Assembly (NCBI RefSeq): GCF_003790525.1
Contig: NZ_CP033635.1
Strand: one strand, 5' to 3'
Length of the DNA stretch: 64,000 nucleotides
Source: Escherichia coli
GTDB lineage: Bacteria > Pseudomonadota > Gammaproteobacteria > Enterobacterales > Enterobacteriaceae
Shown: in pieces, positions 1-64,000 of the stretch
How the letters are laid out: each line of letters begins with the position of its first letter
How positions within the stretch are numbered: the stretch's first letter is position 1
Notes under the pieces: generated by a model
The model's database searches: none
Told to the model about the DNA's origin: nothing
What the model saw: the letters and a program-made list of their open reading frames with translations, nothing else
Position numbers and translations under genes: made by a program

Positions 1-3000
1 GCTCAACCCGCAGCCCATCGCCAACCGCAGCTTTTGCGCGCAAGGTCTGGCCGGGCGTTCGCTGGTGGCCTGGCCGCAGATAGATACACAACAAACCATT
101 CCACTGCTTTACCTGCTGACCTCGACCGGTTATCCCTATGAGGGGACGGTGGCGCTGGCTGAACAGAAAGTGACGCTGAACATCGCGCCCGCACAGGGCG
201 ATTTAATTTCGGTGAGCGCCAGTGGTTATAACGAAACGATCGCGGCGGCAAAAACCACCGTTGGTGGCACTATCACGCTGACCGTCACCACCAAAGATTG
301 TCAGGGCAACGTCGCGGGTAATATTCCGTTTATTATCAAACGTAAAGATGCCCAAAACCGTCAGGGCGCGGTGAATAATACCGCGCCGGTGGTGCTGGGG
401 AGTACCGAGTTAACGACGACGGCAACCGAGTATCGTGGCACATCGGATGCCAACGGTACGGCAACCATCACGGTGACCCAACCTAACGGCCCCGGCGTCA
501 AAACGCCGCTGGTGGCGAGTATTTCCGGCATTGCGCAAACCAGCGAAACGGCGGTGATTTTTACCGTACTTACCAGCCCGGACGTGGCGCAGGCCACGAT
601 GTGGGGCCATATGGCGGAAACGGTTGAGGCACACGGCTACACGTTCAGCAGGCCAAAACTGGCGGCGGAAGTCAGCAATGAAAATGCCACGGTCGTCGAT
701 CACAACGAAACCTGGTCCACTTTCACCTGGAGCGGGGCAGACAGCCATTGCACCGTGCTGCCGGGCATGCGCCATTTCGGCGCACTGGCGACGGTGATTC
801 CCTCCACGGTACAGACTGTCCTTGGCTGGCCGATGCAGGATGATTATTACTGGACATCGCTGGCGGGCACTACCGGGCAGCACCATGCAGCGGATGTCTC
901 TAACCGTGCTGAAGCGCAAAAGCCGGATAGCACCACGTTTCTTGTAAGCTGCGTGGACAAACCCGCGCCTGACGTCGAACCGAAAATCGTCCTTACGCCA
1001 GAAAACTATGATGATACGGCACAGGCGATGAAAGCGAAGGTGGGTGAGGATGCCACGATGCGTCTGACGATCACCGACAATAAAAACAACGATCAACCGC
1101 TGGCGTATTATTACTTCTCGCTGCATCTGGATGACGGCGTTAACCGTAAGAATCAAACCGACTCCGCCTGGGAAGCCCATCCGGTGCAGATTACTGGCGG
1201 CAGTAATTTTCGCCAGGTCGACGCACATACCTATGAAGGCATGACCGACGCCAACGGCCAGGCTTCGCTCACCCTGAGCCAGCCCGGCGGCGCGGGGGTG
1301 AAAACCCATATCACGGCGAAAATGCGCAGCGATTTTAACGCCACGGATGCCAAAGATGTGATTTTTACCGTAATCACCAGCCCGGACAGCGACAAAGCGC
1401 GGATGTGGGGCCATATGCGCGGCATTATTGAGTCCGGCAGTCTGTATAAACGCCCGTTGCTGGCGGATGAAACCGAGCATGAACTGGGAACAGTGCGGGA
1501 AAACAACGAAGACTGGGCGTTGTACGATCAAAACACCAGTATGCAGGCGGAATGCGGGGTGGGTCATATACCGCGTCAGAGCTCACTGGAAAGCCTGTTT
1601 TCAGCCCATCCCGGTAACGCGATTGGCACTGAGTATGGCTGGCCTACCGCACAACAGAGCTACCTAAGCGCGGTGGAGCAAGAAACGCATTCATCGGTGA
1701 ATCTGGGGAACGGGAGCGTCGACAGCTATTCCGGCTTTAAGCAGAATTACCTCTCCTGTTCGGGTAATGAGATGGTAGCGAATGTTGAAGTCAGCACCGA
1801 TCATGATGTGTCTGTTGGCACCCAAGCGCAAGCCAAAGTGGGTGACACCATCGTAATGACCGTGCGTACGATTAACGCGCTAAATAATTCCCCGGTACCC
1901 TTTAGCGCATTCACCATTACCAAAGGTATGGGATATAACCGAGCGGGACAGGTGAGCGGGTTTGATGACCCGAGTAGCGGCTCAATCACGATGGATAACT
2001 CGCAATATGGTACATCACAGCCATCGATGGTTTATGCGGGAACAACCGATGTCCGGGGCGTGGCGACGGTCGAGATTAAGCAACCACAGGGCGTCGGGCT
2101 AAAAACGGTGCTGAGCGTAACACCGGTAAATTCCTACCTGCCGAATACCGTTAACTACAGCGTTATTTTTACTACCCCAACCAGCCCGGACGTTTCCGGC
2201 GCGCAGATGTGGGGCCATATGGATGAAACGATTACCGTTGATTCATCAACCTTTACCCGGCCTAGGCTGGCGGCGGAAATCGCCAGCCCGGACGGAACCC
2301 TGACTGAAAATAACGAAATCTGGGCGCGCGTGAGCCAGGCCAATACGTCCAGTACCAGCAAAGGCGGCTGCGGCACCAATATGCTGCCGCGTCGCTCCCA
2401 GCTAAGCGCGTTGTATAGCGCCAACAGTGGTAATGCAGTGCAAACGACGCACGGCTGGCCAACGCAGCGTCAGCCCTACTGGAGCAGCTCTCCGGCGGAT
2501 GTGACGCCGCACTTTTTCACGATAGCGCTGAACGATGGCGCACAAGCTATCGGCGGCGATACGCCGGTTTACGTCAGTTGCCTGACGACGGCGAACAAAC
2601 CTGCCAGCAGCATTACGCTGGAGGTGGTTGATAAAGCGCAATGGAATGCCGGGAATAACGCGGCAACGCTGAAAAAAGGCGAAACGCTACAGGTTAAGGT
2701 GACGGTAAAAGATGCACAGGGCAACGCGTTAGCGGATATGCCATTTACCCTCAGTCGCGGTGATGGCTATACCCGTAGCGGCGAAAAACATATTGCCGGT
2801 AGCGGCGATGCGCTGGTGGCGCCGGTGGTGGTCAATGGCGGGCTGGCCGATGAAACAACGTTGAATGACACCGCAACGGTGTATACCGCCATGACCGGCA
2901 GTGACGGCAGCAAAATTCTTAATATTACCCGTCCGGATACCCACGGCACCAAAACGGCGCTGACGGCAACGCTTTACTCCGATGCGACGAAAAAAGACAG

Positions 3001-6000
3001 CCTGGACACGATCTTTACGGTGGTTACCAGCCCGGATAGCAGCCAGGCGAAAATGTGGGGGCATATGCCGGAAACGGTGACGGCTGAGGACGGTACGGTC
3101 TTTAAACGCCCGCGGTTACTGAAGGAACTGAGCAGTCAGACTGGGCGAACATCAACGCTTGAAGACAACGAAAACTGGGCGTTGTTTAACATTAATTATG
3201 CGAGCTCTTCCACGACGTATAGTGGCTGTGGAACCAACTATATTCCGACTCAGGCCGGTCTGACGTCACTGTTTGCTAATAATGCGGGCAACACCATGAA
3301 AACCGTGCAGGGCTGGCCGGTGGCAACGCGCTATTTGTCCAACACGTCCGACAATGGCAGCATGGAGCAGCGTAACTACAAGGCGGTCGATCTCAGCAAT
3401 GGCACGAGTGCGGCAGTGTCATCAACGGCGCTGCAACTGCTGACCTGTCAGACTACACCGGTAACCACGGTGAGCCAAATCCTGCTGGAAGCGGCAGATC
3501 CGGCGACGCTGGATACCACCTATAACGTGGTAAAAGCGAAAAAAGGCGAAGAATCCGTGGTGCGCGTCACCACCAAAGATGCACAAGGCAACCTGGTGGG
3601 CAATACGGCATTTATCCTGACGCGTGCCAACAGCGTGAGTCGGGCTAATGCATCAGCGACGATGAGCGTGGGCTCGTTGACGGTGACGGATGCCTGGGGC
3701 AATACGCGAAATAATTTCCAGTCGACAAGTGAAACCATTTACGGCGTGACCGGTGCCGACGGGTCAACGACATTGACCCTGAAACAGGATAACAGTACCG
3801 GGTTAAGAACCGATCTCACGGCAAAACTGGATACGTCCAGCAGCGTCAAGGCAACGCTACCGGTGGTCTTTACCGTCGTGACCAGCCCGGATTCGCCAAA
3901 AGCGAATTTTTGGGGACATATGGCCGAAACGGTGGCGGCCTCCGATGGTTCAGTCTATAAACGCCCACTGTTGCTGGCAGAGCTGGCCAACACTGGCGGG
4001 CGACAAATCAGTTCAGAGAACGGGGAAAGCTGGGTACGATTCACCTGGAATCAGTCGACAGATCCTTCTGTAAGCGGCTGCGGCGTTGCGTATATGCCAA
4101 CGTTGGCAGGCCTGCAAGCGTTGTATGACGCTAATAGTGGTAATGCAATGAGTACGGTACAGGGATGGCCGGTAAAAGCGACCTATCTCACCAATACCCC
4201 AAGTGACACGCAAACGGGGAGCCGTTACTACAATGTGGTGCAACTGGATTCTGGCGCAGCCTCGCAAATCACGACGAACACGGGTGTACTGCAAACCTGC
4301 CGTACAACGCCGTTGACGGCTGCCAGCCAGATTACGCTGGAGGCCGCGGATCCTGCGCAATTTGTCAGCATTGACAGCACGCTTAGCGCTGTCAAAGTGC
4401 AGAAAGGCGATAGCGTGCCGATCCGCATTTCGACTAAAGATGCGCAGGGCAATTTCGTCGGCAATACGCCGTTTGCCCTGAAACACGCGAACTCGATCAA
4501 TCGTCAAAATGTGTCGTCATCGCAGAAAGTGTCGGTCACGACGGAGGTGGGTACGACGGTGGATACCAGTGCAACAACCACCCTGTATGGCGTAACCGGG
4601 CCAGACGGAACCACCACGATGACGCTCCGACAGGATGCGTCCACCGGGTTAAGAACCGACTTTTATGCCCTGTTGAACGATACCGGCGTGTCGTCGGACA
4701 CCTTGCCGGTGATCTTTACCGTCATCACCAGCCCGGATACGCCGCTGGCGGCCAACTGGGGCCATATGGCGGAAACCTTTACCAGTAGCGAAGGCGTCAC
4801 CTTCAAGCGGCCTTCCCTCAAAGCTGAACTCTCTGGCGGTACGGCCATAACGGTCAATAATGAAGTCTGGTCGCGCCTGACAGCGGCGGAGAAAGTGGAT
4901 GCCAGCAAGGCCGGGTGTGATGAGACGTATCAACCGCTGGTGAATGACATGCAGGGGTTGTATGCGGATTACCCTAACGGCCAGTTAGGATCGGTGCTCG
5001 GCTTGCCGACGTCTGCCGGGTATTGGTGGGCCTACGACATGATGATGGTTTCTGGCAACTGGACTAATCAGGCATTTTCACCTGTTAATGGTCAGTTGAT
5101 GCAGGCATCGTCCAGCTATACGGCGATCGTGATGTGTCTGGTAGAACCACATACGGAAGCAGCCACAATAGAGCTTACTTCAACGGCGCAGGACGCAGCA
5201 AAATCGGCCAGTAATGGTGGACGACCGAGCGCCGTAGCGAAGAAAGGCGAGACGATTCCGTTGACGGTGACCGTGCGTGATAGCGCCGGGAACCCGATGC
5301 CATATGCTGAGTTTACCCTCACGCGTGAAACGACGCTGGATCGCTCGAAAGCAACCGTTAACACGAGTGCGGACGACCTTACCGTAACGGCATTGGTACC
5401 CGCGAATACAAATAGTGTGTTGGCAGCAAGTGGAGCAAAACTGATCGGCACGACGGGCAGCGATGGCAAAGCGACCTTTGAGGTGAGTCAGAATGCGACG
5501 ACCGGGCTGGCGACGCCGTTAACCGTGACGCTGGCGCGTGATACGACGAAAGCCGCCACGCTGGATGTTATCTATACGGTGATCACCAGCCCGGATTCGC
5601 CGAGTGCGAAATTCTGGGGGCATATGCCGGACACCTTTACCAGCTCGACGGGCGTCACCTTCAAACGACCGCTGCTGAAAGCAGAAACCAGCTCAGGCTC
5701 ATCGATTAGCTCTAACGGCGAAGTTTGGTCATATATGAGCAACGCGCAAAATTTAACATCGACAGATTGCCCGCTCGAAAATCAACCGCGCAGTAATGAG
5801 CTGTTGGATTTGTATAGTGATCACCCGAACGGCACGCTAATGACCGACCTGGGGTTACCCGTATATGCAGGTAACTGGTGGGCCTATGATATGGTCATGC
5901 TGAGTGGAACGTCGTGGACTTATCAACTCATCAGCCTGAAAGACGGAACCATTACGCAGAAGGGGACAACCAGTGCGTTGATGCTTTGCCTGGCACAGCC

Positions 6001-7684
6001 GCATCCGGCCGGCGTCAGCGTAACATTGACGTCATCCGCACAGGATGACGCCAGAACCACCAGCAATGGCGGCCGTCCCAGCGCGTCAGCGAAAAAAGGT
6101 AACTCAATACCGATTGTGGTAACGGTAAAAGATCGTGATGGCAACCCGTTGGCGGGCGAAGCGGTGACGCTCAAACGTGATTCAGCGTTGAGCCGTTCAG
6201 GAACAATCGTGGGGACGCCAGCGAATGAAATAAAGTTGACGGAACTGACGCCCGTGTCGGCGACATTCCCGCTGGTTTCAAATGGTACACAATGGCTTGG
6301 TTTCACCGGTAGCGATGGTACGGCGACATTCAATGTTGAACAGCCTGATACTGTCGGCCTGGCAATCCCCTTTAACGCCATCCTGGCCCGTGACACGGCA
6401 AAGGTATCTACTCTGGATCTGATTTTTACCGTCCTCACCAGCCCGGATGCCGCATTAGCAACTTACTGGGGCCATATGCCGGATACCGTCACGGCGGAAA
6501 ACGGTGCTGTCTTTGAGCGCCCTAAACTGTGGAAAGAGCTGCCGTCGACATCCGGGGTAAGTCAGATAACGAATAGCAATGAAGCCTGGCCAGTGTTTAA
6601 CGCAACGCAGAGGGCTGACAGCAATCTCAGCCCTTGTGAAGCGGCGCGTCGACCATTGAGCGATGATTTAGAAGCGCTCTATACACGTTATCCAGGAAAC
6701 ACGATTACCGCGCAAATTGGCTGGCCTACGCAGTATGCATGGTGGGCGGTGGATAACTGGGAAGGGGGCAGTAATCCGCAGGCCGTCAGCCTGGTAAATG
6801 GTTCGAGAGGCCAATATAATCCCGCTCATCAGGCCTGCCTGGTTAACCCGCGTGCGAGCGTTTCCAGCGTCACGCTGACATCAACGGCGCTGGATGACGC
6901 CACACAGGCGGCGACGGTGAAAAAAGGCGACGCCGCGCCCATTGTCGTTACCGTAAAAGACAGCGCCGGGAAGCCGGTGCCGAATATCGCTTTTATCCTA
7001 AAACGCGGTGAGGCCGTGCCGCGTAACAGCGGGGCGACGCTGTATGGCGATGTGGATGCGATGGACGATTTGACTGTGCAACCTTCATCCGGTGCGGCAG
7101 TCACGTTGGCTGACAGTGGAAATACCATCGACGGAGTCACGGGAGCGGACGGTACGGCAAGCTTTACCGTTCGTCAGGATAATACGCCAGGATATAAAAC
7201 GCCGTTGACGGTGACGCTGACGGATAACGCCACCATAACGGCGACGCTGGACACGATTTTCACCGTGCCGACCAGCCCGAATGTCGCCACGGCGTATTTC
7301 TGGGGTCATATGGCGGATACCGCCACGGTAAGTGGCAAGACGCTGCATCGCCCGCTATTAAAATCGGAGTTGCCGTCAGGCGCTACCGCAGCAGCAACGC
7401 CTGATGTAAATAATGAAACCTGGGCACTGGCGCATGTTATGGATTCCTCTAAATGGGATGTCGCGCAGCAGTGTGGCAGTATGAATAACGTGCCGAGCAG
7501 TGCCGAATTACAAACATTACACTCCGGCTTTAGCACATTGGGATGGCCGTCCTCGATAAGCTTCCCGTATTTATCTACTGATAAGGCTGGGTCGTTCTAT
7601 TGTGGTGTTGATGAAGGCTCTGGCAGTCTCAACTGTGGCATTCAGCCTGCGAAAACGCCGGGGTTTGCAACCTGCTTCCAGTAA
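1..7684 (+). CDS. giant surface adhesin, 5'-truncated by window edge; tandem Big_1-like (invasin/intimin-type) repeats; RatA/RatB/SinH-like
   Basis: Reading frame is open from position 2 to stop at 7684 (ORF track starts at a GTG at 65). About 9 repeats of ~280 aa each end in a TSPD-x5-WGHM motif (e.g. [35 protein letters not shown]). Lies next to xseA, where such adhesin loci occur in enterobacteria. Confidence 0.6.
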
Positions 7685-7715
7685 CCTTATCCACCTTGTC
7701 AATATGAGGTTCCGA

Positions 7716-9135
<1,420 letters not shown>

Positions 9136-9266
9136 TTATTCAGTCGATAGTAACCCGCCCTCCGGGGATAGCAAGCATTTTTTGCAAAAAGGGGTAGATG
9201 CAATCGGTTACGCTCTGTATAATGCCGCGGCAATATTTATTAACCACTCTGGTCGAGATATTGCCC

Positions 9267-10733
9267 ATGCTACGTATCGCTAAAGAAGCTCTGACGTTTG
9301 ACGACGTTCTCCTCGTTCCTGCTCATTCTACCGTTCTGCCGAATACTGCTGACCTCAGCACCCAGCTGACGAAAACTATTCGTCTGAATATCCCTATGCT
9401 TTCCGCAGCAATGGATACCGTAACGGAAGCGCGCCTGGCTATTGCTCTGGCTCAGGAAGGCGGTATCGGCTTTATCCACAAAAACATGTCCATTGAACGC
9501 CAGGCAGAAGAAGTTCGCCGTGTGAAAAAACACGAATCTGGCGTGGTAACTGATCCGCAGACCGTGCTGCCGACAACCACCCTGCGTGAAGTGAAAGAAC
9601 TGACCGAGCGTAACGGCTTTGCGGGCTACCCGGTGGTTACCGAAGAAAACGAACTGGTCGGCATCATCACCGGTCGTGACGTGCGTTTTGTGACCGATCT
9701 GAATCAACCGGTTAGCGTTTACATGACGCCGAAAGAGCGTCTGGTAACCGTGCGTGAAGGCGAAGCCCGTGAAGTGGTGCTGGCAAAAATGCACGAAAAA
9801 CGCGTTGAAAAGGCGCTGGTGGTTGATGACGAATTCCACCTGATCGGCATGATCACTGTGAAGGACTTCCAGAAAGCGGAACGTAAACCGAACGCGTGTA
9901 AAGACGAACAAGGCCGTCTGCGTGTAGGTGCAGCGGTTGGCGCGGGTGCGGGTAACGAAGAGCGTGTTGATGCGCTGGTTGCCGCAGGCGTTGACGTTCT
10001 GCTGATCGACTCCTCTCACGGTCACTCTGAAGGTGTTCTGCAGCGTATCCGTGAAACTCGCGCTAAATATCCTGACCTGCAAATCATCGGCGGCAACGTG
10101 GCAACAGCAGCAGGTGCCCGCGCGCTGGCAGAAGCCGGTTGCAGTGCCGTTAAAGTGGGTATCGGCCCTGGTTCTATTTGTACTACCCGCATTGTTACTG
10201 GCGTCGGTGTTCCGCAGATCACCGCCGTTGCTGACGCAGTAGAAGCCCTGGAAGGCACCGGAATTCCGGTTATCGCTGACGGTGGTATTCGTTTCTCCGG
10301 CGACATCGCCAAAGCTATCGCCGCTGGCGCAAGCGCGGTAATGGTGGGTTCCATGCTGGCAGGTACTGAAGAATCTCCGGGTGAAATTGAACTCTACCAG
10401 GGCCGTTCTTACAAATCTTACCGTGGTATGGGTTCCCTGGGCGCGATGTCCAAAGGTTCTTCTGACCGTTACTTCCAGAGCGACAACGCTGCCGACAAAC
10501 TGGTGCCGGAAGGTATCGAAGGTCGCGTGGCCTATAAAGGTCGCCTGAAAGAGATCATTCACCAGCAGATGGGCGGCCTGCGCTCCTGTATGGGCCTGAC
10601 CGGCTGTGGTACTATCGACGAACTGCGTACTAAAGCGGAGTTTGTACGTATCAGCGGTGCGGGCATTCAGGAAAGCCACGTTCACGACGTGACCATTACT
10701 AAAGAGTCCCCGAACTACCGTCTGGGCTCCTGA
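9267..10733 (+). CDS. guaB: IMP dehydrogenase
   Basis: Translation from ATG 9267 [27 protein letters not shown]..., 488 aa, CBS pair and catalytic GSICTTR loop; ORF track's upstream start at 9198 rejected. Confidence 0.95.
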
Positions 10734-10801
10734 TTCTCTTCGCCCGACTTCATGTCGGGCGATTTATATTATCTGTTTCACTTGCCTCGGAATAAGCGTC
10801 A

Positions 10802-12379
10802 ATGACGGAAAACATTCATAAGCATAGCATCCTCATTCTGGACTTCGGTTCCCAGTATACTCAACTGGTTGCGCGCCGCGTGCGTGAGCTGGGCGTTTAC
10901 TGCGAACTGTGGGCGTGGGATGTGACAGAAGCACAAATTCGTGACTTCAATCCAAGCGGCATTATTCTTTCCGGCGGCCCGGAAAGCACCACCGAAGAAA
11001 ACAGCCCGCGTGCGCCGCAGTATGTCTTTGAAGCAGGCGTACCGGTATTCGGCGTTTGCTATGGCATGCAGACCATGGCGATGCAGTTGGGTGGTCACGT
11101 TGAAGCCTCTAACGAACGTGAATTTGGCTACGCGCAGGTTGAAGTCGTAAACGACAGCGCACTAGTTCGCGGTATCGAAGATGCGCTGACCGCAGACGGT
11201 AAACCTCTGCTCGATGTCTGGATGAGCCACGGCGATAAAGTTACCGCTATCCCGTCCGACTTCGTCACCGTAGCCAGCACCGAAAGCTGCCCGTTTGCCA
11301 TTATGGCTAACGAAGAAAAACGCTTCTATGGCGTACAGTTCCACCCGGAAGTGACTCACACCCGCCAGGGTATGCGCATGCTGGAGCGTTTTGTGCGTGA
11401 TATCTGCCAGTGTGAAGCCCTGTGGACGCCAGCGAAAATTATCGACGATGCTGTAGCCCGTATCCGCGAGCAGGTAGGCGACGATAAAGTCATCCTCGGC
11501 CTCTCTGGTGGCGTGGATTCCTCCGTGACCGCAATGCTGCTGCACCGCGCTATCGGTAAAAATCTGACTTGCGTATTCGTCGATAACGGCCTGCTGCGTC
11601 TCAACGAAGCAGAGCAGGTTCTGGATATGTTTGGCGATCACTTTGGTCTGAACATTGTTCACGTTCCGGCAGAAGATCGCTTCCTGTCAGCGTTGGCCGG
11701 CGAAAACGATCCGGAAGCAAAACGTAAAATCATCGGGCGCGTTTTCGTTGAAGTATTCGATGAAGAAGCACTGAAACTGGAAGACGTGAAGTGGCTGGCG
11801 CAGGGCACTATCTACCCTGACGTTATTGAATCTGCCGCATCTGCAACCGGTAAAGCACACGTCATCAAATCTCACCACAACGTGGGCGGCCTGCCGAAAG
11901 AGATGAAGATGGGCCTGGTTGAACCGCTGAAAGAGCTGTTCAAAGACGAAGTGCGTAAGATTGGTCTGGAGCTGGGCCTGCCGTACGACATGCTGTACCG
12001 TCACCCGTTCCCGGGACCAGGCCTTGGCGTTCGTGTTCTGGGTGAAGTGAAGAAAGAGTATTGTGACCTGCTGCGCCGTGCTGACGCCATCTTCATTGAA
12101 GAACTGCGTAAAGCGGACCTGTACGACAAAGTCAGCCAGGCGTTCACCGTCTTCCTGCCGGTACGTTCCGTTGGCGTAATGGGCGATGGTCGTAAGTATG
12201 ACTGGGTTGTCTCTCTGCGTGCTGTCGAAACCATCGACTTTATGACCGCACACTGGGCGCATCTGCCGTACGATTTCCTCGGTCGCGTTTCCAACCGCAT
12301 TATCAATGAAGTGAACGGTATTTCCCGCGTGGTGTATGACATCAGCGGCAAGCCGCCAGCTACCATTGAGTGGGAATGA
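10802..12379 (+). CDS. guaA: GMP synthase (glutamine-hydrolysing)
   Basis: 525-aa translation [40 protein letters not shown]... ends IEWE; immediately downstream of guaB. Confidence 0.95.
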
Positions 12380-12381
12380 TT
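12365..12381. repeat. attL core, 17-bp direct repeat ATTGAGTGGGAATGATT spanning the guaA stop codon
   Basis: Exact copy at 51948-51964; encodes the last guaA codons (I E W E stop). Confidence 0.8.
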
Positions 12382-12427
12382 AACAGCTAACTCATAGCAA
12401 CTCATTCCTATTCAGACACTAATTTAA

Positions 12428-12452
12428 CCCTCTGTTTTTACAGAGGGTTTTT
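12428..12452 (+). terminator. rho-independent terminator after guaA (prophage-side copy)
   Basis: ccctctg ttttta cagaggg hairpin plus T-run; a near-identical hairpin is present at attR (51994-52018). Confidence 0.6.
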
Positions 12453-12514
12453 GTTTTTATGTATTCATTTCTATTCACTCTACACCATATTTTTTGGCGG
12501 TACAGGTGACGGTA

Positions 12515-12529
12515 TTACCTTAAAGGTAT
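12515..12529. promoter_or_regulatory. TTACC-N5-GGTAA palindromic operator-like site (TTACC TTAAA GGTAT), upstream of int
   Basis: Core palindrome TACCTTAAAGGTA; one of ~14 related sites in the prophage. Confidence 0.45.
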
Positions 12530-12571
12530 ACTCTCATACCGTCATGAAAATGGTTTCTATACGGGTGAATT

Positions 12572-13822
12572 GTGCTTACCGATACAAAATTAAAGAACCT
12601 CAAGCCACAGGACAAACTGTACAAAGTTTCCGATCGTGACGGGCTGTATGTAGCTGTGCTTACGTCAGGTACGGTCTCGTTTCGCTATGACTACCGTATC
12701 AACGGTCGCCGCGAAACACTGGTAATCGGGCAGTATGGGCGTGACGGTATCAGCCTGGCAGAAGCGCGAGAAGAACTGATTGCTGCAAAGAAGCTGCTTA
12801 AAGCAGGCCAGTCGCCGGCTGCGGCTAAACGTGACGGTATCAAAAAGATTCGTGGTGCCGAGACGTTTGCGGTACATACCGACAGTTATATGAAACACGT
12901 CATCCTGGCTGAAAGTACCCGCGCAATGAAGCAGGCAGTGATCGACCGTGACATACTTCCTGTTCTTGGCAACAAAATGATGACTGAAATTACCACATCG
13001 ATGGTTCGTGATTTGTGTGACCGGATTGTCGAACGCGGTGGTCGGGCAACAGCAGTACAGGCCAGGGAGATCATTAGCAGCGTATACCGTCACGCCAATG
13101 ACCGTGGTCATGGTTTGTTTAATCCTGCGGCTGACATTAAACCTTCGTCTATCGCCATATTTAAACCACGAGAGCGAACACTGACACCAGAAGAAATTGG
13201 TCTGTTCTTCCGCACGCTGGATGCCATTGGTGCTATGGGCACTATGAAAATGGCTTTAAAGCTGGTGCTTATCACTATGGTTCGTAAAGGCGAATTCACC
13301 AATGCAACGTGGGACGAAATAGATTTTAAAAAATGGACATGGACAATTCCTTCAGACCGCATGAAGGGAAGCCGGGCGCACGTTATTTACCTGCCAAAAC
13401 AGGCACAGGATATATTGGTTGGGTTGCAGATGTGCGCTGGTGGAAGTGAATATCTGGTTCCTGGTCGTTACAATTTCCGGAAGCCATTATCTAATGCCGC
13501 ACTGAACTCTCTGATCGACAGAACGGTGAAAATAATAAATGAAGATGGTGAGCATATTCAGGGCTTCACCGTACACGATATGCGCCGTACAGCCAGTACG
13601 TTGTTGCATGAGGCTGGTTATCCTTCAGACTGGATTGAAAAGGCTCTGGCACATGAGCAGAAAGGTGTGCGCGCCGTATATAACAAAGCGGAATACGCCA
13701 GACAGCGCGCCTACATGTTGCAGCAGTGGGCCGATATGATTGATTCCTGGATTAACGGGGAGCATACGGATCTAATTCCGTTCTCCCCGTCGAAGTTTGA
13801 GAAGTGGATGGCGGGGGAATAA
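12572..13822 (+). CDS. int: tyrosine-type phage integrase (P4-like family)
   Basis: GTG start; N-terminus MLTDTKLKNLKPQDKLYKVSDRDGLYVAV and C-terminal catalytic region VHDMRRTASTLLHEAGY...AHEQKGVRAVY typical of tyrosine recombinases; adjacent to attL. Confidence 0.9.
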   Translation: MLTDTKLKNLKPQDKLYKVSDRDGLYVAVLTSGTVSFRYDYRINGRRETLVIGQYGRDGISLAEAREELIAAKKLLKAGQSPAAAKRDGIKKIRGAETFAVHTDSYMKHVILAESTRAMKQAVIDRDILPVLGNKMMTEITTSMVRDLCDRIVERGGRATAVQAREIISSVYRHANDRGHGLFNPAADIKPSSIAIFKPRERTLTPEEIGLFFRTLDAIGAMGTMKMALKLVLITMVRKGEFTNATWDEIDFKKWTWTIPSDRMKGSRAHVIYLPKQAQDILVGLQMCAGGSEYLVPGRYNFRKPLSNAALNSLIDRTVKIINEDGEHIQGFTVHDMRRTASTLLHEAGYPSDWIEKALAHEQKGVRAVYNKAEYARQRAYMLQQWADMIDSWINGEHTDLIPFSPSKFEKWMAGE

Positions 13823-13825
13823 CGT

Positions 13826-14020
13826 TTAATAGTTCTGCTGATTTTCTTCCATCTCTGCTTCTGCTGCCAGTGATTCAATTTTGTTTTCGAATATTGCTGA
13901 CAGTGTTGCAAATTCAGCATCAGTGACAGCGGGAATTGGAACAAACCTGATCCCGCTGTGTGCAAGCATGTTTGCAGTTTCAAGGCATTTTCTTAAATCT
14001 GCTGGTGATGCCCTGTTCAT
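13826..14020 (-). CDS. small hypothetical protein (64 aa), translationally coupled to the methyltransferase (ATGA overlap)
   Basis: ATG at 14020 overlaps the MTase TGA stop; translation MNRASPADLRKCLETANMLAHSGIRF... Confidence 0.35.
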   Translation of the reverse strand: MNRASPADLRKCLETANMLAHSGIRFVPIPAVTDAEFATLSAIFENKIESLAAEAEMEENQQNY

Positions 14021-14679
14021 GCAGCACGCTCCCGCCCCTGGTTGTCTGTTGGTGACAGCGGAGAATTGCTGAATGCATTTGTTAATCCGCCAATATCCAA
14101 CGCGTATCCAGGGTGTAGTTGCACTGCCGAGTTTTCGCACTGATTACCCCAAACATCGAAGCCATGAGACGACTGGCGGGCGAACAGTTCAATGCGAGAA
14201 ACATCGCCTAACAATTGCACAAGTTTTTCACGAACGACATCTGGTTTTCTTGAGTGCTCAAGCCGCGGTGCGGTAAATGACTGAACGATCCCTGCATTAA
14301 TGCGCGGAGGTAGTTTTCCCTTTACCGCAAACAGGCAATCTTCACTATTGGCGCGGGTCATGTGTCCCATACCCATAACCAGTTTATCTGGTTGTCGACT
14401 ACCACATTTTATCCACGTGAAGCCCTTCATGGTCATAAGACGAAATCCCCAGGCTTCAACAACTTTTAGTGCTTCGAGTGGTTGTGTTGGCACCCACCAC
14501 ATGGCCAACAGACAGTTTTCAGCGGCCAAATCCCACACAGGAAGGCGGCAGATATCCAGCACACTCATAACTGGATATTTAAAACCGGCACCGCGATTAC
14601 CATCTGCGGCTTTGTCCCGGTATACCCAGGGTGGATCTGCATAGATTAGTGTGTATTTCTTAGTCATAAACCACCCCAC
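14017..14679 (-). CDS. DNA N6-adenine methyltransferase, MT-A70 family (orphan, no cognate nuclease seen)
   Basis: DPPW catalytic motif in LIYADPPWVYRD near N-terminus; 220 aa. Confidence 0.8.
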   Translation of the reverse strand: MGWFMTKKYTLIYADPPWVYRDKAADGNRGAGFKYPVMSVLDICRLPVWDLAAENCLLAMWWVPTQPLEALKVVEAWGFRLMTMKGFTWIKCGSRQPDKLVMGMGHMTRANSEDCLFAVKGKLPPRINAGIVQSFTAPRLEHSRKPDVVREKLVQLLGDVSRIELFARQSSHGFDVWGNQCENSAVQLHPGYALDIGGLTNAFSNSPLSPTDNQGRERAA

Positions 14680-14959
14680 AACATCCTATGCCGCCATAGT
14701 CGCCACGGCGAAGGCCGTTACCTTTTGTGATACATTGGTCCCTGCGAACCGCGATCCTTGCACGCTCAACATCACCAGAAGCAACATCCATACACTGAAG
14801 CCAAAGGTGAGCGGCAATGCGGAACTGCCCTTTTTTCTCTCTTTCAATCGCGCGTTTTTCGATCTCTATCGCCGCAGGAGTAACGGCGACAATCTTTGAC
14901 GGACTGCGCATTGAAACCTTGTTCATGTGATATTTTTCAAGTCGGCTTAACTTTCTCAC
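14660..14959 (-). CDS. hypothetical protein overlapping MTase start (true start uncertain)
   Basis: ORF in operon context between alpA-like gene and MTase; no recognisable motif. Confidence 0.3.
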   Translation of the reverse strand: MRKLSRLEKYHMNKVSMRSPSKIVAVTPAAIEIEKRAIEREKKGQFRIAAHLWLQCMDVASGDVERARIAVRRDQCITKGNGLRRGDYGGIGCCGVVYD

Positions 14960-15068
14960 TTAATCCAACCCTCTCTGAAAATTAATGCCAGCAGATAAAG
15001 CCATGCTGAAACAGAGGCCAGGAATAAGTACCATCCTGACCATTTGCTCCAGTGCCTTAGCAGCACAC

Positions 15069-15317
15069 TCATGCAGCGTTGCTCACAGGACGATATACAC
15101 GTTGCTGAACAGGAGGCTTTTTACCCTGGAACTCTGCCGGGCTTGCTGCCTGACGTTCATCAAGCCAACGCTCAACTTCATCACGGTTCCATGCGCAGCG
15201 TTTATCGGTGATATACCAGCGTTTAGGAAATTCCCCTGCGCGCTCCATACGGTCGATAGTGCTCCATGACAGTGGCACCACCGCCAGGAGTTCCTTCTTA
15301 CCTAATGCACCTTTCAT
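15069..15317 (-). CDS. AlpA/excisionase-like small DNA-binding protein
   Basis: 82 aa; LLAVVPLSWSTIDRMERAGEFPKRWYITDKRCAWNRDEVERWL resembles AlpA/Xis-type HTH proteins. Confidence 0.65.
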   Translation of the reverse strand: MKGALGKKELLAVVPLSWSTIDRMERAGEFPKRWYITDKRCAWNRDEVERWLDERQAASPAEFQGKKPPVQQRVYRPVSNAA

Positions 15318-15366
15318 AAATACCTCTCTTGGTTGCAGTGCGGCGCGCGTGGCGCCGCGGTGGTGG

Positions 15367-16248
15367 TTACATAGATGTTTCGTTTAATTCTTCCCGACGA
15401 ACGCTGTAAACGTCGGTGGCTTTTGCCAGCAGTTCGTCATCATCTGAAAGTTTTTGTGCAATGTATTTGTAAGCCTTATCCAGTTCGGAGACAGTGCTGT
15501 AATTCATCGCTGCGCTGGTAAAGGCCATCAGCATTTCTTCTGGCTCACGGCTATCCGCTTTACGCGTTTGCTCATCAGGCTTTTTCACTGATTTAGCGTT
15601 GATCAGACTGTTCATTCCCGCAGCCGTAGTCATTTGCGGAGTAATGTCTCGCTCAACGCGCGGTGCCGTTTCCTGTAATTCGTCAGGGGTGTAAACACCG
15701 AGAAGTACATCAGGAGCGTGCAGGCGAGCCCATCGTTTCGTGCAAAGATATGCAAGTTGCTGGCGCGGATCCTGTTCCCACAATGGAGAGTTACGCACTC
15801 CTGCTTGCGCCATACTGATGGTAAGCTCACGTGGTTCTGCTTCTCCTTTAAGAACTGCTGACACAGTTACCGTCAGATTCGGTGATTTATCTGTTTTGCC
15901 GTTAACATTCGACCAGTCACCGCTCCAGCGATAATTCAGGCGTGTCGCCAGCAGGCTGGAAGAGGATACGACCGCGTTTACCAACTGTGCTTCGTAGCCT
16001 AACGTTCCGTTTACCACATGCGTTTTCTGCGCCACGGCGAAAGGGTTCATTCCCCACTGTGCCGCCTGCATGGTCACCGCCAGGCAATCGGCAGGTTTGC
16101 CTTCAAGATGTTTCGGTACAGTCGCTTTGCTTTGTGACATCAACTCCGCGAAACGCACCAGTTGATTCATACCCTCGGGGCTGAAGATTGCAGCAGCAGT
16201 GCCTACAGTTGCGCCTGGTTGTGATGTGATTGCGATATCATTGCTCAT
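15367..16248 (-). CDS. RecT-family single-strand annealing recombinase
   Basis: 293 aa; position immediately downstream of and coupled (ATGA overlap) to the exonuclease gene; RecT-like sequence. Confidence 0.75.
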   Translation of the reverse strand: MSNDIAITSQPGATVGTAAAIFSPEGMNQLVRFAELMSQSKATVPKHLEGKPADCLAVTMQAAQWGMNPFAVAQKTHVVNGTLGYEAQLVNAVVSSSSLLATRLNYRWSGDWSNVNGKTDKSPNLTVTVSAVLKGEAEPRELTISMAQAGVRNSPLWEQDPRQQLAYLCTKRWARLHAPDVLLGVYTPDELQETAPRVERDITPQMTTAAGMNSLINAKSVKKPDEQTRKADSREPEEMLMAFTSAAMNYSTVSELDKAYKYIAQKLSDDDELLAKATDVYSVRREELNETSM

Positions 16249-17066
16249 ACGTACATATCCTGTTTACGTGCCCAGTCAGGGCGTTTAATAATTTCCACTC
16301 CGCCCCATTCATCGTTGATGCGGCATTCGTGATAGGTATTCAGATCCCGGCGGAACAGAGCGTGCCCGGCATCGACATCCTGCGCATCCAGCTCGAACAC
16401 GCGTACCGGATACCGACCACAATCAATGCTTTCGCTCACGGCAAGAAAGAAAAAACCATGCGGCTGACCAGTAACCATCATTGCGCCTTCGCGGTACATT
16501 GCGTCCTGCACGTGGTAGCGGAATTCCTCGATGTGGCGTGCAAAACGGTCCATATCTGCAACCTTTTTCACGTCGACGATCACGTTGTGCTCGTTCAGCC
16601 ATTTGTCTGGACGAATTCGGCACAACTCCCCCGTCTCTTCATCGTTCCAGTACATTGATGCTTCGCAGTAACCAGGTGCTTCCAGCATCCAGCGTGCCGC
16701 CGGGTGAGCCATTGCGCTATCACGCATCAGCTCCAGTTTCCGCCACTGCTCGGCATCAAGTACCGTAATCCCCATATCCGCCACATCACGAAGAAATTCC
16801 TCTTCGTCAGCTTTACCTTGTTTCGTCCGACGATCGAATTTCGGTGAAACAATGAAGCGTTTGTCGAACTCTCCAGGCTCCAGAAGCAGACAGTGCAATG
16901 CGGTTCCCATATCCAGTGCAGACTTTTTCTCTTCGTCTTCTGGTGCTGCCTGAACCCATTTAAGAAGCGCCGGATTCTTGGCAACCATGTCCAGTTGCGA
17001 CTTACTCACGCCGTCACCGGCGTGGTAGTCTTCGTTGCTGATGTCGAAATAAATTCCCGGTTTCAT
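16245..17066 (-). CDS. phage recombination exonuclease (RecE C-terminal / PD-(D/E)XK-like)
   Basis: 273 aa; MKPGIYFDISNEDYHAGDGVSKSQLD... N-terminus typical of this exonuclease family; partner of RecT. Confidence 0.7.
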   Translation of the reverse strand: MKPGIYFDISNEDYHAGDGVSKSQLDMVAKNPALLKWVQAAPEDEEKKSALDMGTALHCLLLEPGEFDKRFIVSPKFDRRTKQGKADEEEFLRDVADMGITVLDAEQWRKLELMRDSAMAHPAARWMLEAPGYCEASMYWNDEETGELCRIRPDKWLNEHNVIVDVKKVADMDRFARHIEEFRYHVQDAMYREGAMMVTGQPHGFFFLAVSESIDCGRYPVRVFELDAQDVDAGHALFRRDLNTYHECRINDEWGGVEIIKRPDWARKQDMYV

Positions 17067-17362
17067 GCCGCGTCCCTCTGCCCATCAAGCTGATCAGCCA
17101 GATCCCAGCGGGCGATAATTGCCATTGCCTCGCGCCGGTAGGCATCCATTAGTTCTTCGAACTCAGGGCTGTCTTTAGCGGCCTCCAGTACTTCCTGGCG
17201 AACGCCTTTAACTGTTACAACGTCGAAAGTTGATGCCAGTTGATGAAGCCGGATACTCTCAATCAGTTCAACTTGTCGGTCATATAGCTGTTCTGACAGA
17301 CGGTAGTCCTTGTCGAATGCCAGCATGATTTTTTGAAGATTTTTCTGCTGATTAACGTTCAT
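17063..17362 (-). CDS. hypothetical early protein (start MNVNQQ)
   Basis: ATGA overlaps with flanking genes; SD GGGAGGG upstream. Confidence 0.4.
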   Translation of the reverse strand: MNVNQQKNLQKIMLAFDKDYRLSEQLYDRQVELIESIRLHQLASTFDVVTVKGVRQEVLEAAKDSPEFEELMDAYRREAMAIIARWDLADQLDGQRDAA

Positions 17363-17364
17363 TA

Positions 17365-17517
17365 TCAGCCCTCCCATATCTCGTTATCGTTGGCCACATC
17401 GCGAGCTTCTTTGCTGACGAAAGCCCACTTAATGCCTTCCTGTAAGGTGCGGAACTTCCAGCTCATGAATCCGCATGCAGTAACGCAGTACCAACCGTTG
17501 ATGATTTTCCACTGCAT
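17365..17517 (-). CDS. small Cys-containing early protein (50 aa), first gene of leftward early operon
   Basis: ATG 17517 with SD GAGGTAA; MQWKIINGWYCVTACGFMSWKF...; not in ORF track (<60 aa). Confidence 0.3.
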   Translation of the reverse strand: MQWKIINGWYCVTACGFMSWKFRTLQEGIKWAFVSKEARDVANDNEIWEG

Positions 17518-17536
17518 AACTTGTTACCTCGGTCTG

Positions 17537-17551
17537 TTACCGTTGAGGTAA
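17537..17551. promoter_or_regulatory. TTACC-N5-GGTAA operator-like site (perfect), leftward early promoter region
   Basis: TTACC GTTGA GGTAA. Confidence 0.5.
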
Positions 17552-17598
17552 TAATTATGCGTATATGGTTTGATGTCAATAGATATGAGTTAAAAAAA

Positions 17599-17613
17599 TT
17601 ACCCGTTAGGTAA
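17599..17613. promoter_or_regulatory. TTACC-N5-GGTAA operator-like site (perfect), leftward early promoter region
   Basis: TTACC CGTTA GGTAA. Confidence 0.5.
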
Positions 17614-17622
17614 TCGAATAGG

Positions 17623-17650
17623 CAATAAAAAAGCCGCCATAAGGCGGCTT
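17623..17650 (-). terminator. rho-independent terminator after repressor gene
   Basis: aagccgcc ataa ggcggctt hairpin with T-run on minus strand. Confidence 0.55.
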
Positions 17651-17670
17651 ACTTACTGAAAAATATGGTT

Positions 17671-18255
17671 TTATTGTTTGTTTTTTTCGTTCTGGTTGAT
17701 GACAAATTCAATGTAACTTTCGATCTTTGCTTTCTCGGTTTCGGGTAACAATGCGTAGCGCGAGCGATCATAGTTGATGGTCGCAGGGTCATGCGGATGA
17801 ATCAGTAGTTCATATCCGTGACGCCCGAATGCAGATGCAACATTCTCCAGGGTGGAAATGGAAACGCTGACCTCATTGTTTAACAGGCGGCTTATTGTCA
17901 CCTGGGCGACGCCGGATGCGCGGTGAAGTTTTCCCTGAGTTGAAAGGTCGCGGCTTTCACTCATCCAGCGTTCCAGGTTGTGAGCCGCCAGCTGACCTAT
18001 ATCACTCGGGCCGACAGGCTGAAAACCCTCCTGAGAAAGCGAGCGATCAATATCAAGCCAGTTACGGGGTTTATTGGCGGCAGCTTCAATTTTTCGCGCA
18101 ACCTGGTCGCCGATAACCTTCTTGCCAAGAGCCCAGCGGTTTACCAGATTTGCCTGAGTTCCAAGTTTTTCTGCCATCCGCGTCTGAACACCATTGAATT
18201 CACGGTCGATCAAGTCGTTGAGATTTTGCCTGCGGACGTCCTGGATACTTTTCAT
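17671..18255 (-). CDS. putative immunity repressor with two HTH regions, no S24 peptidase domain
   Basis: 194 aa; HTH-like segments TRMAEKLGTQANLVNRWALG and ASGVAQVTISRLLNNEVSVSISTLENVASAF; divergent from cro-like gene across an operator cluster. Confidence 0.6.
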   Translation of the reverse strand: MKSIQDVRRQNLNDLIDREFNGVQTRMAEKLGTQANLVNRWALGKKVIGDQVARKIEAAANKPRNWLDIDRSLSQEGFQPVGPSDIGQLAAHNLERWMSESRDLSTQGKLHRASGVAQVTISRLLNNEVSVSISTLENVASAFGRHGYELLIHPHDPATINYDRSRYALLPETEKAKIESYIEFVINQNEKNKQ

Positions 18256-18310
18256 TTTCTGGAAAATCGCCTCATATATGAATCAGTAGATGATTCAATT
18301 TAAAGCAATA

Positions 18311-18325
18311 TTACCCAACAGGTAA
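18311..18325. promoter_or_regulatory. operator-like site 1 of 3 in repressor/cro intergenic region (perfect TTACC CAACA GGTAA)
   Basis: Palindrome in divergent promoter region. Confidence 0.55.
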
Positions 18326-18327
18326 AT

Positions 18328-18342
18328 GCACCTCATGGGTAA
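18328..18342. promoter_or_regulatory. operator-like site 2 of 3 (GCACC TCATG GGTAA, one degenerate half)
   Basis: Adjacent to site 1. Confidence 0.35.
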
Positions 18343-18358
18343 CTATCCTTGATTTTTG

Positions 18359-18373
18359 TTACCTTATGGGTGA
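18359..18373. promoter_or_regulatory. operator-like site 3 of 3 (TTACC TTATG GGTGA), overlaps putative rightward promoter
   Basis: Possible -35 TTGATT at 18349-18354 and -10-like GAATAT at 18372-18377. Confidence 0.4.
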
Positions 18374-18409
18374 ATATTTATTATCTGAAATAAATATCAG
18401 GCAATAGCT

Positions 18410-18640
18410 ATGAGCGATAACGGACATTTCGATTTCAAAAAGCACTGGCTTGCACTTACTCCGGATGAGCGTGAAGCCTTCGCACAGGAAGCCGGAACGA
18501 CGAGTCACTATATCCAGACTCACTTAACAGGTAAGCGCAAAATGCCAGGTAAAGTATTGATGAATGGGCTTTTTAAAGCCTGTAAAACAAGACAATGGCT
18601 GCGCTCAAAAGCAGAACTGGCATACTTCTTCTACTCATGA
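18410..18640 (+). CDS. Cro-like small regulatory protein
   Basis: 76 aa; divergent from repressor; MSDNGHFDFKKHWLALTPDEREAFAQEAGTTSHYIQTHLTGKRK. Confidence 0.5.
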   Translation: MSDNGHFDFKKHWLALTPDEREAFAQEAGTTSHYIQTHLTGKRKMPGKVLMNGLFKACKTRQWLRSKAELAYFFYS

Positions 18641-18695
18641 TATCCAGCTACAACCCTCTGTAGACCGCCACCCGGCGGTCTTTTCATATCTATTC

Positions 18696-18710
18696 GTACC
18701 TCAAAGGTAA
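18696..18710. promoter_or_regulatory. TTACC-N5-GGTAA-like site (GTACC TCAAA GGTAA)
   Basis: Between cro-like gene and next ORF. Confidence 0.35.
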
Positions 18711-18788
18711 TAAAAAACCAAATCTGGTTGATCAAATTTTCCAATTGTGCAAAATAGCCAATATCAATAACAAAAAGGTGCGGAAAAA

Positions 18789-19001
18789 TTGAAGATAGTA
18801 ACCAGAATGGAGGCCGCAAAAGCCGGGTTAAATCGCTATTTCACAGGAAAGCGGTGCCGTCACGGCCATCTCTCTGAAAGGTATGTTCTGAACGGAACAT
18901 GTGTTGAATGTGCAATGAATAGCGCCAACCGCCATCGTAATGAATTTGCTTGTGCACTAAAGAGTGCAAGAGGGGAAACCTATGGCAAGCAGCTGGATTA
19001 A
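18789..19001 (+). CDS. small Cys4 zinc-ribbon protein (hypothetical), alternative start
   Basis: CRHGH...CVEC pattern; start codon uncertain (TTG). Confidence 0.3.
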   Translation: MKIVTRMEAAKAGLNRYFTGKRCRHGHLSERYVLNGTCVECAMNSANRHRNEFACALKSARGETYGKQLD

Positions 19002-19812
19002 GGTTGAAGTTATCACTCCTGATAAACCTGAAATTTTTCAGATAGCAGAAATTCTGGGTATTGATCCAGATGCTGTTCTTGGAAAGCTGGTTCGTATATG
19101 GGCATGGGCTGACCAGCAAACAATAGACGGTAACGCTGGCAGCGTTACAAAAGGAGTACTTGATAGACTCGCTTTTATTACAGGATTTGCTGACGCCCTC
19201 ATTAGCGTCGGATGGCTTGCTTATCATGACGGCAAACTAATTCTTCCAAACTTTGAGCGACACAATGGAGAATCATCGAAAAAACGTGCACTTACGAATA
19301 GAAGAGTGGCAGAGCATCGAAAACGAGTAACGCAAAAAGTAACGCCAACAGCGTTACAAAAGGAGTTACCAGAGGAAGAGGAAGAGGAAGATATATATAA
19401 AACCCCACACATAGCGCACGTGCGCGAGGGGGCTACGACCAGTGAAGCGAACGGTATGCCGTTGCAGGTGGCTGAACCTGAATTTCTGGATGGCCTGAGT
19501 GAACCCATCGGGAAATTTCCGATGACCGATGACTGGCATCCGTCGCCGGATTTTCGACGGCGTGCTGCGCTGTGGGGAACGGCCCTGCCGGAACCGGAAT
19601 TTACACCTGCTGAACTTGCTGCATTCCGGGATTACTGGATGGCTGAGGGCAAAGTGTTCACGCAGGTTCAGTGGGAACAAAAATTCGCCAGGCACGTAAA
19701 TCATATCAGGGGAAAATCAAAAAACGCCGGGAAAAGCGATGAGCTTGACTGGAATAACACTGACTGGATAGAAGGGGTGTGGGATGAAATCAACTCCAGA
19801 ACTTCTCAATGA
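18982..19812 (+). CDS. phage replisome organiser (lambda O-like role)
   Basis: MASSWIKVEVITPDKPEIFQIAEILGIDPDAVLGKLVRIWAWADQQ N-terminal domain; precedes P-like gene. Confidence 0.6.
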   Translation: MASSWIKVEVITPDKPEIFQIAEILGIDPDAVLGKLVRIWAWADQQTIDGNAGSVTKGVLDRLAFITGFADALISVGWLAYHDGKLILPNFERHNGESSKKRALTNRRVAEHRKRVTQKVTPTALQKELPEEEEEEDIYKTPHIAHVREGATTSEANGMPLQVAEPEFLDGLSEPIGKFPMTDDWHPSPDFRRRAALWGTALPEPEFTPAELAAFRDYWMAEGKVFTQVQWEQKFARHVNHIRGKSKNAGKSDELDWNNTDWIEGVWDEINSRTSQ

Positions 19813-20560
19813 GTACGATCGCTTACGTGAGCATGGTGTTGCTGTGCATGAAGAGCGGCGTGACAGCAATGGCAAAAAGGAGCAGGTCGCTAGAATTTTC
19901 AATGAACTATTTGTCCAGTTACAGGCTGCATTTCCCGCAAGCGTTTCGACCATAAGGGAGCAGAACAAACTTAATGAATTCCGTAAGCAATGGATGCTTG
20001 CGTTTCTGGAGAATGGGATCACAACAATGGAACAGGTTAACGCTGGTATGCGCCACGCCCGCGCCAGTGAGTCTCCGTTCTGGCCGTCGCCAGGGCAATT
20101 TATCAAGTGGTGTAAAGACAGCAAGATGGTTCTTGGCGTCACCATTGACGATGTGATGGCGGAGTTTCACCGGTACAGCAAGGAAAAAAGTTTATATCCT
20201 GGTGGTCCCGAAAGATTCCCGTGGCGGCATCCGGTTATGTACTGGGTCGTATGTGATACCCGCCGTGCAATGTATCAGCGCCAGCTTAGCGAGATTGAAG
20301 TTGAGAAACACGCGCGCAGGCTGCTCGATGATTGGGCGAAAAAGGTGGCTTCCGGGCAGCAGATACCCGATCCGGTGATCAGCATACAGGCAAAGCCAGA
20401 ACCCATGAGTACGCCTCCGGACACAGGGAGAGACGTTTACCACCCGCCAGGGCGAAGTTTCGGGTGCATGCCTAACGCCGCCACCCTTGGGGGAATAACA
20501 CCGGCTCAGTGGCTGATGGAGGAATACAGGCGGGGAAAGGCGGCAGGATTTATCAAGTAA
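19784..20560 (+). CDS. replication protein P-like (DnaB helicase loader)
   Basis: Segment FPASVSTIREQNKLNEFRKQWMLAFLENGITTMEQVNAGMRHAR closely resembles lambda P as recalled. Confidence 0.7.
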   Translation: MKSTPELLNEYDRLREHGVAVHEERRDSNGKKEQVARIFNELFVQLQAAFPASVSTIREQNKLNEFRKQWMLAFLENGITTMEQVNAGMRHARASESPFWPSPGQFIKWCKDSKMVLGVTIDDVMAEFHRYSKEKSLYPGGPERFPWRHPVMYWVVCDTRRAMYQRQLSEIEVEKHARRLLDDWAKKVASGQQIPDPVISIQAKPEPMSTPPDTGRDVYHPPGRSFGCMPNAATLGGITPAQWLMEEYRRGKAAGFIK

Positions 20561-20597
20561 TACCAGCGCGATAGCGCATTTTTTTACGCCTTGATAA

Positions 20598-20612
20598 TTA
20601 CCTGTAGGGTAA
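20598..20612. promoter_or_regulatory. TTACC-N5-GGTAA operator-like site (perfect)
   Basis: TTACC TGTAG GGTAA. Confidence 0.5.
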
Positions 20613-20659
20613 CAAAATATTCTAAACTCTATTGATTTCGTGTCTTATGTGGTTTTTAA

Positions 20660-20674
20660 TTACCTCAGAGGTAA
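20660..20674. promoter_or_regulatory. TTACC-N5-GGTAA operator-like site (perfect), ends 4 nt before ATG 20678
   Basis: TTACC TCAGA GGTAA; GAGGT half doubles as SD. Confidence 0.5.
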
Positions 20675-20677
20675 ATC

Positions 20678-21022
20678 ATGAGAAAACAGATACAGGCTCT
20701 TGGTCGACTCAAAACAGGCCAGATGAACAAAACAGAATCTGCGTATTGCCAGCACCTTGAGCTGCGTAAACGTGCAGGGGAAATCGCCTGGTATCGATTC
20801 GAGGGTATCAAGCTGCGGTTAGCTGACAACACGTTCTATACGCCCGATTTTGCTGTGATGCTCGCCACCGGCGAGATGGAACTGCACGAAGTGAAAGGTT
20901 TCTGGACCGACGACGCTAGGGTGAAAACCAAAGTCGCCGCAGATCAGTATCCGTTCCGAATCATCGGGGTAACGGTTAAACCAAAGAAAGCAGGTGGTGG
21001 CTGGAACATCGAAGAGTTCTGA
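20678..21022 (+). CDS. small phage protein (DUF1064-like, uncertain)
   Basis: 114 aa; MRKQIQALGRLKTGQMNKTESAYCQHLELRKRAGEIAWYRFEGIKLRL. Confidence 0.4.
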   Translation: MRKQIQALGRLKTGQMNKTESAYCQHLELRKRAGEIAWYRFEGIKLRLADNTFYTPDFAVMLATGEMELHEVKGFWTDDARVKTKVAADQYPFRIIGVTVKPKKAGGGWNIEEF

Positions 21023-21083
21023 ATCGACGATCTTTTTAGTTATCAATGTAATCAATAAGTTATGTGGATAAGCGAGGGTAAAG

Positions 21084-21626
21084 ATGGAAAGTAATATCAA
21101 AGGGTTAGTTGCCGCCGGGCATGAGATGGCTTCGGAACTGAAAGCTGAATGTGGTGCCGTTGATATGCGTAGTGTGGCAAAGCTGCTCAGCGATTTGGCA
21201 ACGCAACTGGAAGTGCAACTGGTGCGTGCTAATGCGCTGGCCGAAGACCAACAGAGAGCGATTGAGTCAATTAAGCAGGCTGATTCGGCTGTTAAGTTGG
21301 CACACAAGAAGTTTTCGGAGCTGGCAGCGGAGAATGCGGCACTGAAGGCTGCGCACCCTCAACCATTCGGACCTGAGATGATGAAGGCTCTTGATGCGTA
21401 TGAGAAGTATCAGGATGAAGTGCCGGAGACTGGGATGCTCAATGCATTTTTCATCTTGCGCGACAGTATCCGTGTTGACACCCCAGCCACCGACGCTTTC
21501 CTAGCTGAAGTTCGAGCGCAGGGTGTAGATATGGCAGCTTGCGCCCTTGATAACGTAAACCAGTTCAATTACGCAAACATGCTCGATGATTTAGCGCAGA
21601 AGATTCGCAAAGGAGTGCAGTCATGA
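21084..21626 (+). CDS. hypothetical coiled-coil protein
   Basis: 180 aa ORF with SD; stop overlaps next ATG. Confidence 0.4.
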   Translation: MESNIKGLVAAGHEMASELKAECGAVDMRSVAKLLSDLATQLEVQLVRANALAEDQQRAIESIKQADSAVKLAHKKFSELAAENAALKAAHPQPFGPEMMKALDAYEKYQDEVPETGMLNAFFILRDSIRVDTPATDAFLAEVRAQGVDMAACALDNVNQFNYANMLDDLAQKIRKGVQS

Positions 21627-21808
21627 AAAACCGTAAAGCCAAAATCATCGTTCTTCGCGCTCTGAAAAACTGCTACCCGCGCCAATGGCTGAATGTAAGC
21701 AATCGACGCATGGTTCTCTTCACGCTAGGTGGTGTTAGCCGTGAAGGGCATCAATTCAAAAACAGCGCAGCACAGAATCGCTGGAAGAATCATGCGAGGT
21801 TCCAATGA
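21623..21808 (+). CDS. small basic protein, MKNRKAK family copy A
   Basis: N-terminus MKNRKAKI and C-terminus SAAQNRWKNH shared with copy C; synonymous differences in the shared C-terminal codons. Confidence 0.4.
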   Translation: MKNRKAKIIVLRALKNCYPRQWLNVSNRRMVLFTLGGVSREGHQFKNSAAQNRWKNHARFQ

Positions 21809-21914
21809 GCAATATCGACAAGCGGCCTCTACGTGACAAGCTGTCACCGTATGACACAGAAGAGATGCTTGAGGCTATGCGTATTTTTCTGTAAGAACAG
21901 GGAGGTGAGCAAAA

Positions 21915-22232
21915 ATGACGATCACAAAACAACGGGTAGAAGAAATCATATCCCGCATTGAAATGTATGGGCATGGCGCAGGGTATACCGCCGAAGAGGT
22001 TTATGACCTGGCTGTACTGGCGCTGAATTTATCAAATATCGCAAAACTCAAGCGATACGAGCTTGATATGGATGGTTGTGACTCGTTCGGTCAGGATTGT
22101 GGCGCTGACATGACTGAAGATTCTGATGGCGATTATGTCCTGTTTGATGACGTGGTTAAGTTGTTTGAGTTTGATACAACCACTCAGAAGATAGAAAGCC
22201 CAGCAAAGGAGGCAACCAGTGAGCAAGATTGA
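21915..22232 (+). CDS. hypothetical acidic protein
   Basis: 105 aa ORF, SD GGAGG upstream. Confidence 0.35.
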   Translation: MTITKQRVEEIISRIEMYGHGAGYTAEEVYDLAVLALNLSNIAKLKRYELDMDGCDSFGQDCGADMTEDSDGDYVLFDDVVKLFEFDTTTQKIESPAKEATSEQD

Positions 22233-22773
22233 CTATCAGGCACTGCGTGAAAAGGCAGAGAAAGCAACGTGTGGTGTATGGTCGATCGAATATGGAGAGA
22301 GCCGATTTGATGGTGATGATGCGTTAATTCACCGTGAAGTTGCTGGATATATTCCCATTTGCAGAATTGAAGGAGCGCATCCTGAAAGCGGTTTCGATGA
22401 AGATTTCCAAACTGAACAGCAGGCCAATGCTGAATTCATCGCCGCAGCCAATCCGGCTACTGTGCTGGCGCTTCTGGATGAACGGGAAAGAAACCAGCAA
22501 TACATCAAACGCCGCGACCAGGAGAACGAGGATATTGCGCTAACGGTAGGGAAGCTGCGCGTTGAGCTGGAAGCCGCAGAGAAGCGCATAGCAGAACTGG
22601 AAGCGCGGGAAATACTGCTCCCTGAACGTAGCAGCATGCTTCATCGAACAGATTTTCACGATGATTACCAAACGGTAATGGCATACAAAGTTTCTGAAGT
22701 CATCGATGCAATCCGCGCTACTGGCATTTGCATCAAAGGAGACGCAGGAGAGCAAAACGATGAAAAACCGTAA
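22219..22773 (+). CDS. Ead/Ea22-like early protein (uncertain)
   Basis: Contains NAEFIAAANPATVLALLDERE segment typical of this family as recalled; coiled-coil C-terminus. Confidence 0.45.
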   Translation: MSKIDYQALREKAEKATCGVWSIEYGESRFDGDDALIHREVAGYIPICRIEGAHPESGFDEDFQTEQQANAEFIAAANPATVLALLDERERNQQYIKRRDQENEDIALTVGKLRVELEAAEKRIAELEAREILLPERSSMLHRTDFHDDYQTVMAYKVSEVIDAIRATGICIKGDAGEQNDEKP

Positions 22774-22936
22774 AGCAAAATTACTTCTTTTATCGCGTTC
22801 GACGGGGTACGAGAAGCTACCAATCAGCAATCACAAACGGGCGGTGATCGGCATGTTTGGTAGGGTGGTATTCGCATTTAACTATAAACCCACCGCGTCG
22901 CGGAACAGACGAGAGAAGGGGTACGCAGTGCGATGA
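22760..22936 (+). CDS. small basic protein, MKNRKAK family copy B
   Basis: Starts with conserved ATGAAAAACCGTAAAGC; overlaps upstream gene end. Confidence 0.3.
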   Translation: MKNRKAKLLLLSRSTGYEKLPISNHKRAVIGMFGRVVFAFNYKPTASRNRREKGYAVR

Positions 22937-23124
22937 AAAACCGTAAGGCAAAGATGCTGATAGCAAAGCCCGGGCAGCGTATCCGTATCTCAAATCGGCT
23001 TGTTATTTACTATAGATATCTGGGTTTTAGGGGGTGTTCCTCTATTCGTTTTTACGGTGTCTGGCGAAACAGAAGCGCAGCACAAAACCGCTGGAAAAAC
23101 CACTTTCGCACTAAAGGAGAGTGA
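22933..23124 (+). CDS. small basic protein, MKNRKAK family copy C
   Basis: MKNRKAKM...SAAQNRWKNHFRTKGE. Confidence 0.4.
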   Translation: MKNRKAKMLIAKPGQRIRISNRLVIYYRYLGFRGCSSIRFYGVWRNRSAAQNRWKNHFRTKGE

Positions 23125-23125
23125 T

Positions 23126-23875
23126 ATGACCACTTTCACCGACAAAGAACTGATTAAAGAAATCAAAGAGCGTATCAGCAGCCTGGACGTTCGAGACAAT
23201 ATTGAACGCCGGGCTTATGAAATTGCACTGGCATCGCTGGAAGCAGATCCAGTTGCTTATATTTTCAAACATCCGGCCGGGAAATTATTCTGGGCTTTGA
23301 CGGATGAAAGCAATAAAGAGCAATCGGACGTTATTCCTGTTTATGCCGCCCCTCCAGTGCCAGTAGTACCTGAAGAAAAACCAATGCCTAACCCTCTTAA
23401 AATGTACGCGGTCGATGCTGTTGCCGCTATTGCAGAGGTGAGAGGCTGGAACGCCTGCCGCGCCGCCATGCTTCAGGCCGAACCTGTAAGTAATAGTGAT
23501 GAGTTACCGCTGGACTATCTGCAAGGACACAAAGACGGCCTGGAGTGGGCTGCACAATTGGCAGAAGCCAATCATCCGCAAACAGGTGACTGGTTGTACG
23601 ACGACCCAATCGATCTTGCCAGGGCGATTCGCAAAGGTCCTGATATGCCTACTGTTCAGGCTGGCAACTATCCGGTAACTCCGGATGGTTGGATAAGCTG
23701 TAGTGAGCGAATGCCCGCTCAAGATGATTGGATTTTTATTTATTCAAAGCACGGCGAGTATATGGCAGGACAGGTACAAGGGGAATACGTGGAGTTGAGC
23801 GACGGCACTTTATCGTGGTTAGGGAACGCCTTGTACTGGATGCCTCTACCGGAACCGCCGCAGGAGGTTAATTGA
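23126..23875 (+). CDS. DUF551-like phage protein
   Basis: Start MTTFTDKEL with SD AAGGAGAG; C-terminus GEYVELSDGTLSWLGNALYWMPLPEPP. Confidence 0.45.
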   Translation: MTTFTDKELIKEIKERISSLDVRDNIERRAYEIALASLEADPVAYIFKHPAGKLFWALTDESNKEQSDVIPVYAAPPVPVVPEEKPMPNPLKMYAVDAVAAIAEVRGWNACRAAMLQAEPVSNSDELPLDYLQGHKDGLEWAAQLAEANHPQTGDWLYDDPIDLARAIRKGPDMPTVQAGNYPVTPDGWISCSERMPAQDDWIFIYSKHGEYMAGQVQGEYVELSDGTLSWLGNALYWMPLPEPPQEVN

Positions 23876-24159
23876 TGGTCTCCTTCGCGAAATATACGAT
23901 TATTGACTGGATAGCATTCATTCAGGTTTTGCTCATCTGGTTTTATATGGCTTACAGGAGTGGACAGTGGATTGTCAGTGTAGCCTGTAGCAATGGATGG
24001 CGTTGGTGGAACCGAAAGAATAAAAAAGCGCTGGCCTTGGCTTCGTTTTACGAAGCATTCAATCTTAACAGTCTTCAGCCTGGTTCTGTCGTTGTAGTCA
24101 CCACTCAAAGCGGCATGACGATACAAATTCACAAGCCAAAGGAGGAAGGTCGTGGCTAA
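23872..24159 (+). CDS. hypothetical small membrane protein
   Basis: 95 aa, hydrophobic N-terminal half. Confidence 0.3.
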   Translation: MMVSFAKYTIIDWIAFIQVLLIWFYMAYRSGQWIVSVACSNGWRWWNRKNKKALALASFYEAFNLNSLQPGSVVVVTTQSGMTIQIHKPKEEGRG

Positions 24160-24433
24160 CCTGCAACTTGCCGTTAAAGGTGAATACTTCGATGCCATGA
24201 TTCGCGGGGAGAAAACGGAAGAGTATCGCCTGTGTAATGACTACTGGAATAAGCGAATTATGTTCCGCGAGTATGACCGCCTGATTATCACAAAGGGATA
24301 TCCGAAGCGCGACGATTCCAGCCGCAGAATTGACGTCCCGTATGACGGATATGAAATCAAGACAATCACACATCCGCACTTCGGCGATAAACCGGTAAAG
24401 GTGTTCGCTATAAAGGTGAATATTGATGGCTAA
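24152..24433 (+). CDS. ASCH-domain protein
   Basis: 93 aa; GEYFDAMIRGEKTEEYR matches ASCH GxKxxExR signature. Confidence 0.5.
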   Translation: MANLQLAVKGEYFDAMIRGEKTEEYRLCNDYWNKRIMFREYDRLIITKGYPKRDDSSRRIDVPYDGYEIKTITHPHFGDKPVKVFAIKVNIDG

Positions 24434-24764
24434 ATCAGCAGCAGAGCGCAAAGCCGCGCAGCGCGCTCGGCAGTCCGCCGCCGGTGAGCGCAAAATTGAA
24501 CTGGTGCTGGATAAGCAGGAGCAGGAAATGCTGGCGCGGAACTGCGCCGCCCGGCGCCCTGGTCACGATCCCTATGAAATGGCCGAGTACATCGCGCTGC
24601 TGATCCGCCAGGATGATGCACGTGTGCGCGGGCGTATAAAATCGATCAGTAGAAAACGTTGCGGTAAGTGCGGCGAGAGAGTTCCAGTTAATTCATGTCC
24701 GTGTAATGGTGACTCGCAATGCTGGGTGACTAAAGGCTGGCATGAAACGAAATTAATAGTGTGA
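24423..24764 (+). CDS. small zinc-ribbon protein immediately upstream of the late operon (candidate late regulator)
   Basis: C-terminal CGKCGERVPVNSCPCNGDSQC cluster; stop codon lies inside GTGACATGTCAC palindrome. Confidence 0.35.
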   Translation: MMAKSAAERKAAQRARQSAAGERKIELVLDKQEQEMLARNCAARRPGHDPYEMAEYIALLIRQDDARVRGRIKSISRKRCGKCGERVPVNSCPCNGDSQCWVTKGWHETKLIV

Positions 24765-24772
24765 CATGTCAC
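24761..24772. promoter_or_regulatory. 12-bp perfect palindrome GTGACATGTCAC (copy 1)
   Basis: Identical copy at 44886-44897. Confidence 0.4.
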
Positions 24773-24813
24773 GAGTAGATTATGCATGATGAATTTGATG
24801 GGTTTTGAATACT

Positions 24814-24839
24814 GCCGCCAACTATGGCGGCTTTATTTT
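24814..24839 (+). terminator. rho-independent terminator at end of early/replication region
   Basis: gccgcca acta tggcggc hairpin then tttatttt. Confidence 0.55.
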
Positions 24840-24850
24840 GCATGGTACTA

Positions 24851-24865
24851 TTACCACAACGGTAA
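24851..24865. promoter_or_regulatory. TTACC-N5-GGTAA operator-like site (perfect) upstream of terminase small subunit
   Basis: TTACC ACAAC GGTAA; degenerate second copy at 24869-24883. Confidence 0.5.
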
Positions 24866-24882
24866 CTATTACCACGGTGGTT

Positions 24883-25479
24883 ATGATGCCTGCTGAACCT
24901 AAAACCTATAAACGCAAATCAACGCAATTTAAGCCGCTCACAGCAATGCAGGAGGCTTATTGCCAGTCATACATCAAAACGCCTGAAAACCAGACTCAGG
25001 CAGCGATTAACGCAGGATTCTCCCCAAATACAGCGGCAGTTAAAGCCAGTGTCATGATGCGCGATGAACGCATTCAAAAACGGATTGCCGAGTTGATGGA
25101 GGAGCGCAACAAACGAATGCGCGTCAGTGCTGATTACGTTCTCATGCGCCTGGTGGAGATCGACCAGATGGACGTGATCGATATCCTCAACGACGATGGG
25201 AGCCTTAAACCAATCCGTGAGTGGCCGAAAATCTGGCGCACTACGCTTAGTGGCTTTGATCTGTCATCGACCATCATGAACATGAACGAGGATTCGATAG
25301 AGACAATCCTCAAAAAAATTAAATGGCCTGACAAGGTGAAGAACCTCGAACTGATTGGTAAGCACGTCGACGTTAACGCGTTCAAAGAACGTCTGGATGT
25401 TAATGTGAATGTGACAATTGCTGATCGCATAGCAGCAGCCAGGAAGCGACTCAAAGAACGTCAGGATGGTAATCAGTGA
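24883..25479 (+). CDS. terminase small subunit
   Basis: Start MMPAEPKTYKRKSTQFKPLTAMQEAYCQSYIKT...; directly precedes terminase large subunit. Confidence 0.6.
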   Translation: MMPAEPKTYKRKSTQFKPLTAMQEAYCQSYIKTPENQTQAAINAGFSPNTAAVKASVMMRDERIQKRIAELMEERNKRMRVSADYVLMRLVEIDQMDVIDILNDDGSLKPIREWPKIWRTTLSGFDLSSTIMNMNEDSIETILKKIKWPDKVKNLELIGKHVDVNAFKERLDVNVNVTIADRIAAARKRLKERQDGNQ

Positions 25480-26950
25480 CAGATACAGCGTTATCTCCTG
25501 AAGAGCAGTTGATCGAGGATATTGCAGGGTTCACTCACGATCCGCTTGGCTATGCCCTCTATGCGTTCCCGTGGGGGAAGAGGGTACTGAACTGGCACAT
25601 GCCACCGGCCCACGTCAGTGGCAGGCTGATGCGTTCCGAGAGATACGTGATCACCTGCAGAATCCAGAGACGCGCTATCAGCCGCTTATGCTGGCACGCG
25701 CTTCTGGTCACGGTATTGGTAAATCCGCATTCATCTCAATGCTGATCAACTGGGGCATGTCCACTTGCGAGGATTGTAAGGTCGTGGTGACCGCCAACAC
25801 CGACAACCAGCTACGAACTAAGACCTGGCCGGAAATTATCAAGTGGTCGAACCTTGCTATCACGAAAGACTGGTTTACCTGTACCGCTACCGCGATGTAC
25901 AGCAATGATCCTGGGCACGACAAGCGGTGGCGAGCTGACGCAATCCCTTGGTCTGAGCACAACACTGAGGCATTCGCCGGACTACACAACGAGCGTAAAC
26001 GCATCATCGTGGTATTTGATGAAGCGTCGAACATTGCGGATCTGGTGTGGGAAGTTGCCGAGGGTGCGCTAACGGACGAAGACACTGAGATTATCTGGGT
26101 GGCGTTCGGAAACCCTACACGTAACACCGGACGTTTCCGCGAATGTTTCCGCAAATATAAACACCGCTGGAAAACTGCGCAGATTGACAGCCGAACGGTG
26201 GAAGGCACTAACAAACAGCAGTTGCAGAAATGGGTTGATGACTACGGGGAAGACAGCGACTTCGTTAAAATCCGTGTGCGCGGCATATTCCCTGATGCAT
26301 CTGAATTGCAGTTTATCCCTACCGGTCTTACTGATGAGGCAATGAAACGGGTGGTGACCGCTGCGCAGGTGGCGCATGCTCCGGTGATAATCGGTGTTGA
26401 CCCGGCATATTCAGGCGTTGATGACGCGGTGATATACCTGCGGCAGGGGCTACACAGTAAGGTGCTGTGGACTGGCAACAAGACTACCGACGATCTGATT
26501 ATGGCGAAGCGTATCGCTGACTTTGAAGACCAGTATCAGGCTGACGCGGTGTTCATCGACTTCGGTTACGGAACCGGTTTGAAGTCAATCGGTGATGGCT
26601 GGGGACGTACATGGCAACTTGTTCCGTTCGGTGGCGCGTCTACTGACCCGCAGATGCTCAACAAGCGTGGGGAGATGTTCAACTCATGCAAGACATGGCT
26701 GAGGCTCGGCGGCATGCTGGATGACCAGGAAACTGCAGACGACCTGTCGGCGGCAGAGTACAAAGTTCGTGTGGACGGTAAAATCGTTATCGAACCGAAG
26801 GAAGATATCAAAGAGCGGCTTGGGCGTTCGCCTGGTAAAGGCGATGCGCTACTGCTGACGTTTGCTTTCCCGGTGTCAAAGCGCCTGCGACTTCCCGGGC
26901 AGCAGAACCAGCAAGGCAAGGCGCTTACCGAGTACGATCCATATGCTTAG
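25476..26950 (+). CDS. terminase large subunit; frame changes (-1) in a G5 run at 25573-25577, so either frameshifted or it starts at GTG 25571
   Basis: Walker A ASGHGIGKS in frame of 25571-26950; upstream 32 codons (GTG 25476, overlapping terS stop, SD AGGA) are in the other frame. Confidence 0.7.
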
Positions 26951-27765
26951 TCTTTATTTTTATCCTCGAAACCTGATAATCCAGATAGAACACCAAAGTT
27001 ATTAAAAACGTTTGGCTTACCAGATTTTAATCCGGATAAGTTGTGTTGCTCCAAAAAGTTACTAATTGTTTGGCCGTTGCCAAGTGCAAGGCTTTTTATT
27101 TGAGATTTTTCAGGGTATTTGAGTTTGTATTCGTCGAAATCATTTTGGAGGGTCTTATATGCCTCATTCATTCTTCCAAGAGTTTCCGATATCTCTTTTA
27201 ATGAATGATTTAGAGCTGCTAACTGAGCACTGGCGGATCTCAATTCGTCATCTTTAGCTTTCAACTCGGCAGTCAATTCACCCATACTATTCTTTGATCG
27301 AATAATCTCTTCTTTCATCTCTTGGATGTCTTTTTCCGCGCCAGTCTTAACTTTGTCGTATGTAACATCTTTTTTAGCCAATAACCTCTGCAGTCTTGTT
27401 TCACGCTGGATTTTTCTTGCCTTCAGGTGATTTTCGATTGAGTCATTATTATCAAGAGGCTTTGCTTGCCATACGTTAATGATATTGTTTACCCATGGTA
27501 ATAGGCAGCAGATAGCAATTACAGATAAGCATGGATAAAACATAACAGTTTTCCATGTGCTGTTATCTGAGATATATGAAATTTTATCTATTATGTTTGA
27601 TTTGCTAAAAAATAGATAAAGAATTGATTTCCAGTTGAAGGCGCACCAGGACATAACAAAAGCACCAAGCACAGGGTTTTTGGCTCGATTCACGGCAGTA
27701 TTGGCAGTAGATAAAAACAGCTCTTTGAACGATTCAAACATGCTAATTACCTTGAAGTTTTTCAT
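26947..27765 (-). CDS. membrane-anchored coiled-coil protein, antisense to the packaging/structural genes (candidate accessory or exclusion protein)
   Basis: Start MKNFKVISMFESFKE; two hydrophobic segments then long coiled-coil; AT-rich; own upstream palindromic motif. Confidence 0.5.
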   Translation of the reverse strand: MKNFKVISMFESFKELFLSTANTAVNRAKNPVLGAFVMSWCAFNWKSILYLFFSKSNIIDKISYISDNSTWKTVMFYPCLSVIAICCLLPWVNNIINVWQAKPLDNNDSIENHLKARKIQRETRLQRLLAKKDVTYDKVKTGAEKDIQEMKEEIIRSKNSMGELTAELKAKDDELRSASAQLAALNHSLKEISETLGRMNEAYKTLQNDFDEYKLKYPEKSQIKSLALGNGQTISNFLEQHNLSGLKSGKPNVFNNFGVLSGLSGFEDKNKD

Positions 27766-27769
27766 GATT

Positions 27770-27784
27770 ATACCTTTAAGGTAA
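27770..27784. promoter_or_regulatory. TTACC-N5-GGTAA-like site (ATACC TTTAA GGTAA) immediately upstream of minus-strand membrane protein gene
   Basis: Core palindrome TACCTTTAAGGTA. Confidence 0.45.
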
Positions 27785-27901
27785 TTTGCGGTCATCAAGC
27801 AAAAAAATGCCCGGCGAACCGGGCGAACTGGAAGCAATGAGTTATGCCTTCCGTGGCTGTACGGGTTTACAGCATGAAGTCATCGCAATGGCGTCCTGCT
27901 G

Positions 27902-27944
27902 TAAAAAGGGCGGTGATAGTCCTTCAAGGGAAACCATCACCGCC
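27902..27944 (-). terminator. rho-independent terminator downstream of tRNA-Arg
   Basis: ggcggtgat...atcaccgcc hairpin followed by T6 on minus strand. Confidence 0.55.
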
Positions 27945-27987
27945 AAGCCCCTGGAACTTCTGGCATCACGGTCCTTAGGCGTGATTC

Positions 27988-28064
27988 TGGCGCGGCATGC
28001 AGGATTCGAACCTGCGACCAACCGCTTAGAAGGCGGTTGCTCTGTCCAACTGAGCTAATGCCAC
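27988..28064 (-). tRNA. tRNA-Arg (anticodon UCU), phage-encoded
   Basis: 77-nt cloverleaf folded by hand: acceptor GUGGCAU/AUGCCGC, D-stem GCUC/GAGC, anticodon stem ACCGC/GCGGU with loop CUUCUAA, T-arm GCAGG-UUCGAAU-CCUGC, encoded CCA. Confidence 0.85.
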
Positions 28065-28386
28065 AACGCTGAGAGCACTTAGCCTGTTAAGGCACCACAC
28101 TTTGTCGCGGCTCCATAAATGCTCTCATCGTTGCACCCTCGTCTCTTCCGAGGTGTCACACCGAATCGCCGGGATGGTGAATCCCCGTGCGCGGAATAAA
28201 ACCGCTCGACTTGCACATTCCGGCTACCTGGTTCGTTTGCCCGAGCAAGGGAGGGTGCCCCTTAAACGTATCCAGACCGCTATCGGCGCATGTGCCATAC
28301 ACCGTACTGCTCAAAATAAAAGCTCACCCCACCTGTTCAATTTAACGACAAGCCAGTCAGGTTAATAACCGGAATGAACTCTTTGC

Positions 28387-28401
28387 TTACCTGAAAGGTA
28401 A
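28387..28401. promoter_or_regulatory. TTACC-N5-GGTAA operator-like site (perfect) upstream of portal operon
   Basis: TTACC TGAAA GGTAA. Confidence 0.5.
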
Positions 28402-28480
28402 TAATTAGTGCAGTATCTACGATAAATAAATCACATGTGGTTAAATTGGTAATAATTTAATTGCGTACGGAGTCATTGAT

Positions 28481-28687
28481 ATGTGCATGGGTAGCTCACC
28501 ATCAGTGCCTGCAACACCAGAAGTTCAGGCAGCACCACAGGAGCAGGATGCCGCCGTTGTTGATGCCCGCGACGAAGAAACTCGTCGCCGTCGCGCTGCT
28601 GCTGGTCGTAGTTCTACGCTGCTTACCGGTTCTCAGGGCGACACATCAACCGCTAATACCAGCGGTAAAACGCTGCTTGGTCAGTAA
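28481..28687 (+). CDS. small protein preceding portal gene (hypothetical)
   Basis: Same SD context (GGAGTCATTGA-ATG) as portal gene. Confidence 0.35.
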   Translation: MCMGSSPSVPATPEVQAAPQEQDAAVVDARDEETRRRRAAAGRSSTLLTGSQGDTSTANTSGKTLLGQ

Positions 28688-28701
28688 CCGGAGTCATTGA
28701 A

Positions 28702-30381
28702 ATGGCGGAAACAACTAAAGAGCGATTGAACAAACAGTTCGCACAACTTGAAAGCGAGCGTCAGTCGTTCGAGCCGCACTGGCGCGAGTTGAGTGATTAC
28801 ATCAACCCGCGTGGTTCCCGCTTTCTGACTTCTGAGGTCAACCGTAACGATCGACGCAATACACGCATTATTGATTCGACCGGGACTATGGCGGCGCGCA
28901 CTCTCGCCAGCGGCATGATGTCAGGCATCACAAGCCCCGCGCGTCCGTGGTTTCGCCTGGCTACGCCAGATCCTGAAATGATGGATTATGGCCCTGTTAA
29001 GTTGTGGCTTGAGGCGGTGCAGAACCGCATGAACGATATGTTCAATAAGTCGAATCTCTACCAGTCTCTTCCGCAGTTATACGGAAGCCTCGGCACATAC
29101 AGCACTGGTGCAATGGCGGTGCTGGAGGATGACGAGGACATCATTCGCACAATGCCATTCCCGATAGGCAGTTACTACCTGGCTAACTCACCTCGTGGCA
29201 GTGTGGACACCTGTTTTCGCAAGTTCTCTATGACTGTTCGTCAGCTTGTTCAGGAGTTCGGGCTAAATAACGTCAGCGAATCCGTAAAAAGCATGTGGGA
29301 AAGCGGCACCTACGAGAAGTGGATTGAAGTGATGCATTCGGTTTACCCGAACATTGACCGCGATACATCGAAGCTGGATAGCAAGAACAAGCCATTCAAA
29401 TCGGTTTATTACGAGGTTGGTGGCGATAACGACAAGTTGTTGCGTGAGTCCGGATTCGATGAGTTTCCAATTATGGCTCCGCGCTGGGAAGTTAACGGCG
29501 AAGATGTTTATGGATCATCATGCCCGGGTATGCTGGCGCTTGGACCTGTTAAGGCATTGCAGCTTCTCCAGAAGCGCAAGTCGCAGTTGATTGATAAAGC
29601 CACCAATCCGCCGATGGTTGCTCCGACTTCCCTCAAGAATCAGCGCGCCTCCCTTCTTCCTGGCGACATAACGTATATCGATCAGATTACTGGTCAGGAT
29701 GGTTTCAGGCCTGCTTATCTGGTTAACCCCAGTACAGCAGATCTGGTAGCAGACATTCAGGACACCCGCCAAATCATTAACAGCGCCTACTTTGTCGATC
29801 TGTTCATGATGTTGCAGAACATCAATACCCGCTCGATGCCTGTTGAAGCGGTGATCGAAATGAAAGAAGAAAAACTTCTGATGTTGGGGCCGGTTCTGGA
29901 GCGTCTGAACGACGAATGTCTTAATCCTCTCATTGACCGCGCTTTCTCGATGATGGTGCGTAAAAACATGCTGCCGCCACCGCCTGACGCGATGGAAGGT
30001 ATGCCCCTGAAGGTCGAATACATTTCTGTCATGGCTCAGGCGCAGAAGTCTATCGGCCTGTCCAGTCTGGCGTCTACGGTCAACTTCATTGGTCAACTTG
30101 CGCAAGCGAAACCAGAAGCTCTCGACAAACTCAATGTTGATCAGGCGATCGATGCATTCGCTGATATGTCCGGAGTGTCTCCAACCGTCATTGTTCCGCA
30201 GGAACAGGTTGAGCAGGCTCGCCAGCAACGGGCACAGCAGCAACAGCAGCAACAAATGATGGCGATGGGAATGGCGGCGGCACAGGGCGCCAAGACGCTA
30301 AGCGAAGCTAAAACTTCGGATCCGAGTGTTTTGTCAGCTATGGCGAATGCAGTTAGTGGTCAGGGTGGGCAATCACAATGA
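28702..30381 (+). CDS. portal protein
   Basis: 559 aa; position after terminase, before scaffold and capsid; size typical for portal. Confidence 0.65.
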   Translation: MAETTKERLNKQFAQLESERQSFEPHWRELSDYINPRGSRFLTSEVNRNDRRNTRIIDSTGTMAARTLASGMMSGITSPARPWFRLATPDPEMMDYGPVKLWLEAVQNRMNDMFNKSNLYQSLPQLYGSLGTYSTGAMAVLEDDEDIIRTMPFPIGSYYLANSPRGSVDTCFRKFSMTVRQLVQEFGLNNVSESVKSMWESGTYEKWIEVMHSVYPNIDRDTSKLDSKNKPFKSVYYEVGGDNDKLLRESGFDEFPIMAPRWEVNGEDVYGSSCPGMLALGPVKALQLLQKRKSQLIDKATNPPMVAPTSLKNQRASLLPGDITYIDQITGQDGFRPAYLVNPSTADLVADIQDTRQIINSAYFVDLFMMLQNINTRSMPVEAVIEMKEEKLLMLGPVLERLNDECLNPLIDRAFSMMVRKNMLPPPPDAMEGMPLKVEYISVMAQAQKSIGLSSLASTVNFIGQLAQAKPEALDKLNVDQAIDAFADMSGVSPTVIVPQEQVEQARQQRAQQQQQQQMMAMGMAAAQGAKTLSEAKTSDPSVLSAMANAVSGQGGQSQ

Positions 30382-30674
30382 CAGATTACGAAGATGATCA
30401 ACTGAAAGAAGAAAACGCCCGTAAGCAACGTGACATGGCACAGCGTGAAATTGATGACATTCGCTTTGTCATGAGCAGTGAACAGGGGCGTCGCGTTGTC
30501 TGGTCGGTGCTGGAGAAAGGCCGTGTGTTTTCCGCTATCTCACCGATGGACGCTATGGCAATGGCATTTAATGAGGGGCAACGCAATCTGGCGCTGGAAC
30601 TGTTTCAGCGCGTTATGGCGCATTGCCCTGAACAGTATTTGAAGATGGCCAAAGAGGCCAGTGAACAGGAGTGA
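30378..30674 (+). CDS. hypothetical head protein
   Basis: 98 aa, coupled to neighbours. Confidence 0.35.
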   Translation: MTDYEDDQLKEENARKQRDMAQREIDDIRFVMSSEQGRRVVWSVLEKGRVFSAISPMDAMAMAFNEGQRNLALELFQRVMAHCPEQYLKMAKEASEQE

Positions 30675-31372
30675 TCATGAATTTATTTGAGCGTTTGCTG
30701 TATCGCCGTCTTTGCAATGAGCAACCAGTCGATGGTGGAGCAGCTCCGGCTGCGTCAGAACCGTCAGCGCCTGCAGGTGATAACCCTGCTCCAGTTGGTG
30801 ATCCATCACAACCGGAAGGTGATAAGCCACAACCTGTTGCTGATGGCGATAAACCTGCTGATGACAAAAAGCCTGAAAACGATAAGCAGGATGAAAAAAA
30901 GGACGGCGATAAACCAGAGGGTGCGCCTGAGAAGTACGAGTTTCAGGCTGCCGAAGGCGTAGAGCTGGATACAGAAGCGTTGAAGGAATTCGAGCCGGTG
31001 GCGCGAGAACTAAACCTGACCAACGAGCAAGCGCAAAAGCTGGTTGATGCTTATCCGAAGATTCTGGCAGGTGTTCAGCAGCGCCAGGCAGAAGCCTGGC
31101 AGAAAACAACCGAGCAGTGGGCTACGGATGTAAAAGCTGACAAAGAAATCGGTGGCGACAAGTTGATTTCTAACCTTAGCGCCGCACAGCGTGCGCTTGA
31201 CCAGTTCGGGACACCTGAACTCAAAGAATATCTGAACACCACCGGGCTGGGTAATCACCCTGATCTGGTCAAAACGTTCGTGAAAATCGGAAAGGCGATG
31301 TCTGAAGATGGCATGGTCACCGGTGGTAATGAAGGCCAGCGTAGTGCGGCCGAAGTGCTCTATGGCAAATAA
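30671..31372 (+). CDS. putative scaffolding protein
   Basis: Acidic, Pro/Asp/Lys-rich low-complexity N-terminal half; precedes major capsid gene. Confidence 0.45.
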   Translation: MIMNLFERLLYRRLCNEQPVDGGAAPAASEPSAPAGDNPAPVGDPSQPEGDKPQPVADGDKPADDKKPENDKQDEKKDGDKPEGAPEKYEFQAAEGVELDTEALKEFEPVARELNLTNEQAQKLVDAYPKILAGVQQRQAEAWQKTTEQWATDVKADKEIGGDKLISNLSAAQRALDQFGTPELKEYLNTTGLGNHPDLVKTFVKIGKAMSEDGMVTGGNEGQRSAAEVLYGK

Positions 31373-31380
31373 GAGAGGAA

Positions 31381-32373
31381 ATGACAATGGCTGTTAAAGG
31401 CTTAACTGCGCTAACGCTGGCTGACTGGGGTAAGCGCGTCGATCCAAACGGGAAAGTAGATAAGATTATCGAGCTTCTCGGTCAAACTAACCCGATCCTT
31501 CAGGATATGCCTTTTGTCGAAGGGAACCTTCCTACCGGACACCGAACCACCATTCGTTCTGGTTTACCTTCAGCTACCTGGCGTTTGCTGAACTATGGCG
31601 TACAGCCAAGCAAATCAACCACAGTGCAGGTAACCGATTCCGTTGGCATGCTGGAAACCTATGCTGAAGTCGATAAGTCACTGGCTGATCTGAACGGCAA
31701 TACCGCTGAATTCCGCCTGTCTGAAGACCGCGCATTTATTGAAGCGATGAATCAGCAGATGGCGCAGACGCTGTTTTATGGTGATTCCAGCGTTAACCCT
31801 CAGCAGTTTATGGGACTGTCCTCCCGCTATTCCAGCCTGTCTGCGGGTAATGCTCAGAACATCATTGATGCTGGTGGCACGGGTACAGATAACACCTCAA
31901 TCTGGTTAGTGGTGTGGGGCGAAAACACCGTGCATGGCATCTTCCCGAAAGGGCAGAAGGCTGGCATCCAGATGGAAGATAAAGGCCAGGTGACACTGGA
32001 AGATGCGAATGGCGGCAAGTACGAAGGCTACCGTACCCATTACAAATGGGACAACGGACTTGCTCTGCGTGACTGGCGTTATGTTGTTCGCATTGCAAAC
32101 ATCGATGTCAGCAATCTTTCAGAACCTTCCTCTGCCGCAAATATTGCGAAGTTGATGGTTAAAGCACTGCATCGCATTCCAAATCGTGGCATGGGTCGCC
32201 CGGTGTTCTACATGAACCGCACTGTAGGCCAGGCTCTTGATCTGCAATCTCTGGAGAAAACATCTCTGGCGATCAGCGTAAAAGAGACAGAAGGCGAGTG
32301 GTGGACTTCATTCCGTGGTGTACCAATCCGTGAAACTGATGCGCTTCTGGAAACAGAAGCCCGCGTGGTGTAA
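31381..32373 (+). CDS. major capsid protein
   Basis: 330 aa, strong SD GAGAGGAAATGACAATG; position after scaffold. Confidence 0.6.
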   Translation: MTMAVKGLTALTLADWGKRVDPNGKVDKIIELLGQTNPILQDMPFVEGNLPTGHRTTIRSGLPSATWRLLNYGVQPSKSTTVQVTDSVGMLETYAEVDKSLADLNGNTAEFRLSEDRAFIEAMNQQMAQTLFYGDSSVNPQQFMGLSSRYSSLSAGNAQNIIDAGGTGTDNTSIWLVVWGENTVHGIFPKGQKAGIQMEDKGQVTLEDANGGKYEGYRTHYKWDNGLALRDWRYVVRIANIDVSNLSEPSSAANIAKLMVKALHRIPNRGMGRPVFYMNRTVGQALDLQSLEKTSLAISVKETEGEWWTSFRGVPIRETDALLETEARVV

Positions 32374-32424
32374 CGCCTGTTATTAACCTGTGGGTCGTAA
32401 CAGACCCACTAATGGAGAAAGAAG

Positions 32425-32862
32425 ATGATCACCGACAAACTGTTGATGTTCTCCGAAGCTCAGGCGGTTACGAATACCGCGGCTTCTACTGACGTAATCG
32501 ATCTCGGTCCAATTGACGGAAAACGTCGTGATATCGGCGTGGGTTACCCGCTTGAGTTTTGGGCGCTGGTTAACACAGCCGCCGCGGCAAGCGGTGATGC
32601 AACTGTAAACATCCAGTTGCAGACGAGTGAGAATAACAGCTCATGGACCACTATTTATGATAGTGGCGCACTGGCAAAGACCGCCCTGACAGCAGGTAAA
32701 CGAGTTGTTTCTGCAAAGGTGCCTGCCGGTGTTCAGCGATATCTGCGTGTTAACTACTCCGTCGCAACTGGCCCACTAACGGCTGGCGAATTCACTGCTG
32801 GTATCAGTCTTGATGTTGATGCCAATACGCCGTATCCGATCCGCTCAAAAGTAACTGGTTAA
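32425..32862 (+). CDS. virion protein (possible capsid decoration/staple)
   Basis: 145 aa following capsid gene. Confidence 0.35.
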   Translation: MITDKLLMFSEAQAVTNTAASTDVIDLGPIDGKRRDIGVGYPLEFWALVNTAAAASGDATVNIQLQTSENNSSWTTIYDSGALAKTALTAGKRVVSAKVPAGVQRYLRVNYSVATGPLTAGEFTAGISLDVDANTPYPIRSKVTG

Positions 32863-32863
32863 G

Positions 32864-33208
32864 GTGATATCGATGTCAGGTGAGAAACCAAGATACCGCG
32901 TTCTGCGCCTCTCTCATATCCATAACACTCTGTGGCCGGAGGGGGCAGAAATCGAATACGAAGGTGAGCCCGGTAGCGCACTGGAACCTGTTAACGATGC
33001 AGCCAGACAGGCAAAAGCAAAAATTGCAGGAAAGGTGTCAATGGCAGCAACCAGCACCAAAATCATCAACGATGTGTCAGATGATGGTGAACTGGATAAG
33101 CTCCGTGAAGAGTACGAATTGCTCTTTAACGAGAAGCCACACCATAACGCCAAAGCCGAAACGCTCCGCGAGAAGATCGCAGATAAGCGTAAAGAACTGG
33201 GCGTGTAA
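32864..33208 (+). CDS. hypothetical virion protein
   Basis: 114 aa ORF in structural operon. Confidence 0.3.
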   Translation: MISMSGEKPRYRVLRLSHIHNTLWPEGAEIEYEGEPGSALEPVNDAARQAKAKIAGKVSMAATSTKIINDVSDDGELDKLREEYELLFNEKPHHNAKAETLREKIADKRKELGV

Positions 33209-33252
33209 GCCTCGCGGATCAGACAAGGGGCTTCGGCCCCTTTATTGCAGGA

Positions 33253-33582
33253 GTGTATATGGAACTCGTAAACCTCAAAACCGGCACTGACAGCTACCAG
33301 GATGAGAGCGGAGAAACCAGAACTCGCGATGAATACCCGTGGGGGCTGTGCATCACTCTTAATAACGACACATTGAATAAGCTGAAGGCGCAACCTCAGG
33401 GCGTCGGAACAGAAGTGATGATAACTGCAAAGGCTGTTATTCGAGGCCTGTCTGCCAGAGAAACTGACGATGGTGTTAATCGCAGCGCCGATCTGCAGAT
33501 CACTGATATGGCGATCGCTCCTGTTTCCGGGGATGTAGAAAAATCAGCGGCTGAAACCCTGTACGGCAATGGGGGTGAGTAA
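33253..33582 (+). CDS. hypothetical virion protein
   Basis: 109 aa ORF in structural operon. Confidence 0.3.
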   Translation: MYMELVNLKTGTDSYQDESGETRTRDEYPWGLCITLNNDTLNKLKAQPQGVGTEVMITAKAVIRGLSARETDDGVNRSADLQITDMAIAPVSGDVEKSAAETLYGNGGE

Positions 33583-34187
33583 TGGCCTCTGTAGTAGAGA
33601 TCTGCAATCGTGCGCTGTCCAATATTGGCAATAGCCGCAGCATTAACAGCCTGACGGAAGCCAGCAAGGAAGCGGGGGAATGTTCGCTGCACTTTGAGGC
33701 CTGCCGTGATGCTGTGCTTTCTGATTTTGACTGGAACTTTGCTACCAAACGCGTGGCGCTTGCAGATACGAGCAATCCACCGCCTGACTGGGAATATGCG
33801 TACCAGTACCCGTCAGATTGTCTGCGCATTACTGAAATTATGCTTCCTGGTGTACGCAATCCAACAGCAGCAATGCGCGTTCAGTACGAAGTTGGTGCAG
33901 ACACCAACGGAACAGGAAAGTTGATCTACACAGACCAGCCTCAGGCATGGCTCAAGTATGTCTCTCTCGTTACAGATGTGAACATGTTTGATGCCATTTT
34001 TATGGAGGCGTTGGCCTGGCGTCTTGCGGCAGCTATTAACATGGCGCTGACTGGGAATGCAGACCTCGGTACGTTTGCCCTCAATATGTACAATCGCGTG
34101 ATTCTTAGTGCTGGCTCGCATAGCCAGAATGAATCACAGGAACCACAGCCACCGGTTGATGAGTTTACCATTGCGAGGTTGTCCTGA
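33582..34187 (+). CDS. hypothetical virion protein (possible head-tail adaptor)
   Basis: 201 aa, coupled. Confidence 0.35.
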   Translation: MASVVEICNRALSNIGNSRSINSLTEASKEAGECSLHFEACRDAVLSDFDWNFATKRVALADTSNPPPDWEYAYQYPSDCLRITEIMLPGVRNPTAAMRVQYEVGADTNGTGKLIYTDQPQAWLKYVSLVTDVNMFDAIFMEALAWRLAAAINMALTGNADLGTFALNMYNRVILSAGSHSQNESQEPQPPVDEFTIARLS

Positions 34188-36658
34188 TGGCTATCAGTTG
34201 GATCCAGCCCAGCTTTGCCGGTGGTGAGATTGGACCGTCGTTGTACGGGCGTATTGACATGGCGAAGTACCAGGTAGCATTGCGCAAGTGCGATAACTTT
34301 ATCGTGCGGCAGTATGGCGGCGTTGAGAATCGACCTGGTACGCGTTTTGTCGGTGCCGCCAAATACCCAAATCGGAAATGCCGCCTGATCCCGTTCCAAT
34401 TCTCGACGGTTCAGACTTATGCTCTGGAGTTCGGACACCAGTACATGCGCGTTATCAAAGATGGTGCGTTGGTGCTGAACAGCAGCAATGTTATTTATGA
34501 AATTGCCACGCCATATACTGAAGCCGATCTGTTCCGAATTAAATTCACGCAAAGCGCCGACGTGCTTACGCTGGTTCACCCGGCATACCCGCCGAAAGAG
34601 CTGCGCCGCTATGCGCATGACAACTGGCAACTGGTTGATGTGGTAACGAAGAACGGGCCATTTGAAGATATCAATATTGATGAGTCAGTGACGGTTTATG
34701 CCAGCGCCAGCACCGGGACAATTACGTTAACGGCAAGCGCCTCTATTTTTGGCGCGGAGCAGGTAGGCAAATTGTTCTATCTGGAACAGCCTGCAGTGGA
34801 TTCTGTGCCGGTATGGGAAACCAGTAAGAGTACGTCGATTGGCGATATTCGCCGTGCAGACAGTAACTACTATCGCGCCGTTACAGCAGGCAAAACAGGC
34901 ACTTTGCGCCCTTCGCATACAGAAGGCACATCATGGGATGGCTGGGGCGGATCCGGTGATGATGATACTGGCATTGAGTGGGAGTATCTGCACAGTGGTT
35001 TTGGCATTGCCCGTATAACTGCTGTAAATGGCACTACTGCAACTGCTGAGGTGATTTCCTATATCCCTTCGCAGGTCGTTGGCGAGGATAATGCCAGCTA
35101 TAAATGGGCTAAATATGCCTGGAACAGTGTTAATGGTTATCCTGGCACTGTTGTTTATTATCAACAACGTCTTTACTTCGCCGCATCGACTGCGTTCCCT
35201 CAGACCATCTGGGCCAGCCGTACCGGGGATTATAAGGATTTTGGCAAAAGCAATCCTACGCAGGATGACGACAGAATTATCTACACCTATGCCGGGCGTC
35301 AGGTTAATGAGATCCGTCACCTGATTGATGTTGGTTCTCTGGTGGCGCTGACTTCCGGAGGTGAGTACGTCATCACCGGCGACCAGAACAAAGTGTTAAC
35401 CCCATCATCATTTGCATTCAGCTCTCAGGGATCAAATGGCTCGAGTAATGTCCCACCAATTGCCGTAGCGAATATTGCTCTGTTCGTCCAGGAGAAAGGC
35501 AGTGTTGTCCGTGATCTGGCCTACTCATTCGATGTTGACGGCTATCAGGGGAACGACCTGACCATCCTTGCCAATCATCTTTTTCAGAAGCACAGCATTG
35601 TTGACTGGTGCTTCTCGATTGTCCCTTACTCCAGCGCCTTCTGCATCCGTGATGACGGTAAATTACTGGTGATGACCTATTTGCGTGATCAACAGGTTTT
35701 TGCATGGGCACCACAGTCCAGTACCGGAAAATATGAAAGCACATGCAGTATCAGCGAAGGCAATGAAGATGCGGTGTATTTCGTCGTTAACCGAACCGTT
35801 AACGGGCAAACAGTGAGATACATCGAGAGACTGTCCAGCCGTTTATTTACCAGCGATGAAGATGCTTTCTTTGTTGATTCTGGCCTTAGCTATGATGGAA
35901 GAAATACGTCTGACAGAACGATGACCATCACTGGTGGTTCTGGTGAATGGGATTACCGCGCGGAATATACAATCAGTGTTTCTGGTGGTGCGTACTTCAC
36001 CAGTAGTGATGTCGGTGCGCAACTACAGTTCCCTTATACCGGAACTGATCCTGATACTGGCGATGAAGTGTCAAAAGAATTACGTTGCGACATTATTTCT
36101 GTAACCAGCAATACCGCTGTAGTGGTTCGTGCTAACAGGAACGTCCCGCCATCCCTCAGGAATGTGGCCACCACGAACTGGCAGATGGCGCGCCGGACAT
36201 TTGGAGGCCTGTCTCATCTTGAAGGCCAGACCGTAAACATTCTTTCTGATGCGAATGTTGAGCCACAGAAAGTTGTTTCCGGAGGTGCCGTCACACTGGA
36301 ATCACCGGGGGCTGTAGTGCACATCGGCCTGCCAATAACTGCTGAATTCGAAACACTGGATATCAACATTAACGGACAGGAAACGCTGCTGGACAAAAAA
36401 CAGGTGATCCCCTCCGTTACTCTGGTTGTGAATGCCAGCCGCGGCATCTGGGCGACTACGCCTGGCGGTAAATGGTACGAACATCCACAGCGTGAATTCG
36501 AGTTCTACGATGATCCTGTTGATGATGCTACCGGAAAAGTAGAAGTGAAACTGGACAGTAACTGGGGCAAAAACGGACGTGTAAAAATCCGTCAGCTTGA
36601 CCCGTTGCCGCTGTCTGTTCTTGCCGTTATTCCTCGCCTTACTGTTGGGGGATTCTGA
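34187..36658 (+). CDS. large tail tube/nozzle-type structural protein
   Basis: 823 aa in tail region of a podovirus-like module. Confidence 0.4.
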   Translation: MAISWIQPSFAGGEIGPSLYGRIDMAKYQVALRKCDNFIVRQYGGVENRPGTRFVGAAKYPNRKCRLIPFQFSTVQTYALEFGHQYMRVIKDGALVLNSSNVIYEIATPYTEADLFRIKFTQSADVLTLVHPAYPPKELRRYAHDNWQLVDVVTKNGPFEDINIDESVTVYASASTGTITLTASASIFGAEQVGKLFYLEQPAVDSVPVWETSKSTSIGDIRRADSNYYRAVTAGKTGTLRPSHTEGTSWDGWGGSGDDDTGIEWEYLHSGFGIARITAVNGTTATAEVISYIPSQVVGEDNASYKWAKYAWNSVNGYPGTVVYYQQRLYFAASTAFPQTIWASRTGDYKDFGKSNPTQDDDRIIYTYAGRQVNEIRHLIDVGSLVALTSGGEYVITGDQNKVLTPSSFAFSSQGSNGSSNVPPIAVANIALFVQEKGSVVRDLAYSFDVDGYQGNDLTILANHLFQKHSIVDWCFSIVPYSSAFCIRDDGKLLVMTYLRDQQVFAWAPQSSTGKYESTCSISEGNEDAVYFVVNRTVNGQTVRYIERLSSRLFTSDEDAFFVDSGLSYDGRNTSDRTMTITGGSGEWDYRAEYTISVSGGAYFTSSDVGAQLQFPYTGTDPDTGDEVSKELRCDIISVTSNTAVVVRANRNVPPSLRNVATTNWQMARRTFGGLSHLEGQTVNILSDANVEPQKVVSGGAVTLESPGAVVHIGLPITAEFETLDININGQETLLDKKQVIPSVTLVVNASRGIWATTPGGKWYEHPQREFEFYDDPVDDATGKVEVKLDSNWGKNGRVKIRQLDPLPLSVLAVIPRLTVGGF

Positions 36659-37122
36659 TGATCGATGTTCGAATTATTCCCGCTACCGAAGAGCATCTTC
36701 AGATGATTTTGCCGGATGTTCGTCAGGCTGATATTGACGAACTGTATGCGGTATCGCTGATGACTACCGAAGATGCGCTGCGCGTTGGTCTGCGCACTGC
36801 GACTATGGCCTGGTCAGGGTTCGCGAACGGAGAACTGGTAACCATGTTTGGTGTATCTCCGGCGTCAATGATCGGTGGCAATGGTACACCCTGGCTGGTC
36901 GGGACCAGCCGTATTGAAAAATATCAGAAGACATTTCTGCGCCACTGCCGCCCTGTATTGCAGCAGATGCTGGCAGTTTATCCGCGCCTGGAAAACTACG
37001 TCGACGAGCGAAACTATGTTGCCAAAGCATGGCTGCACTGGCTTGGATTCAGGCTTGAAGAGGCCGCGCCTTATGGTGCTCTTGGTCTTAATTTCCACAG
37101 ATTTCACATGGAGAGAAAATAA
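36658..37122 (+). CDS. hypothetical virion protein
   Basis: 154 aa, coupled. Confidence 0.3.
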   Translation: MIDVRIIPATEEHLQMILPDVRQADIDELYAVSLMTTEDALRVGLRTATMAWSGFANGELVTMFGVSPASMIGGNGTPWLVGTSRIEKYQKTFLRHCRPVLQQMLAVYPRLENYVDERNYVAKAWLHWLGFRLEEAAPYGALGLNFHRFHMERK

Positions 37123-37667
37123 TGTGCGATCCGGTTATTGCTGGTGGCGCAATGCTCGCCATGAGTGGCATTCAGGCATACACCCAGTACCAACAGGGAA
37201 AGTATGCCTCGAAGGTTGCAGAAGCGAACGCAGATATAGCCACTGCTCAGGCAAATGATGCAATAAACATAGGTAACGCTGAAGCTGAGCAACGGCGCAG
37301 AGAGACCCGACAGCGGCTTGGTACACAGGCGGCGACAATGGGGGCTACCGGCGCTGATTTATCTACAGGTAACGCGCTGGATATATTTGGCGACACTGCT
37401 CAGTTTGGCGCTCTTGATGCGCTGACGACGGTGAATAACGCGCAACGCGAGGCTTACGGTTATCAGATGCAGGCTGCTAACTATAAAGCAGAAGCCAGTT
37501 CAGCCCGTAAACAGGGGAATGTGGGAGCAGCAACAACATTGCTCACTGCGCCTCTGAAGGCATACGGTGCGTACCAGATGTTTGGTGGGACGTGGAGTCC
37601 GTTTACTCAAAGCACTCCTGCGCCAATCGGGGCAGCAGCAGGAACCAGATTACCCGGAGGATTATAA
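37122..37667 (+). CDS. hypothetical virion protein (Ala/Gln-rich)
   Basis: 181 aa; TAATG overlap with next gene. Confidence 0.3.
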   Translation: MCDPVIAGGAMLAMSGIQAYTQYQQGKYASKVAEANADIATAQANDAINIGNAEAEQRRRETRQRLGTQAATMGATGADLSTGNALDIFGDTAQFGALDALTTVNNAQREAYGYQMQAANYKAEASSARKQGNVGAATTLLTAPLKAYGAYQMFGGTWSPFTQSTPAPIGAAAGTRLPGGL

Positions 37668-40180
37668 TGCCAGTCGTACCAACAGTATCCGGACGTCAGG
37701 TTGAGAGCCGTGGAGTTCAGTCAGCAGGCTTGCAGACGTTTTCTCAGCCAGGTATTGGTGATGCTTTTGTTCTGGCAGGGGAAGAGGCAATTGATGTTTT
37801 TGGGCAGGCAAAACAGCGTGCCAATATTGCCTTGGCTCAGGAGGCATCTCTTAACCTCAGTCAGATAAGCAGTGATTTGCTGAATAATCCTGAAACAGGA
37901 TTGCTTAACCTGAAAGGGAAAAATGCTATTGGAAAAGGCCATGAGTATACGCAGCAGTTTGATGCTCAGGTCGAACAATTGGCTATGTCGCTGCCGGATG
38001 AACAGGCTCGTAATGCTTTCATGCAGCAGGCGCAGCAGCAGCGCATTCAGTTCACTACGCAGGCCGGGCGGCACGAGATAGGGCAAATAAATGCCTACGA
38101 AGAAGGCCAGTTTCAGGCGACGCTGCTGAACAATGGTAAAAATGCCGCAGCATTGTATGGCGACAACGCCGCATACGTATTGGCTAATAAGCAAACTTTC
38201 CAGCAAATTGAGGATTACGGCATTGCGCATGGCTGGAGCGACGAGCAAATCCAGGCCAAGAAAATCGAGTTTAAAGAGAAGGTTGCTGATGCCGCATTGT
38301 CCCAGTGGTCGGCAAACAATGCGACCGCATTCATCCAAAGTAATGGCGAGTTAAGTGATACTGCTGCTGGAGCTCGCCGTGCTGTAGCAGATAGTGACTC
38401 TTCCGAGCGTGCCCGTGGCATACGCAACAATAACCCAGGAAATCTCGAATACAGCAAAACTAATCCGTGGGTAGGCCAGACCGGTGATGATGGTCGATTT
38501 GCTAAATTCGAAACACCTGAACACGGGATTCGTGCATTAGGGCGGAACCTGATGTCGTATCAGAGGCAGGGTATTGATACCGTCAGCGAGATAATTAATC
38601 GCTGGGCACCGCCTACTGATAAAAATGACACTATGTCGTATATCAAAGCAGTGTGCGAACAACTTGGCGTTTCTGCTGATGAGCCTCTCGATGCATCTAA
38701 TCCTGATACCCTGAAGGCGCTTTGTGCAGCCATTATCCATCATGAGAACGGTAGCCAGCCATACAGTGATCAGCAGTTAACTGCTGGTGTCAGTGCAGCA
38801 CTTGGTTTATCAACAATTCCAACCAACATCAAACGCTATACCGGTAATGCAGCATTCGATGCGGCATCTCCTGAGGCGCAGGCAAGTTTTATGCGACAGG
38901 CGGATCAACTGCGTCGGCAGCAGCAGGCTGAATATAAAACGATGATTGACAGCCAGGTTCGCGATGCGACAGCTGCGTATATGCGTGGCGTTGAATTTCC
39001 TAACCCACCTGGTGAGGCTGATTTTATTGCAGCTTATGGAGTCAGAGAAGGAAACCTGCGATATACCGAGTTCAGAAATGCGCAAATCGCCGGACAGTAT
39101 ATAGGCTCTTTCCGCAACATGCCGACAAGCAGCATTACATCATATGTTGAGCAATTACGCCCGGATACTGGTGAGACAGGGGAGGGTTATGCGGCACGAG
39201 CCGCTCTTTATGACAACGTTGTGTCGGCTGCAAGTCAGGTGATAAAGCAGCGACAGGCTGATCCTGTACAGTTCTCTCTTGCCGCCGGACAGGCAAAGCC
39301 TATCGACATGAGCAATAAGGATAACTTTGGACAGAGCGTTGCCTTGCGTGCCGCTCAGGTCAGTGACCTTGCTAAGTCATATGGCACTCCACTGACGTTC
39401 TTTTCCAAAGACGAGGCCAATCAGATCGGTGTTTTCTTTCGTGATGCGCCCGTTTCCCAACAGGCAGCATATCTCGATACCATCAGGCAGAGCACTGGTG
39501 GTGGGCAGGTGTATATGTCAGCACTACAGCAGATCAGTGCCAACGCTCCATCTGCTGCCGTTGCCGGGATACTGATGGATAAGCCAGGTGGTATTTTGGC
39601 AGAAAAAAACTGGTTTAATCCGGATGTTTCCGTGTCTCCTGAAACCGCTGCGCAGACAATTCTTGCTGGCGCGGCGGCTCGTAAAGGTACTGATGACGCG
39701 AAAGGTATTCCGATGCCTAAAGATGCTGATCTTCGCCTTGAGTTTTCTGACATGGTGAAGGATGCATTTGCTGGTGATGCTCAGGGGGCATCAATGGCAT
39801 ACGAGATCGCAAAGGACTATTACGCTGGTGTGATGGCGAAAAAAGGCGTGGTATCAGGCGAAATTGACAATGATATCTGGAAACAGGCTGTTAACGTAGC
39901 TACAGGTGGCGTGCATGACTATAACGGAATGGGGAATGTTCTTTTGCCGTGGGGAATGTCTGCAGAGCAATTCGATAAGCAGGTTAATCAGGCTTGGAAT
40001 GAACAAGTTGTTGGCACAGGGATAAAAACACCGCCTGGTCAGTATGGTTTGCAAAGTTACGGCGATAGTCAGTACCTGGTGAAACTTGGTACTGGTTATC
40101 TGCTAAAAGATGATGGTTCTCCCGTTGTTCTTGATCTGACACAGAAGCGTCAGAGATTCTCCGGAGATATTCCGAAATGA
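37667..40180 (+). CDS. internal virion/ejection protein
   Basis: Start MPVVPTVSGRQ with SD GGAGGATTATA; 837 aa. Confidence 0.4.
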   Translation: MPVVPTVSGRQVESRGVQSAGLQTFSQPGIGDAFVLAGEEAIDVFGQAKQRANIALAQEASLNLSQISSDLLNNPETGLLNLKGKNAIGKGHEYTQQFDAQVEQLAMSLPDEQARNAFMQQAQQQRIQFTTQAGRHEIGQINAYEEGQFQATLLNNGKNAAALYGDNAAYVLANKQTFQQIEDYGIAHGWSDEQIQAKKIEFKEKVADAALSQWSANNATAFIQSNGELSDTAAGARRAVADSDSSERARGIRNNNPGNLEYSKTNPWVGQTGDDGRFAKFETPEHGIRALGRNLMSYQRQGIDTVSEIINRWAPPTDKNDTMSYIKAVCEQLGVSADEPLDASNPDTLKALCAAIIHHENGSQPYSDQQLTAGVSAALGLSTIPTNIKRYTGNAAFDAASPEAQASFMRQADQLRRQQQAEYKTMIDSQVRDATAAYMRGVEFPNPPGEADFIAAYGVREGNLRYTEFRNAQIAGQYIGSFRNMPTSSITSYVEQLRPDTGETGEGYAARAALYDNVVSAASQVIKQRQADPVQFSLAAGQAKPIDMSNKDNFGQSVALRAAQVSDLAKSYGTPLTFFSKDEANQIGVFFRDAPVSQQAAYLDTIRQSTGGGQVYMSALQQISANAPSAAVAGILMDKPGGILAEKNWFNPDVSVSPETAAQTILAGAAARKGTDDAKGIPMPKDADLRLEFSDMVKDAFAGDAQGASMAYEIAKDYYAGVMAKKGVVSGEIDNDIWKQAVNVATGGVHDYNGMGNVLLPWGMSAEQFDKQVNQAWNEQVVGTGIKTPPGQYGLQSYGDSQYLVKLGTGYLLKDDGSPVVLDLTQKRQRFSGDIPK

Positions 40181-41979
40181 GTTACTTTGGCCTTAATCCA
40201 GTAAACCAGAATCAGCAGCTTGACGAAGCAGCATCAAATCCAGTTGGCTTTAACAGCGATGTTGGTTTTTTCGACAATGCTGTAGGAGCGGCATTGTCTG
40301 GTTTGTACTCCGGGCTGGTGGCAAAGCCTGATCAGTTGCTCTGGGCAGGGATGGATAAAATCGTATCCCCGATTGCTCAGTTTGTTAACGAAAACACCTC
40401 GCTCAATGACACTTCAGTTTCATACATTGCCGAGCAGAGAAAACTAGCAGAGCAGCAGGTTAAGCGGCTGACGCCTGATGCCGCGACAACCGGAACCGCC
40501 GGGCAGGTTCTTTATGGGTTGTTCGATATGGGCGGGCAGGCTGTTATCGGTACAACGCTCGGTGGTCCGGTCGGAGGTGCTGCGGCGGTAACTTCGCTAC
40601 AGGGTTTTTCTGAGTTTGAACGGCTGACAGCACAGGGTGTTGATTTCAGGACGGCGCAGGAAGCGGGATTAGTGCAGGGTATTACTGCTGGTGCCGGAAC
40701 ACTGATCCCTATGAGCCTCGGGTTACGTGCTGGTGGTGCGCTGGCGGAAGGTGTGGCGGCTCAGCTTGCGCGGACGGGTGAAAGTTCAGTGCGACGCGCC
40801 GCAGCAACAGCAGTACGTGCAACGCCAGATATTGCCTATGCCGCAGGTACAAATATTGCGTTCGGTATGGCACAGCGTGGGCTTACTGCAAAAACGCTTC
40901 GTGATGGTGGCTATAGCGAAATGGCTAACCAGTATGATGTGTTGGATCGACAGGCAATTGCTATTGATGCTGTTCTTGGGGTGGCGTTTGGTGGTGTCGG
41001 CAGATTTATTAACTCTCGCGGCGAGTCTACAAGCGCACCAAATTTTTCACCAGTTGATATCGATGCTGCACTGGCGGCGAATGCCGCTCATCATGCTGAA
41101 ATTGATATTGCTCCCGGTGTGCCGATCAACGTGCTTTCGCGTAATTCGCACATTCAGGCTCTGCGAAAAGCCATGTCTGATGTTAGCCAGGGGAGACCTG
41201 TAGACGTTGCCAGCATTGTTGAGTCTGCATCTTTCAGTGAAATTCCTGGGCGCAAGAGTCTGCTTTCTCAGGCAGTTAATGAGGCTCTGTCATCTGTAGA
41301 TGATGGAGTAACGGCGCGCGCTATAGAAAATCGGTTGCTTGAAGAACAGGCCGCGCAGCTTTTGCCGCGTGGCGATAGACAGGTTTACCAGTCTGAAATC
41401 GCTAATAGCCAACGAATTATTGAAAATCTCACTGAACAGCGCGCACAAATTCTTGCAGAAGAGCCAACCGGTAGCGGTAAAGCTTTGTCTCGTGCTCGAT
41501 CAGATAAACAGGCCAGACTTCGCGATATTGATCAACGAATCCGGCAGGCACAAGAACGCCTGGAGTTTTCCCGTAACGCGTTGGCTCCGCACGAGCCTGG
41601 CGGTCAGTTTTTTGAAGCTCGAGCAGAACTGGCACGACGACAGCAGGCAGAAAGTGAACTTAATGCTCAGGCTGTTTCATTCTATAAAACAGCAGAGGTC
41701 AGGACGCCAGACGAAGTAGCTCCTTTTGAGCCCGGTAAGATATTGCAACAGACAGAACAAAAAATGATGGCAGATCCGGCAGGAGATATTGATCTGCGTA
41801 TAGCTGAAGACTCGCTGCTTGAATCTCCGGACATGATAATCACCGTGCTGGATGATGATGGTAATCCACAATCGCGCAGTGCGCGTGAAGTACTGGATGA
41901 AGCGAACAGGGAAAGTGAGCAGGCAATACAGGATTCCAGCCTGTTTGATGTTGCTGTGGCGTGTTTCTTGAGAGGTTAA
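40177..41979 (+). CDS. internal virion/ejection protein
   Basis: 600 aa, Ala/Gly-rich N-terminal half. Confidence 0.35.
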   Translation: MSYFGLNPVNQNQQLDEAASNPVGFNSDVGFFDNAVGAALSGLYSGLVAKPDQLLWAGMDKIVSPIAQFVNENTSLNDTSVSYIAEQRKLAEQQVKRLTPDAATTGTAGQVLYGLFDMGGQAVIGTTLGGPVGGAAAVTSLQGFSEFERLTAQGVDFRTAQEAGLVQGITAGAGTLIPMSLGLRAGGALAEGVAAQLARTGESSVRRAAATAVRATPDIAYAAGTNIAFGMAQRGLTAKTLRDGGYSEMANQYDVLDRQAIAIDAVLGVAFGGVGRFINSRGESTSAPNFSPVDIDAALAANAAHHAEIDIAPGVPINVLSRNSHIQALRKAMSDVSQGRPVDVASIVESASFSEIPGRKSLLSQAVNEALSSVDDGVTARAIENRLLEEQAAQLLPRGDRQVYQSEIANSQRIIENLTEQRAQILAEEPTGSGKALSRARSDKQARLRDIDQRIRQAQERLEFSRNALAPHEPGGQFFEARAELARRQQAESELNAQAVSFYKTAEVRTPDEVAPFEPGKILQQTEQKMMADPAGDIDLRIAEDSLLESPDMIITVLDDDGNPQSRSAREVLDEANRESEQAIQDSSLFDVAVACFLRG

Positions 41980-41984
41980 ATTAA

Positions 41985-44459
41985 ATGAGACAGGAATGTA
42001 TACAAGCGGTCCAGCAGGCGGCGCAGCGCACGTTAACGGCGCGAGAAATACAGAACATTGAAGACCGCATTTATCGAAATATGCGCTCCATTGCTCGTGA
42101 TGACCCGATGTCGTGGCGACAACTTTCCGAATCAGAACGGTTGTATCGTGCAGCACAATTGGCATCTGAAGAATTACAGCGAGAAGCGGCATTAAAGAAA
42201 CGTCGTGTGGCCCTCACTATAGCCGCACGTCAGAGATTGGATAAATTTATCAATAGCTATCAAGGGGCTGATGGGAAACTTGGCGCTCTTAACCGTACTA
42301 TTGCTTTTAATGCAGACGGTAAATCGAATTTCCTCTCTGTTGAATCCAGAACAAAAGCCACCCGTGATTATGCATTGAGTCAATTGCAGGAGGCATTCGA
42401 AGCAGTTGATCCTCGCTTTTTTGGTCTGTTTGAAGATGAAGCGGGCGTACGTGACCTGGTATATGAAATGCGGGGGCAAAATACTGGCAATGCTAAAGCA
42501 AGAAAAGGTGCTAAGGCGTGGAGAGAAGTTACAGAGCTGCTGCGCCGCCGGTTTAATGATGCTGGTGGGGACATTGGCTATCTCGAAAACTGGGGGATCC
42601 CTCAACATCATTCTATGGAAAAGGTTGGGGCGGTATCAAAGGATAAGTGGGTTAGCGATGTTATAGGTAAGCTGGATCGCAAATATTATACCCGAGCCGA
42701 TGGACAACTGATGAACGATGCCGAGTTGTCTGAATTTCTTGGAGAGGCTTATAACACGATCGCTACTGGTGGGCTGAATAAGCTTACTGATACCGGAATG
42801 CGAATTTCCGGCGCACGTGCTAACCGTGGTAATGCATCACGACAGATACATTTCAAAGATGCAGATTCCTATCTGCAATATCAGCAACTTTATGGCGATC
42901 GCTCTCTATGGGAAATCATGGTCGGTCACCTGGAAGGTATCAGTAAAGATATTGCGCTGGTGGAAACATATGGCCCAAACCCCGATCATGTTTTCCGCTC
43001 CCTTCTTGATCAGGTTAAGGCAGAAACGGCAACAGCTAACCCGAGTAAAACCGGTAGCGTCGAGCGTCTGGCGAACAAAACAGAGAACTTGTACAACTTT
43101 ATTTCCGGAAAAACACAGCCTGTAGCGAATCCGCACATCGCGCGATGGTCTGACAATATCCGCAACTGGCTGGTTGCCAGCAGACTCGGATCCGCGTTGC
43201 TGTCATCGTTCTCTGATCTTGGAACCATGTATCTGTCTGCGAAGGTTACCAACCTTCCAATGAACCAGTTATTTCGCAACCAGCTTGAAGCTATGGACCC
43301 AACGAACCGTACAGAACTTGCGCGGGCGCGCCGCGCTGGCCTGGCGATGGAATCTCTACTTGGCAGCGTTAACCGCTGGGCGATGGATAATATGGGGCCG
43401 TCTGTGTCTCGTTGGGCGGCAACGGCGGTAATGCGTGCCAGTGGGCTTACAGCATGGTCAGATGCGCACAAGCGCGCCTATGGCGTAACCATGATGGGAA
43501 GCCTGGGAGAAGTAGTGTCACGGACACCAGACCTTCGTAGCCTCGATGACTCTGATTTTCGTATCCTGAAAAGCAAAGGGATTACTGACACAGACTGGAG
43601 CGTATGGAAGCTGGCGCAACAGGAGGACTGGGGGAACGGTAATAATACGATGCTGACACCGGAAAGCATTATGCGTATCCCTGATTCAGCAGTTAAACAT
43701 CTTGGTGAGCCTGAACGCGTGAAATTTGAGGCAATGCGTAAACTGCTCGGTGCCGTAACTGAAGAAGTTGATATGGCTGTTATTACACCGGGCGCACGTG
43801 AACAGATGTTCGTAGGGTCTGGTCTTCAGCGTGGAACATGGAAAGGTGAATTAACGAGAAGTGTTTTCCTGTTTAAATCGTTCCCTATCTCGGTAGTTAT
43901 GCGTCACTGGCATAGAGCTATGGGGATGCCGTCTGCTGGTGGGCGTGCGGCATATATAGCAACGTTTTTAGCAAGCACAACCATGCTTGGTGCTCTTTCC
44001 ATGCAGATTACTGATCTTATTAATGGGAGAAATCCAAAAGAAATGACCGGTGACAACATGGTTAAATTCTGGATAAATGCATTTTTAAAAGGTGGTGGGG
44101 CAGGGTTGTATGGTGATTTTCTTTTCTCTGACCACACCAGGTACGGGAGCGGCGCACTAGCGTCGATGCTTGGCCCGGTAGCTGGTCTGGTTGATGACGT
44201 AGTGAAGATTGCTCAGGGCATACCGTTAAATGCTGTGGAAGGGAAGAATGAGCAGACTGGTGGTGATCTGGTTAAGCTTGGGAAAGGTTTGATGCCTGGT
44301 GCGAATCTCTGGTACTTGAAGGCGGCTCTCGATCACATGATCTTTAATCAGATGCAGGAGTATTTTTCACCAGGCTATTTGCGTAAAATGGAGCAACGTT
44401 CGAAGAAAGAGTTTAACCAGACATACTGGTGGCGACCTCAGGATGTCACTCCGCAATAA
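41985..44459 (+). CDS. large internal virion/ejection protein
   Basis: 824 aa, last gene of core structural block. Confidence 0.4.
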   Translation: MRQECIQAVQQAAQRTLTAREIQNIEDRIYRNMRSIARDDPMSWRQLSESERLYRAAQLASEELQREAALKKRRVALTIAARQRLDKFINSYQGADGKLGALNRTIAFNADGKSNFLSVESRTKATRDYALSQLQEAFEAVDPRFFGLFEDEAGVRDLVYEMRGQNTGNAKARKGAKAWREVTELLRRRFNDAGGDIGYLENWGIPQHHSMEKVGAVSKDKWVSDVIGKLDRKYYTRADGQLMNDAELSEFLGEAYNTIATGGLNKLTDTGMRISGARANRGNASRQIHFKDADSYLQYQQLYGDRSLWEIMVGHLEGISKDIALVETYGPNPDHVFRSLLDQVKAETATANPSKTGSVERLANKTENLYNFISGKTQPVANPHIARWSDNIRNWLVASRLGSALLSSFSDLGTMYLSAKVTNLPMNQLFRNQLEAMDPTNRTELARARRAGLAMESLLGSVNRWAMDNMGPSVSRWAATAVMRASGLTAWSDAHKRAYGVTMMGSLGEVVSRTPDLRSLDDSDFRILKSKGITDTDWSVWKLAQQEDWGNGNNTMLTPESIMRIPDSAVKHLGEPERVKFEAMRKLLGAVTEEVDMAVITPGAREQMFVGSGLQRGTWKGELTRSVFLFKSFPISVVMRHWHRAMGMPSAGGRAAYIATFLASTTMLGALSMQITDLINGRNPKEMTGDNMVKFWINAFLKGGGAGLYGDFLFSDHTRYGSGALASMLGPVAGLVDDVVKIAQGIPLNAVEGKNEQTGGDLVKLGKGLMPGANLWYLKAALDHMIFNQMQEYFSPGYLRKMEQRSKKEFNQTYWWRPQDVTPQ

Positions 44460-44468
44460 GGAACAACA

Positions 44469-44882
44469 ATGAAGGAATTATTGCTGTTATCGGTATTTTT
44501 GATATCCGCTTGCTCGACATCCTATGATGTTTATGACGGTGTTGATAAGGCATATTGCGACAAAGTTAAAATGGATTTTTCTCTTGCCAAGACGGCGAAG
44601 GATAGTTGTATTGATCACTACGTCAAGACTTATACCAAGCCAGCCTCATCGGCATCTGATATTGCTGAAGGTGCTGTGTTTGAGTGTAACAAGGTGATAT
44701 CCATCGCAGCGAGTTCTTCATACGATGCTGCTGTATGTGCAATGGCTGAAAGAAACGGCATGTCAGTGCAAAAAATTAATAGCATGATAAGCAGTAATGA
44801 CGAAGCCAAAATAAGAACTGATATCAGCTCGGTGAAAAAAGATGCCATGAACAGAGTTGTAAAATATCAGTCATCTTTATAA
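44469..44882 (+). CDS. lipoprotein (candidate superinfection-exclusion/cargo)
   Basis: Signal peptide with lipobox LISAC; low GC; followed by terminator. Confidence 0.5.
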   Translation: MKELLLLSVFLISACSTSYDVYDGVDKAYCDKVKMDFSLAKTAKDSCIDHYVKTYTKPASSASDIAEGAVFECNKVISIAASSSYDAAVCAMAERNGMSVQKINSMISSNDEAKIRTDISSVKKDAMNRVVKYQSSL

Positions 44883-44885
44883 GTC

Positions 44886-44897
44886 GTGACATGTCAC
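44886..44897. promoter_or_regulatory. 12-bp perfect palindrome GTGACATGTCAC (copy 2)
   Basis: Identical to 24761-24772; followed by hairpin aggccgc tttc gcggcct plus T-run. Confidence 0.4.
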
Positions 44898-44920
44898 AGG
44901 CCGCTTTCGCGGCCTTGTTT

Positions 44921-45082
44921 TTAACGAATGCCACCGCCACCCGGGCGGGAATCCGCAGAACGCCCACCGCAGCGGGAGCCGTCAGCAGCAGTGTCGCTGT
45001 CGTGCTGACAACGACCGGCAAAGGCCTGAGTTGAAGCTACCAGAGACAACAAAACGAACAGTGCAGCAAATGCTTTTTTCAT
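44921..45082 (-). CDS. small secreted Gly/Arg-rich peptide with two Cys (53 aa precursor)
   Basis: MKKAFAALFVLLSLVASTQAFA signal peptide then GRCQHDSDTAADGSRCGGRSADSRPGGGGIR. Confidence 0.3.
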   Translation of the reverse strand: MKKAFAALFVLLSLVASTQAFAGRCQHDSDTAADGSRCGGRSADSRPGGGGIR

Positions 45083-45152
45083 TGTGAAATTTCCATCTAT
45101 AAGCCACCTCAATGTGGCGTCAATGAGTGTAGCACTGACTTTTGTTTCGCCC

Positions 45153-45175
45153 ACAAAAAAGCCCGCAGCGCGGGC
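45153..45175 (-). terminator. rho-independent terminator after two-gene cassette
   Basis: gcccgc agcg cgggc hairpin with T-run on minus strand. Confidence 0.5.
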
Positions 45176-45615
45176 TATTCTTCTTCATCATTAAAAAGCG
45201 GATTGTTGTTTCCATCTGATGAAAGGAAAGGTATGTGTTCTCTTGAAAATCCAACAATGACAATTTCATTATCATTTTTTGCATAATGAATGCATTCATT
45301 AGAATGCCTTCCGCCAGGGTTGAAATTTAAGTTAATGGTATAATTCTTAAATGTGTTTGGATACCATGTTGGCCCACAATGATAATGCCAATAATTCTCT
45401 TGCTCATAATTGTCTGAGCCGGGAATTTTATCATGGTTATCATCAACCCACGAGGGCTTGTTTTTTCCAACAAGCGCCCTTCCATTGGCAACATCCTCTA
45501 AAAAACTTTGTATGATTTTTATTTCATCATCAGTAAGGAAAGGTCCGTCTACAGCGAAAGGGGTGTTGCTTTCCCCATGTAGAAAACTATTAGATATTCT
45601 AATGTTAAACTTCAA
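45175..45615 (-). CDS. hypothetical ~147-aa protein, downstream gene of two-gene cassette (candidate toxin/effector)
   Basis: TTG start with SD AGGAG 6 nt upstream (an in-frame ATG at 45756 has no SD and overlaps the upstream gene); contains WHYHCGP and GGRHSNECIH segments; low GC. Confidence 0.4.
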   Translation of the reverse strand: MKFNIRISNSFLHGESNTPFAVDGPFLTDDEIKIIQSFLEDVANGRALVGKNKPSWVDDNHDKIPGSDNYEQENYWHYHCGPTWYPNTFKNYTINLNFNPGGRHSNECIHYAKNDNEIVIVGFSREHIPFLSSDGNNNPLFNDEEE

Positions 45616-45635
45616 GGAAAACTCCTGATGTGCTT

Positions 45636-45803
45636 CTATTTGGAGCGAAATGCCGCCTTGAAGTCGCTGAAAGATGTTCCTGTCTGGTAAACCATATCCT
45701 TGTCGCGCTCTTTGCTTGCGCGGCCAAGCATAACTTTTCCAATGACATCCCAGCATTGCTTGGCTTGTTCATTGTGCTGAGTACGATTTTTCAACGCTGT
45801 CAT
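45636..45803 (-). CDS. hypothetical 55-aa protein, upstream gene of two-gene cassette (candidate antitoxin/regulator)
   Basis: ATG with SD AGGAGG; MTALKNRTQHNEQAKQCWDVIGKVMLGRASKERDKDMVYQTGTSFSDFKAAFRSK; not in ORF track (<60 aa). Confidence 0.4.
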   Translation of the reverse strand: MTALKNRTQHNEQAKQCWDVIGKVMLGRASKERDKDMVYQTGTSFSDFKAAFRSK

Positions 45804-45815
45804 ATCGCGCCTCCT

Positions 45816-45830
45816 TTACCTTTAAGGTAA
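45816..45830. promoter_or_regulatory. TTACC-N5-GGTAA operator-like site (perfect) upstream of two-gene cassette
   Basis: TTACC TTTAA GGTAA. Confidence 0.5.
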
Positions 45831-45902
45831 TAGTACGCTATTCACCCACAGTCTGCAATCTGTACAGAATTATTTAAAGGCACATCCCTGTGCCGCCGCC
45901 CG

Positions 45903-46592
45903 TCAGAAGAACCCAGCCTTGTCGTTGATGTACTCCGCGTGGGTCTGGATATCACGCAGGCATTTGCTCACACCAACAATGTAGCAGAACATGGTGGTCA
46001 GCTCCGCCGCCGCGCCCGATACGTCGTGCCCGTCTTCCTGTAACTGGTTCAGCAGATTCATCAGCAGTGAGTTCTCCGTCAGGCCGAGAACACCAGACGG
46101 AGAATGAATCAGGCTGCGGTAGCCGGGCTTCAGTGGGGCACTGTAGGTTTTGTTCTCTATCTTCATTGCCTGCATCACTGCTGATGCTGTGGCGTTGGCT
46201 ACCTGGTCGGCAACTATCTTTATGCGTTCTTCCTGCGGGAGCGAGTTTTTAATGTAACTTCCGGTGCGGCGGATCTGAGGAAGAACCTCACCTGTAACCC
46301 ATTTACGAAAGCGGTAGGGGATAGTGCCTGGTGTCACTGCGTCGCGGCAGCGGAGGATCAGTGTGTAGAGGCCTGACTCGTTGATAATATTGGTTTCACC
46401 TTGACGGCCTAAGTTAAATTTAGCCCTTTCATCATCATCAAGAGATTTTATTGACATAGTGGGGTTTGTCAGTTGAAGAGCTTTAATAACGTCTTTGGCA
46501 ACAAACCAAGGATTTCCATCAATAACAATGGCTCGAATGGTGGCTTCTGATTCAAAATGAAAAACAGATGGGGTTACGTTAGCAGTCATAGT
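45903..46592 (-). CDS. Bro-N domain protein (antirepressor-like)
   Basis: Start MTANVTPSVFHFESEATIRAIVIDGNPWFVAKDVIKALQL typical of Bro-N/KilA-N-type N-terminus; SD AAAGGTGAT. Confidence 0.55.
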   Translation of the reverse strand, partial: TMTANVTPSVFHFESEATIRAIVIDGNPWFVAKDVIKALQLTNPTMSIKSLDDDERAKFNLGRQGETNIINESGLYTLILRCRDAVTPGTIPYRFRKWVTGEVLPQIRRTGSYIKNSLPQEERIKIVADQVANATASAVMQAMKIENKTYSAPLKPGYRSLIHSPSGVLGLTENSLLMNLLNQLQEDGHDVSGAAAELTTMFCYIVGVSKCLRDIQTHAEYINDKAGFF

Positions 46593-46855
46593 GATCACCT
46601 TTGTAGTTAGGTTAATCACCACTACCGACGCCAATCGGTTGGTGGTGAACTGTGCAGGGTTGGCGTAACCGGCTACAAAGGACCCGGCGCACCTTTCGGT
46701 GCCCCCACACAGCCCACCATAGAATAGGTGCGCTTTACACATAAAAAAACCGCTTATGCGGCATATGTGCCTCTGTAGTAACCCGGGACGCCAATCCCGG
46801 CACTGGATTTTGCCAGTGCCCGATTACTATGGCACAAGAGGAGTGCGATGTAAAT

Positions 46856-46870
46856 TTACCGAAAAGGTAA
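46856..46870. promoter_or_regulatory. TTACC-N5-GGTAA operator-like site (perfect)
   Basis: TTACC GAAAA GGTAA. Confidence 0.5.
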
Positions 46871-46901
46871 TAATAAACACTCTACTTGGTAATTGCAAAC
46901 C

Positions 46902-47159
46902 TTATCTGGTTTGTTTTCGTAATTGTTCGGCACAATAGTCGAGATGTGTTTGCAGATCCCGCATAGACATCTGTGAGCTGGTGACGTAGTTAATCAGTGC
47001 AGTCAGTTCGGCAAGTGGGCCATCGACATTAAATCCATCCTTATCGAGATCCCGGAGTAATTTCATCAAGTGCGATCCCTCCACCAGTGACCTGACGCCT
47101 CCCGGCGTGTGAATCCTTTCGGTAAATCCGTCTTCCAGTGGATAGTGATACTGCTGCAT
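46902..47159 (-). CDS. small protein homologous to the C-terminal domain of the adjacent Bro-N protein
   Basis: IHTPGGVRSLVEGSHLMKLLRDLDKDGFNVDGPLAELT aligns with IHSPSGVLGLTENSLLMNLLNQLQEDGHDVSGAAAELT of 45903-46592. Confidence 0.45.
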   Translation of the reverse strand: MQQYHYPLEDGFTERIHTPGGVRSLVEGSHLMKLLRDLDKDGFNVDGPLAELTALINYVTSSQMSMRDLQTHLDYCAEQLRKQTR

Positions 47160-47235
47160 CTTATCTTCTCCATGCAATAACTGTATATTTATACAGTATC
47201 AAATAATTTGTTTGCTATCCAGCACGTTTTGCAAA

Positions 47236-47250
47236 TTACCCGAAAGGTAA
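47236..47250. promoter_or_regulatory. TTACC-N5-GGTAA operator-like site (perfect) in divergent region upstream of tailspike
   Basis: TTACC CGAAA GGTAA. Confidence 0.5.
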
Positions 47251-47354
47251 TATCTATTCGTATTTACAGTCTTTCTATCCATATGTGGTTTTTCAGGTAA
47301 TAGAATAACCAGATATGCGGCGCAACGGGTGCTGCGACTATCTGGAGATTTAAC

Positions 47355-49544
47355 ATGACGGTCTCAACCGAAGTTGACCACAACGAATACACCGGTAACG
47401 GCGTTACGACATCATTTCCGTATACCTTCCGTATTTTCAAAAAAACCGACCTGGTTGTTCAGGTGTCTGACCTGAACGGGAACGTAACAGAATTGGTTCT
47501 GGATACCGGTTATAAGGTAACTGGAGCGGGCACTTATAGTGGCGGTGAAGTGGTTCTCCAGTCGCCGCTTGCTGCTGGCTGGCGAATTACGATAGAGCGT
47601 GTGCTTGATGTGGTGCAGGAGACTGATCTTCGCAATCAGGGAAAATTTTTCCCCGAAGTTCATGAAGATGCATTTGACTACCTGACGATGCTGATCCAGC
47701 GATGTTTTGGGTGGTTCAGACGTGCATTGATGAAACCATCTTTGCTTGCAAAATATTACGATGCAAAGCAAAACAAAATTTCTAACCTTGCAGATCCATC
47801 ATTTGAGCAGGACGCTGTAAATAATCGCTCAATGCGTAATTATGTCGATGCTGCAATCGCCGGGGTTGTTGGTGGTTTTGGTTGGTTTATACCGTCAGGA
47901 AGCGGGGCAAGACAACGAACATTTCAAAGCAAAATGAGGGATATAATTTCTCCTTGTGATTACGAAGATAATATTTTTATGATTAAGGAGTTGATATCCA
48001 AAGGCAAAAATGCCGCTGTTTTTAACTCATATTATACTTTTGTTATTACTGTTGGCGAATGGGGTGATTTCCCTACACTCAAAGATGCAATCATTGCAGC
48101 CCAGTCAATGAGACCTATGTGGGATGGTGGTAATGCTTTCTGCGAAATAAGAATTAAGACCGGGCATATTATCAACTATCAAATTGAATTCAGTTCAGGT
48201 GTTGATTTGTCTTGGATTAAAATAACATCAGAAGACTCAGTGGTTTTCTCTGACACTCGTTTGTTTACTAAAATCGTTAGAACGTATTACGAATACAAGT
48301 ATTTATTTTACATTTGCGATGCAGCAAAAAGTCCTGTATTTGCTATTCAGATCGAAGAAAATAGAGATGATAGCGATGTTTGTGCATTTATTGTAACTCA
48401 AAAAGCTGAACTTAATTTCTATCCGTATTCAGGTGCTCGAAAGTTCTACGTTGGAATTCATGGTAGTTTTGGTGCAAAAATTAGTGCATATCATACCGGA
48501 TGTGCTCCTGATGAGGAAAGTGTTGCTGCATATATGCCAGAAGGGTATTACGTATGTGATTTTTCTTATAGCAGATACTCTTCCCTGCAACTGGTAAATA
48601 ATGTCAAGGCATCAATGCCTGTAAGCAAGTTTGAACGGTGCACAGAGAGTACGGTTGCGTCAGTTAATTGTATTTATAATGTTAAAGCAGATTTTCAGGG
48701 GTCAAGTGCAAGCTATTGTTATATAGGATGGAATGTAAGAGATGGTTCAAATGTTAATATACGCGACCATAAAACTATACATTGCTCATATCGTGGATTA
48801 ACCTGCATTCATACAGCATATGTTGATGCAAGACGACATGACGTTGAAGAAAGTGATGCAGAAACAAGTGGTAAAGTCCTTGAACCAAATATTGAAAAAG
48901 GTTTTTATGGATGTGCACTTGGTGTGCGTATTGATGGTGCGGGTTGCGTTGATGTTGCTGGTAATGATATGCGCAATTGTGGAACAGCCGTTAATGCAGA
49001 CACTGGTGCTGTTATTTCAGGAAAGGCTGTAGATATCTCAGGGGCTGAGCTGGGATTTGATTGCCATGCAGGAGCATCTGTTAATTTTCCAAGGCTATGG
49101 GGTACAGATATAAAAAAATTAATGCACCTCCAAGATGGTGTAAGGTTTAACTCTAATATTTGTCATGTATTTGGTGCAAATCCCACAAAAGATATTAGAT
49201 GGATTGATGTAGAGAGATCTGAAGCTTCTTTTATGAATGCAACGCTGGATGCAGATTCAGGATTTATTGCCGACTGTGGTAGTAGGATAACCATTGAAGG
49301 AAGTAAAGTTAAAAACCAAACAATAAGAAGTTTTTTTGGATCATATGTGGCTATAAATAATACTGTTGCTGACAGAACTTATTCAGATATAGCCGATGTT
49401 CCGCAGTTGACTATTAGTGGAGGATCTTTTATTTCTGCTACAGGATATTCTAATTCTGACTCCAGCCCTCTGAGGTTGAGCACAACACGAAATACACTTG
49501 GCGTTGGAGGAGCCATATTTTCAACCAATGGGGAAGTTTCATGA
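47355..49544 (+). CDS. tailspike/tail fiber protein
   Basis: 729 aa; conserved-looking N-terminal particle-binding region then AT-rich C-terminal region with repetitive beta-rich sequence. Confidence 0.65.
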   Translation: MTVSTEVDHNEYTGNGVTTSFPYTFRIFKKTDLVVQVSDLNGNVTELVLDTGYKVTGAGTYSGGEVVLQSPLAAGWRITIERVLDVVQETDLRNQGKFFPEVHEDAFDYLTMLIQRCFGWFRRALMKPSLLAKYYDAKQNKISNLADPSFEQDAVNNRSMRNYVDAAIAGVVGGFGWFIPSGSGARQRTFQSKMRDIISPCDYEDNIFMIKELISKGKNAAVFNSYYTFVITVGEWGDFPTLKDAIIAAQSMRPMWDGGNAFCEIRIKTGHIINYQIEFSSGVDLSWIKITSEDSVVFSDTRLFTKIVRTYYEYKYLFYICDAAKSPVFAIQIEENRDDSDVCAFIVTQKAELNFYPYSGARKFYVGIHGSFGAKISAYHTGCAPDEESVAAYMPEGYYVCDFSYSRYSSLQLVNNVKASMPVSKFERCTESTVASVNCIYNVKADFQGSSASYCYIGWNVRDGSNVNIRDHKTIHCSYRGLTCIHTAYVDARRHDVEESDAETSGKVLEPNIEKGFYGCALGVRIDGAGCVDVAGNDMRNCGTAVNADTGAVISGKAVDISGAELGFDCHAGASVNFPRLWGTDIKKLMHLQDGVRFNSNICHVFGANPTKDIRWIDVERSEASFMNATLDADSGFIADCGSRITIEGSKVKNQTIRSFFGSYVAINNTVADRTYSDIADVPQLTISGGSFISATGYSNSDSSPLRLSTTRNTLGVGGAIFSTNGEVS

Positions 49545-49837
49545 TTAAGAGCATTGATGTCACTCCATTTCTTCACTCGCTTTGCGCTTTTGCGGCTCAG
49601 GTACTGGTTGGTATTTTTACCGGAAACTGGGCTTACGGTGCGATAGCCGGTTGTACGTTCTTCATTGCGCGTGAACACACCCAGGCAGAATATCGCTGGA
49701 TAGAAAAGTTTGGGAAAGGGAAACGTATCAACATGCCGTGGTGGGGAGGTTTTGATCCACGCGTGTGGGATGTGGGAAGTCTGTTGGATTTTGCTGTTCC
49801 TGTTGTTTTTTGTTTTTGTGTTTATTTCTCTATTTGA
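49541..49837 (+). CDS. small membrane protein (holin or serotype-conversion candidate)
   Basis: 98 aa with hydrophobic segments; ATGA overlap with tailspike stop. Confidence 0.35.
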   Translation: MIKSIDVTPFLHSLCAFAAQVLVGIFTGNWAYGAIAGCTFFIAREHTQAEYRWIEKFGKGKRINMPWWGGFDPRVWDVGSLLDFAVPVVFCFCVYFSI

Positions 49838-50030
49838 CTGCTACCGCGCCATTAAATGGTGCGGTATTCAACCTGCTCTTCACTGTTTGTTTCTTCAGAG
49901 TCATGTAAAAGGTGAGCTTTATTCTCGGCATGAAAAACAGGGAATTGACGATGTTAAAGTAACAAAAAACCATAAATGGTTTATTATGCGTAATGCTTTA
50001 CTGTTCAGGAGGTTGTTATGCATATAAACG

Positions 50031-50444
50031 GTGGAAAACATGTCAGCTCAACTAACCAGTGAAACTTTAAATCAGTGGCTTAGCATGAGTTCTCTGGCGG
50101 CGGTGATAGCAGGAGTTCCTCCTGAGGTTGCTTTGGGTGCTTTGGCTGGAGCGGTAATTTTTGTTACCTCTGCAGTAGAGTACCCCATCCGTCGCCGGGT
50201 GCTCCTGTCGATGCTCAGCTTTCTTTGCGGCCTTCTCTTTTACAAACCAGCAGCATCAATTCTTATCGGCATAGCCAGCCTGATCCCTACCATCACGCAG
50301 GACTCTTTTGAAAAAGGGATTGTTTTCTCTGCAGGCGCATTCGTGTCAGCAATTGTCGCTGTGCGTATTGGTATATGGCTCTATCACCGTTCCGATAATC
50401 CACGCGAGTTAATTCCGGGGAGAAAAGACGATGGTAACGCATGA
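50031..50444 (+). CDS. membrane protein, holin-like
   Basis: 137 aa, multiple TM segments, immediately upstream of lysis genes. Confidence 0.4.
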   Translation: MENMSAQLTSETLNQWLSMSSLAAVIAGVPPEVALGALAGAVIFVTSAVEYPIRRRVLLSMLSFLCGLLFYKPAASILIGIASLIPTITQDSFEKGIVFSAGAFVSAIVAVRIGIWLYHRSDNPRELIPGRKDDGNA

Positions 50445-50739
50445 GTTTTTTTTGCTTATCACCAATGCAGTTATTTGCACTGGCATAGCAATTCGCGTTG
50501 TCACATTCCGGCGTAACGGCTCTCAACACCGAAGGTGGGGAGGATGGCTTGCTTATTTCCTGATTGTTGCTGCGGCCAGTATTCCTGTTCGTGTCGCCTA
50601 TGCAATCTGGTTACGTACGCCAATGGCTGTGGATTTATCTGAGGTCATTATCAACGCTGTCATGCTAGCTGCGGTTATTAAAACGCGCGGTAACGTCGTT
50701 CAAATTTTCAAAGTATCGAGGTCTAAACATGGAGATTAA
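50431..50739 (+). CDS. membrane protein, holin-like
   Basis: 102 aa, about 3 TM segments, directly precedes endolysin. Confidence 0.45.
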
Positions 50740-51358
50740 ACAATTCCAGCGAGCTGCTGGTATCAGCGAGGCACTGGCCGCACGCTGGTTCTCGCATATA
50801 ACTTCTGCGATGAAAGAGTTTGGTATCAGCAAACCAGAAGATCAGGCTATGTTTATTGCTCAGGTCGGGCATGAGTCTGGAGGCTTCACCCGGTTGCAGG
50901 AGAATTTCAACTACAGCGTCAGCGGACTGGCTAACTTTGTTCGGGCTGGGCGTCTCACTCAGGGACAGGCCAACGCATTGGGGCGACGTGCAGGCGAACC
51001 ACCATTGCCACTTGAGCGCCAGAGAGCGATTGCCAATCTGGTGTACAGCAAACGCATGGGGAACAATGCCCCTGGTGATGGCTGGAACTACCGTGGGCGC
51101 GGGCTTATCCAGGTTACCGGTTTGAATAACTATCGTGACTGTGGAAACGGTCTTAAGGTTGACCTGCTGGAGAGTCCTGAACTGCTGGCGCAGGACGAAT
51201 ACGCGGCTCGTAGCGCGGCGTGGTTCTTTGCCAGCAAAGGATGCATGAAGTATACCGGCGATATTGCACGTGTAACTCTGATTATCAATGGTGGCCGGAA
51301 CGGCATCGACGACCGGCGCGCGCGATACATCAATGCCAGTAAGGTGCTGGCGGTATGA
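50729..51358 (+). CDS. endolysin, glycoside hydrolase family 19 (chitinase-like lysozyme)
   Basis: [12 protein letters not shown] and [16 protein letters not shown] motifs typical of GH19 phage endolysins. Confidence 0.75.
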
Positions 51359-51837
51359 TCTGGGCATTCGTAAAAGCATACTGGAAACAGTTGGTTATCA
51401 TGGCGATGCTTGCTGTTCTGGTCATATCAGGAGTTGTAGCCTGGAATGCACACGGTAGTCGTCAGTACGACGCCGGGTATGCGCAGGCGGAAGAAGACCG
51501 CAAAGACGAAGAAGACAAAGTTCGTCAGTACTACGAACAGGAGAAAGTGACCAATGAACGTGAAGCGCAGCAAAGAATCGACCAGGCGCGCAATGATGCT
51601 CTTGATGCTGCCGCTCGCGCTGGCAGGTTGCAGCAACAACTCTTTGCCATCCGTGAGCAGCTCAGGCAGTATAACGCCATTGTCGGCGCTGGGACGTCAG
51701 CCGCAGACACCGGAGTTTTGCTTGCCGACGTGCTCAGCAAATCTCTCGAGAGAAACAGACAACTGGCAGAGTATGCTGACCGGGCAGCCGAAGCCGGAAG
51801 AGTCTGCGAAAAACAGTACGACACCCTGACCAGATAG
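51355..51837 (+). CDS. Rz-like i-spanin
   Basis: N-terminal TM segment plus coiled-coil periplasmic domain; follows endolysin. Confidence 0.6.
51554..51829 (+). CDS. Rz1-like o-spanin lipoprotein, embedded in a different frame within Rz
   Basis: Lipobox LALAGC followed by Pro/Ser-rich sequence; fully nested in 51355-51837. Confidence 0.55.
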   Translation: MNVKRSKESTRRAMMLLMLPLALAGCSNNSLPSVSSSGSITPLSALGRQPQTPEFCLPTCSANLSRETDNWQSMLTGQPKPEESAKNSTTP

Positions 51838-51947
51838 CATGGTATTTTTCATGGCACTGATTTCCGGTGACGGTATATAAAACGGTACGGGAAAAGTTGA
51901 GCTTTGGAAAAATGTTATCACTCAATTGGTTATGGTGTCCGTGAATA

Positions 51948-51964
51948 ATTGAGTGGGAATGATT
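51948..51964. repeat. attR core, 17-bp direct repeat ATTGAGTGGGAATGATT
   Basis: Exact copy of 12365-12381. Confidence 0.8.
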
Positions 51965-51993
51965 TTGATCCCTGCACTATGAATGAACAAAAC

Positions 51994-52018
51994 CCTCTGT
52001 TACTACAGAGGGTTTTTT
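51994..52018. terminator. bidirectional terminator between prophage end and yfgI (presumed original guaA terminator)
   Basis: ccctctg ttacta cagaggg hairpin flanked by A-run and T-run. Confidence 0.6.
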
Positions 52019-52056
52019 ATACTCACGAATCATAGGCTTGAAGTTACTGACATCGC

Positions 52057-52596
52057 TTAGTTAAACCAGCTGTCCGATTTGTTCTCTTCTGCTTTGCCCA
52101 CGCTTTTCATCAGATCGCGACCGCCTTCAGTCATATTTCTGTTTGCGTCAGCTTCAGATTGCACCACATCGGTTTGCGCAGCTTTGTGCTTCAGTTCCTG
52201 ATCGATAAATTCGTTTTCTCGCTTAACGCGGGCTTCTTCTTTCGCCAGCGCCAGTTTTTGTTTCTGAATCTCTAAGCTGCGTAGCTCATCTTCATAACTT
52301 TGATCGCGTTTTTTGTCCGCAGTGGCTTCGGCGTCCAGTTTATCCTGACGAGCTTTCTTATTCGCTGCTGCCGTTGCCGCTCTTTTATTAGCCGCGGCCT
52401 GGGCGTTTGCGCGACGTTGCTTCTCTTGCTGGATTTCCCTGTTGCGCTCCGCGACCCATTCGTCATGCTGCCTTTGCTCTTCATTTTTACCTTGCTGTTC
52501 CGCTTCTGCGACAGCAGAGAGTTGATCCTGCAATGATGAGGCGATAGCCGGATAGCTTAAGGAGGCTAAGATGGCGCAAAGAAAAACTTTCTTCAT
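52057..52596 (-). CDS. yfgI: periplasmic protein YfgI
   Basis: 179 aa, signal peptide, Lys/Glu/Gln-rich; synteny with yfgH/yfgG/pdeF. Confidence 0.7.
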   Translation of the reverse strand: MKKVFLCAILASLSYPAIASSLQDQLSAVAEAEQQGKNEEQRQHDEWVAERNREIQQEKQRRANAQAAANKRAATAAANKKARQDKLDAEATADKKRDQSYEDELRSLEIQKQKLALAKEEARVKRENEFIDQELKHKAAQTDVVQSEADANRNMTEGGRDLMKSVGKAEENKSDSWFN

Positions 52597-52611
52597 GACT
52601 CCTCCTGATTA

Positions 52612-53130
52612 TTAGCTCTTTTCAGGACATTTGGTATTTGGCTGAATACGCGTTTCGTTATACGTCGTGGTAATAACAACGGCTAAACCTGTCGTAAACT
52701 GGCACTCTTTACCCACCTGGGTGGAGGTATACACTTTGGTGCCTTCCTTATACGTTAGAGAAACACCTTCCACTAAGGTTTTATCATTCACCATAGAACC
52801 CGCTGCCGCGCCAACAGCTCCGCCGCCAACTGCACCTGCCGTCGTTCCGGAATTGCTGCCAGACCCCACGTTGTGGCCGATTACACCGCCAGCGACTGCA
52901 CCAATAAGTGCGCCGAAGGCTTGTGCGTTTCGTTTATTTTGGGAGTTGTCTACGGCAACTTTTGCGGGAAGAATGGAAATAATATTAACGGTTTTAGTTT
53001 CTTGTTTGGTATTCAGTTGATCGGTTTGATAAACATCGGCGGCATGATCATCAGCATTTGACTGGCATCCTGCCAGAGTGAATGACGCTAACATTGCCAC
53101 AGGCAGAAGACATTTTTTAAATTTCATCAC
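52612..53130 (-). CDS. yfgH: outer-membrane lipoprotein YfgH (glycine-zipper)
   Basis: 172 aa; lipobox LAGC; Gly-rich GALIGAVAGGVIGHNVG segment. Confidence 0.75.
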   Translation of the reverse strand: MMKFKKCLLPVAMLASFTLAGCQSNADDHAADVYQTDQLNTKQETKTVNIISILPAKVAVDNSQNKRNAQAFGALIGAVAGGVIGHNVGSGSNSGTTAGAVGGGAVGAAAGSMVNDKTLVEGVSLTYKEGTKVYTSTQVGKECQFTTGLAVVITTTYNETRIQPNTKCPEKS

Positions 53131-53440
53131 TATTCCTTGTTATACACATTACGAAAAATAAGACATTTAAGATCATCAAAAGAGGAAAGTAAATGTATTG
53201 CGTATAAAGGAATAGATTAAATTTATTAAAATTCATGTGGGAAATAATTTATAAAAATACATCATTAAAATATATGTATTAATTTTATATTTATTTCGCA
53301 GCCAAACAGGATAAACATCAGTCAGGACAAAGACGTAAAATTTAAGATGAAAGAATATCTGCCGCTTTGATAATCCCAAAGAGCAAAAGCATCCGACAGC
53401 GAGGTGCCGTTATGTTCTGTGAAAGTGGAGAAGGTAACCG

Positions 53441-53632
53441 CTAACGTTGTACCGGTGATTCGACGGAGAGTGTGGATTGCTGAGCTTCTTTTTTGCTCTG
53501 ATGGTGCTGCCATGCACCGACGGACGAGTAGATAAAACGGCCAAAGAAGAAGATAAAGCTGATGAGCAGTACGATACGGGTCATGCGACTGTTAAATCGG
53601 TGTCGTTTTCGCATACTGGTTGCCTGACTCAC
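53441..53632 (-). CDS. yfgG: small membrane protein YfgG
   Basis: 63 aa with one TM segment; conserved position between yfgH and pdeF. Confidence 0.6.
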   Translation of the reverse strand: MSQATSMRKRHRFNSRMTRIVLLISFIFFFGRFIYSSVGAWQHHQSKKEAQQSTLSVESPVQR

Positions 53633-53983
53633 AAAAGGTTCCTTGAAGTATGTCCCACGCTGTGGACAGTACTTACATTAAGGCACAACAGGACAAAATG
53701 GTCAATTCTTCGTTATGTAAAAAAGCGTCAGTGGATACATATTTTAATGTTATGGAAGTTAATTTAATTATTTACAATGATGATGTAATAATGATGAATT
53801 AACATGATAAACGTAATAATTCATTAATCAGGGTTATTTTGTTTGATATATATCAATTGGAACTTTCATATGACACTTAGAATCAATGCTCTCTATAGTG
53901 ATGAATAATCATCATTCGAAGTCAGGTGGGATGCCTGTCTGAATACACCTCCTTCAGGATGTGGGGGATTCTGCTGAGCATCT

Positions 53984-56227
53984 ATGAAACTGAATGCAAC
54001 TTATATAAAAATACGTGATAAATGGTGGGGGCTTCCGCTGTTCCTGCCTTCTTTAATCTTGCCCATTTTCGCCCACATTAATACTTTCGCGCATATTTCT
54101 TCCGGTGAGGTTTTTCTCTTTTATCTGCCTCTGGCTCTGATGATCAGCATGATGATGTTTTTCAGCTGGGCGGCATTGCCAGGGATCGCCTTAGGGATTT
54201 TTGTCCGCAAATATGCAGAGCTGGGTTTTTACGAAACGCTCTCATTAACGGCTAATTTTATTATCATTATCATTCTCTGTTGGGGCGGTTACAGGGTCTT
54301 TACTCCCCGGCGTAACAACGTTTCACATGGTGATACCCGTTTAATTTCCCAGCGTATATTCTGGCAGATTGTGTTTCCTGCAACGCTGTTTCTGATACTT
54401 TTCCAGTTTGCTGCGTTTGTAGGATTACTGGCGAGCAGAGAAAATCTGGTCGGCGTCATGCCTTTTAACCTCGGGACCTTAATCAATTATCAGGCCTTAC
54501 TGGTGGGCAATCTGATTGGTGTCCCGCTGTGCTACTTCATCATTCGTGTAGTGCGAAATCCGTTTTATTTACGCAGTTATTATTCGCAATTAAAACAGCA
54601 GGTTGATGTCAAAGTCACCAAAAAAGAGTTCGCACTCTGGCTACTGGCATTAGGTGCTTTACTGCTGCTGTTATGCATGCCGTTAAATGAAAAAAGCACA
54701 ATTTTTAGCACCAACTATACCTTGTCATTATTGCTGCCCCTGATGATGTGGGGAGCGATGCGCTATGGTTATAAGCTGATTTCGCTGCTCTGGGCGGTCG
54801 TGTTGATGATCAGCATCCACAGCTATCAAAATTACATTCCCATTTATCCTGGCTATACCACGCAACTGACCATAACCTCCTCCAGTTATCTGGTATTCTC
54901 TTTTATTGTCAATTATATGGCTGTACTGGCAACCCGTCAGCGAGCGGTAGTCAGACGCATTCAGCGGCTTGCGTATGTGGACCCGGTGGTTCATCTGCCA
55001 AATGTTCGCGCCCTGAATCGCGCGTTGCGTGATGCCCCCTGGTCTGCGCTTTGTTATTTACGCATCCCTGGCATGGAAATGCTGGTTAAGAACTATGGCA
55101 TCATGCTACGGATTCAATACAAGCAAAAACTTTCTCACTGGCTGTCACCCTTGCTGGAACCGGGTGAAGATGTTTATCAGCTTTCGGGTAACGATCTCGC
55201 GCTGCGACTGAATACAGAATCGCACCAGGAGCGCATTACCGAACTGGATAGCCATCTCAAGCAATTTCGTTTCTTTTGGGATGGAATGCCGATGCAACCG
55301 CAGATTGGCGTCAGTTACTGCTATGTGCGCTCGCCAGTGAATCATATCTACCTGCTGCTGGGAGAGCTAAATACGGTCGCCGAGCTTTCCATCGTGACCA
55401 ACGCCCCGGAAAATATGCAGCGTCGCGGGGCAATGTATTTGCAACGCGAATTGAAAGATAAAGTCGCGATGATGAATCGGCTACAGCAGGCGCTGGAACA
55501 CAACCATTTTTTCCTGATGGCCCAGCCGATTACCGGTATGCGTGGTGATGTCTACCATGAAATTCTTCTGCGCATGAAAGGTGAGAATGATGAACTGATC
55601 AGCCCCGACAGCTTCTTGCCGGTCGCGCACGAATTTGGTTTATCGTCGAGTATCGACATGTGGGTCATTGAGCATACGCTGCAATTTATGGCTGAAAACA
55701 GAGCGAAGATGCCCGCTCACCGTTTTGCGATTAATCTGTCGCCAACCTCGGTATGTCAGGCGCGTTTTCCCGTTGAAGTCAGTCAGCTGCTGGCTAAATA
55801 TCAAATTGAAGCGTGGCAACTTATTTTTGAAGTCACCGAAAGTAATGCTCTGACCAATGTTAAGCAGGCGCAAATCACCTTGCAGCATCTTCAGGAATTA
55901 GGCTGCCAGATTGCGATTGATGATTTCGGCACCGGCTATGCCAGCTATGCGCGGCTTAAAAATGTGAATGCCGATTTGCTTAAAATTGACGGCAGTTTTA
56001 TCCGCAATATTGTGTCAAATAGTCTGGATTATCAGATAGTGGCGTCGATTTGCCACCTGGCGCGAATGAAGAAAATGCGGGTAGTGGCAGAGTACGTTGA
56101 AAACGAAGAGATCCGCGAGGCGGTGTTCTCTTTGGGGATCGATTATATGCAGGGTTATCTTATTGGTAAGCCGCAACCGTTAATTGATACGCTGAATGAA
56201 ATCGAACCCATTCGCGAAAGTGCCTGA
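53984..56227 (+). CDS. pdeF: cyclic-di-GMP phosphodiesterase PdeF (MASE1-degenerate GGDEF-EAL)
   Basis: 747 aa; N-terminal multi-TM domain and C-terminal EAL region (QPITGMRGDVYHEILLRM...IDDFGTGYAS). Confidence 0.85.
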   Translation: MKLNATYIKIRDKWWGLPLFLPSLILPIFAHINTFAHISSGEVFLFYLPLALMISMMMFFSWAALPGIALGIFVRKYAELGFYETLSLTANFIIIIILCWGGYRVFTPRRNNVSHGDTRLISQRIFWQIVFPATLFLILFQFAAFVGLLASRENLVGVMPFNLGTLINYQALLVGNLIGVPLCYFIIRVVRNPFYLRSYYSQLKQQVDVKVTKKEFALWLLALGALLLLLCMPLNEKSTIFSTNYTLSLLLPLMMWGAMRYGYKLISLLWAVVLMISIHSYQNYIPIYPGYTTQLTITSSSYLVFSFIVNYMAVLATRQRAVVRRIQRLAYVDPVVHLPNVRALNRALRDAPWSALCYLRIPGMEMLVKNYGIMLRIQYKQKLSHWLSPLLEPGEDVYQLSGNDLALRLNTESHQERITELDSHLKQFRFFWDGMPMQPQIGVSYCYVRSPVNHIYLLLGELNTVAELSIVTNAPENMQRRGAMYLQRELKDKVAMMNRLQQALEHNHFFLMAQPITGMRGDVYHEILLRMKGENDELISPDSFLPVAHEFGLSSSIDMWVIEHTLQFMAENRAKMPAHRFAINLSPTSVCQARFPVEVSQLLAKYQIEAWQLIFEVTESNALTNVKQAQITLQHLQELGCQIAIDDFGTGYASYARLKNVNADLLKIDGSFIRNIVSNSLDYQIVASICHLARMKKMRVVAEYVENEEIREAVFSLGIDYMQGYLIGKPQPLIDTLNEIEPIRESA

Positions 56228-56232
56228 ATAAT

Positions 56233-56259
56233 GCGGGCCGACATTTCTCGTCGGCCCGC
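56233..56259. terminator. hairpin between convergent pdeF and ppx
   Basis: gcgggccgac atttc tcgtcggcccgc inverted repeat; no strong T-run. Confidence 0.4.
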
Positions 56260-56265
56260 AAAGCA

Positions 56266-59878
<3,613 letters not shown>

Positions 59879-60049
59879 TACCACTTTTACTCCGTTTTAT
59901 TCACGGGACACTGCCTGGATATTATGGCGAGCAATATTGGCAGATGTCCAACTATGCCAGAAAAGGGGGAAAAAAACTGCTGGAGCTTGCGATTTACAGG
60001 TGAATTGAAAAACGCCAGCGGCAGAGCTGGCGCTTTAACTACGGGGGCA

Positions 60050-60687
60050 TTACTCGTCGGCAGCGTAGCCCTGCGGCGGCAGACGTTGACCATCCAGCCA
60101 CGCGGCGTTTTCGTGCATTTTCAGACGACCATCGGCAAACCAGCTAATCACCAGTGGATAAATAGCGTGTTCCTGGGTTTGCACGCGGGCGGTGATGTCA
60201 TCTTCCGTATCACCAGCAAATACCGGGACTTTCGCCTGTAAAATAACCGGGCCACCGTCCAGTTCATCGGTGACGAAATGCACCGATGTACCGTGCTCCT
60301 CATCGCCATTTTCCAGCGCCTGACGATGGGTGTGTAATCCGGGATATTTCGGCAGCAGAGAAGGGTGAATGTTCAGCAAACGCCCGGCATAATGGGAGAC
60401 AAACGCCGGGCTGAGAATGCGCATAAAACCAGCCAGCACGACCACATCGGGTGCGTACATGTCGATTTCATGAATCAACTCCCGGTCATAGGCTTCACGA
60501 CTGTCAAACGCGCTGGTGATGAGCGTATGTGTTGCAATACCCGCCTGGCGGGCGCGTTCAAGGCCGAACGCGTCGGCCTTATTGCTGAAAACTGCCCGTA
60601 CGGTGCCTTTAATTTTGTTGGTTTTGCAGGCGTCAATAATTGCCTGCAAATTACTTCCGTTGCCGGAAATAAGCACCACAATATTCA

Positions 60688-60688
<1 letters not shown>
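60050..60688 (-). CDS. purN: phosphoribosylglycinamide formyltransferase
   Basis: 212 aa; MNIVVLISGNGSNLQAIIDA; ATG overlaps purM stop by 1 nt. Confidence 0.9.
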
Positions 60689-61743
<1,055 letters not shown>

Positions 61744-61788
61744 TTACTTGCGGTAGAAAAATAAAATTCGGCGCAATTCTAACAGGGA

Positions 61789-61804
61789 AAGCAAACGTTT
61801 GCGA
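61789..61804. promoter_or_regulatory. PurR operator (PUR box) in purMN/upp divergent control region
   Basis: AAGCAAACGTTTGCGA contains palindrome GCAAACGTTTGC. Confidence 0.6.
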
Positions 61805-62049
61805 GACTGCTTTACACAACCTTTTTGTACGTCTTTTCCCCAGGCGCGCGGCAAAAGAATACTTGTACCAGGGTAAAGGTTAGTTTTCGGATGGAATAAT
61901 CTTCTTCCATAACCATTTGAATATAAAATAACTTTATCTCAAACCGTTATCATTTTGACTAAAGTCAACGAAAATAATATTGCCGCCTTGAAGAAAGGAG
62001 GTATAATCCGTCGATTTTTTTTGTGGCTGCCCCTCAAAGGAGAAAGAGT

Positions 62050-62676
62050 ATGAAGATCGTGGAAGTCAAACACCCACTCGTCAAACACAAGCTGGGACTG
62101 ATGCGTGAGCAAGATATCAGCACCAAGCGCTTTCGCGAACTCGCTTCCGAAGTGGGTAGCCTGCTGACTTACGAAGCGACCGCCGACCTCGAAACGGAAA
62201 AAGTCACTATCGAAGGCTGGAACGGCCCGGTAGAAATCGACCAGATCAAAGGTAAGAAAATTACCGTTGTGCCAATTCTGCGTGCCGGTCTGGGGATGAT
62301 GGACGGTGTGCTGGAAAACGTTCCGAGCGCGCGCATCAGCGTCGTCGGTATGTACCGTAATGAAGAAACGCTGGAGCCGGTACCGTACTTCCAGAAACTG
62401 GTTTCTAACATCGATGAGCGTATGGCGCTGATCGTTGACCCAATGCTGGCAACCGGTGGTTCCGTTATCGCGACCATCGACCTGCTGAAAAAAGCGGGCT
62501 GCAGCAGCATCAAAGTTCTGGTGCTGGTAGCTGCGCCAGAAGGTATCGCTGCGCTGGAAAAAGCGCACCCGGACGTCGAACTGTATACTGCATCGATTGA
62601 CCAGGGACTGAACGAGCACGGATACATTATTCCGGGCCTCGGCGATGCCGGTGACAAAATCTTTGGTACGAAATAA
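62050..62676 (+). CDS. upp: uracil phosphoribosyltransferase
   Basis: Start [22 protein letters not shown]; 208 aa. Confidence 0.9.
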
Positions 62677-62692
62677 AGAATAAAAATAATTA

Positions 62693-62725
62693 AAGCCGAC
62701 TTTAAGAGTCGGCTTTTTTTTGAGT
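62693..62725 (+). terminator. rho-independent terminator after upp
   Basis: agccgact ttaag agtcggct hairpin plus T8. Confidence 0.6.
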
Positions 62726-62761
62726 AAAGCGCCTATAACACATAATACAGAGGATAATACT

Positions 62762-64000
62762 ATGACGCGCCGTGCTATCGGGGTGAGTGAAAGACCGCCA
62801 CTTTTACAGACAATCCCGCTTAGTTTGCAACATTTGTTCGCCATGTTTGGTGCAACCGTCCTGGTGCCCGTCTTATTTCATATTAACCCGGCGACTGTAC
62901 TGTTATTTAACGGTATAGGAACGCTGCTGTATCTCTTCATCTGTAAAGGGAAAATCCCGGCTTATCTTGGTTCCAGCTTTGCCTTTATTTCACCGGTATT
63001 GTTACTGTTGCCGTTAGGGTATGAAGTCGCGCTGGGCGGCTTTATTATGTGCGGCGTGCTGTTCTGCCTGGTTTCTTTTATCGTGAAGAAAGCGGGGACC
63101 GGCTGGCTGGACGTGCTGTTTCCACCTGCGGCAATGGGCGCAATCGTTGCCGTCATCGGTCTGGAGTTGGCGGGCGTAGCTGCCGGTATGGCAGGTTTAC
63201 TCCCGGCTGAAGGGCAAACGCCAGACTCCAAAACCATCATCATCTCCATTACCACCCTGGCGGTCACGGTTTTAGGTTCCGTGCTGTTTCGTGGTTTCCT
63301 GGCAATTATCCCGATTTTAATTGGCGTGCTGGTGGGCTACGCGCTCTCTTTCGCAATGGGAATTGTCGATACCACGCCGATTATTAATGCTCACTGGTTT
63401 GCGCTGCCAACCCTCTATACGCCGCGCTTCGAGTGGTTTGCCATTCTGACTATTCTACCAGCGGCGTTAGTGGTTATTGCCGAACACGTAGGGCACCTGG
63501 TGGTAACGGCTAATATCGTCAAAAAAGATCTGCTGCGCGATCCAGGTCTGCACCGTTCGATGTTTGCTAACGGCTTGTCGACCGTGATCTCCGGCTTCTT
63601 TGGCTCCACGCCAAACACCACTTACGGAGAAAACATTGGCGTGATGGCGATCACCCGTGTTTACAGTACCTGGGTTATCGGCGGTGCGGCGATTTTCGCT
63701 ATCCTGCTTTCCTGCGTCGGTAAACTGGCTGCTGCTATCCAGATGATTCCATTGCCGGTGATGGGCGGCGTTTCGCTGCTGCTTTACGGTGTCATCGGTG
63801 CTTCCGGTATTCGTGTGTTGATCGAATCGAAAGTGGATTACAACAAAGCACAGAACCTGATCCTGACTTCCGTTATTTTGATCATCGGCGTCAGTGGCGC
63901 GAAGGTAAACATTGGCGCGGCGGAGCTGAAAGGTATGGCGCTGGCGACCATCGTCGGTATCGGCTTAAGTTTGATCTTCAAACTGATTAGTATGCTGCGC
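62762..64000 (+). CDS. uraA: uracil permease, 3'-truncated by window edge
   Basis: Frame open from ATG 62762 to window end (so absent from ORF track); MTRRAIGVSERPPLLQTIPLSLQHLFAMFGATVLVP. Confidence 0.85.
   Translation, partial: MTRRAIGVSERPPLLQTIPLSLQHLFAMFGATVLVPVLFHINPATVLLFNGIGTLLYLFICKGKIPAYLGSSFAFISPVLLLLPLGYEVALGGFIMCGVLFCLVSFIVKKAGTGWLDVLFPPAAMGAIVAVIGLELAGVAAGMAGLLPAEGQTPDSKTIIISITTLAVTVLGSVLFRGFLAIIPILIGVLVGYALSFAMGIVDTTPIINAHWFALPTLYTPRFEWFAILTILPAALVVIAEHVGHLVVTANIVKKDLLRDPGLHRSMFANGLSTVISGFFGSTPNTTYGENIGVMAITRVYSTWVIGGAAIFAILLSCVGKLAAAIQMIPLPVMGGVSLLLYGVIGASGIRVLIESKVDYNKAQNLILTSVILIIGVSGAKVNIGAAELKGMALATIVGIGLSLIFKLISMLR

Follow-up and report, generated by a model that had tools for sequence, protein, structure and literature searches.

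The region from 17537 to 18409 of the window, by which we mean the whole stretch of 64,000 nucleotides that was analyzed, is very probably the primary immunity module of its prophage. The host element is a phiV10/epsilon15-type (Uetakevirus) prophage of Escherichia coli, integrated at the 3' end of guaA. The explanation that we favor with high confidence for this module as a whole is a switch in which a repressor, Rep, would silence the prophage through palindromic DNA sites and a LexA-controlled antirepressor, Ant, would release it. The initial annotation had described a prophage immunity region whose repressor lacks autocleavage and whose palindromic operators lie at divergent promoters, with another pair ahead of the leftward operon, and the present analysis supports this description. 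It is largely right yet not new, because the family of non-cleavable repressor and SOS-controlled antirepressor to which it belongs has already been solved in the Salmonella phage SPC32H. The same immunity region is carried by 561 of the 5426 complete E. coli genomes. Across a 1.5-kb query, NZ_CP074701 and the window are identical, but the two diverge after ~21.5 kb of the window; beyond that position, open reading frames were called on the window itself.

The repressor gene, rep (17671..18255, minus strand), encodes a 194-aa protein that was placed in the SPC32H Rep family by PDB and Pfam matches and by its 100% identity to both p40 of phiV10 and ORF21 of ZX5. Aligned to SPC32H Rep (PDB 5D50, chain A), it matched over residues 1 to 190 with 42% identity (E 4e-42) and is thus a full-length homologue; its residues 89 to 190 also matched 5D4Z (residues 92-198; E 4e-20). 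Two helix-turn-helix (HTH)-like segments had been noted in the protein, and Pfam located both, one at residues 106 to 147 (HTH_3, E 4.9e-5) and a weaker one at residues 21 to 67 (YdaS_toxin, E 0.0047; HTH_3, E 0.14). The GenBank record of phiV10 already mentions "two helix-turn-helix motifs" for p40. The label "double HTH" is accurate at the level of sequence, but not for the solved homologue in terms of DNA binding: in SPC32H Rep, DNA binding is assigned to the N-terminal HTH alone, the second HTH-like segment forms the middle domain, which serves dimerization and is not a second DNA reader, and the C-terminal domain is responsible for tetramerization and Ant binding (PMC9986798). By homology, the same layout of an N-terminal HTH DNA-binding domain, a middle HTH-fold dimerization domain and a C-terminal tetramerization and Ant-binding domain is predicted for the present Rep with considerable assurance.

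The absence of a protease or autocleavage region, which the initial annotation had also claimed, was confirmed. The domain search on the repressor returned HTH domains only, with no Peptidase_S24 match, cryptic or otherwise, in a Pfam search extended to E values of 10, and neither of the autocleavage dipeptides AG and CG occurs among the 194 residues. The C-terminal half is homologous to the dimerization and Ant-binding domains of SPC32H Rep, not to S24. Lacking both S24 and AG/CG, Rep falls outside the autocleavable repressors of the LexA and lambda CI type; full-length homology, the missing S24 domain and cleavage site, and a cognate, LexA-boxed Ant in the same genome place it with the SPC32H-type repressors. 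Rep is without a protease domain and would therefore not undergo RecA-triggered self-cleavage. Overexpression of ZX5 ORF21 has been shown to reduce transcription of the lysin and holin genes by more than 99.9% (PMC9782041), and SPC32H Rep is reported to be a tetramer that binds palindromic sites (PMC9638917). For the Rep studied here, tetramerization, palindrome binding and release by Ant are predictions, with indirect support from the pairing of its sites and from the predicted recognition-helix segment NLVNRW, which is unchanged across five Reps that are only 43-78% identical overall; the half-site is likewise invariant. Covariation between Rep and its operator was sought by collecting related loci through a Rep alignment. 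All 80 loci returned carried a 100% identical Rep, and the set held no specificity variants because the search pattern contained the recognition helix itself. The rep gene is followed by a Rho-independent terminator (17631..17650, minus strand) with an 8-bp GC-rich stem and a run of T, which is annotated in phiV10. A search for the rep promoter gave no convincing candidate, the best being weak matches to 8 of 12 consensus positions.

Three sites of the TTACC-N5-GGTAA type had been proposed between the repressor and the rightward gene, and all three were found, the middle one in degenerate form. O1 (18311..18325), the closest to rep, is a perfect palindrome. O2 (18328..18342) lies 17 bp from O1 and reads GCACC-N5-GGTAA; with two mismatches it is not significant on its own. 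Of the 22 two-mismatch hits, it alone falls in non-coding DNA. Its position is that of a perfect site in epsilon15 and in the Klebsiella phage BUCT711, again 17 bp from the first site, and phage Tyrion retains the O2 half-sites despite a different N5 spacer. O3 (18359..18373; TTACC-N5-GGTGA, one mismatch) is located inside the spacer of a putative PR-like promoter (18356..18384, plus strand; -35 TTGTTA, 17-nt spacer, -10 TATTAT), predicted from a consensus match at 9 of 12 positions. This promoter can also be read as TTGATT at 18349 with AATATT at 18373. Two further sites had been placed ahead of the leftward operon, and both are present and perfect. OL1 (17537..17551) directly adjoins the -10 element of a putative PL-like promoter (17551..17579, minus strand; -35 TTGACA at 17579-17574, 17-nt spacer, -10 AATTAT at 17556-17551; predicted from a consensus match at 10 of 12 positions) and extends over its predicted start site, while OL2 (17599..17613) lies 62 bp from OL1, upstream of the -35 element. 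In each of the five relatives examined, the two OL sites are likewise 62-63 bp apart, and an unbiased repeat scan found the same copies of the palindrome. The notion of a local three-site operator is correct in that the sites exist at OR, but it overlooked that the motif is prophage-wide, with 15 sites.

On the leftward side, the first genes (15367..17517, minus strand) comprise a 50-aa open reading frame, a 99-aa open reading frame, a RecE-like nuclease and RecT. They had been described as chained by ATGA overlaps, indicating translational coupling. This holds for two of the first three junctions, at 17066 and 16248, which are true ATGA overlaps, but not for the first junction, which reads TGAtaATG and leaves a 2-nt gap. 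On the rightward side, the first gene (18410..18640, plus strand) encodes a 76-aa product that is probably a small HTH protein, and a terminator annotated in phiV10 lies past it (18662..18681, plus strand). The name "cro-like" given to this gene is favored by its position and by one PHROG hit (phrog_35, "transcriptional repressor", E 5.6e-13); the 76-aa protein had no Pfam match and no PDB sequence match. Its AlphaFold2 model (pLDDT 74) contains a helix-turn-helix at residues 18 to 38, and the top Foldseek matches of the model were the 434 repressor, YdaS and C-proteins, all of the XRE/Cro type, at non-significant scores (best E 0.55, TM-scores ~0.45).

These properties bear on the question of which protein the palindromes serve. 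They could be operators of the Cro-like protein, instead of or shared with Rep, with the distal sites serving lytic-phase regulation and not silencing. The Cro-like protein is 58-84% identical among relatives, a conservation that exceeds that of Rep and fits the invariant motif, its model has a helix-turn-helix whose nearest folds are XRE/Cro-type, and its PHROG family is that of a transcriptional repressor. In lambda-type switches, CI and Cro use the same operators. Nevertheless, we consider this reading improbable. The NLVNRW segment in the N-terminal HTH of Rep is equally invariant, the epsilon15 record gives the sites to the repressor, and the fold matches of the Cro-like protein are non-significant. 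Furthermore, the pairing of the sites matches the two DNA-binding pairs of a tetramer, the form in which SPC32H Rep is reported to bind palindromes (PMC9638917). Exclusive use of the sites by the Cro-like protein is unlikely, and operator sharing between it and Rep is quite possible; we infer from the sequence that the palindrome belongs to Rep rather than to the Cro-like protein.

The response to DNA damage had been tied in the initial annotation to a Bro-N gene. Judging from the arrangement of the genes and their control elements, this link most likely runs via a small LexA-controlled Ant and not primarily via the Bro-N gene. The ant gene (46902..47159, minus strand) encodes an 85-aa antirepressor of the SPC32H Ant family (phrog_450), which matched PDB 5D50, chain E, with an E value of 1.9e-46 over residues 8 to 90 of a longer open reading frame. 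A LexA (SOS) box, aaCTGTATATTTATACAGta (47181..47196), that agrees with 18 of 20 consensus positions lies 22 bp upstream of the ant start codon and aligns with the boxes of the SPC32H ant promoter, epsilon15, phiV10 and Tyrion. The earlier view retains some ground, since the Bro-N protein has an Ant-like C-terminal domain. This 228-aa protein, encoded by bro (45903..46589, minus strand), carries a Pfam Bro-N domain at residues 18 to 104 (E 1.3e-19), and over residues 147 to 224 it shares 41% identity with the small Ant (E 2e-16).

Two small RNAs are encoded ahead of bro on the same strand. The first (46743..46819, minus strand) is a member of the isrK family (Rfam RF01394), scoring 74.7 bits against a gathering threshold of 50 over the full length of 1-77, with a terminator at its end. 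The second (46638..46724, minus strand) belongs to the C4 antisense RNA family (Rfam RF01695) both by its score, 79.5 bits against a gathering threshold of 45 over the full length of 1-87, and by the complementarity of its loop to the bro ribosome-binding site. The loop CCUUUGUAG is complementary to CUACAAAGG, which stops 8 nt ahead of the bro ATG. The complement between loop and Shine-Dalgarno sequence is 9 nt long, and in phiV10 the loop and its target share a 1-nt deletion, a compensatory change.

That the Bro-N protein is the main DNA-damage-responsive antirepressor, with the small Ant as an accessory, is nonetheless quite improbable. In its favor, ZX5 ORF4, which is 82% identical to the Bro-N protein, has an anti-repressor effect when overexpressed and lowers lysogeny ~1000-fold (PMC9782041), the C-terminus of the Bro-N protein resembles Ant, and, since bro follows ant in the same orientation, SOS-driven read-through is conceivable. 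However, the LexA box is found at the ant promoter and not at bro, and a terminator, a separate and putatively Rep-operated promoter and the C4 RNA predicted to mask the bro ribosome-binding site intervene between the two genes. In addition, SPC32H and epsilon15 are without bro, yet retain ant and its LexA box, and in phiV10 bro matches in two pieces only, annotated as the two open reading frames p23 and p22.

Copies of the palindrome also occur outside the immunity region and accompany almost all transcription units of the prophage. A search for TTACC-N5-GGTAA with at most one mismatch gave 17 hits in the window against 1.08 expected, a number reached in none of 100 shuffles. Fifteen sites lie in the prophage, every one of them in non-coding DNA, which makes up 7.9% of the prophage (chance, ~3e-17). 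Relatives contain 13-18 hits each where fewer than one is expected, and the same positions, with fixed pairings at 62 bp or 17-18 bp, recur in five relatives. Pairs spaced by 62-63 bp are found at OL and before the DUF1064/RuvC gene in six of six genomes, and pairs spaced by 17-18 bp occur at OR and ahead of terS. Seven such sites are already labeled protein_bind "repressor" in the epsilon15 record. Among 43 sites from three genomes, the half-site bases are almost invariant; the 5-nt center varies freely and is A/T-rich. The units marked by the ~15 operators are int, the early left, early right, post-replication, terminase, head and tail fiber units, and both antirepressor genes.

One operator-type site (12515..12529) is located 43 bp upstream of int and is kept in epsilon15, SPC32H, phiV10 and Tyrion, and another, GTACC..GGTAA (18696..18710), just past the terminator of the Cro-like gene, is also found in phiV10 and Tyrion. 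Two perfect sites at 20598-20612 and 20660-20674 are 62 bp apart, as they are in all six genomes; the former falls within the spacer of a promoter-like element, and the latter coincides in part with the DUF1064 ribosome-binding site. Two sites 18 bp apart (24851..24883), placed between a terminator and the start codon of the small terminase subunit, are shared with phiV10, Tyrion and epsilon15, the first member being annotated as a repressor site in epsilon15. The site at 27770..27784 overlaps a strong promoter-like element (-10 TATAAT) of a leftward gene of unknown function. Four more sites are perfect. The one at 28387..28401 precedes the portal/head gene block, and its epsilon15 counterpart (2931-2947) carries a repressor-site annotation, as does the epsilon15 counterpart (19895-19911) of the site at 47236..47250 in the divergent ant/tail fiber region. 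A third site (45816..45830) separates bro from the leftward gene that comes next, and the fourth (46856..46870) directly follows the -10 element of a putative promoter (TTGCAA, 17-nt spacer, TATTAT) for isrK, C4 and bro. Several sites are thus inside or abutting promoter-like elements, and around some, such as those before terS and at 28387, no recognizable sigma-70 promoter was found; these may act as roadblocks or as looping anchors. The lysis-cassette operator present in relatives is absent here even at two mismatches, and that region of the prophage differs. An alternative, which we consider extremely improbable, is that the motif works in transcripts as an RNA hairpin (5-6 bp stem, 5-nt loop) with a role in processing or attenuation, for instance, instead of being bound by a protein as DNA. 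In its favor, the motif is an inverted repeat, several copies come after terminators or overlap ribosome-binding sites, and RNase III sites are annotated in part of the corresponding intergenic regions of the epsilon15 record. Against it, a hairpin would allow compensatory changes in its stem, yet the 43 sites show none, the sites in promoter spacers and upstream of -35 elements are untranscribed, and the fixed 62-bp spacing is a feature of DNA geometry.

In the Rep/Ant switch that we propose, Rep tetramers would bind 17-bp palindromes of the form aTTACC-N5(A/T-rich)-GGTAAt. At O3, Rep would occupy the core of the rightward promoter, at OL1 it would sit on the -10 element of the leftward promoter and on its start site, and from O1 and O2 it would cover the probable rep promoter and the DNA immediately upstream. 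A Rep tetramer would have two DNA-binding pairs, and its sites would therefore come in fixed pairs, 17-18 bp or 62 bp apart; 62 bp is about six helical turns and would fit looping. The Rep operator would also guard int, the gene block after the replication genes, the terminase genes, the head genes, the tail fiber/ant region and bro, and with the same operator at nearly every other transcription unit, one protein would silence the whole prophage directly. On induction, by homology to SPC32H, DNA damage would take LexA off the box at the ant promoter, the small Ant would be made, and it would strip Rep from the DNA through binding of the Rep C-terminal domains. A second tier is speculative: the Bro-N/Ant-like protein may be a second antirepressor, held behind a Rep-operated promoter and a C4 RNA masking its ribosome-binding site, that would reinforce the switch once Rep is lost.

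The fuller picture, in which Rep is a direct genome-wide silencer acting at ~15 operators in tetramer-matched pairs, with cross-immunity and a two-tier induction by LexA-controlled Ant and then by Rep/C4-gated Bro-N, is a tentative proposal to which we give slightly less than even weight. The half-site and NLVNRW are the same in the E. coli, Salmonella, Klebsiella and Enterobacter members examined, which, if the proposal is true, would mean cross-immunity among these members of the genus. Likewise, if induction has two tiers, Ant would fire first, and the Bro-N protein, gated by Rep and C4, would lock in the lytic decision. No description of the whole architecture, genome-wide silencing together with two-tier induction, was found in the literature searched. 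The discovery value of the immunity region is small, as the repressor is already present in published phages, and crystal structures and an induction mechanism have been reported for its family. Its practical use is better annotation: a "helix-turn-helix domain-containing protein" becomes Rep, an unnamed 85-aa gene beside the tail fiber gene becomes SOS-controlled Ant, aTTACC-N5-GGTAAt sites flag putative Rep-controlled units, and bro is recorded as lying downstream of isrK and C4. Experiments on how a tetrameric repressor silences a whole podovirus prophage may draw on the operator census, on the fixed spacing and on the fusion of Bro-N to an Ant-like domain.

Compared with known systems, the present prophage shows no essential difference from phiV10, ZX5 and epsilon15 in the immunity region; outside it, the prophage is a mosaic variant that departs even from its closest chromosomal match after ~21.5 kb. 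It shares with SPC32H the three-domain Rep, Ant, and the motif and positions of the operators (PDB 5D50, 5D4Z; Kim & Ryu 2013 and Kim et al. 2016, as cited in PMC9638917 and PMC9986798), and the same LexA box and Rep site occur in the ant/tail fiber region. However, outside the N-terminal DNA-binding domain the two Rep sequences have diverged, there are two OL sites here and three in SPC32H, and the module of isrK, C4 and Bro-N/Ant-like protein is present here and missing from SPC32H. With epsilon15, the prophage shares dispersed annotated repressor sites of the same motif.

In phage P1, a single repressor (C1) acts at many operators, asymmetric 17-mers scattered over the genome, and an antirepressor gene is governed by a promoter under repressor control and by a C4 antisense RNA complementary to the ribosome-binding site. 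The likeness to P1 immunity (C1 and immI with c4 antisense RNA, icd and ant) is functional only and extends to the logic of dispersed operators and of C4-ant control. The PHROG and Pfam hits of Rep contained XRE-type HTH families only and no homology to C1, so that the system is not of the P1 C1 type; the operators here are palindromic, and induction most likely proceeds via LexA-controlled Ant. Lambda has the same order of PL-OL, repressor, OR and divergent Cro-like gene, with three OR sites, but Rep differs from repressors of the lambda CI/LexA type in having neither S24 nor a cleavage dipeptide, in its oligomerization domains and in its predicted inactivation by an antirepressor. In the Gifsy and Fels-2 repressors with LexA-controlled antirepressors, and with Tum of phage 186, SOS induces an antirepressor that inactivates a repressor not subject to cleavage (Lemire et al. 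2011, PMC3121763; reviewed in PMC7380047). The logic is the same as that of Rep and Ant, carried out by different protein families. The Ant of SPC32H is reportedly structurally distinct from siphovirus and myovirus antirepressors.

The repressor gene rep (17671-18255, minus strand) is an ORF of 194 amino acids, in which Pfam placed helix-turn-helix (HTH) segments at residues 106-147 (HTH_3, E = 4.9e-5) and, more weakly, at the N-terminal residues 21-67 (YdaS_toxin, E = 0.0047; HTH_3, E = 0.14), bearing out the two HTH-like segments described in the initial annotation. Rep had also been described as having no autocleavage region, and a cryptic S24 peptidase domain had been named beforehand as the finding that would speak against this. 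A Pfam search of Rep gave no S24 peptidase match and its sequence contains no AG or CG dipeptide; the description stands, and a lambda CI or LexA-type identity for Rep was rejected on these grounds. Rep is 100% identical to phiV10 p40, whose GenBank note already says "two helix-turn-helix motifs," and to ZX5 ORF21. Overexpression of ORF21 in ZX5 abolished free phage and reduced endolysin and holin transcripts by >99.9% (PMC9782041).

Over its full length, Rep is homologous to its namesake from Salmonella phage SPC32H, a protein of solved structure (5D50 chain A, E = 4e-42, residues 1-190), and it is matched by 5D4Z, which covers SPC32H Rep residues 92-198 (E = 4e-20). SPC32H Rep consists of an N-terminal DNA-binding domain, a middle dimerization domain, and a C-terminal domain for tetramerization and Ant binding (PMC9986798). 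It binds palindromic sites as a tetramer, with paired N-terminal domains contributed by different dimers, and is disassembled by tetrameric Ant (PMC9638917). Given the SPC32H domain layout, the HTH at residues 106-147 corresponds to the dimerization domain rather than to a second DNA reader. Within the N-terminal HTH, the segment NLVNRW is unchanged among five Reps of just 43-78% identity, which fits the unchanged operator half-site. Divergence of Rep across relatives was concentrated outside the N-terminal DNA-binding domain.

A search for the Rep-type motif TTACC-N5-GGTAA with at most one mismatch gave 17 matches across the window, where 1.08 were expected; none of 100 shuffles reached that number. 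Fifteen of these belong to the prophage, and the remaining two, each with one mismatch, fall within host genes, consistent with a chance expectation of about one. All 15 prophage sites are in non-coding DNA, which makes up 7.9% of the prophage (P about 3e-17). The three sites claimed between rep and the gene for the Cro-like protein were all located in the operator group OR: O1 (18311) is perfect, O2 (18328; GCACC..GGTAA), in the middle, is degenerate with two mismatches, and O3 (18359) has one mismatch. Two further sites had been placed before the leftward operon, and both OL1 (17537) and OL2 (17599) proved to be perfect. An unbiased repeat search recovered the same copies. O2 is statistically weak taken alone, and it is the only two-mismatch match outside genes. 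It lies 17 bp from O1, exactly where epsilon15 and Klebsiella phage BUCT711 carry perfect sites, and its half-sites are kept in phage Tyrion with an altered spacer.

The remaining sites are dispersed along the prophage. Single sites are found upstream of int (12515), directly past the terminator that follows the Cro-like gene (18696), and ahead of both a leftward gene without assigned function (27770) and the block of portal and head genes (28387). Three more (45816, 46856, and 47236) are located around the genes for the antirepressors and the tail fiber. Pairs lie before the DUF1064 gene (20598 and 20660, 62 bp apart) and between a terminator and the start of the small terminase subunit gene, terS (24851 and 24869, 18 bp apart). 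The sites at 18696, 20598, and 24851 are directly 3' of rho-independent terminators. In each of the five relatives scanned (epsilon15, SPC32H, Klebsiella phage BUCT711, Enterobacter phage Tyrion, and phiV10), 13-18 matches were found against <1 expected, at matching genomic positions. The OL pair and the pair before the DUF1064/RuvC gene keep a spacing of 62-63 bp in each of the six genomes. The OR and terS pairs have a spacing of 17-18 bp. A logo of 43 sites reads aTTACC-N5(A/T-rich)-GGTAAt, with almost invariant half-sites and a free center. Seven such sites are already annotated as protein_bind "repressor" in the epsilon15 RefSeq record, and dispersed Rep sites are thus not a new idea.

Two palindromes overlap Shine-Dalgarno sequences, so that operator and ribosome-binding site have bases in common: 20660-20674 overlaps GAGGTAA, 3 nt upstream of the ATG of the DUF1064 gene, and 24869-24883 overlaps GGTGGTTA, adjoining the terS ATG. 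In phiV10 (L008, 41-121), the terS start is annotated at 41, a choice that would make the Rep sites at 87 and 105 intragenic. The sites precede the terS start in epsilon15, and in the window (24805-24884 compared) the ATG at 24884 comes after both sites; the phiV10 annotation probably sets the start too far upstream.

Promoters were called by consensus matches alone. The predicted leftward promoter has its -35 element (TTGACA) at 17579-17574 and, after a 17-nt spacer, its -10 element (AATTAT) at 17556-17551; OL1 begins at the final base of this -10, and OL2 is upstream of the -35. The predicted rightward promoter (-35 TTGTTA, 18356-18361; 17-nt spacer; -10 TATTAT, 18379-18384) holds O3 within its spacer. 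Sites also lie in or overlap the spacer of a predicted promoter at 20598 and 27770, and the site at 46856 is directly past a predicted -10. O1 and O2 occupy the stretch where the rep promoter must lie, in which no promoter was definable by consensus match. The same approach revealed no recognizable promoter around the pair ahead of terS or around the 28387 site; these may be roadblocks or looping anchors. The first leftward genes had been described as chained by ATGA overlaps; this holds for two of the first three junctions, the first junction being TGAtaATG.

The leftward operon also codes for a PerC-family activator and an AlpA/excisionase-type regulator (14660-15317), possible extra regulators of the lytic program. 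After the terminase genes, there is a leftward ORF without assigned function (26947-27837; phrog_4780), of up to 296 aa if translation begins at an upstream TTG. Its promoter-like element is close to consensus (-10 TATAAT) and overlaps a Rep-type site. An int-alpA RNA was matched by Rfam in Tyrion (L007, 2605-2669; 44 bits versus 35.8), near the gene following the terminase genes; Rfam gave no int-alpA match in the window.

The 76-aa Cro-like product (18410-18640, plus strand) had a single PHROG match, phrog_35 "transcriptional repressor" (E = 5.6e-13), and no Pfam or PDB sequence match. Its AlphaFold2 model (pLDDT 74) contains a helix-turn-helix; the nearest folds were 434 repressor, YdaS, and C-proteins, none significant. 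Across the relatives and host genera compared, the Cro-like protein (58-84% identity) is more conserved than Rep (43-78%). Ant is likewise strongly conserved. In lambda, Cro shares operators with the repressor, and by analogy the Cro-like protein may share operators with Rep.

The small antirepressor gene ant (46902-47159, minus strand; 85 aa) lies 29 kb from rep, and its product matches SPC32H Ant (5D50 chain E, E = 1.9e-46). A LexA box, CTGTATATTTATACAG (47181-47196), is 22 bp upstream of the ant ATG and, in its 20-nt context, agrees with the consensus at 18 of 20 positions. The entire ant/tail fiber intergenic region, LexA box and Rep-type palindrome included, aligns in SPC32H, epsilon15, phiV10, and Tyrion. 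In SPC32H, ant is reportedly under LexA control and Rep is said to remain uncleaved during the SOS response. A review backs the general statement of a LexA-controlled antirepressor and an uncleaved repressor (PMC7380047). Ant (region 46902-47196) is, judging by sequence, the likely SOS-controlled antirepressor. In NZ_CP074701 and phiV10 (p24), the corresponding proteins carry only the label of hypothetical protein.

The bro gene (45903-46589) encodes 228 aa with a Bro-N domain at residues 18-104 (Pfam, E = 1.3e-19). Residues 147-224 share 41% identity with the whole of Ant (E = 2e-16), and both proteins match phrog_450; the product is a fusion of a Bro-N domain to an Ant-like C-terminal domain. 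The same architecture was seen in ZX5 ORF4, Tyrion gp20, and Klebsiella relatives, and phiV10 bro matches only as two pieces, annotated as ORFs p23 and p22. The Bro-N protein is 82% identical to ZX5 ORF4, overexpression of which lowers lysogeny ~1,000-fold (PMC9782041). Between ant and bro, Rfam gave full-length matches to isrK RNA (46743-46819; 74.7 bits versus 50), with a terminator at its end, and to C4 antisense RNA (46638-46724; 79.5 bits versus 45). The C4 loop CCUUUGUAG is an exact 9-nt complement of CUACAAAGG, a stretch spanning the Shine-Dalgarno sequence of bro. Both RNAs also lie ahead of bro in phiV10 and Tyrion, and phiV10 carries matching, compensatory 1-nt deletions in C4 loop and target. 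The isrK/C4/bro module is alike in logic to phage P1 immI, and isrK, C4, and a BRO-N gene have already been described together in APSE phages (PMC7313666).

The immunity region lies inside a prophage of ~39.5 kb inserted at the guaA 3' end, with the integrase gene at 12572 and lysis genes ending near 51.8 kb. A tRNA-Arg gene (anticodon TCT; 27988-28064, minus strand) lies between the terminase and portal blocks, as in relatives. The 1.5 kb around the immunity region shares 95-99% identity with phiV10, ZX5, TL-2011b, and further phages of the Uetakevirus group and is present in 561 of 5,426 complete E. coli genomes. The closest chromosome, NZ_CP074701 (L001), has few mismatches to the window until ~21.5 kb and departs beyond it in a comparison by position, through either an indel or a replaced segment; the block with the immunity region would thus be common to differing prophage variants. 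Beyond ~21.5 kb, the annotation was made in this analysis and not borrowed from NZ_CP074701.

Collectively, these findings confirm the initial annotation as largely right, with minor corrections. The immunity system is already known from phiV10, epsilon15, ZX5, and SPC32H. The remaining novelty is modest: the full operator census with fixed pair spacings, an operator specificity common to four host genera, and a putative second antirepressor, the Bro-N protein with its Ant-like C terminus, under apparent C4 control. By sequence, the immunity region is a member of the SPC32H Rep/Ant family by every criterion testable in this analysis, working like the SPC32H switch. The likeness of its dispersed operators and C4-gated antirepressor to those of phage P1 is confined to their logic.

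Follow-up and report, generated by a model that had tools for sequence, protein, structure and literature searches.

Comparison at the DNA and protein levels demonstrates, as far as sequence can, that three small open reading frames (ORFs) on the plus strand of the window (the whole 64,000-nucleotide stretch of DNA that was analysed) are genuine protein-coding genes. These ORFs, here called copies A, B and C, are by the same comparison old paralogues within one narrow family of very basic phage proteins of about 60 residues. We consider it probable that the locus as a whole is best explained by protein-coding paralogues of the family phrog_1380, with gene ends that lie on mosaic junctions and with a putative accessory role linked to nucleic acids.

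Copy A (21623-21808, from the ORF list) encodes 61 amino acids (MKNRKAKIIVLRALKNCYPRQWLNVSNRRMVLFTLGGVSREGHQFKNSAAQNRWKNHARFQ) with a pI of 12.0. Copies B (22760-22936; 58 amino acids, pI 11.6) and C (22933-23124; 63 amino acids) form a tandem pair, in which B is the upstream and C the downstream partner. Together the three products span pI values of 11.6-12.0, with 14-17 lysines and arginines against 1-2 aspartates and glutamates. Each ORF opens with a copy of the 17-mer ATGAAAAACCGTAAAGC. The preliminary description of this DNA reported the 17-mer at three sites; it is exact at 21623 and 22760, while the copy at 22933 carries one mismatch that had gone unreported, a synonymous AAA>AAG change (AAGGC). 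Allowing up to two mismatches, no further copies were found on either strand of the window. By chance 0.02 matches were expected, and three or more matches occurred in 0 of 100 dinucleotide shuffles. Copy B has the variant motifs ISNHK and TASRNRREKGYAVR, and copy C has a 6-residue insertion in its middle. A six-frame profile search of the whole window recovered exactly copies A, B and C, the next best match having an E of 0.18.

The three genes map between the replication genes and the terminase of an integrated prophage of the phiV10/epsilon15-like (Uetakevirus-type) kind, in the accessory part of its early operon. The prophage around them encodes an integrase, a replication initiator, a P-like loader, a DUF1064 resolvase, a terminase, a portal protein, a major head protein and a tail fibre, and the locus is syntenic with phiV10. 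Family members have the same early accessory, co-oriented setting in phiV10, VT2-Sakai, RCS47 and Sasha. Within the operon, A, B and C adjoin Eae-like, Ead/Ea22-like and DUF551 genes so closely that stops and starts overlap, in line with the earlier statement that each copy overlaps or abuts the upstream gene. The gene upstream of copy A (21084..21626, plus strand, 180 aa, ending ...RKGVQS*) is an Eae-like accessory gene, which matches phrog_492, phrog_614 and phrog_250 and is syntenic with phiV10 p46, the 'eae-like protein'. Its TGA overlaps the ATG of copy A (ATGA), 9 nt downstream of AAGGAG. The stop of copy A overlaps in turn the ATG at 21805 of a 29-aa plus-strand ORF (21805..21894; MSNIDKRPLRDKLSPYDTEEMLEAMRIFL), which represents a tiny gene or else the remnant of a junction; its MSNIDK start is that of Ead/Ea22-like genes in other loci and of 16 out of 108 downstream neighbours of family members.

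The first 14 nt of copy B lie inside the 3' end of an Ead/Ea22-like gene (22219..22773, plus strand, 184 aa), which matches phrog_250 and phrog_368 and is named 'ead/Ea22-like family protein' by PGAP in homologous loci. The last codons of this gene, GAT GAA AAA CCG TAA, form the start of copy B in another frame and read ...DEKP*; tails in ..DEKP were found in 14 upstream neighbours of family members. A frameshift fusion of the Ea22-like gene with copy B at GATGAAAAACC was considered and dropped, as the -1 frame meets a TGA immediately. The ATG of copy C overlaps the TGA of copy B (again ATGA), and the tail codons of copy C (...ACT AAA GGA GAG TGA) carry the Shine-Dalgarno motif of the next gene. 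This DUF551-type accessory gene (23126..23875, plus strand, 249 aa; ATG at 23126) matches phrog_60 and phrog_5117, is called 'DUF551 domain-containing protein' by PGAP in the related locus L086, and would be translationally linked to copy C by the ribosome binding site (RBS) in the copy C tail. The expression signals comprise upstream Shine-Dalgarno motifs and overlaps (ATGA or 14 nt) with neighbouring genes. All three genes may be translationally coupled to the genes around them. At the RNA level, an Rfam search of positions 20000-25000 returned nothing at E<=1. Minus-strand terminator-like hairpins in the C block (21783-21768 and 23093-23078) were rejected: they need GCA codons, which are GCG in most homologues, and thus they are not conserved.

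Next, we examined whether selection acts on the proteins, as the preliminary description had argued, or on a repeated DNA element. The C-terminus SAAQNRWKNH is common to A and C, and as described its codons differ only at synonymous third positions, with five such differences (cag/caa, aat/aac, aag/aaa, aat/aac and cat/cac) and no replacement. Over all conserved blocks, A and C have 8.0 differences over 8.3 synonymous sites and 0 over 42.7 nonsynonymous sites. Whole-gene dS between the window paralogues is saturated or 1.7. Among 69 distinct homologous genes, MKNRKAK is invariant except for one K2>N change, although alternative codons, two to three each, are used at N3, R4, K5, A6 and K7. In 756 homologue pairs the median dN/dS was 0.47 and all values were below 1. 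Pooled by region, dN/dS was 0.08, 0.62, 0.28 and 0.64, the first three values being those of the N-terminal block, the middle and the C block. The eight synonymous differences against none that change the protein, and the very low ratio in the N-terminal block, thus uphold the argument for selection on the protein. Taken together, these patterns indicate purifying selection at the amino-acid level on MKNRKAK, a central SN(R/H)(R/K) and the C-terminal SAAQNRWKNH, with a middle that evolves fast. Synonymous divergence in the N-terminal block is somewhat below that of the middle (pS 0.25 vs 0.37), which leaves room for some constraint at the nucleotide level, for example from translation initiation, the overlap with the upstream gene or recombination.

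That the three ORFs are paralogous small coding genes, as first proposed, is further supported by their full-length matches to a single profile. The search for a MKNRKAK...AAQNRWKNH family, a check proposed with that claim, led to the PHROG family phrog_1380, labelled there as of unknown function. Its 62-position profile is matched end to end by copy A (E 6.7e-29, residues 1-61 on profile 1-60), copy B (E 5.8e-23, residues 1-58 on profile 1-60) and copy C (E 5.5e-13, residues 1-63 on profile 1-62). The family motifs, M-K/N-N-R-K-A-K at the N-terminus, S-N-R/H-R/K in the middle and S/T-A-A/S-Q/R-N-R near the C-terminus, are all present in A, B and C, and the SNHK and TASRNRR variants of copy B are common to other family members that stand upstream in a tandem. 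The family is narrow, with 48 cluster representatives among 1.84 billion proteins, and all named matches are enterobacterial. It is carried in one to three copies by Stx phages, phiV10-like, P1-like (RCS47) and Sasha-like phages and the Vequintavirinae phage Av-05. The exact protein of copy A was found on 289 contigs, always under the name 'hypothetical protein', and the Stx-type protein on at least 1000; throughout the family, members are so named or are not annotated.

Known members of phrog_1380 (among them phiV10 p50 and p51, VT2-Sakai orf8, Min27 ORF09 and Sasha gp78) share with A, B and C the motifs, the size and the place beside Ead/Ea22-like genes, and nothing essential differs in the window prophage. 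Tandem copies exist in phiV10 too, whose annotators recorded the likeness of p50 and p51 to each other and to VT2-Sa p08. The paralogy is old, and it had been noticed before. An A-type copy in addition to the B and C pair brings the window to three. The 82 related loci have one copy in 55 cases, two in 25 and three in only one, L060, where they stand in tandem.

Searches outside the family gave little. The only Pfam match, Inhibitor_G39P at E 0.13, was noise; NCBIfam gave no matches, PADLOC defence models none at E<=1 and a profile search of PDB sequences none at E<=10. An AFDB match named '50S ribosomal protein L36' (66 aa, 36% identical to copy A) was taken to be a misnamed family member and not a ribosomal protein. 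Two longer PHROGs, phrog_12350 (155 aa) and phrog_9263 (230 aa), were discarded as domain fusions, since they apparently reflect an ORF that was called too long (VT2-Sakai orf8) and read-through of frameshifts (e.g., P0069), and so offer no functional information. The supplements of an EHEC Sakai ribosome-profiling paper (PMC5597208) contained neither peptide motif, and a literature search returned no paper that mentions a family peptide or its accessions. Several database variants of the family are frameshifted or truncated, from which it follows that the gene is clearly dispensable and decays frequently.

The three-copy state of the window arose by mosaic assembly of two cassettes, one of A with its neighbours and one of the B and C pair, and not by recent duplication. 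The B and C pair is present at 98.8% identity, unannotated, in a prophage of E. coli 702/18 that lacks A, and the A cassette (window positions 21476-22250) is present at 99.6% in another prophage, in E. coli JX2. More widely, 10 body types of the gene combine with 31 upstream and 33 downstream flank types, and homology between differently flanked loci stops 0-27 nt from the ATG and 0-21 nt from the stop. A conserved ...cttcgcaaaggagtgcagtcATGA precedes A-type genes in loci with otherwise differing upstream genes, such that the tail codons and RBS before copy A form a conserved junction common to otherwise unrelated upstream genes. At the other end, the C-terminal tail correlates with the downstream gene; the ..AVR tail that copy B has (YAVR in 26 of 28 copies) invariably stands before a further member of the family. 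One body type occurs with either tail (L058_3822 ends in ...AAQNRRKKGYAVR and L074_632 in ...AAQNRWKNHLRTKGE), which implies crossovers inside the C block. Since the tail tracks the downstream gene, the ends of the family gene double as recombination junctions, and its last codons travel with the gene downstream. The last 4-6 codons and the first codons also lie on mosaic junctions and on the RBS or stop of a neighbour, and the nucleotide conservation is therefore partly a matter of dual use.

These junctions raise the question of whether the conserved blocks might be DNA-level linkers that promote homologous recombination between mosaic phage genomes, with the ORFs incidental to them. Comparative papers on HK97/HK022 and HK620 reportedly describe conserved boundary ('linker') sequences at gene junctions of mosaic lambdoid phages, and here too short conserved stretches at gene ends coincide with points where homology starts or stops. 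The abrupt ends of homology near the ATG and stop, the exchange of tails on one body with the crossovers in the C block that it implies, the correlation of tail with downstream gene and the reduced pS of the N-terminal block would all be in keeping with such linkers. Unlike lambdoid linkers, however, the conserved stretches lie mostly inside a protein-coding gene and are kept at the amino-acid level: invariant residues use different codons, and the differences between the A and C blocks are all synonymous. A linker lacking a conserved ORF, which the preliminary description had set against its own reading, is not what was found, as the ORF is intact in 109 copies (the 82 related loci plus the window). 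If the blocks served recombination alone, nucleotides and not the reading frame would be preserved, and therefore the conserved frame with its excess of synonymous substitutions counts against a pure linker. The junction role is real but secondary to coding; as the sole explanation the linker is largely refuted, and we regard it as quite improbable. A second cis-acting role is even more doubtful, namely that the ORFs are translated spacers with a functionless peptide, which keep ribosomes on the polycistronic early mRNA (through coupling and protection from Rho-dependent polarity) and carry the RBS and stops of their neighbours. The overlap or abutment of every copy with its neighbours, the Shine-Dalgarno motif encoded in the copy C tail, the fast middle (dN/dS 0.62) and the common frameshifted variants agree with it. 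Nevertheless, a spacer does not account for seven N-terminal residues, SNRR and a 10-residue C-terminal motif upstream of the RBS codons that are conserved across five phage lineages with synonymous turnover, nor for two paralogues with the same predicted fold.

That fold was the basis for a further alternative, in which the proteins would be degenerate modules for RNA binding, like HicA or a dsRBD, and would work as mRNA interferase toxins or bind RNA. Independent AlphaFold models of copies A and B (pLDDT 75 and 77) both consist of a helix, three strands and a helix, the secondary-structure order of HicA toxins and the dsRBD fold, whose size and charge are similar as well. At their first hairpin, B-type copies have the SNH of E. 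coli HicA, and HicA family entries stood at ranks 12 and 48 of the Foldseek search. These entries were not significant (E 0.29 and 0.62, TM ~0.39), and the search yielded no significant structural neighbour of any kind. Against an E. coli HicA sequence the hhalign probability was 0.1%, and Pfam HicA (PF07927) was unmatched at E<=10 by copy A or by any member of a 39-sequence alignment that included A, B and C. The catalytic histidine of HicA is not conserved in the family: its position is arginine in most members and histidine in the B type only. Nor was a HicB-like antitoxin identified among the variable neighbours (Ea22-like, DUF551 and small ORFs), as judged by end motifs and annotation. 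Homology to HicA or to the dsRBD was consequently rejected in the absence of significant structural or profile similarity, and this is the least probable of the alternatives.

The charge of the phrog_1380 proteins, their conserved polar residues and the medium-confidence model suggest a putative nucleic-acid-binding accessory early protein. In such a mechanism, the protein would fold as a helix, a three-stranded sheet and a helix, and its conserved surfaces rich in Asn, Arg, Lys and Gln might bind nucleic acid, or a host machine that handles nucleic acid, early in infection. It would be a dispensable accessory factor, with the variable middle tuning specificity between paralogues. The lambdoid exo-xis and nin small proteins (lambda Orf60a, Orf61, Orf63, Orf73, Ea8.5 and NinE) are likewise small, early, dispensable and encoded between recombination or replication genes and later modules, and models of several of them point to DNA binding or RNA-polymerase binding (PMC8614690). 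In Stx phages, a family member lies directly 3' of the ea22 homologue, inside the exo-xis region. Pfam, PDB and PHROG searches found no sequence relationship between the two groups, and the family is not among the proteins covered in that paper (PMC8614690). The family is spread over at least five unrelated enterobacterial phage lineages (Stx lambdoid, Uetakevirus, P1-like, Sashavirus and the Vequintavirinae phage Av-05). A bolder and unlikely proposal is that these very basic proteins of about 60 residues, with their predicted helix, three strands and helix, form a new class of host-directed effectors. Their invariant termini would then attach to a conserved host machine that acts on nucleic acids (such as the ribosome, RNA polymerase or a nucleoid protein). 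The fast middle, of which one genome keeps up to three divergent versions, would be the product of an arms race, in which the protein might, for instance, inhibit a variable host defence or serve as its decoy.

The significance of the three genes is modest: A, B and C are further members of a known, little-characterised family and leave current concepts unchanged. Part of their interest lies in annotation. The family gene is unannotated in the 933W record, PGAP left the B and C pair unannotated in E. coli 702/18, and in the VT2-Sakai record the gene is over-extended to 155 aa, an error that appears to have seeded the separate, probably artefactual phrog_12350. Very many prophages of E. coli and Salmonella carry the family, among them the Stx2 phages 933W and VT2-Sakai, and the exo-xis region affects the choice between lysis and lysogeny and, through it, the release of toxin (PMC8614690). 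In conclusion, the locus is an example of conserved protein termini that double as mosaic recombination junctions, and the family is a well-defined candidate for small-protein functional study.

The 17-mer ATGAAAAACCGTAAAGC occurs exactly at positions 21623 and 22760 of the window, and a third copy, at 22933, differs from it by a single synonymous substitution (AAA to AAG). No further copies with up to two mismatches were found on either strand of the window. Three such matches compare with a chance expectation of 0.02, and that number was reached in 0 of 100 shuffles. The 17-mer opens three plus-strand ORFs beginning with MKNRKAK, namely A (21623-21808, 61 aa), B (22760-22936, 58 aa) and, with the mismatched copy, C (22933-23124, 63 aa). 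When the window was translated in all six frames and searched with a family profile, only these three were recovered. The preliminary description had reported the recurrence, and also that each copy overlaps or abuts the gene upstream; both observations hold. The ATG of A overlaps the TGA of an ORF at 21084-21626; the first 14 nt of B encode, in another frame, the end of an Ead/Ea22-like ORF at 22219-22773 (GAT GAA AAA CCG TAA, DEKP and stop); and the ATG of C overlaps the TGA of B. A good Shine-Dalgarno motif lies 9 nt 5' of the start in A and B, while that of C is weaker and purine-rich.

The genes belong to a phiV10/epsilon15-type prophage, integrated and complete, comprising an integrase (12572-13822), a replication initiator (18964-19812), a P-like loader (19784-20560), a DUF1064 resolvase (20678-21022), a small terminase (24805-25479), a gene matching the PHROG 'head-tail adaptor' family phrog_332, a major head protein and a tail fibre. 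A, B and C lie in its accessory run (21084-24764), tightly packed among Eae-like, Ead/Ea22-like and DUF551 genes. A mechanical ORF list draws the DUF551-type gene at 23000-23875 (+), overlapping C from a TTG start at 23000; the plausible start is the ATG at 23126, with AAAGGAGAG just 5' of it. In a frameshift variant, P0069, C is fused to the DUF551-type gene. Elsewhere in the prophage, a tRNA-Arg (anticodon TCT; 27988-28064, minus strand), which may be a moron-like insertion, lies inside the packaging/head module and is adjoined by a 296-aa minus-strand ORF (26947-27837). Upstream of the integrase is a 2539-aa ORF (65-7684, plus strand), presumably a giant surface protein of the host.

The preliminary description had interpreted the ORFs as paralogues under selection on the protein rather than as a DNA repeat. 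To this question we brought a codon alignment of 109 family genes, representing 69 distinct sequences, that were taken from the window and 82 related loci. MKNRKAK is invariant in the 69 distinct sequences except for one K2 to N change, despite alternative codons at N3 (AAC 59, AAT 10), R4 (CGT 63, CGC 5, CGA 1), K5 (AAA 63, AAG 6), A6 (GCA 55, GCT 9, GCC 5) and K7 (AAG 36, AAA 33). The C-terminal block SAAQNRWKNH follows the same pattern, its residues kept with alternative codons; as had been noted, it is common to A and C, with five synonymous differences and zero replacements. Over both conserved blocks, A and C differ by 8.0 synonymous changes in 8.3 sites and by 0 non-synonymous changes in 42.7. 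Whole-gene dS among A, B and C is saturated or 1.7, and they are therefore old paralogues, not recent duplicates. Across 756 homologue pairs (0.05<pS<0.6), median dN/dS was 0.47 with all values below 1. Pooled by region, dN/dS was 0.08 in the N-terminal block, 0.62 in the middle, 0.28 in the C block and 0.64 in the last few codons. Since pairs of this kind are not independent, the figures are descriptive, yet the pattern they show is unambiguous. A DNA linker kept without ORF conservation was looked for as the alternative and not found; codon turnover at invariant residues and the block-wise dN/dS support selection on the protein. We are highly confident that A, B and C are real protein-coding genes under selection.

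All three match phrog_1380 (62 positions, unknown function) end to end (A, E 6.7e-29; B, E 5.8e-23; C, E 5.5e-13), and searches of Pfam, NCBIfam, PADLOC and PDB sequences gave no significant match for the family. It has a narrow spread: of 1.84 billion cluster representatives searched with a profile, 48 matched at E<=1e-3. The source names met in the homology search and in cluster look-ups are all enterobacterial, and all read 'hypothetical protein' or 'prophage protein'. Public collections already contain identical proteins, with A on 289 contigs and B and C on 95 each. Annotated relatives include Sasha gp78 and phiV10 p50 and p51, whose record itself points out their likeness to one another and to VT2-Sa p08. 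Other members are misdrawn or missing: VT2-Sakai orf8 (L083 3222-3689) is an over-extended 155-aa ORF, to which the separate phrog_12350, probably an artefact, appears traceable; the original 933W record (AF125520) leaves a member unannotated between L0068 and L0069 (L088 about 3766-3951); RCS47, a P1-like phage, has a tandem pair of which one copy is unannotated (L084 3001-3186); and PGAP left members unannotated in E. coli 702/18 (L086 1925-2453). The carriers are temperate phages and the Vequintavirinae phage Av-05, which has a 69-aa relative, and placement is always among early/accessory genes.

The ends of the genes coincide with mosaic junctions. Ten gene-body types are found in combination with 31 types of upstream flank and 33 of downstream flank; where the flanks of two loci differ, similarity ends 0-27 nt on the 5' side of the ATG and 0-21 nt past the stop. 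The protein tail tracks the downstream gene: after a terminal AVR (YAVR in 26/28 copies) the next gene is always another family member; after RFQ, an MSNI(DK) Ead/Ea22-type start follows in 16/17; and after TKG(E/D/A) come other genes, whose ribosome-binding site is the tail codons AAAGGAGAG. Since one body type is found with either tail (L058_3822 versus L074_632), crossovers take place within the conserved C block. The 29-aa ORF MSNIDKRPLRDKLSPYDTEEMLEAMRIFL (21805-21894, plus strand), which overlaps the stop of A, starts with MSNIDK as do full-length Ead/Ea22-like genes of other loci, and resembles a leftover of mosaic recombination, either a truncated gene or a relic of a junction. Another small and very basic ORF, about 58 aa long and with RRRAKR as its last residues, such as phiV10 p49 (L001 3076-3252), accounts for 34/105 upstream neighbours of family members in related loci; it is absent from the window and has no detectable relation to phrog_1380.

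Tandem pairs occur in 25/82 related loci and a triple in L060 only. The E. coli 702/18 prophage is 98.8-99.5% identical to the window on both sides of segment 21523-22202 (the end of the Eae-like gene, A, the 29-aa ORF and a 105-aa phrog_3126 gene), which is replaced there by 207 nt (L086 1324-1530), with B and C retained. E. coli JX2 has window 21476-22250, 99.6% identical, in a prophage unrelated to this one (L087 1201-1975). Judging from these alignments, the three copies are a mosaic of two cassettes, and the A cassette, about 0.7 kb long, is a clear case of a cassette exchanged recently.

AlphaFold2 predicted for A (39-sequence alignment) a helix at 4-15, strands at 20-24, 29-34 and 39-44, and a helix at 49-59 (mean pLDDT 75), and for B (35-sequence alignment) the same order (mean pLDDT 77). 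This order of helix, three strands and helix resembles dsRBD and HicA. Structure search gave HicA entries only at E 0.29-0.62; hhalign assigned a probability of 0.1% against an E. coli HicA sequence; the putative catalytic His position is Arg in most family members; and the neighbours, judged by end motifs and annotation, include no antitoxin-like partner. For these reasons we do not place the family with HicA or dsRBD. The proteins are strongly basic (pI 11.6-12.0; 14-17 Lys+Arg versus 1-2 acidic residues), and the invariant positions, nearly all Asn, Arg, Lys, Gln and Ser plus one Trp, map to the N-terminal helix, first hairpin and C-terminal helix. Given this charge, the polar invariant residues and the early/accessory placement across phages, the likeliest mechanism, which we put forward tentatively and at less than even confidence, is that the protein would bind nucleic acid, or a host machine that handles it, and serve early on as an accessory factor that is dispensable.

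A, B and C add a new case to a family that is known though uncharacterised. Public annotation already shows this family, its occurrence as tandem paralogues and its link with Ead/Ea22-like genes. Literature searches with the peptide and accessions yielded no mention, nor did the supplementary files of a ribosome-profiling study on EHEC (PMC5597208), and a review of exo-xis proteins (PMC8614690) does not treat the gene. The preliminary description is confirmed in its observation and supported in its interpretation. In conclusion, the phrog_1380 genes are ordinary small phage accessory genes, to which the present analysis adds codon-level proof of selection, termini that double as junctions, a reproducible fold prediction without a known structural neighbour, and a list of annotation errors.

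What the first reader, a model, noticed from the sequence alone, without database searches (positions are those of the whole stretch)
24761..44897. Identical 12-bp palindrome GTGACATGTCAC at both ends of the late/structural block
One copy overlaps the stop codon of the zinc-ribbon gene just upstream of the terminator and terminase small subunit. The other follows the lipoprotein gene at the far end of the virion module. Two exact copies of a 12-mer in 40 kb are unexpected by chance. The zinc-ribbon protein (24423-24764) sits where a late-gene regulator would be in lambdoid phages and could bind it.
Basis: partly seen in the sequence, partly recalled or inferred. Interest (0 to 1): 0.45.

Follow-up and report, generated by a model that had tools for sequence, protein, structure and literature searches.

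The report
Conserved phage operator paired with regulator
The two identical 12-base palindromes are real and conserved: the motif travels through many unrelated temperate phages with one small, uncharacterised DNA-binding protein and is most likely that protein's binding site, placed at the ends of transcription units; what the pair does is still unknown.

Summary
GTGACATGTCAC occurs exactly twice in the window: at 24761, overlapping the stop codon of the zinc-ribbon gene, and at 44886, 3 nt after the lipoprotein gene and abutting an intrinsic terminator.

The window alone is weak evidence, because about 6% of random windows contain a repeated 12-bp palindrome. Comparison settles it.
- The window holds an epsilon15/phiV10-like (Uetakevirus) prophage.
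- All six relatives fetched keep the 12-mer at the equivalent places while the flanks diverge.
- 77 of 80 metagenomic relatives have it on the stop codon.

The generalised motif Y-GTGAC-NN-GTCAC-R also accompanies distant homologues (30-68% identity) of the protein. These are in N15, a P2-like Yersinia phage, Pectobacterium ZF40 and Vibrio-type prophages. Each has 1-3 copies against 0.01-0.05 expected. In six lineages the motif overlaps the gene's own TGA stop.

The protein models as a ribbon-helix-helix dimer. Its C-terminal half is zinc-binding and weakly TraR/DksA-like. The half-sites equal those of MatP's matS, but the spacer is 1 bp shorter.

Pairing of protein and site is well supported. 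A late-activator role is not, because in relatives two of the three copies lie between convergent gene ends. My best guess is a boundary or roadblock operator at transcription-unit ends. This is an undescribed variant of a known kind.

The parts
24426..24764 (+). Gene for the 112-aa ribbon-helix-helix plus zinc-ribbon protein (epsilon15 gp49 / phiV10 p55 / N15 gp46 family; PHROG 536). It is the last gene of the early-right operon.
24761..24772 (.). Palindrome copy A, GTGACATGTCAC (14-bp form T...G, 24760-24773), overlapping the last codon and TGA stop of the gene above.
   Evidence: The same arrangement is found in 77 of 80 IMG/VR relatives and in epsilon15, SPN1S, PAS61 and TL-2011b. The generalised motif overlaps the stop codon in N15, the Yersinia phage, L093, L094 and L096.
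24814..24839 (+). Intrinsic terminator (GCCGCC-aact-a-GGCGGC plus T-run) closing the early-right unit, about 40 nt after copy A.
   Evidence: It is annotated as a terminator at the same place in epsilon15.
24851..24865 (.). Repressor-type operator TTACCACAACGGTAA upstream of terS. This is a separate regulatory element, not part of the palindrome system.
   Evidence: 10 copies in the prophage against 0.05 expected. The same motif is annotated as a repressor site at epsilon15 12-27.
24886..25479 (+). Terminase small subunit gene, the first gene of the packaging unit.
   Evidence: PHROG 51, E 8e-58; synteny with phiV10 and TL-2011b.
30430..30441 (.). One-mismatch copy GTGACATGGCAC inside the portal gene, probably not functional.
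   Evidence: It is conserved only with the coding sequence in the E. coli relatives and absent in epsilon15 and SPN1S. The count at one mismatch or fewer is not above chance.
44469..44882 (+). Variable cargo gene (lipoprotein, PHROG 8691) inserted between the last virion gene and copy C.
   Evidence: Relatives carry different genes here, and homology resumes at the palindrome.
44886..44897 (.). Palindrome copy C, GTGACATGTCAC (14-bp form C...A, 44885-44898), at the end of the virion operon.
   Evidence: It is present at the equivalent place in all six fetched Uetakevirus genomes, with divergent flanks.
44898..44922 (+). Intrinsic terminator (AGGCCGC-tttc-GCGGCCT plus T-run) abutting copy C. 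Convergent minus-strand cargo and the antirepressor operon lie beyond it.
   Evidence: -16.5 kcal/mol, z -3.4; annotated as a terminator in phiV10 and epsilon15.

Best explanation
The palindrome is the cognate DNA operator (full form Y-GTGAC-NN-GTCAC-R) of the small protein encoded at 24426-24764. That protein is a ribbon-helix-helix dimer with a C-terminal zinc-binding domain.

Gene and site form one inherited module, with one copy of the site built into the gene's own stop codon. Further copies mark the ends of transcription units. In this prophage these are the end of the early-right operon (copy A) and the end of the virion operon (copy C), each next to an intrinsic terminator. Relatives have a third copy (B) between terL and a convergent cargo gene.

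Inferred mechanism: the protein is made late in the early-right transcript. It binds these sites and acts as a boundary element, that is, a roadblock or termination aid. This would stop transcription leaking from one unit into the next, or antisense into the packaging and virion genes. Binding at its own 3' end would also limit its own synthesis.

Shown: conservation, co-inheritance of gene and site, and site anatomy. Inferred: direct binding. Speculative: the roadblock or insulator action.
For: Conservation in relatives:
- The exact 12-mer sits at equivalent positions in phiV10, TL-2011b, PAS61, epsilon15, SPN1S and Tyrion, although the flanks are unrelated.
- It lies on the stop codon in 77 of 80 IMG/VR loci.

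Co-inheritance with distant homologues:
- GTGAC-NN-GTCAC occurs 1-3 times per genome or contig (expected 0.01-0.05) next to homologues in ZF40, the Yersinia P2-like phage, N15, Vibrio K308 and contigs L091-L094, L096 and L097.
- It is absent from lambda, P2 and P22, which lack the gene, and from the host flanks.

Signs of a protein-read DNA site:
- Flanks are Y at -1 and R at +1 in 64 of 64 cases, although this was never searched for.
- The arms are invariant while the central NN varies. That is the pattern of a protein-read DNA site, not an RNA stem. The RNA hairpin is only -1.2 kcal/mol.

The protein:
- A beta ribbon appears in the linked-dimer model.
- RHH Pfam hits are sub-threshold.

Positions:
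- Copies B and C lie in convergent 3'-3' gaps, 1-5 nt from terminator hairpins.
- Late units have their own repressor operators, so read-through is not needed for late expression.
- Homology breakpoints fall at the gene start and just after the site, so the pair behaves as a module.
Against: No binding experiment exists, so the pairing is inferred from co-occurrence only.

Outside Uetakeviruses the extra copies are not consistently at terminators. Some are intragenic (ZF40 5125 and 7622, N15 33237, L091 2401, L097). Others lie 9-31 nt upstream of start codons (N15 gene 47, and terS in the Vibrio-type phages). No single positional rule has been proven.

A roadblock on its own stop codon would truncate its own mRNA, which is an awkward design.

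One close relative (L058) has the gene but no site within 4 kb on either side. This window and TL-2011b lack copy B, so copies are dispensable.

Confidence: 0.55

Rival explanations
1. The protein is the late-gene activator or antiterminator. Bound at the palindrome, it switches on, or lets early transcription read through into, the packaging and virion genes, in a Q/QBE-like or Ogr-like way.
For: - The gene is the last one of the early-right operon, directly before terS here and directly before the lysis/terminase cluster in the Vibrio-type phages.
- Copy A is followed by a terminator and then terS, which resembles PR'-tR'.
- Vibrio-type relatives have a copy 11-31 nt upstream of terS and one between the gene and the holin.
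- In L094 and L096 a near-consensus -35 with a poor -10 follows the site (my reading of the sequences).
- The C-terminal half is weakly similar to the RNA-polymerase-binding protein TraR.
Against: - Copies B and C sit between convergent gene ends.
- At B the plus-strand hairpin precedes the site.
- N15 (Q-like gene 40) and the P2-like Yersinia phage (Ogr-sized regulator) already have late regulators.
- Every late unit here has its own repressor-type operator.
- The distance from the site to start codons or promoters varies from 9 to about 290 nt.
- No convincing promoter lies between copy A and its terminator (one search gives only a 9-of-12 match).
Confidence: 0.15
2. This is a phage analogue of MatP/matS. 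The protein is architectural. Dimers bound at the 2-3 dispersed sites bridge or compact the phage chromosome, or position it in the cell, rather than control transcription.
For: - The half-sites GTGAC/GTCAC are identical to those of matS, GTGACRNYGTCAC (PMC6907758).
- There are 2-3 dispersed copies per genome, some intragenic as matS sites can be.
- The family is seen in phages of Enterobacterales, Vibrio and Aeromonas, clades that to my knowledge possess MatP.
- Several carriers are plasmid-like prophages: N15, and ParA-encoding Vibrio-type elements.
Against: - There is no detectable sequence homology to MatP (hhalign probability 0.5%; no PF06303 or PF17414 hit).
- The spacer is 2 nt, not 3, and no 13-bp matS-type site occurs in the window.
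- Some complete genomes have a single exact site (the Yersinia phage), which cannot bridge.
- MatP's coiled-coil tetramerisation domain is absent and a zinc knuckle stands in its place.
Confidence: 0.13
3. This is a module-junction or recombination signal. The palindrome, with its terminator, would be a conserved landing pad at which cargo genes are exchanged, or a target of a recombinase or nuclease. Its link to the protein gene would then be only physical.
For: - Homology with relatives breaks at or next to the palindrome at all three positions.
- At least four unrelated sequences follow copy A, at least five different cargo genes abut copy B, and several abut copy C.
Against: - Any conserved functional element flanked by exchangeable DNA gives the same pattern.
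- 12 bp is too short for ordinary homologous exchange.
- Intragenic copies in ZF40, N15 and L097 are not at junctions.
- The strict Y/R flank rule and invariant half-sites across phages from Vibrio to E. coli point to protein recognition.
Confidence: 0.07
4. This is an RNA-level element: a small hairpin in 3' or 5' untranslated regions that affects mRNA stability, processing or translation.
For: The copies lie in transcribed, mostly untranslated positions, either just before terminator hairpins or 9-31 nt before start codons.
Against: - The hairpin is only 4 bp and -1.2 kcal/mol, no better than shuffles.
- The arms never co-vary. They are invariant in sequence while the 'loop' centre varies.
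- The site is palindromic and is used in both orientations relative to transcription.
- Some copies are intragenic.
Confidence: 0.04
5. The repeat arose by chance and has no function.
For: About 6% of random 64-kb windows contain a repeated perfect 12-bp palindrome.
Against: Conservation at equivalent sites in all relatives, co-occurrence with the protein family in 11 of 12 lineages at 20- to 200-fold over expectation, and the 64-of-64 flank rule.
Confidence: 0.01

Closest known systems
MatP / matS of E. coli (Ter macrodomain organiser)
   Same: The site is a palindrome with the same 5-bp half-sites, GTGAC...GTCAC (PMC6907758). It is bound by a dimer whose DNA-binding core is a ribbon-helix-helix. 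The MatP-matS structure is the second-best structural match of the model. Both have a few dispersed copies per replicon.
   Different: The spacer is 2 nt, giving a 12-bp core, against 3 nt (13 bp) in matS. No sequence homology is detectable. MatP's N-terminal four-helix bundle and C-terminal coiled coil are missing, and a zinc knuckle is present instead. The protein is phage-encoded, and one site is embedded in the gene's own stop codon.
Phage and plasmid ribbon-helix-helix repressors with palindromic operators (P22 Arc/Mnt, CopG, ParD/TacA-type antitoxins)
   Different: Those operators lie in the promoter of the regulated, usually own, operon. Here the site lies at the 3' end of the gene and at unit ends. 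The extra C-terminal Cys-rich domain is unusual. No RHH Pfam family reaches threshold.
TraR / DksA C4 zinc-finger family (secondary-channel binders of RNA polymerase; F TraR, E. coli YbiI, P2 Orf82)
   Same: Residues about 46-102 align with TraR (hhalign probability 84%, E 7.5e-6; PDB profile hits at E 0.006-0.01). The layout is a long helix, then C-x2-C-G-x2-(I/L)-P, then a late Cys. The family's near-invariant Y49 and E53 align with TraR's invariant Y9 and E13. Such genes are common in the early regions of temperate phages; P2 Orf82 is one example.
   Different: There is no Pfam PF01258 match at all. The cysteine spacing differs: C78-x2-C81-x9-C91-x-C93-x4-C98 against C-x2-C-x17-C-x2-C. The helix that would enter the channel is here packed into the RHH-like fold. 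TraR and DksA have no DNA-binding domain and no DNA site.
Lambda Q with its QBE, PR' and tR'
   Same: The regulator gene is last in the early-right operon. A DNA site is followed by a nearby intrinsic terminator ahead of the late genes.
   Different: There is no homology to Q families. No promoter has been demonstrated at copy A. The other copies lie between convergent gene ends. N15 carries both a Q-like gene and this module.

Membership tests
MatP/matS system | 13-bp site GTGACRNYGTCAC with a 3-nt spacer | tested here: not met
   All 32 sites have a 2-nt spacer. No GTGAC-N3-GTCAC occurs in the window. One stray copy each occurs in K308 and L093.
MatP/matS system | Protein with the MatP domains (Pfam PF06303 and PF17414), or detectable homology to MatP | tested here: not met
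Ribbon-helix-helix (RHH) DNA-binding superfamily | N-terminal beta strand that pairs with its partner in a dimer, followed by two helices | tested here: met
   The linked-dimer AF2 model turns residues 21-27 of both copies into strands, followed by H29-41 and H51-74 (pLDDT 84-91 there). This is a model, not a structure, and strand pairing between the two copies was not inspected.
Ribbon-helix-helix (RHH) DNA-binding superfamily | Significant sequence or structure match to known RHH families | tested here: inconclusive
Ribbon-helix-helix (RHH) DNA-binding superfamily | Sequence-specific binding to a dyad or repeat operator | not testable with these tools
   This is inferred from co-inheritance of gene and motif. 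EMSA or footprinting is needed.
DksA/TraR C4 zinc-finger family (PF01258) | Pfam PF01258 match and the C-x2-C-x17-C-x2-C finger | tested here: not met
   There is no PF01258 hit in any of the 85 members. The cysteine spacing differs.
DksA/TraR C4 zinc-finger family (PF01258) | Remote homology of the helix-plus-finger module | tested here: inconclusive
   hhalign gives probability 84% against a TraR alignment and 78% against YbiI. Profile search of PDB sequences gives E 0.006-0.01.
DksA/TraR C4 zinc-finger family (PF01258) | Binding in the RNA polymerase secondary channel | not testable with these tools
   This needs pull-down, cross-linking or cryo-EM.
Lambdoid Q-type late antiterminators | Q-family protein with a binding element embedded in a late promoter, followed by a terminator | tested here: not met
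   No Q-family Pfam, PHROG or NCBIfam match was found. Only a weak 9-of-12 promoter-like match lies at copy A. Copies B and C lie between convergent gene ends.
Intrinsic (rho-independent) terminator | Stable GC-rich hairpin followed by a U-run | tested here: not met
   The palindrome itself folds at only -1.2 kcal/mol. The true terminators are the adjacent hairpins at 24814-24839 and 44898-44922.

The most novel reading that the evidence does not exclude
The protein is a DNA-tethered member of the TraR/DksA class. Its ribbon-helix-helix half parks it on Y-GTGAC-NN-GTCAC-R sites at operon borders. Its TraR-like helix and zinc-finger half engages RNA polymerase as it arrives. Pausing, termination or read-through would then be set site by site. 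This would be a site-specific secondary-channel factor, a mode of transcription control not described so far, and it is widespread in temperate phages of enterobacteria and vibrios.
Probability: 0.1. Interest if true: 0.85.

Novelty: new variant of a known kind. Interest (0 to 1): 0.55.

Why it matters
Epsilon15-like phages lack any recognised N- or Q-type regulator, and how their transcription units are separated and timed is unknown.

This finding supplies a concrete, testable pair. One 112-aa protein and one 14-bp site are conserved from E. coli podoviruses to N15, P2-like phages and Vibrio prophages.

If binding is confirmed, three things follow:
- A protein family currently labelled only 'hypothetical' or 'transcriptional regulator' (PHROG 536) gains a function.
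- The mosaic breakpoints beside cargo genes are explained.
- A compact orthogonal protein-operator pair becomes available whose half-sites are those of matS, with one base less in the spacer. That is useful for asking how RHH proteins measure spacing.

If the TraR-like half really contacts RNA polymerase, the pair would be a new way of coupling a DNA address to secondary-channel regulation.

Tried and rejected
- **Literature.** Full-text search for GTGACATGTCAC found no paper. Searches on epsilon15/phiV10 terminators, N15 gp46 and phage Tyrion gave nothing relevant. The epsilon15 genome paper could not be fetched under the id I guessed.
- **Family libraries.** Pfam, NCBIfam and PADLOC scans of the protein gave nothing.
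- **MatP homology.** Not supported by hhalign.
- **Dimer fold search.** A Foldseek search with the artificial linked dimer gave only noise.
- **RNA hairpin.** Rejected. The fold is weak, and the arms are invariant rather than co-varying.
- **cos/pac site.** The Tyrion record is opened exactly at the palindrome centre and the phiV10 record just after the TGA. In Vibrio-type phages one copy lies between the HNH and terS genes. Against this, there are three copies per genome, the terminase is annotated as headful-type (Sf6/P1 PacB-like), and the other records are opened elsewhere. I could not resolve this and rate it low.
- **Degenerate extra sites.** None above chance in the window.
- **Restriction or methylation site.** Considered from memory only (GTSAC is the Tsp45I site). 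Nothing supports it.


Full report
**Observation**

GTGACATGTCAC occurs exactly twice in the 64-kb window, at 24761-24772 and 44886-44897. A single one-mismatch copy lies inside the portal gene at 30430.

Copy A overlaps the last codon and the TGA stop of the ORF 24426-24764. A GC hairpin with a T-run at 24814-24839 follows, and then terS. Copy C starts 3 nt after the TAA stop of a lipoprotein-like ORF (44469-44882). It ends 1 nt before a strong hairpin with a T-run at 44898-44922. The description is therefore accurate.

The window has 16 perfect 12-bp palindromes. In 3000 first-order Markov random windows, 191 (about 6%) contained a repeated one. The window alone would not establish a feature.

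**What the window is**

Bases from about 12.5 to 52 kb are an epsilon15/phiV10-like (Uetakevirus) prophage. The integrase gene (12572-13822) follows directly on a 525-aa ORF (10802-12379). I take that ORF to be guaA, because phage ZX5 integrates at the guaA 3' end (PMC9782041).

The gene at 24426-24764 corresponds to phiV10 p55 and epsilon15 gp49. It is annotated 'transcriptional regulator', with a note of similarity to N15 gp46.

**Conservation in close relatives**

I fetched phiV10, TL-2011b, PAS61, epsilon15, SPN1S and Tyrion. The identical 12-mer is present at up to three equivalent places, although the flanking DNA is divergent or unrelated.
- **Copy A** lies on the stop codon of the gp49-like gene. 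In phiV10 and Tyrion the linear record is simply opened inside it.
- **Copy B** lies between terL and a convergent minus-strand cargo gene. It is present in five of the six and lost in this window and in TL-2011b. Here a different cargo gene and a tRNA-Arg occupy the spot.
- **Copy C** lies after the last gene of the virion operon and is present in all.

Among 80 IMG/VR loci encoding homologues at 80% identity or more, 77 carry the 12-mer on the stop codon. Of those, 54 have copy B about 2.2-2.8 kb downstream. The three exceptions are a truncated locus, a 60-bp deletion, and one gene with a TAG stop and no site nearby.

The anatomy of B and C is constant: stop codon of a variable cargo gene, a few nt, the palindrome, 1-5 nt, a GC hairpin, then a T-run. 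Homology with relatives breaks at the start of the gp49-like gene and immediately after copy A. At least four unrelated sequences follow 'GTGACATGTCACGA' there. Homology also breaks at copies B and C.

**Co-inheritance with the protein in distant phages**

This is the decisive result. tblastn found homologues at 30-68% identity in quite different phages. An exhaustive profile search found a small family, 227 representatives among 1.84 billion. I read eleven further lineages:

| Lineage | Sites found |
|---|---|
| Pectobacterium myovirus ZF40 | TGTGACATGTCACA 2 nt after the stop, plus two more copies |
| P2-like Yersinia phage | GTGACGCGTCAC overlapping the TGA stop |
| N15 | GTGACTGGTCAC overlapping the stop of gene 46, plus two more |
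| Vibrio K308, contigs L091 and L092 | three copies each of GTGAC(G/A)CGTCAC |
| L093 and L096 | GTGACATGTCAC on the stop |
| L094 | GTGACTGGTCAC on the stop, plus one more |
| L097 | two copies |
| L095 (5.2 kb only) | none |

Expectation for GTGAC-NN-GTCAC is 0.01-0.05 per sequence. Lambda, P2 and P22 have neither the gene nor the motif, and the host flanks of the window have none.

One rule was not part of any search pattern. All 32 sites have a pyrimidine immediately 5' and a purine immediately 3', which is 64 of 64 flanks. The motif is therefore a 14-bp dyad, Y-GTGAC-NN-GTCAC-R.

The half-sites never change while the central dinucleotide does (AT, GC, AC, TG/CA, CG, TT). That is the signature of a DNA site read by a dimeric protein, not of an RNA stem. 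As RNA the element is a 4-bp hairpin of -1.2 kcal/mol, no better than shuffles.

**The protein**

It has no Pfam, NCBIfam or PADLOC match and belongs to PHROG 536.

An AF2 model from an 85-sequence alignment is confident (pLDDT 94.8). It shows a basic helix 4-17, a coil 18-28, helices 29-41 and 51-73, a Cys-rich knuckle at 77-98 and a helix 99-107.

The C-terminal half aligns weakly with the TraR/DksA zinc-finger family. The PDB profile search gives E 0.006-0.01 for YbiI and TraR, and hhalign gives 84% against a TraR alignment. The family's near-invariant Y49 and E53 fall on TraR's invariant Y9 and E13. Pfam PF01258 is not matched and the cysteine spacing differs, so I treat this as a lead only.

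**Relation to matS**

The half-sites are those of E. coli matS, GTGACRNYGTCAC (PMC6907758), and MatP's DNA-binding core is also an RHH. However, the spacer here is one base shorter, no 13-bp version occurs in the window, and hhalign finds no homology to MatP. The system works like MatP/matS in its mode of recognition, but it is not a member of that family.

**What it does**

Direct binding is inferred, and function is open.

The late-activator idea fits the gene's position, which is last in the early-right operon and just before terS or the lysis cluster. It also fits copies upstream of terS in the Vibrio-type phages. It fits poorly with the following:
- Copies B and C lie in convergent 3'-3' gaps.
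- N15 and the P2-like phage already have their own late regulators.
- The repressor-type operator TTACC-N5-GGTAA occurs 10 times in this prophage against 0.05 expected. One copy lies just upstream of each of terS (24851), the portal operon (28387), the antirepressor operon (46856) and the tailspike (47236) (the same motif is annotated in epsilon15). Late units thus appear to have their own repressor-controlled promoters.

Across lineages the sites are found at unit ends next to terminators, in short stop-to-RBS gaps inside operons, and sometimes inside genes. That spread fits a position-independent barrier better than a promoter element.

I therefore favour a boundary or roadblock operator. 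The protein, made at the end of the early-right transcript, sits on sites at unit borders. There it limits read-through and antisense transcription into the packaging and virion genes. The copy on its own stop codon gives tight genetic linkage and possibly self-limitation.

I put about 0.75 on 'the site is bound by this protein' and about one third on the boundary mechanism in particular. An architectural, MatP-like bridging role and the activator or antiterminator role remain live rivals.

**Novelty**

I found no description of the motif or of the pairing. The richly annotated epsilon15 record lists repressor, IHF, integrase and RNase III sites but not this one.

The kind of feature, an RHH protein with a dyad operator, is known. 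Several aspects are new variations: the family itself, the zinc and possibly TraR-like fusion, the operator embedded in the gene's own stop codon, the matS-like half-sites with a shortened spacer, and the placement at terminators.

Noticed in passing
window 17537, 17599, 18311, 20598, 20660, 24851, 28387, 45816, 46856, 47236: TTACC-N5-GGTAA occurs 10 times in the prophage against 0.05 expected by chance. It is the motif annotated as the repressor site in the epsilon15 record. Copies sit at the immunity region and also just upstream of terS, the portal operon, the antirepressor operon and the tailspike, so the prophage repressor may control every unit directly.
   Followed up: partly
window 46638-46724 (-), 46743-46819 (-), 45903-46742 (-): Rfam finds a C4 antisense RNA and an isrK RNA directly upstream of, and overlapping the start of, an Ant-like antirepressor gene. 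This is a P1 immI / N15-type antirepressor control cassette. It is transcribed towards palindrome copy C. In N15 one copy of the motif lies about 25 nt upstream of what looks like the promoter of the equivalent operon.
   Followed up: partly
window 26947-28064: Where relatives carry palindrome copy B and a small cargo gene, this prophage has a 296-aa minus-strand ORF (PHROG 4780, function unknown) and a tRNA-Arg(tct) gene at 27988-28064 (-). Copy B is absent.
   Followed up: partly
L006 (Tyrion) record ends; L001 (phiV10) record ends: The Tyrion GenBank record is opened exactly at the centre of palindrome copy A (…GTGACA | TGTCAC…). The phiV10 record is opened right after the TGA, and its copy A reads GTGACATGTTAC. 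I could not tell whether this reflects a measured genome end or a convention.
   Followed up: no
L089 about 33240-33330; L091 about 10560-10620; L093 about 6845-6900: Vibrio-type relatives have a long inverted repeat of the form ACCACAAAAAGTG...CACTTTTTGTGGT between the homologue gene and the holin gene. It lies downstream of the GTGAC-NN-GTCAC site and may be another regulator's operator or an RNA structure.
   Followed up: no
window 65-7684 (+): A 2539-aa ORF in a GC-richer (55-56%) stretch of host DNA lies upstream of the guaA-like gene. I did not examine it.
   Followed up: no
L099 (phage P2) 27548-27772: P2 Orf82 is annotated as a DksA-like C4 zinc-finger protein in the early operon. TraR/DksA-like small proteins thus recur in the early regions of temperate phages, which bears on the weak TraR-like signal in the protein studied here.
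   Followed up: no

What the first reader, a model, noticed from the sequence alone, without database searches (positions are those of the whole stretch)
25476..25600. Terminase large subunit start is split across two frames at a G5 homopolymer
A GTG at 25476 overlaps the terS stop, has an SD, and encodes 32 terminase-like N-terminal residues (MTDTALSPEEQLIEDIAGFTHDPLGYALYAFPWG). The Walker A frame (GEEGTELAHATGPRQWQ...ASGHGIGKS) continues in the -1 frame from 25571, where there is no SD. One extra G in the run at 25573-25577 would fuse them. This is either a real inactivating indel (defective prophage), a sequencing error, or terL genuinely starts at GTG 25571.
Basis: partly seen in the sequence, partly recalled or inferred. 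Interest (0 to 1): 0.45.

Follow-up and report, generated by a model that had tools for sequence, protein, structure and literature searches.

The report
Frameshifted prophage terminase gene (G6→G5)
The DNA-packaging motor gene (terL) of an otherwise intact epsilon15/phiV10-like prophage in E. coli has lost one G from a run of six, which splits the gene in two; this is an ordinary inactivating mutation or a leftover sequencing error, not a new mechanism.

Summary
GTG 25476 overlaps the terS stop (GTGA). It opens an 89-aa ORF whose first 34 residues are the conserved TerL N-terminus. The rest of TerL (459 aa, Walker A onward) lies in the −1 frame from 25571. The two meet at the G5 run, 25573-25577.

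Relatives settle what this is. Phages phiV10 and epsilon15 and about 99.5% of E. coli prophage copies encode one 1476-nt terL starting at the GTGA overlap, with G6 (GGGGAG in epsilon15) where the window has G5. Adding one G gives a 491-aa protein whose exact sequence is on at least 1000 public contigs.

Residues 9-35 are conserved in homologs down to 68% identity, so a genuine start at 25571 is rejected. Programmed frameshifting is also rejected: there is no conserved two-frame layout, no canonical slippery heptamer and no downstream structure.

Elsewhere the window is clean. About 60 kb is comparable to close relatives, and no other coding homopolymer differs. All other prophage genes are full length.

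The same G5 lesion recurs in other backgrounds, and RefSeq annotates it as a "frameshifted" terminase. I favour a real, recent one-base deletion (about 0.65) over a sequencing error (about 0.3). Interest is low.

The parts
24805..25479 (+). terS (terminase small subunit), intact, 224 aa. Its stop overlaps the terL start (GTGA).
   Evidence: ORF list. PHROG phrog_51, terminase small subunit, E = 2.6e-58. Same 675-nt CDS annotated in RefSeq relatives.
25463..25466 (+). Shine-Dalgarno-like AGGA, 9 nt upstream of the terL GTG start
   Evidence: Read directly from the sequence. Conserved in the E. coli relatives in alignment A1.
25476..26950 (+). terL (terminase large subunit) as a whole: 1475 nt, one base short of the 1476 nt found in relatives. 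A frameshifted pseudogene as written.
   Evidence: Relatives have a single 1476-nt CDS at this position. The repaired translation is 491 aa and matches a protein found on at least 1000 contigs.
25476..25745 (+). ORF1: the first 34 codons are the genuine TerL N-terminus, followed by 55 out-of-frame codons and a stop
   Evidence: N-terminal residues 9-35 are conserved across homologs.
25573..25577 (+). G5 homopolymer, the site of the one-base deletion (G6 in relatives, GGGGAG in epsilon15)
   Evidence: Alignment A1. BLAST gap lists against several relatives.
25571..26950 (+). ORF2: TerL residues 33-491 in the −1 frame. It holds the Walker A motif ASGHGIGKS, the Walker B motif VVFDEAS and the C-terminal nuclease domain. 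The GTG at 25571 is fortuitous and has no SD.
   Evidence: AF2 model with Foldseek hits to Sf6 gp2 and T4 gp17.

Best explanation
The window carries an epsilon15/phiV10-like (Uetakevirus) prophage inserted between guaA and yfgI of an E. coli chromosome. Its terminase large-subunit gene has lost one G from a six-G tract (codons TGG GGG GAA, W33-G34-E35).

**Consequence for translation (inferred).** Ribosomes starting at the true start, GTG 25476 (SD present, coupled to terS), read 34 correct residues. They then read 55 wrong ones and stop at 25745. The ATPase and nuclease body of TerL (25571-26950) has no ribosome-binding site of its own, so essentially no functional TerL is made.

**Consequence for the phage (inferred).** The prophage should still be able to excise, replicate, build procapsids and lyse. 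It should fail to cut and package DNA, so it would yield no, or extremely few, infectious particles. Rescue would need the tract to revert to G6, rare −1 slippage on the G run, or a co-resident phage supplying terminase.

**Age of the lesion.** It is young. Apart from the missing base the allele is identical to a very common intact allele, and every other prophage gene is full length.

**Shown versus inferred.** Shown: the one-base deletion, the ancestral G6 state, conservation of the N-terminus, and intactness of the rest of the prophage. Inferred: that the base is truly missing in the cell's DNA, and that packaging is lost.
For: - One-base gap in the G tract against phiV10, epsilon15 and E. 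coli 20AR0300, and against the closest prophage relatives L158 (99.76% over 13.4 kb) and L162 (99.61% over 20.3 kb).
- 436 of 438 complete E. coli genomes have G6. The two G5 copies are annotated as 'frameshifted' terminase.
- IMG/VR holds at least 120 G6 contigs and no frameshifted G5 copy.
- The exact repaired 491-aa sequence occurs on at least 1000 contigs.
- The N-terminus is conserved to 68% identity and modelled as two confident helices.
- The window's sequence quality looks high. 22.9 kb of host flank is 100% identical, with no gaps, to several genomes.
- About 59.9 kb is comparable to relatives and holds 216 homopolymers of 5 nt or more (55 of 6 or more, 14 of 7 or more). Within it, the terL run is the only coding homopolymer that differs.
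- The window also carries a private 11-nt intergenic deletion at 28412. That is not a typical base-calling error, so this copy has undergone real deletion events.
- G5 also occurs in otherwise clean assemblies of different terL backgrounds: L167 (a 62-kb contig from SRR19391265) and RefSeq CP148426.
Against: - No reads are available, so a single residual homopolymer under-call cannot be excluded.
- Several other datasets showing G5 are visibly noisy, with extra 1-nt homopolymer indels nearby: L008/L166, L010, L134 and L141. G6→G5 is therefore also a recurrent artefact of homopolymer-sensitive platforms.
- The lack of any further decay in terL is also what a sequencing error would look like.
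- Loss of packaging is inferred, not measured.
Confidence: 0.65

Rival explanations
1. Sequencing or assembly error. The strain really has G6 and an intact terL, and one G was under-called in the consensus.
For: - G6→G5 is the classic homopolymer compression error.
- G5 recurs in datasets that carry other 1-nt homopolymer indels nearby: L008/L166 has about 15 such deletions in 7 kb, L010 has one in the portal gene, and L134 and L141 have a split terS.
- The repaired gene is identical to a common intact allele.
- The closest clean relatives have G6.
Against: - The window shows no other homopolymer discrepancy. This holds over about 60 kb comparable to relatives, with 55 runs of 6 or more and 14 of 7 or more. 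It includes 22.9 kb of host DNA identical to several independent genomes.
- An assembly that clean is unlikely to miscall a 6-mer.
- G5 is also found in otherwise clean assemblies.
Confidence: 0.3
2. terL genuinely starts at GTG 25571 and yields a functional 459-aa terminase. The upstream 34 codons would be a separate small ORF or non-coding.
For: A GTG exists at 25571, and the 459-aa ORF keeps the Q-motif-like GPRQWQ segment, Walker A, Walker B and the nuclease domain. Gene callers do call it.
Against: - There is no SD before 25571.
- Every homolog down to 68% identity has the N-terminal segment in frame, with eight invariant residues in positions 12-33.
- phiV10 and epsilon15, both viable phages, use the upstream start.
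- With G6 the GTG at 25571 is merely the last base of the P32 codon plus the first two bases of the W33 codon (CCG TGG).
Confidence: 0.02
3. Programmed −1 ribosomal frameshift or transcriptional slippage at the G run, used to make TerL from two frames or to tune its dose.
For: Slipping of the P-site tRNA-Gly from GGG (25575-25577) to GGG (25574-25576) would re-pair perfectly and restore the exact wild-type sequence PWGEEG (from the sequence). Low-level leakiness is therefore conceivable.
Against: - The two-frame layout is not conserved: about 99.5% of copies and all characterised phages are in one frame.
- G GGG AAG is not a canonical X XXY YYZ heptamer.
- The downstream RNA folds no better than shuffled sequence, z = −0.73.
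- The G tract is interrupted in epsilon15.
Confidence: 0.03

Closest known systems
Terminase large subunit of Escherichia phage phiV10 (PhiV10p02, AAZ95895.1) and Salmonella phage epsilon15 (AAO06065.1), genus Uetakevirus
   Same: - Same position directly after terS, with a 4-nt start/stop overlap, and the same 1476-nt length once one G is restored.
- About 96% (phiV10) and 83% (epsilon15) nucleotide identity.
- The first 120 residues shown are identical to phiV10 TerL.
- Same neighbours: tRNA-Arg, portal and capsid genes.
   Different: The window's copy lacks one G of the G6 tract, so the reading frame breaks after codon 34.
RefSeq 'frameshifted' terminase pseudogenes QQK36_RS05990 (E. coli VE-V11-M, NZ_AP027978.1) and WHU39_RS10140 (E. 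coli Z1323CEC0014, NZ_CP148426.1)
   Same: The identical G5 lesion at the identical site, in phiV10-like prophages. NCBI's pipeline has already flagged both as frameshifted.
   Different: They sit on different terL nucleotide backgrounds (48 or more differences) with different neighbouring genes, so they are independent occurrences. VE-V11-M has a second indel in terL.
Sf6 gp2 and T4 gp17 large terminases (PDB 4IDH/4IFE, 3CPE)
   Same: The AF2 model of the repaired protein matches these TerL folds: Foldseek E = 2e-13 to Sf6 gp2, and nuclease domain TM 0.64. Walker A and Walker B motifs are present.
   Different: Only about 13% sequence identity. There is no significant Pfam hit (best independent E-value 0.048) and no significant PDB hit by sequence.
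Programmed −1 frameshifts in phage genes (for example lambda G/GT at G GGA AAG) and homopolymer phase-variation tracts
   Same: A G-rich run at the junction of two overlapping frames. A one-base length change switches the product on or off.
   Different: There is no conservation of the two-frame state, no canonical heptamer, no stimulatory structure, and the tract is only 6 nt and not conserved in epsilon15.

Membership tests
Phage terminase large subunit (TerL), epsilon15/phiV10 clade | N-terminal ASCE ATPase with Walker A (P-loop) and Walker B/catalytic Glu | tested here: met
   ASGHGIGKS (repaired residues 76-84) and VVFDEAS (179-185) are present, with S77-A85 and F181-S185 invariant in 19 homologs. 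PHROG phrog_2, terminase large subunit, E = 1.1e-52.
Phage terminase large subunit (TerL), epsilon15/phiV10 clade | C-terminal RNase-H-like nuclease domain and overall TerL fold | tested here: met
   AF2 model (pLDDT 72.9; C-terminal domain 80-95) matches Sf6 gp2 full length at E = 2e-13. It matches the Sf6 gp2 nuclease domain with TM 0.64 and rmsd 3.9 Å.
Phage terminase large subunit (TerL), epsilon15/phiV10 clade | Encoded immediately downstream of terS at the head of the morphogenesis module | tested here: met
   The GTGA overlap with terS, followed by tRNA-Arg, portal, protease and capsid genes, as in phiV10 and epsilon15.
Phage terminase large subunit (TerL), epsilon15/phiV10 clade | One uninterrupted reading frame of about 491 codons (a functional gene) | tested here: not met
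   The frame breaks after codon 34 through loss of one G. The locus is a TerL pseudogene as written.
Programmed −1 ribosomal frameshift site | Two-frame architecture conserved among homologs | tested here: not met
   436 of 438 complete E. coli genomes, all 14 phage records that match this junction, and at least 120 IMG/VR contigs are in one frame.
Programmed −1 ribosomal frameshift site | Canonical slippery heptamer X XXY YYZ plus a downstream stimulatory structure | tested here: not met
   The heptamer is G GGG AAG. The 95-nt downstream fold has z = −0.73 against shuffles.
Homopolymer phase-variation (contingency) locus | Conserved long tract, with ON and OFF lengths both common in populations | tested here: not met
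   The tract is only 6 nt and is interrupted in epsilon15 (GGGGAG). The OFF (G5) state is about 0.5% of copies.
Uetakevirus-like prophage (epsilon15/phiV10 type) | Gene order and nucleotide similarity to phiV10/epsilon15 across the packaging and structural modules | tested here: met
   96-97% identity to phiV10, ZX5 and phiv142-3, and 83% to epsilon15, over terS-terL. Synteny with annotated prophages in 702/18 and MS 198-1, with every structural gene at full length.

The most novel reading that the evidence does not exclude
The G6 tract in terL of phiV10-like prophages is a recurrent slipped-strand hot spot that works as a reversible 'lock'. In this reading, G5 lysogens keep an otherwise perfect prophage that cannot package. 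The prophage can return to full infectivity by a one-base reversion. It might also leak a little wild-type TerL by −1 slippage of tRNA-Gly on G GGG G. The evidence leaves this open: G5 recurs on at least 6 different terL backgrounds, and the gene shows no further decay in at least the window's allele.
Probability: 0.05. Interest if true: 0.4.

Novelty: already known. Interest (0 to 1): 0.1.

Why it matters
The practical value is for annotation. The locus should be called a single frameshifted terL pseudogene (25476-26950), not a 459-aa terminase plus an 89-aa hypothetical protein. The prophage should be scored as intact but packaging-defective, pending read-level confirmation.

It also illustrates two points:
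- A short G6 run is the weak spot of this gene across many genomes and sequencing platforms.
- Prophage 'intactness' callers that only count genes would miss the lesion.

It opens no new biological question.

Tried and rejected
1. **Start at 25571.** Rejected from the alignment of 19 homologs.

2. **Programmed frameshift.** Rejected on population data, heptamer and RNA fold.

3. **Pfam and PDB sequence searches on repaired TerL.** No significant Pfam domain and no phmmer hit in the PDB. A profile search gave only marginal hits to the Sf6 gp2 nuclease domain. The fold search was needed to confirm the TerL fold.

   - No contig identical to the window was found.
   - L143 and L144 are 99.99% identical over 12-15 kb of the tail region, but their terL region could not be retrieved.
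   - L008/L166 shares an identical terL with G5, but it is a noisy assembly and a different mosaic, so it does not confirm the base.

5. **The IMG/VR G5 hit (L013).** It is a distant homolog in which G5 is in frame (PWGKKG), not a frameshift.

6. **PADLOC on the neighbouring 272-aa ORF.** Only weak coiled-coil hits.

7. **Literature search.** Only titles and abstracts of the listed papers were seen and none was opened. Nothing in them pointed to this site.

Full report
**What is in the sequence**

terS occupies 24805-25479. Its TGA stop overlaps a GTG at 25476, and an AGGA lies 9 nt upstream of that GTG. From this GTG an 89-aa ORF runs to 25745. A second ORF of 459 aa runs from GTG 25571 to 26950 in the −1 frame, with no purine-rich SD before it. 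The two frames meet at a run of exactly five Gs, 25573-25577. Inserting one G gives a continuous 1476-nt, 491-aa ORF.

**Context**

- The host flanks (1-12400 and 53500-64000) are 100% identical, without gaps, to several E. coli chromosomes. They carry the genes xseA, guaB, guaA on one side and pdeF, ppx, ppk1, purN, purM on the other.
- Between guaA and yfgI lies a prophage of about 40 kb.
- Its terS-terL region is 96-97% identical to Escherichia phages phiV10, vB_EcoP_ZX5 and phiv142-3, and 83% identical to Salmonella phage epsilon15, genus Uetakevirus.
- Its gene order matches annotated prophages in strains 702/18 and MS 198-1.
- Every structural and lysis ORF checked against those two annotations has the length of its counterpart. 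This covers the portal, protease, capsid, injection proteins, tailspike, holins and GH19 endolysin.

**What the split is**

In phiV10, epsilon15 and the closest E. coli copy (20AR0300, 99.5% identical), terL is one 1476-nt CDS starting at the GTGA/ATGA overlap with terS. The alignment shows a single gap: the window has G5 where E. coli relatives have G6 and epsilon15 has GGGGAG.

| Collection | G6 (one frame) | G5 (frameshifted) |
|---|---|---|
| Complete E. coli genomes carrying this junction (438) | 436 | 2, both annotated by PGAP as 'terminase, frameshifted' |
| IMG/VR viral contigs | at least 120 | 0 (one exact G5 match, but it is a distant homolog in which G5 is in frame) |

The closest relatives of this particular prophage that include terL are L158 (99.76% over 13.4 kb) and L162 (99.61% over 20.3 kb). 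Both have G6. They differ from the window by only two indels: the G run and an 11-nt intergenic deletion at 28412.

**Is the upstream piece really part of TerL?**

Yes. Nineteen homologs from Escherichia, Klebsiella, Cronobacter, Serratia, Pectobacterium, Proteus, Providencia, Erwinia, Pantoea, Yersinia and Salmonella, down to 68% identity, all carry it. L12, I16, D22, P23, Y29, F31, P32 and W33 are invariant. epsilon15 keeps the peptide despite many synonymous changes. An AlphaFold model places residues 8-30 in two confident helices (pLDDT about 88-90). The whole model matches the TerL structures of Sf6 gp2 and T4 gp17.

**Programmed frameshift?**

No.
- The two-frame layout is not conserved.
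- G GGG AAG is not a canonical slippery heptamer.
- The downstream RNA folds no better than shuffles, z = −0.73.

P-site slippage of tRNA-Gly on the G run would restore the wild-type peptide, so trace leakiness is conceivable. That is inference only.

**Real mutation or sequencing error?**

*For a real mutation:*
- About 59.9 kb of the window is comparable to close relatives and holds 216 homopolymers of 5 nt or more (55 of 6 or more, 14 of 7 or more). Within it, the terL run is the only coding homopolymer that differs.
- The host flanks have no indel at all.
- The window also has a private 11-nt deletion, which is not a base-calling artefact.
- The G5 allele occurs in otherwise clean assemblies of other terL backgrounds, namely L167 (a 62-kb contig) and CP148426.

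*For an error:*
- Several other G5 datasets carry extra 1-nt homopolymer indels: L008/L166, L010, L134 and L141.
- The repaired allele is identical to one found on at least 1000 contigs.

I put a real, recent deletion at about 0.65 and an error at about 0.3.

**Recurrence**

- The exact 459-aa ORF is on 5 contigs whose terL DNA differs from the window by 0-47 nt.
- Six further 459-aa variants exist. One of them was traced to 8 different sequencing runs, and all 8 carry G5.
- G5 also occurs on a CCT-TGG background, where the fortuitous start becomes TTG.

The G6 run is thus a hot spot, biological, technical or both.

**Consequence (inferred)**

Translation from the true start ends after 34 correct and 55 wrong residues. 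The ATPase-nuclease body lacks its own ribosome-binding site and lacks a conserved N-terminal element. The prophage should therefore be able to excise, replicate, assemble procapsids and lyse, but not package DNA. Reversion, slippage or a helper phage could rescue it.

**Verdict**

This is an ordinary frameshifted terL in an otherwise intact phiV10/epsilon15-like prophage, already flagged as such in equivalent RefSeq records. Interest is low.

Noticed in passing
window 28405-28420 (intergenic, between tRNA-Arg 27988-28064 and the 68-aa gene at 28481): The window lacks 11 nt (GTTAAATGTCA) that every compared relative has, including the closest ones (L008, L158, L162). It is a private deletion of unknown consequence, in the region upstream of the small gene that precedes the portal gene.
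   Followed up: partly
Protein hits P0003-P0024 and P0048; not in the window: Many close TerL homologs (96-98% identical over 83% of the query) are 813-814 aa and carry a LAGLIDADG_3 domain (PF14528). This looks like an intein or homing-endonuclease insertion in terL of phiV10-like prophages.
   Followed up: no
window 26947-27837 (− strand): A 272-296-aa ORF that the RefSeq record of a relative (strain E22) labels a coiled-coil domain protein. It matches phrog_4780 (unknown function) and is convergent with terL, overlapping its end by 4 nt. The slot is variable: relatives carry a Gp49-family gene, a 139-aa gene or this one. PADLOC gives only weak hits to SMC-like proteins (DndD, JetC) over residues about 90-260, probably driven by the coiled coil.
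   Followed up: partly
window 27988-28064 (− strand): A prophage-borne tRNA-Arg (anticodon TCT), conserved in the relatives between the terL-adjacent moron (accessory-gene) slot and the portal module.
   Followed up: no
window, whole: There is no G or C run of 6 or more anywhere in the 64 kb. G5 runs are strongly strand-biased: 24 G5 against 3 C5 on the + strand.
   Followed up: no
window 65-7684 (+ strand): A 2539-aa ORF annotated in relatives as 'adhesion domain-containing protein'. It lies next to xseA, guaB and guaA and is present in full in only about 750 of 5426 complete E. coli genomes.
   Followed up: no
L008/L166 (NCBI GCA_045572415.1, contig JBIGNF010000001.1): This public assembly carries about one 1-nt homopolymer deletion per 500 nt in the prophage region, which splits terS, the portal gene and other genes. 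It is a reminder that some public records showing the G5 allele are unreliable at homopolymers.
   Followed up: partly

What the first reader, a model, noticed from the sequence alone, without database searches (positions are those of the whole stretch)
26947..27784. Antisense membrane/coiled-coil gene wedged between terminase and portal, next to a phage tRNA
A 272-aa minus-strand ORF has two N-terminal hydrophobic segments and a long coiled-coil. It is strongly AT-rich, starts just downstream of a TACCTTTAAGGTA palindrome, and its stop overlaps the terminase stop convergently. It is the only opposite-strand gene inside the packaging/structural block, as expected for lysogen-expressed cargo such as superinfection exclusion or abortive infection.
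Basis: partly seen in the sequence, partly recalled or inferred. Interest (0 to 1): 0.55.

Follow-up and report, generated by a model that had tools for sequence, protein, structure and literature searches.

The report
Repressor-gated membrane coiled-coil phage cargo gene
A real but uncharacterised accessory gene, sitting in a swap-prone slot of an epsilon15/phiV10-type E. coli prophage, encodes a membrane-anchored coiled-coil protein; its promoter carries the phage repressor's own binding site, so it is probably off in the resting prophage rather than on.

Summary
The minus-strand ORF, its AT-richness (36% vs 54% GC), two hydrophobic segments, coiled coil, convergent overlapping stops and the palindrome are all present. 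Every homologue starts at Met9, so the product is 264 aa (26947-27741), not 272.

The window is a phiV10/epsilon15-type (Uetakevirus) prophage at guaA. The gene fills a one-gene, always-antisense slot between the large terminase and tRNA-Arg. Relatives hold unrelated genes there.

The cassette has also moved into lambdoid prophages and other elements, sometimes next to candidate defence genes. More distant family members occur in phage-plasmids and Vibrio filamentous phages.

The protein belongs to a large family (PHROG 4780 and relatives). It has no Pfam, PADLOC, PDB-sequence or fold match. The N-terminal membrane domain is conserved and the C-terminal modules are shuffled.

There are 14 core copies in the window against about 1 expected. 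It overlaps the spacer and -10 of the gene's own conserved promoter.

"Cargo" is therefore supported. "Lysogen-expressed" is doubtful in this phage, and the function is unproven. My best guess is a repressor-gated inner-membrane protein acting in conflict between phages. Interest is moderate to low.

The parts
26947..27741 (-). Coding sequence of the accessory protein, 264 aa plus stop. It has a membrane hairpin (about residues 23-46 and 61-93), a conserved juxtamembrane helix, a coiled coil (about 115-222) and a variable Gly/Asn/Lys-rich tail.
   Evidence: ORF. Start at Met9 from alignments A1 and A2. PHROG 4780, E=3e-137. Hydropathy. Heptads. AlphaFold models.
27742..27765 (-). Eight-codon N-terminal extension, present in the 272-aa ORF call and in PGAP annotation. 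Probably not translated.
   Evidence: In 25 of 26 (A1) and nearly all of 87 (A2) aligned homologues the protein starts at Met9. Only the window and L026, of the upstream regions read, carry an upstream in-frame ATG. This ATG lies 2 nt downstream of the -10 hexamer.
27750..27753 (-). Shine-Dalgarno AAGG, 8 nt upstream of ATG 27741.
   Evidence: Read from the sequence. Purine-rich SD-like sequences lie a comparable distance upstream of the start in the other contexts.
27767..27795 (-). The cassette's own sigma-70-type promoter: -35 ATGACC (27795-27790), 17-nt spacer, -10 TATAAT (27772-27767).
   Evidence: Consensus scan, 10 of 12 matches. The TGAC core, the spacing and TA(T/G/C)AAT are conserved upstream of homologues in seven further genomic contexts.
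27769..27785 (.). Rep-type operator copy, ATTACCTTAAAGGTATA on the minus strand. Its core palindrome TACCTTTAAGGTA (27771-27783) overlaps the spacer and the -10 hexamer.
   Evidence: 14 TACC-N5-GGTA sites against 1.07 expected. Same consensus as the seven annotated epsilon15 repressor sites. The integrase promoter at 12514-12530 has the same arrangement.
27801..27824 (-). Intrinsic terminator (GCCCGGTTCGCCGGGC followed by a T-run). It closes the upstream minus-strand tRNA unit and forms the conserved left border of the swap slot.
   Evidence: Terminator scan. Annotated as a terminator at the equivalent position in epsilon15. Homology with phiV10 resumes at 27801.
26953..27800 (.). The exchanged cassette (848 bp). 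PhiV10 has 476 unrelated bp carrying p03 at this place.
   Evidence: blastn breakpoints. Slot contents in other prophages.
27988..28064 (-). tRNA-Arg(UCU). It is a backbone gene of the same minus-strand stretch, not part of the cassette.
   Evidence: ARAGORN and Rfam. It is also present in phiV10, which lacks the ORF. The ORF uses AGA for 4 of its 8 Arg codons; the five structural, packaging and repressor genes checked use none.
25476..26950 (+). Large terminase gene, convergent with the ORF, with stop codons overlapping by 2 nt. It is frameshifted in this window at the G-run 25573-25577.
17671..18255 (-). Prophage repressor of the SPC32H Rep type, the predicted regulator of the cassette promoter.
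   Evidence: phmmer against PDB chain 5D50_A, E=4e-42. 42% identical to the epsilon15 repressor. Flanked by operator copies at 17538, 17600 and 18312.

Best explanation
This is a mobile, single-gene accessory cassette of temperate phages. It consists of its own promoter plus a 264-aa protein.

**The protein.**
- It is anchored in the inner membrane by a conserved two-helix N-terminal domain.
- It projects a long, probably cytoplasmic, coiled coil.
- The coiled coil ends in a C-terminal module that is freely exchanged between family members.

**Regulation in its home slot.** In Uetakeviruses (TerL / tRNA-Arg slot) the promoter's spacer and -10 are overlaid by a copy of the prophage repressor's operator. 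The gene is therefore predicted to be shut off in the established lysogen. It would be switched on with the rest of the phage programme, that is, just after infection and after induction.

**Most likely role.** The protein most likely acts at the inner membrane in conflict with other phages or mobile elements, by exclusion or an abortive-type block, with the variable C-terminal module setting the target.

**Shown:** the gene, the start codon, cassette mobility, the domain layout, the identity of the palindrome with the dispersed operator family, and the presence of the matching repressor.

**Inferred:** repression by Rep, membrane topology, and the function.
For: **Real, conserved gene**
- 177 homologues in Enterobacteriaceae; 375 representative clusters at E<1e-10.
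- Start at Met9.

**Cassette and slot**
- Exact swap boundaries against phiV10.
- The slot always holds one antisense gene, of at least three unrelated kinds.
- GC is 36.5% against 54% for TerL.
- In complete E. coli genomes, 52 carry this arrangement, while about 480 records match the flanks at 95% identity or more.

**Mobility**
- The lambdoid phage KO-TP1 carries the cassette together with about 150 nt of TerL 3' end and the upstream terminator remnant.
- The cassette also occurs in a Klebsiella prophage, a lambdoid Citrobacter prophage, a Pluralibacter remnant and the Cronobacter chromosome.
- More distant family members, without this promoter, occur in phage-plasmids and in Vibrio inoviruses.

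**Operator**
- establish its identity; the cognate Rep is present.
- SPC32H Rep is reported to bind palindromic sites as a tetramer and to be disassembled by the antirepressor Ant (PMC9638917).
- The other slot occupants lack both the promoter and the operator.

**Conflict-type signature**
- The N-terminal 160 residues average 79% pairwise identity. Even so, 1080 of 1499 pairs with at least 80% N-terminal identity share no C-terminal similarity.
- The gene lies next to, and on the same strand as, a Septu-like PDC-M62A/B pair in one prophage, and next to a PDC-M40B-like gene in another context.
- It is absent from virulent phages: only 6 of 50,697 phage records match, all temperate or filamentous.
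Against: - There is no expression data and no binding data.
- The operator assignment rests on the depositors' annotation of epsilon15, on statistics and on position. The primary papers could not be read.
- The palindrome is still intact in three contexts where no other operator copy, or only one, is seen nearby (L016, L033, L035). It may therefore also serve as a plain promoter element, and there the gene would be constitutive.
- Retention in prophage remnants and next to defence candidates fits a lysogen-expressed host-protective role better than a lytic-phase role.
- No sequence or fold similarity to any characterised exclusion or defence protein was found.
- Topology is inferred only from charge bias, and the first hydrophobic segment is weak.
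Confidence: 0.45

Rival explanations
1. The gene is expressed in the lysogen and protects the host against other phages, by superinfection exclusion or abortive infection. On this view the operator copy only dampens expression or is irrelevant.
For: - The family is confined to temperate, filamentous and plasmid-like elements and is absent from virulent phages.
- It is retained in a prophage remnant beside guaB/xseA and in an ordinary chromosomal neighbourhood.
- It sits beside candidate defence systems in the same antisense orientation.
- Outside Uetakeviruses no cognate operators are nearby, so the promoter would be constitutive there.
- C-terminal modules are shuffled.
Against: - In this phage the promoter's -10 and spacer are covered by the repressor operator, arranged like the integrase promoter.
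- There is no hit to PADLOC defence models beyond coiled-coil noise.
- There is no relation to SieB (Pfam; hhalign probability 1.8%).
- It was not found in the supplementary tables of one large recent E. coli defence screen, though several of those files are truncated in the copy searched.
Confidence: 0.3
2. It is a helper for the phage's own lytic cycle. Candidates are a membrane tether for replication or packaging (as phi29 p16.7 does), a regulator of lysis timing, or a cell-division inhibitor. It would be dispensable, hence its patchy presence.
For: - Predicted co-derepression with the phage programme.
- The layout of membrane anchor plus coiled coil plus C-terminal module is that of p16.7. 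That comparison rests on my own knowledge, not on a test here.
- Location among packaging genes.
Against: - It is replaced by unrelated small soluble proteins in sister phages.
- It occurs in filamentous phages, lambdoid early regions and non-phage chromosome, where a role specific to podovirus packaging or lysis makes no sense.
- Extreme C-terminal turnover is unusual for a housekeeping helper.
Confidence: 0.15
3. It is a chance ORF, or a decaying passenger with no function.
For: AT-rich DNA tends to give long ORFs. The prophage's terminase is frameshifted in this window, so the element may be decaying.
Against: - There are hundreds of intact homologues at 50-75% identity, with about 50 invariant residues in the N-terminal 160.
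- The promoter and Shine-Dalgarno are conserved.
- The identical protein occurs on 354 contigs.
Confidence: 0.03

Closest known systems
PHROG 4780 (with PHROGs 13369, 35327, 22645, 24478), catalogued phage protein families of unknown function
   Same: Full-length match, E=3e-137. Distant members share the N-terminal motif R19, P23, G26, W32, N36, W37, P70, P82.
   Different: Nothing: it is a member. The families carry no functional annotation, so membership gives the protein a family label but says nothing about function.
SieB of phages lambda and P22 (Pfam PF14163), a prophage inner-membrane protein that aborts superinfecting phages
   Same: A small protein of temperate phages with N-terminal hydrophobic segments and a C-terminal soluble part, encoded as a stand-alone accessory gene. 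The description of SieB rests on my own knowledge.
   Different: No sequence relation (no Pfam hit; hhalign probability 1.8%). SieB has no long coiled coil. SieB is expressed from the prophage, whereas this gene's promoter carries a repressor operator.
phiV10 p03 / epsilon15 gp50 ('Gp49 family', PHROG 322) and the PHROG 4846 proteins, the alternative occupants of the same slot
   Same: Same position, same antisense orientation, one gene per phage, function unknown.
   Different: They are unrelated, shorter (123-140 aa) proteins. They start directly after the terminator T-run, with no promoter and no operator of their own.
Lytic-phase superinfection-exclusion membrane proteins such as T4 Imm and Sp
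   Same: Small inner-membrane proteins made during the phage's own expression programme that exclude later-arriving phages. That is the timing predicted here. This rests on my own knowledge.
   Different: No homology was tested or expected. Those are proteins of a virulent phage, whereas this family is absent from virulent phages.
phi29 p16.7, a membrane-anchored coiled-coil protein that organises phage DNA replication at the membrane
   Same: The layout of membrane anchor, coiled coil and C-terminal functional module, and early expression. This rests on my own knowledge.
   Different: p16.7 has one transmembrane helix and about 130 aa. There is no detectable similarity to any solved structure. 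This family is a swappable accessory gene.

Membership tests
PHROG 4780 superfamily | Significant full-length profile match | tested here: met
   E=3.2e-137 over residues 9-272 of the 272-aa call. Reciprocal profile search finds 375 representative clusters at E<1e-10, with the domain always at the N-terminus.
Moron / accessory cassette of temperate phages | Present in some, and absent from other, otherwise collinear phages, with sharp boundaries | tested here: met
   Boundaries at 26953 and 27800 against phiV10. Alternative occupants are documented.
Moron / accessory cassette of temperate phages | Base composition unlike the surrounding phage genes | tested here: met
   36.5% GC against 54.3% (TerL) and 51.7% (portal).
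Moron / accessory cassette of temperate phages | Own promoter and own terminator | tested here: inconclusive
   A conserved promoter is present. No terminator follows the gene, whose stop overlaps the convergent TerL stop.
Moron / accessory cassette of temperate phages | Transcribed from the repressed prophage | not testable with these tools
   There is no expression data. The operator over the -10 and spacer argues against it in this phage.
SPC32H/epsilon15 Rep regulon | 17-bp ATTACC-N5-GGTAAT-type palindrome | tested here: met
   ATTACCTTAAAGGTATA at 27785..27769. One half-site is perfect; the other reads GGTATA and doubles as the start of the -10. The consensus comes from the seven annotated epsilon15 sites.
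SPC32H/epsilon15 Rep regulon | Cognate repressor encoded by the same prophage | tested here: met
   Window 17671-18255 matches 5D50_A at E=4e-42 and is 42% identical to epsilon15 gp38.
SPC32H/epsilon15 Rep regulon | Rep binds the site and represses the promoter | not testable with these tools
   This needs a gel-shift assay or a reporter assay.
SieB (PF14163) | Sequence or profile similarity to SieB | tested here: not met
   No Pfam hit for the protein or for 25 diverse relatives. hhalign against lambda SieB gives probability 1.8%.
Known or candidate anti-phage defence systems (PADLOC-DB 2.0) | Match to a defence-protein model outside generic coiled-coil regions | tested here: not met
   The only matches are weak hits of the coiled coil to the coiled-coil arms of DndD, JetC, LmuB and similar (E>=2e-5). 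Distant relatives behave the same way.
Virion or assembly component | Conserved across phages that share the same structural module | tested here: not met
   It is absent from phiV10, epsilon15 and most Uetakevirus prophages, which have 94-98% identical flanks.

The most novel reading that the evidence does not exclude
The protein founds an unrecognised class of single-protein, membrane-anchored exclusion or abortive effectors. It would have a conserved two-helix membrane module and a plug-in C-terminal recognition module. The class would be shared by tailed temperate phages, phage-plasmids and filamentous phages. In Uetakeviruses it would be wired directly to the prophage repressor, so that it fires only when the resident phage is itself derepressed or has newly infected.
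Probability: 0.25. Interest if true: 0.6.

Novelty: new member of a known kind. Interest (0 to 1): 0.36.

Why it matters
- **A tractable candidate.** If the function is a conflict function, this is a small, widespread, single-gene system with a natural set of swapped C-terminal modules. That makes it a convenient handle for learning how a membrane-anchored coiled coil recognises and blocks an invader.
- **A caution for genome scans.** An antisense, AT-rich gene inside a structural block is not automatically lysogen-expressed.
- **A correction to annotation.** The public start-codon call of 272 aa should be 264 aa.
- **A defined hotspot.** The work defines a one-gene variable slot in Uetakeviruses, between TerL and tRNA-Arg.

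Tried and rejected
- **Family searches.** Pfam, NCBIfam and PADLOC scans of the protein and of 10-25 distant relatives gave only coiled-coil noise (SMC, JetC, LmuB, DndD, HlyD, TraP at far below cut-off).
- **PDB sequence searches.** Searches with two profiles found nothing.
- **Structure.**
  - The full-length AlphaFold model was poor (pLDDT 65), and Foldseek against the PDB was empty.
- **SieB.** Rejected by hhalign.
- **i-spanin.** Considered because of the membrane anchor plus coiled coil. Rejected for three reasons:
  - the gene is not in the lysis cassette, which in epsilon15 lies elsewhere;
  - the region after the second hydrophobic segment is net positive, 10 K+R against 6 D+E;
  - the family occurs in filamentous phages.
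- **Slot neighbours.** The alternative occupants are all of unknown function, so guilt by association gave nothing.
- **Literature.**
  - No paper mentions the PHROG numbers or the RefSeq accession.
  - The protein is not in the supplementary tables of the DefensePredictor screen; several of those files are truncated in the copy searched.
  - The primary papers on epsilon15 and SPC32H regulation are not held, so the operator consensus could not be checked against experiments.
- **Rfam.** Nothing was found around the gene except the tRNA.
Full report
**What is there**

The window contains a 39.6-kb prophage bounded by the att core ATTGAGTGGGAATGATT at 12365 and 51948, at the 3' end of guaA. This is the attachment core reported for phiV10, epsilon15 and ZX5 (PMC9782041). 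The 4 kb around the finding match phiV10, ZX5 and relatives at 97-98% identity, and epsilon15 at 81%. In every case the middle of the query is missing from the match.

The ORF runs on the minus strand from 27765 (first ATG) or 27837 (TTG) to the stop at 26947-26949. The flanks are as follows:
- The terminase large subunit ends at 26950, so the two stop codons overlap by 2 nt.
- tRNA-Arg(UCU) lies at 27988-28064 on the minus strand.
- The portal gene starts at 28702.

In the packaging/structural block 24805-44882, every other long ORF is on the plus strand.

**The observation**

- GC is 36.5% against 54.3% for TerL.
- Two hydrophobic segments are found. The first is weak (Kyte-Doolittle about 1.1-1.2). 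The second is strong (up to 2.15).
- Heptad periodicity is significant over about residues 115-222. AlphaFold places a single long helix there with pLDDT 85-91.
- The palindrome TACCTTTAAGGTA lies at 27771-27783.

One correction is needed. In alignments of 26 and of 87 homologues, the protein begins at the residue equal to Met9. Only this allele and one close variant (L026) have an in-frame ATG eight codons upstream. That ATG lies 2 nt downstream of the -10 hexamer of the only good promoter match (ATGACC, 17 nt, TATAAT; 27795..27767). It would therefore not be on the transcript. The gene is 26947-27741 and encodes 264 aa, with an AAGG Shine-Dalgarno 8 nt before the start. The 272-aa call also appears in RefSeq annotation of a 99%-identical genome.

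**It is cargo in a one-gene swap slot**

Against phiV10, homology stops at 26952 and resumes at 27801. PhiV10 has 476 unrelated bp with its antisense gene p03 in place of these 848 bp.

Other prophages hold other genes there:
- Epsilon15 has the p03 homologue gp50.
- Some E. coli prophages hold a 139-140-aa protein of PHROG 4846.
- Some hold 246-, 264- or 282-aa members of the present family.

The slot always holds exactly one gene, always antisense, between the TerL stop and a conserved terminator at 27809-27824. Among 5,426 complete E. coli genomes, 52 carry the whole arrangement. About 480 records match the flanks at 95% or more, typically over only about 60% of the query, that is, the flanks without the ORF.

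The other occupants begin directly after the terminator T-run (…TTTTTTTAAGGTGAGATC-ATG). They have no promoter of their own. Only this family brings a promoter.

**The cassette travels**

- *Lambdoid phage KO-TP1 (Klebsiella).* A 67%-identical copy lies antisense between the replication genes and ninB. Its DNA homology to the window runs from 26795 to 27912. It therefore still carries about 150 nt of terminase 3' end and the upstream terminator remnant. This is direct evidence that the copy came from a Uetakevirus-type slot.
- *Other copies with the same upstream flank.* These are:
  - a Klebsiella prophage, between the DnaB region and DUF1367;
  - a lambdoid Citrobacter prophage;
  - a remnant beside guaB/xseA in Pluralibacter;
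  - ordinary chromosomal genes in Cronobacter.
- *More distant members.* They sit antisense in phage-plasmid-like elements and in the accessory regions of three Vibrio filamentous phages. A truncated copy lies on IncFIB Klebsiella plasmids.
- *Virulent phages.* None of 50,697 phage records from a virulent phage matches.

**The protein**

It matches PHROG 4780 at E=3e-137 and, more weakly, PHROGs 13369, 35327 and 22645. All are of unknown function, and distant relatives hit the same set.

A profile of the N-terminal 160 residues finds 375 representative clusters at E<1e-10 among 1.84 billion proteins. The domain is at the N-terminus in nearly all, and total lengths are mostly 200-514 aa.

No Pfam family covers the domain in any of 25 diverse members. 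PADLOC and NCBIfam give only coiled-coil noise. No PDB sequence matches.

Nearly invariant across the superfamily are R19, P23, G26, W32, N36, W37, P70 and P82. That is too much conservation for a passive anchor.

The stretch after the second segment is net positive (10 K+R against 6 D+E in residues 93-130). By the positive-inside rule the coiled coil is probably cytoplasmic. This is inference.

The two halves of the protein evolve very differently:
- The N-terminal 160 residues average 79% pairwise identity.
- Of 1499 pairs that are at least 80% identical there, 1080 share no C-terminal similarity.
- The break comes just after the invariant MGELTAE.

**The palindrome is the phage repressor's operator**

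The epsilon15 RefSeq record annotates seven 'repressor / lysogeny' binding sites. Extracted, they read ATTACC-N5-GGTAAT. The one upstream of gp3/portal is ATTACCTAAAAGGTAAT.

In the window the core TACC-N5-GGTA occurs 14 times against 1.07 expected. With up to two mismatches to the exact palindrome there are 12 matches against 1.5 expected, and none of 100 shuffles reached 12.

The copies sit at regulatory positions:
- 44 nt upstream of int (12516);
- just beyond the 3' end of the repressor gene, towards the leftward early genes (17538, 17600), as in epsilon15;
- between the repressor and the cro-like gene (18312);
- before replication and nin-type genes (18697, 20599, 20661);
- before terS (24852);
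- before gp3/portal (28388);
- in the ant/tailspike region (45817, 46857, 47237).

The prophage's repressor is of the SPC32H Rep type (5D50_A, E=4e-42) and is 42% identical to that of epsilon15. Rep of SPC32H is described as binding palindromic sites as a tetramer and being disassembled by the antirepressor Ant (PMC9638917). Overexpressed ZX5 repressor, stated to be identical in sequence to phiV10's, cut endolysin and holin transcription by over 99.9% (PMC9782041).

At the ORF, the 17-bp site ATTACCTTAAAGGTATA spans roughly -25 to -9 of the promoter, and its last bases are the start of TATAAT. The integrase promoter has the same layout (…GTGACGGTATTACCTTAAAGGTATACT…).

The palindrome is kept in all six Uetakevirus-slot copies examined. 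It is degenerate in KO-TP1 and in the Cronobacter copy. It is still intact in three other displaced copies, where no further operator, or only one, is nearby.

The simplest reading has three parts:
- The cassette evolved in the Uetakevirus slot under Rep control.
- It is silent in the lysogen and on when Rep is absent or inactivated.
- Displaced copies carry the site as a relic and are probably constitutive.

I could not read the primary papers on epsilon15 or SPC32H regulation. The operator assignment therefore rests on annotation, statistics, position and the presence of the matching repressor.

**What it probably does**

No homology gives a function. Several features point to conflict with other mobile elements rather than a housekeeping step of this phage:
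- confinement to temperate, filamentous and plasmid-like elements;
- horizontal movement between unrelated backbones;
- a conserved membrane module with interchangeable C-termini;
- in two contexts, a position beside candidate defence genes on the same strand. These are a Septu-like PDC-M62A/B pair and a PDC-M40B-like gene.

The regulation predicts that, in this phage, the protein acts during establishment and after induction. That is the timing of lytic-phase exclusion proteins.

I put about 0.45 on this combined picture. I put about 0.15 on a dispensable helper of the phage's own cycle. Almost nothing remains for a non-gene.

**Comparison and novelty**

It is a member of PHROG 4780, which has no assigned function. 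It is not a member of SieB, nor of any PADLOC family. It is not a virion component, being absent from sister phages.

In kind it is an accessory cassette of a temperate phage in a variable slot. That is ordinary. Three things are less ordinary:
- it is wired to the repressor;
- its family reaches across tailed phages, phage-plasmids and inoviruses;
- its C-terminal modules are shuffled.

I rate it a new member of a known kind, with moderate-to-low interest.

Noticed in passing
window 25476-26950, G-run at 25573-25577: The large terminase gene is frameshifted. It has five G where phiV10 and E. coli 20AR0300 have six, which splits the 491-aa protein into 89-aa and 459-aa ORFs. This is either a homopolymer sequencing error or a packaging-defective prophage.
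   Followed up: partly
window 28065-28310, minus strand: A conserved unannotated stretch of about 250 nt lies directly 5' of tRNA-Arg. It folds better than shuffles (z=-2.9). A five-sequence alignment shows several compensatory pairs. There is no Rfam match. Relatives lie in a CPS-53-like prophage (between yfdP and ymfK) and in P1-like plasmids (between ban/dnaB and tRNA-Ile). It is a candidate structured RNA.
   Followed up: partly
window 12516, 17538, 17600, 18312, 18697, 20599, 20661, 24852, 27771, 28388, 45817, 46857, 47237: There is a dispersed set of ATTACC-N5-GGTAAT-type palindromes: 14 core copies, including one at 7318 outside the prophage, against about 1 expected. They lie at most promoter regions of the prophage, including int, both sides of the repressor gene, terS and portal. 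This suggests one repressor controls many separate units, as annotated for epsilon15.
   Followed up: yes
window about 20640, 28430 and 47280; epsilon15 upstream of gp3: A second short motif, ATGTGGTT, recurs 30-45 nt from several operator copies that precede plus-strand gene blocks. It may be part of a late promoter or an activator site.
   Followed up: no
window 26947-27741 and 27988-28064: The ORF uses AGA for 4 and AGG for 1 of its 8 arginine codons. TerS, TerL, portal, major capsid and repressor genes use no AGA at all. The neighbouring tRNA-Arg(UCU) reads AGA. The tRNA is also present in phages that lack the ORF.
   Followed up: partly
L035:1222-5828 (Citrobacter lambdoid prophage): A family member lies next to, and on the same antisense strand as, a Septu-like ATPase plus nuclease pair (PADLOC PDC-M62A/B) in the region between the replication genes and ninG. 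This looks like a defence hotspot.
   Followed up: partly
L005:4817-4967 (Klebsiella phage KO-TP1): About 150 nt homologous to the 3' end of a Uetakevirus terminase gene survive downstream of this lambdoid phage's copy of the cassette. This is a footprint of the transfer.
   Followed up: partly
window 27909-27944, minus strand: A 14-bp hairpin followed by a T-run lies between the tRNA and the second terminator. The upstream end of the DNA co-transferred with the cassette in three other phages falls at 27905-27915, right beside it.
   Followed up: no
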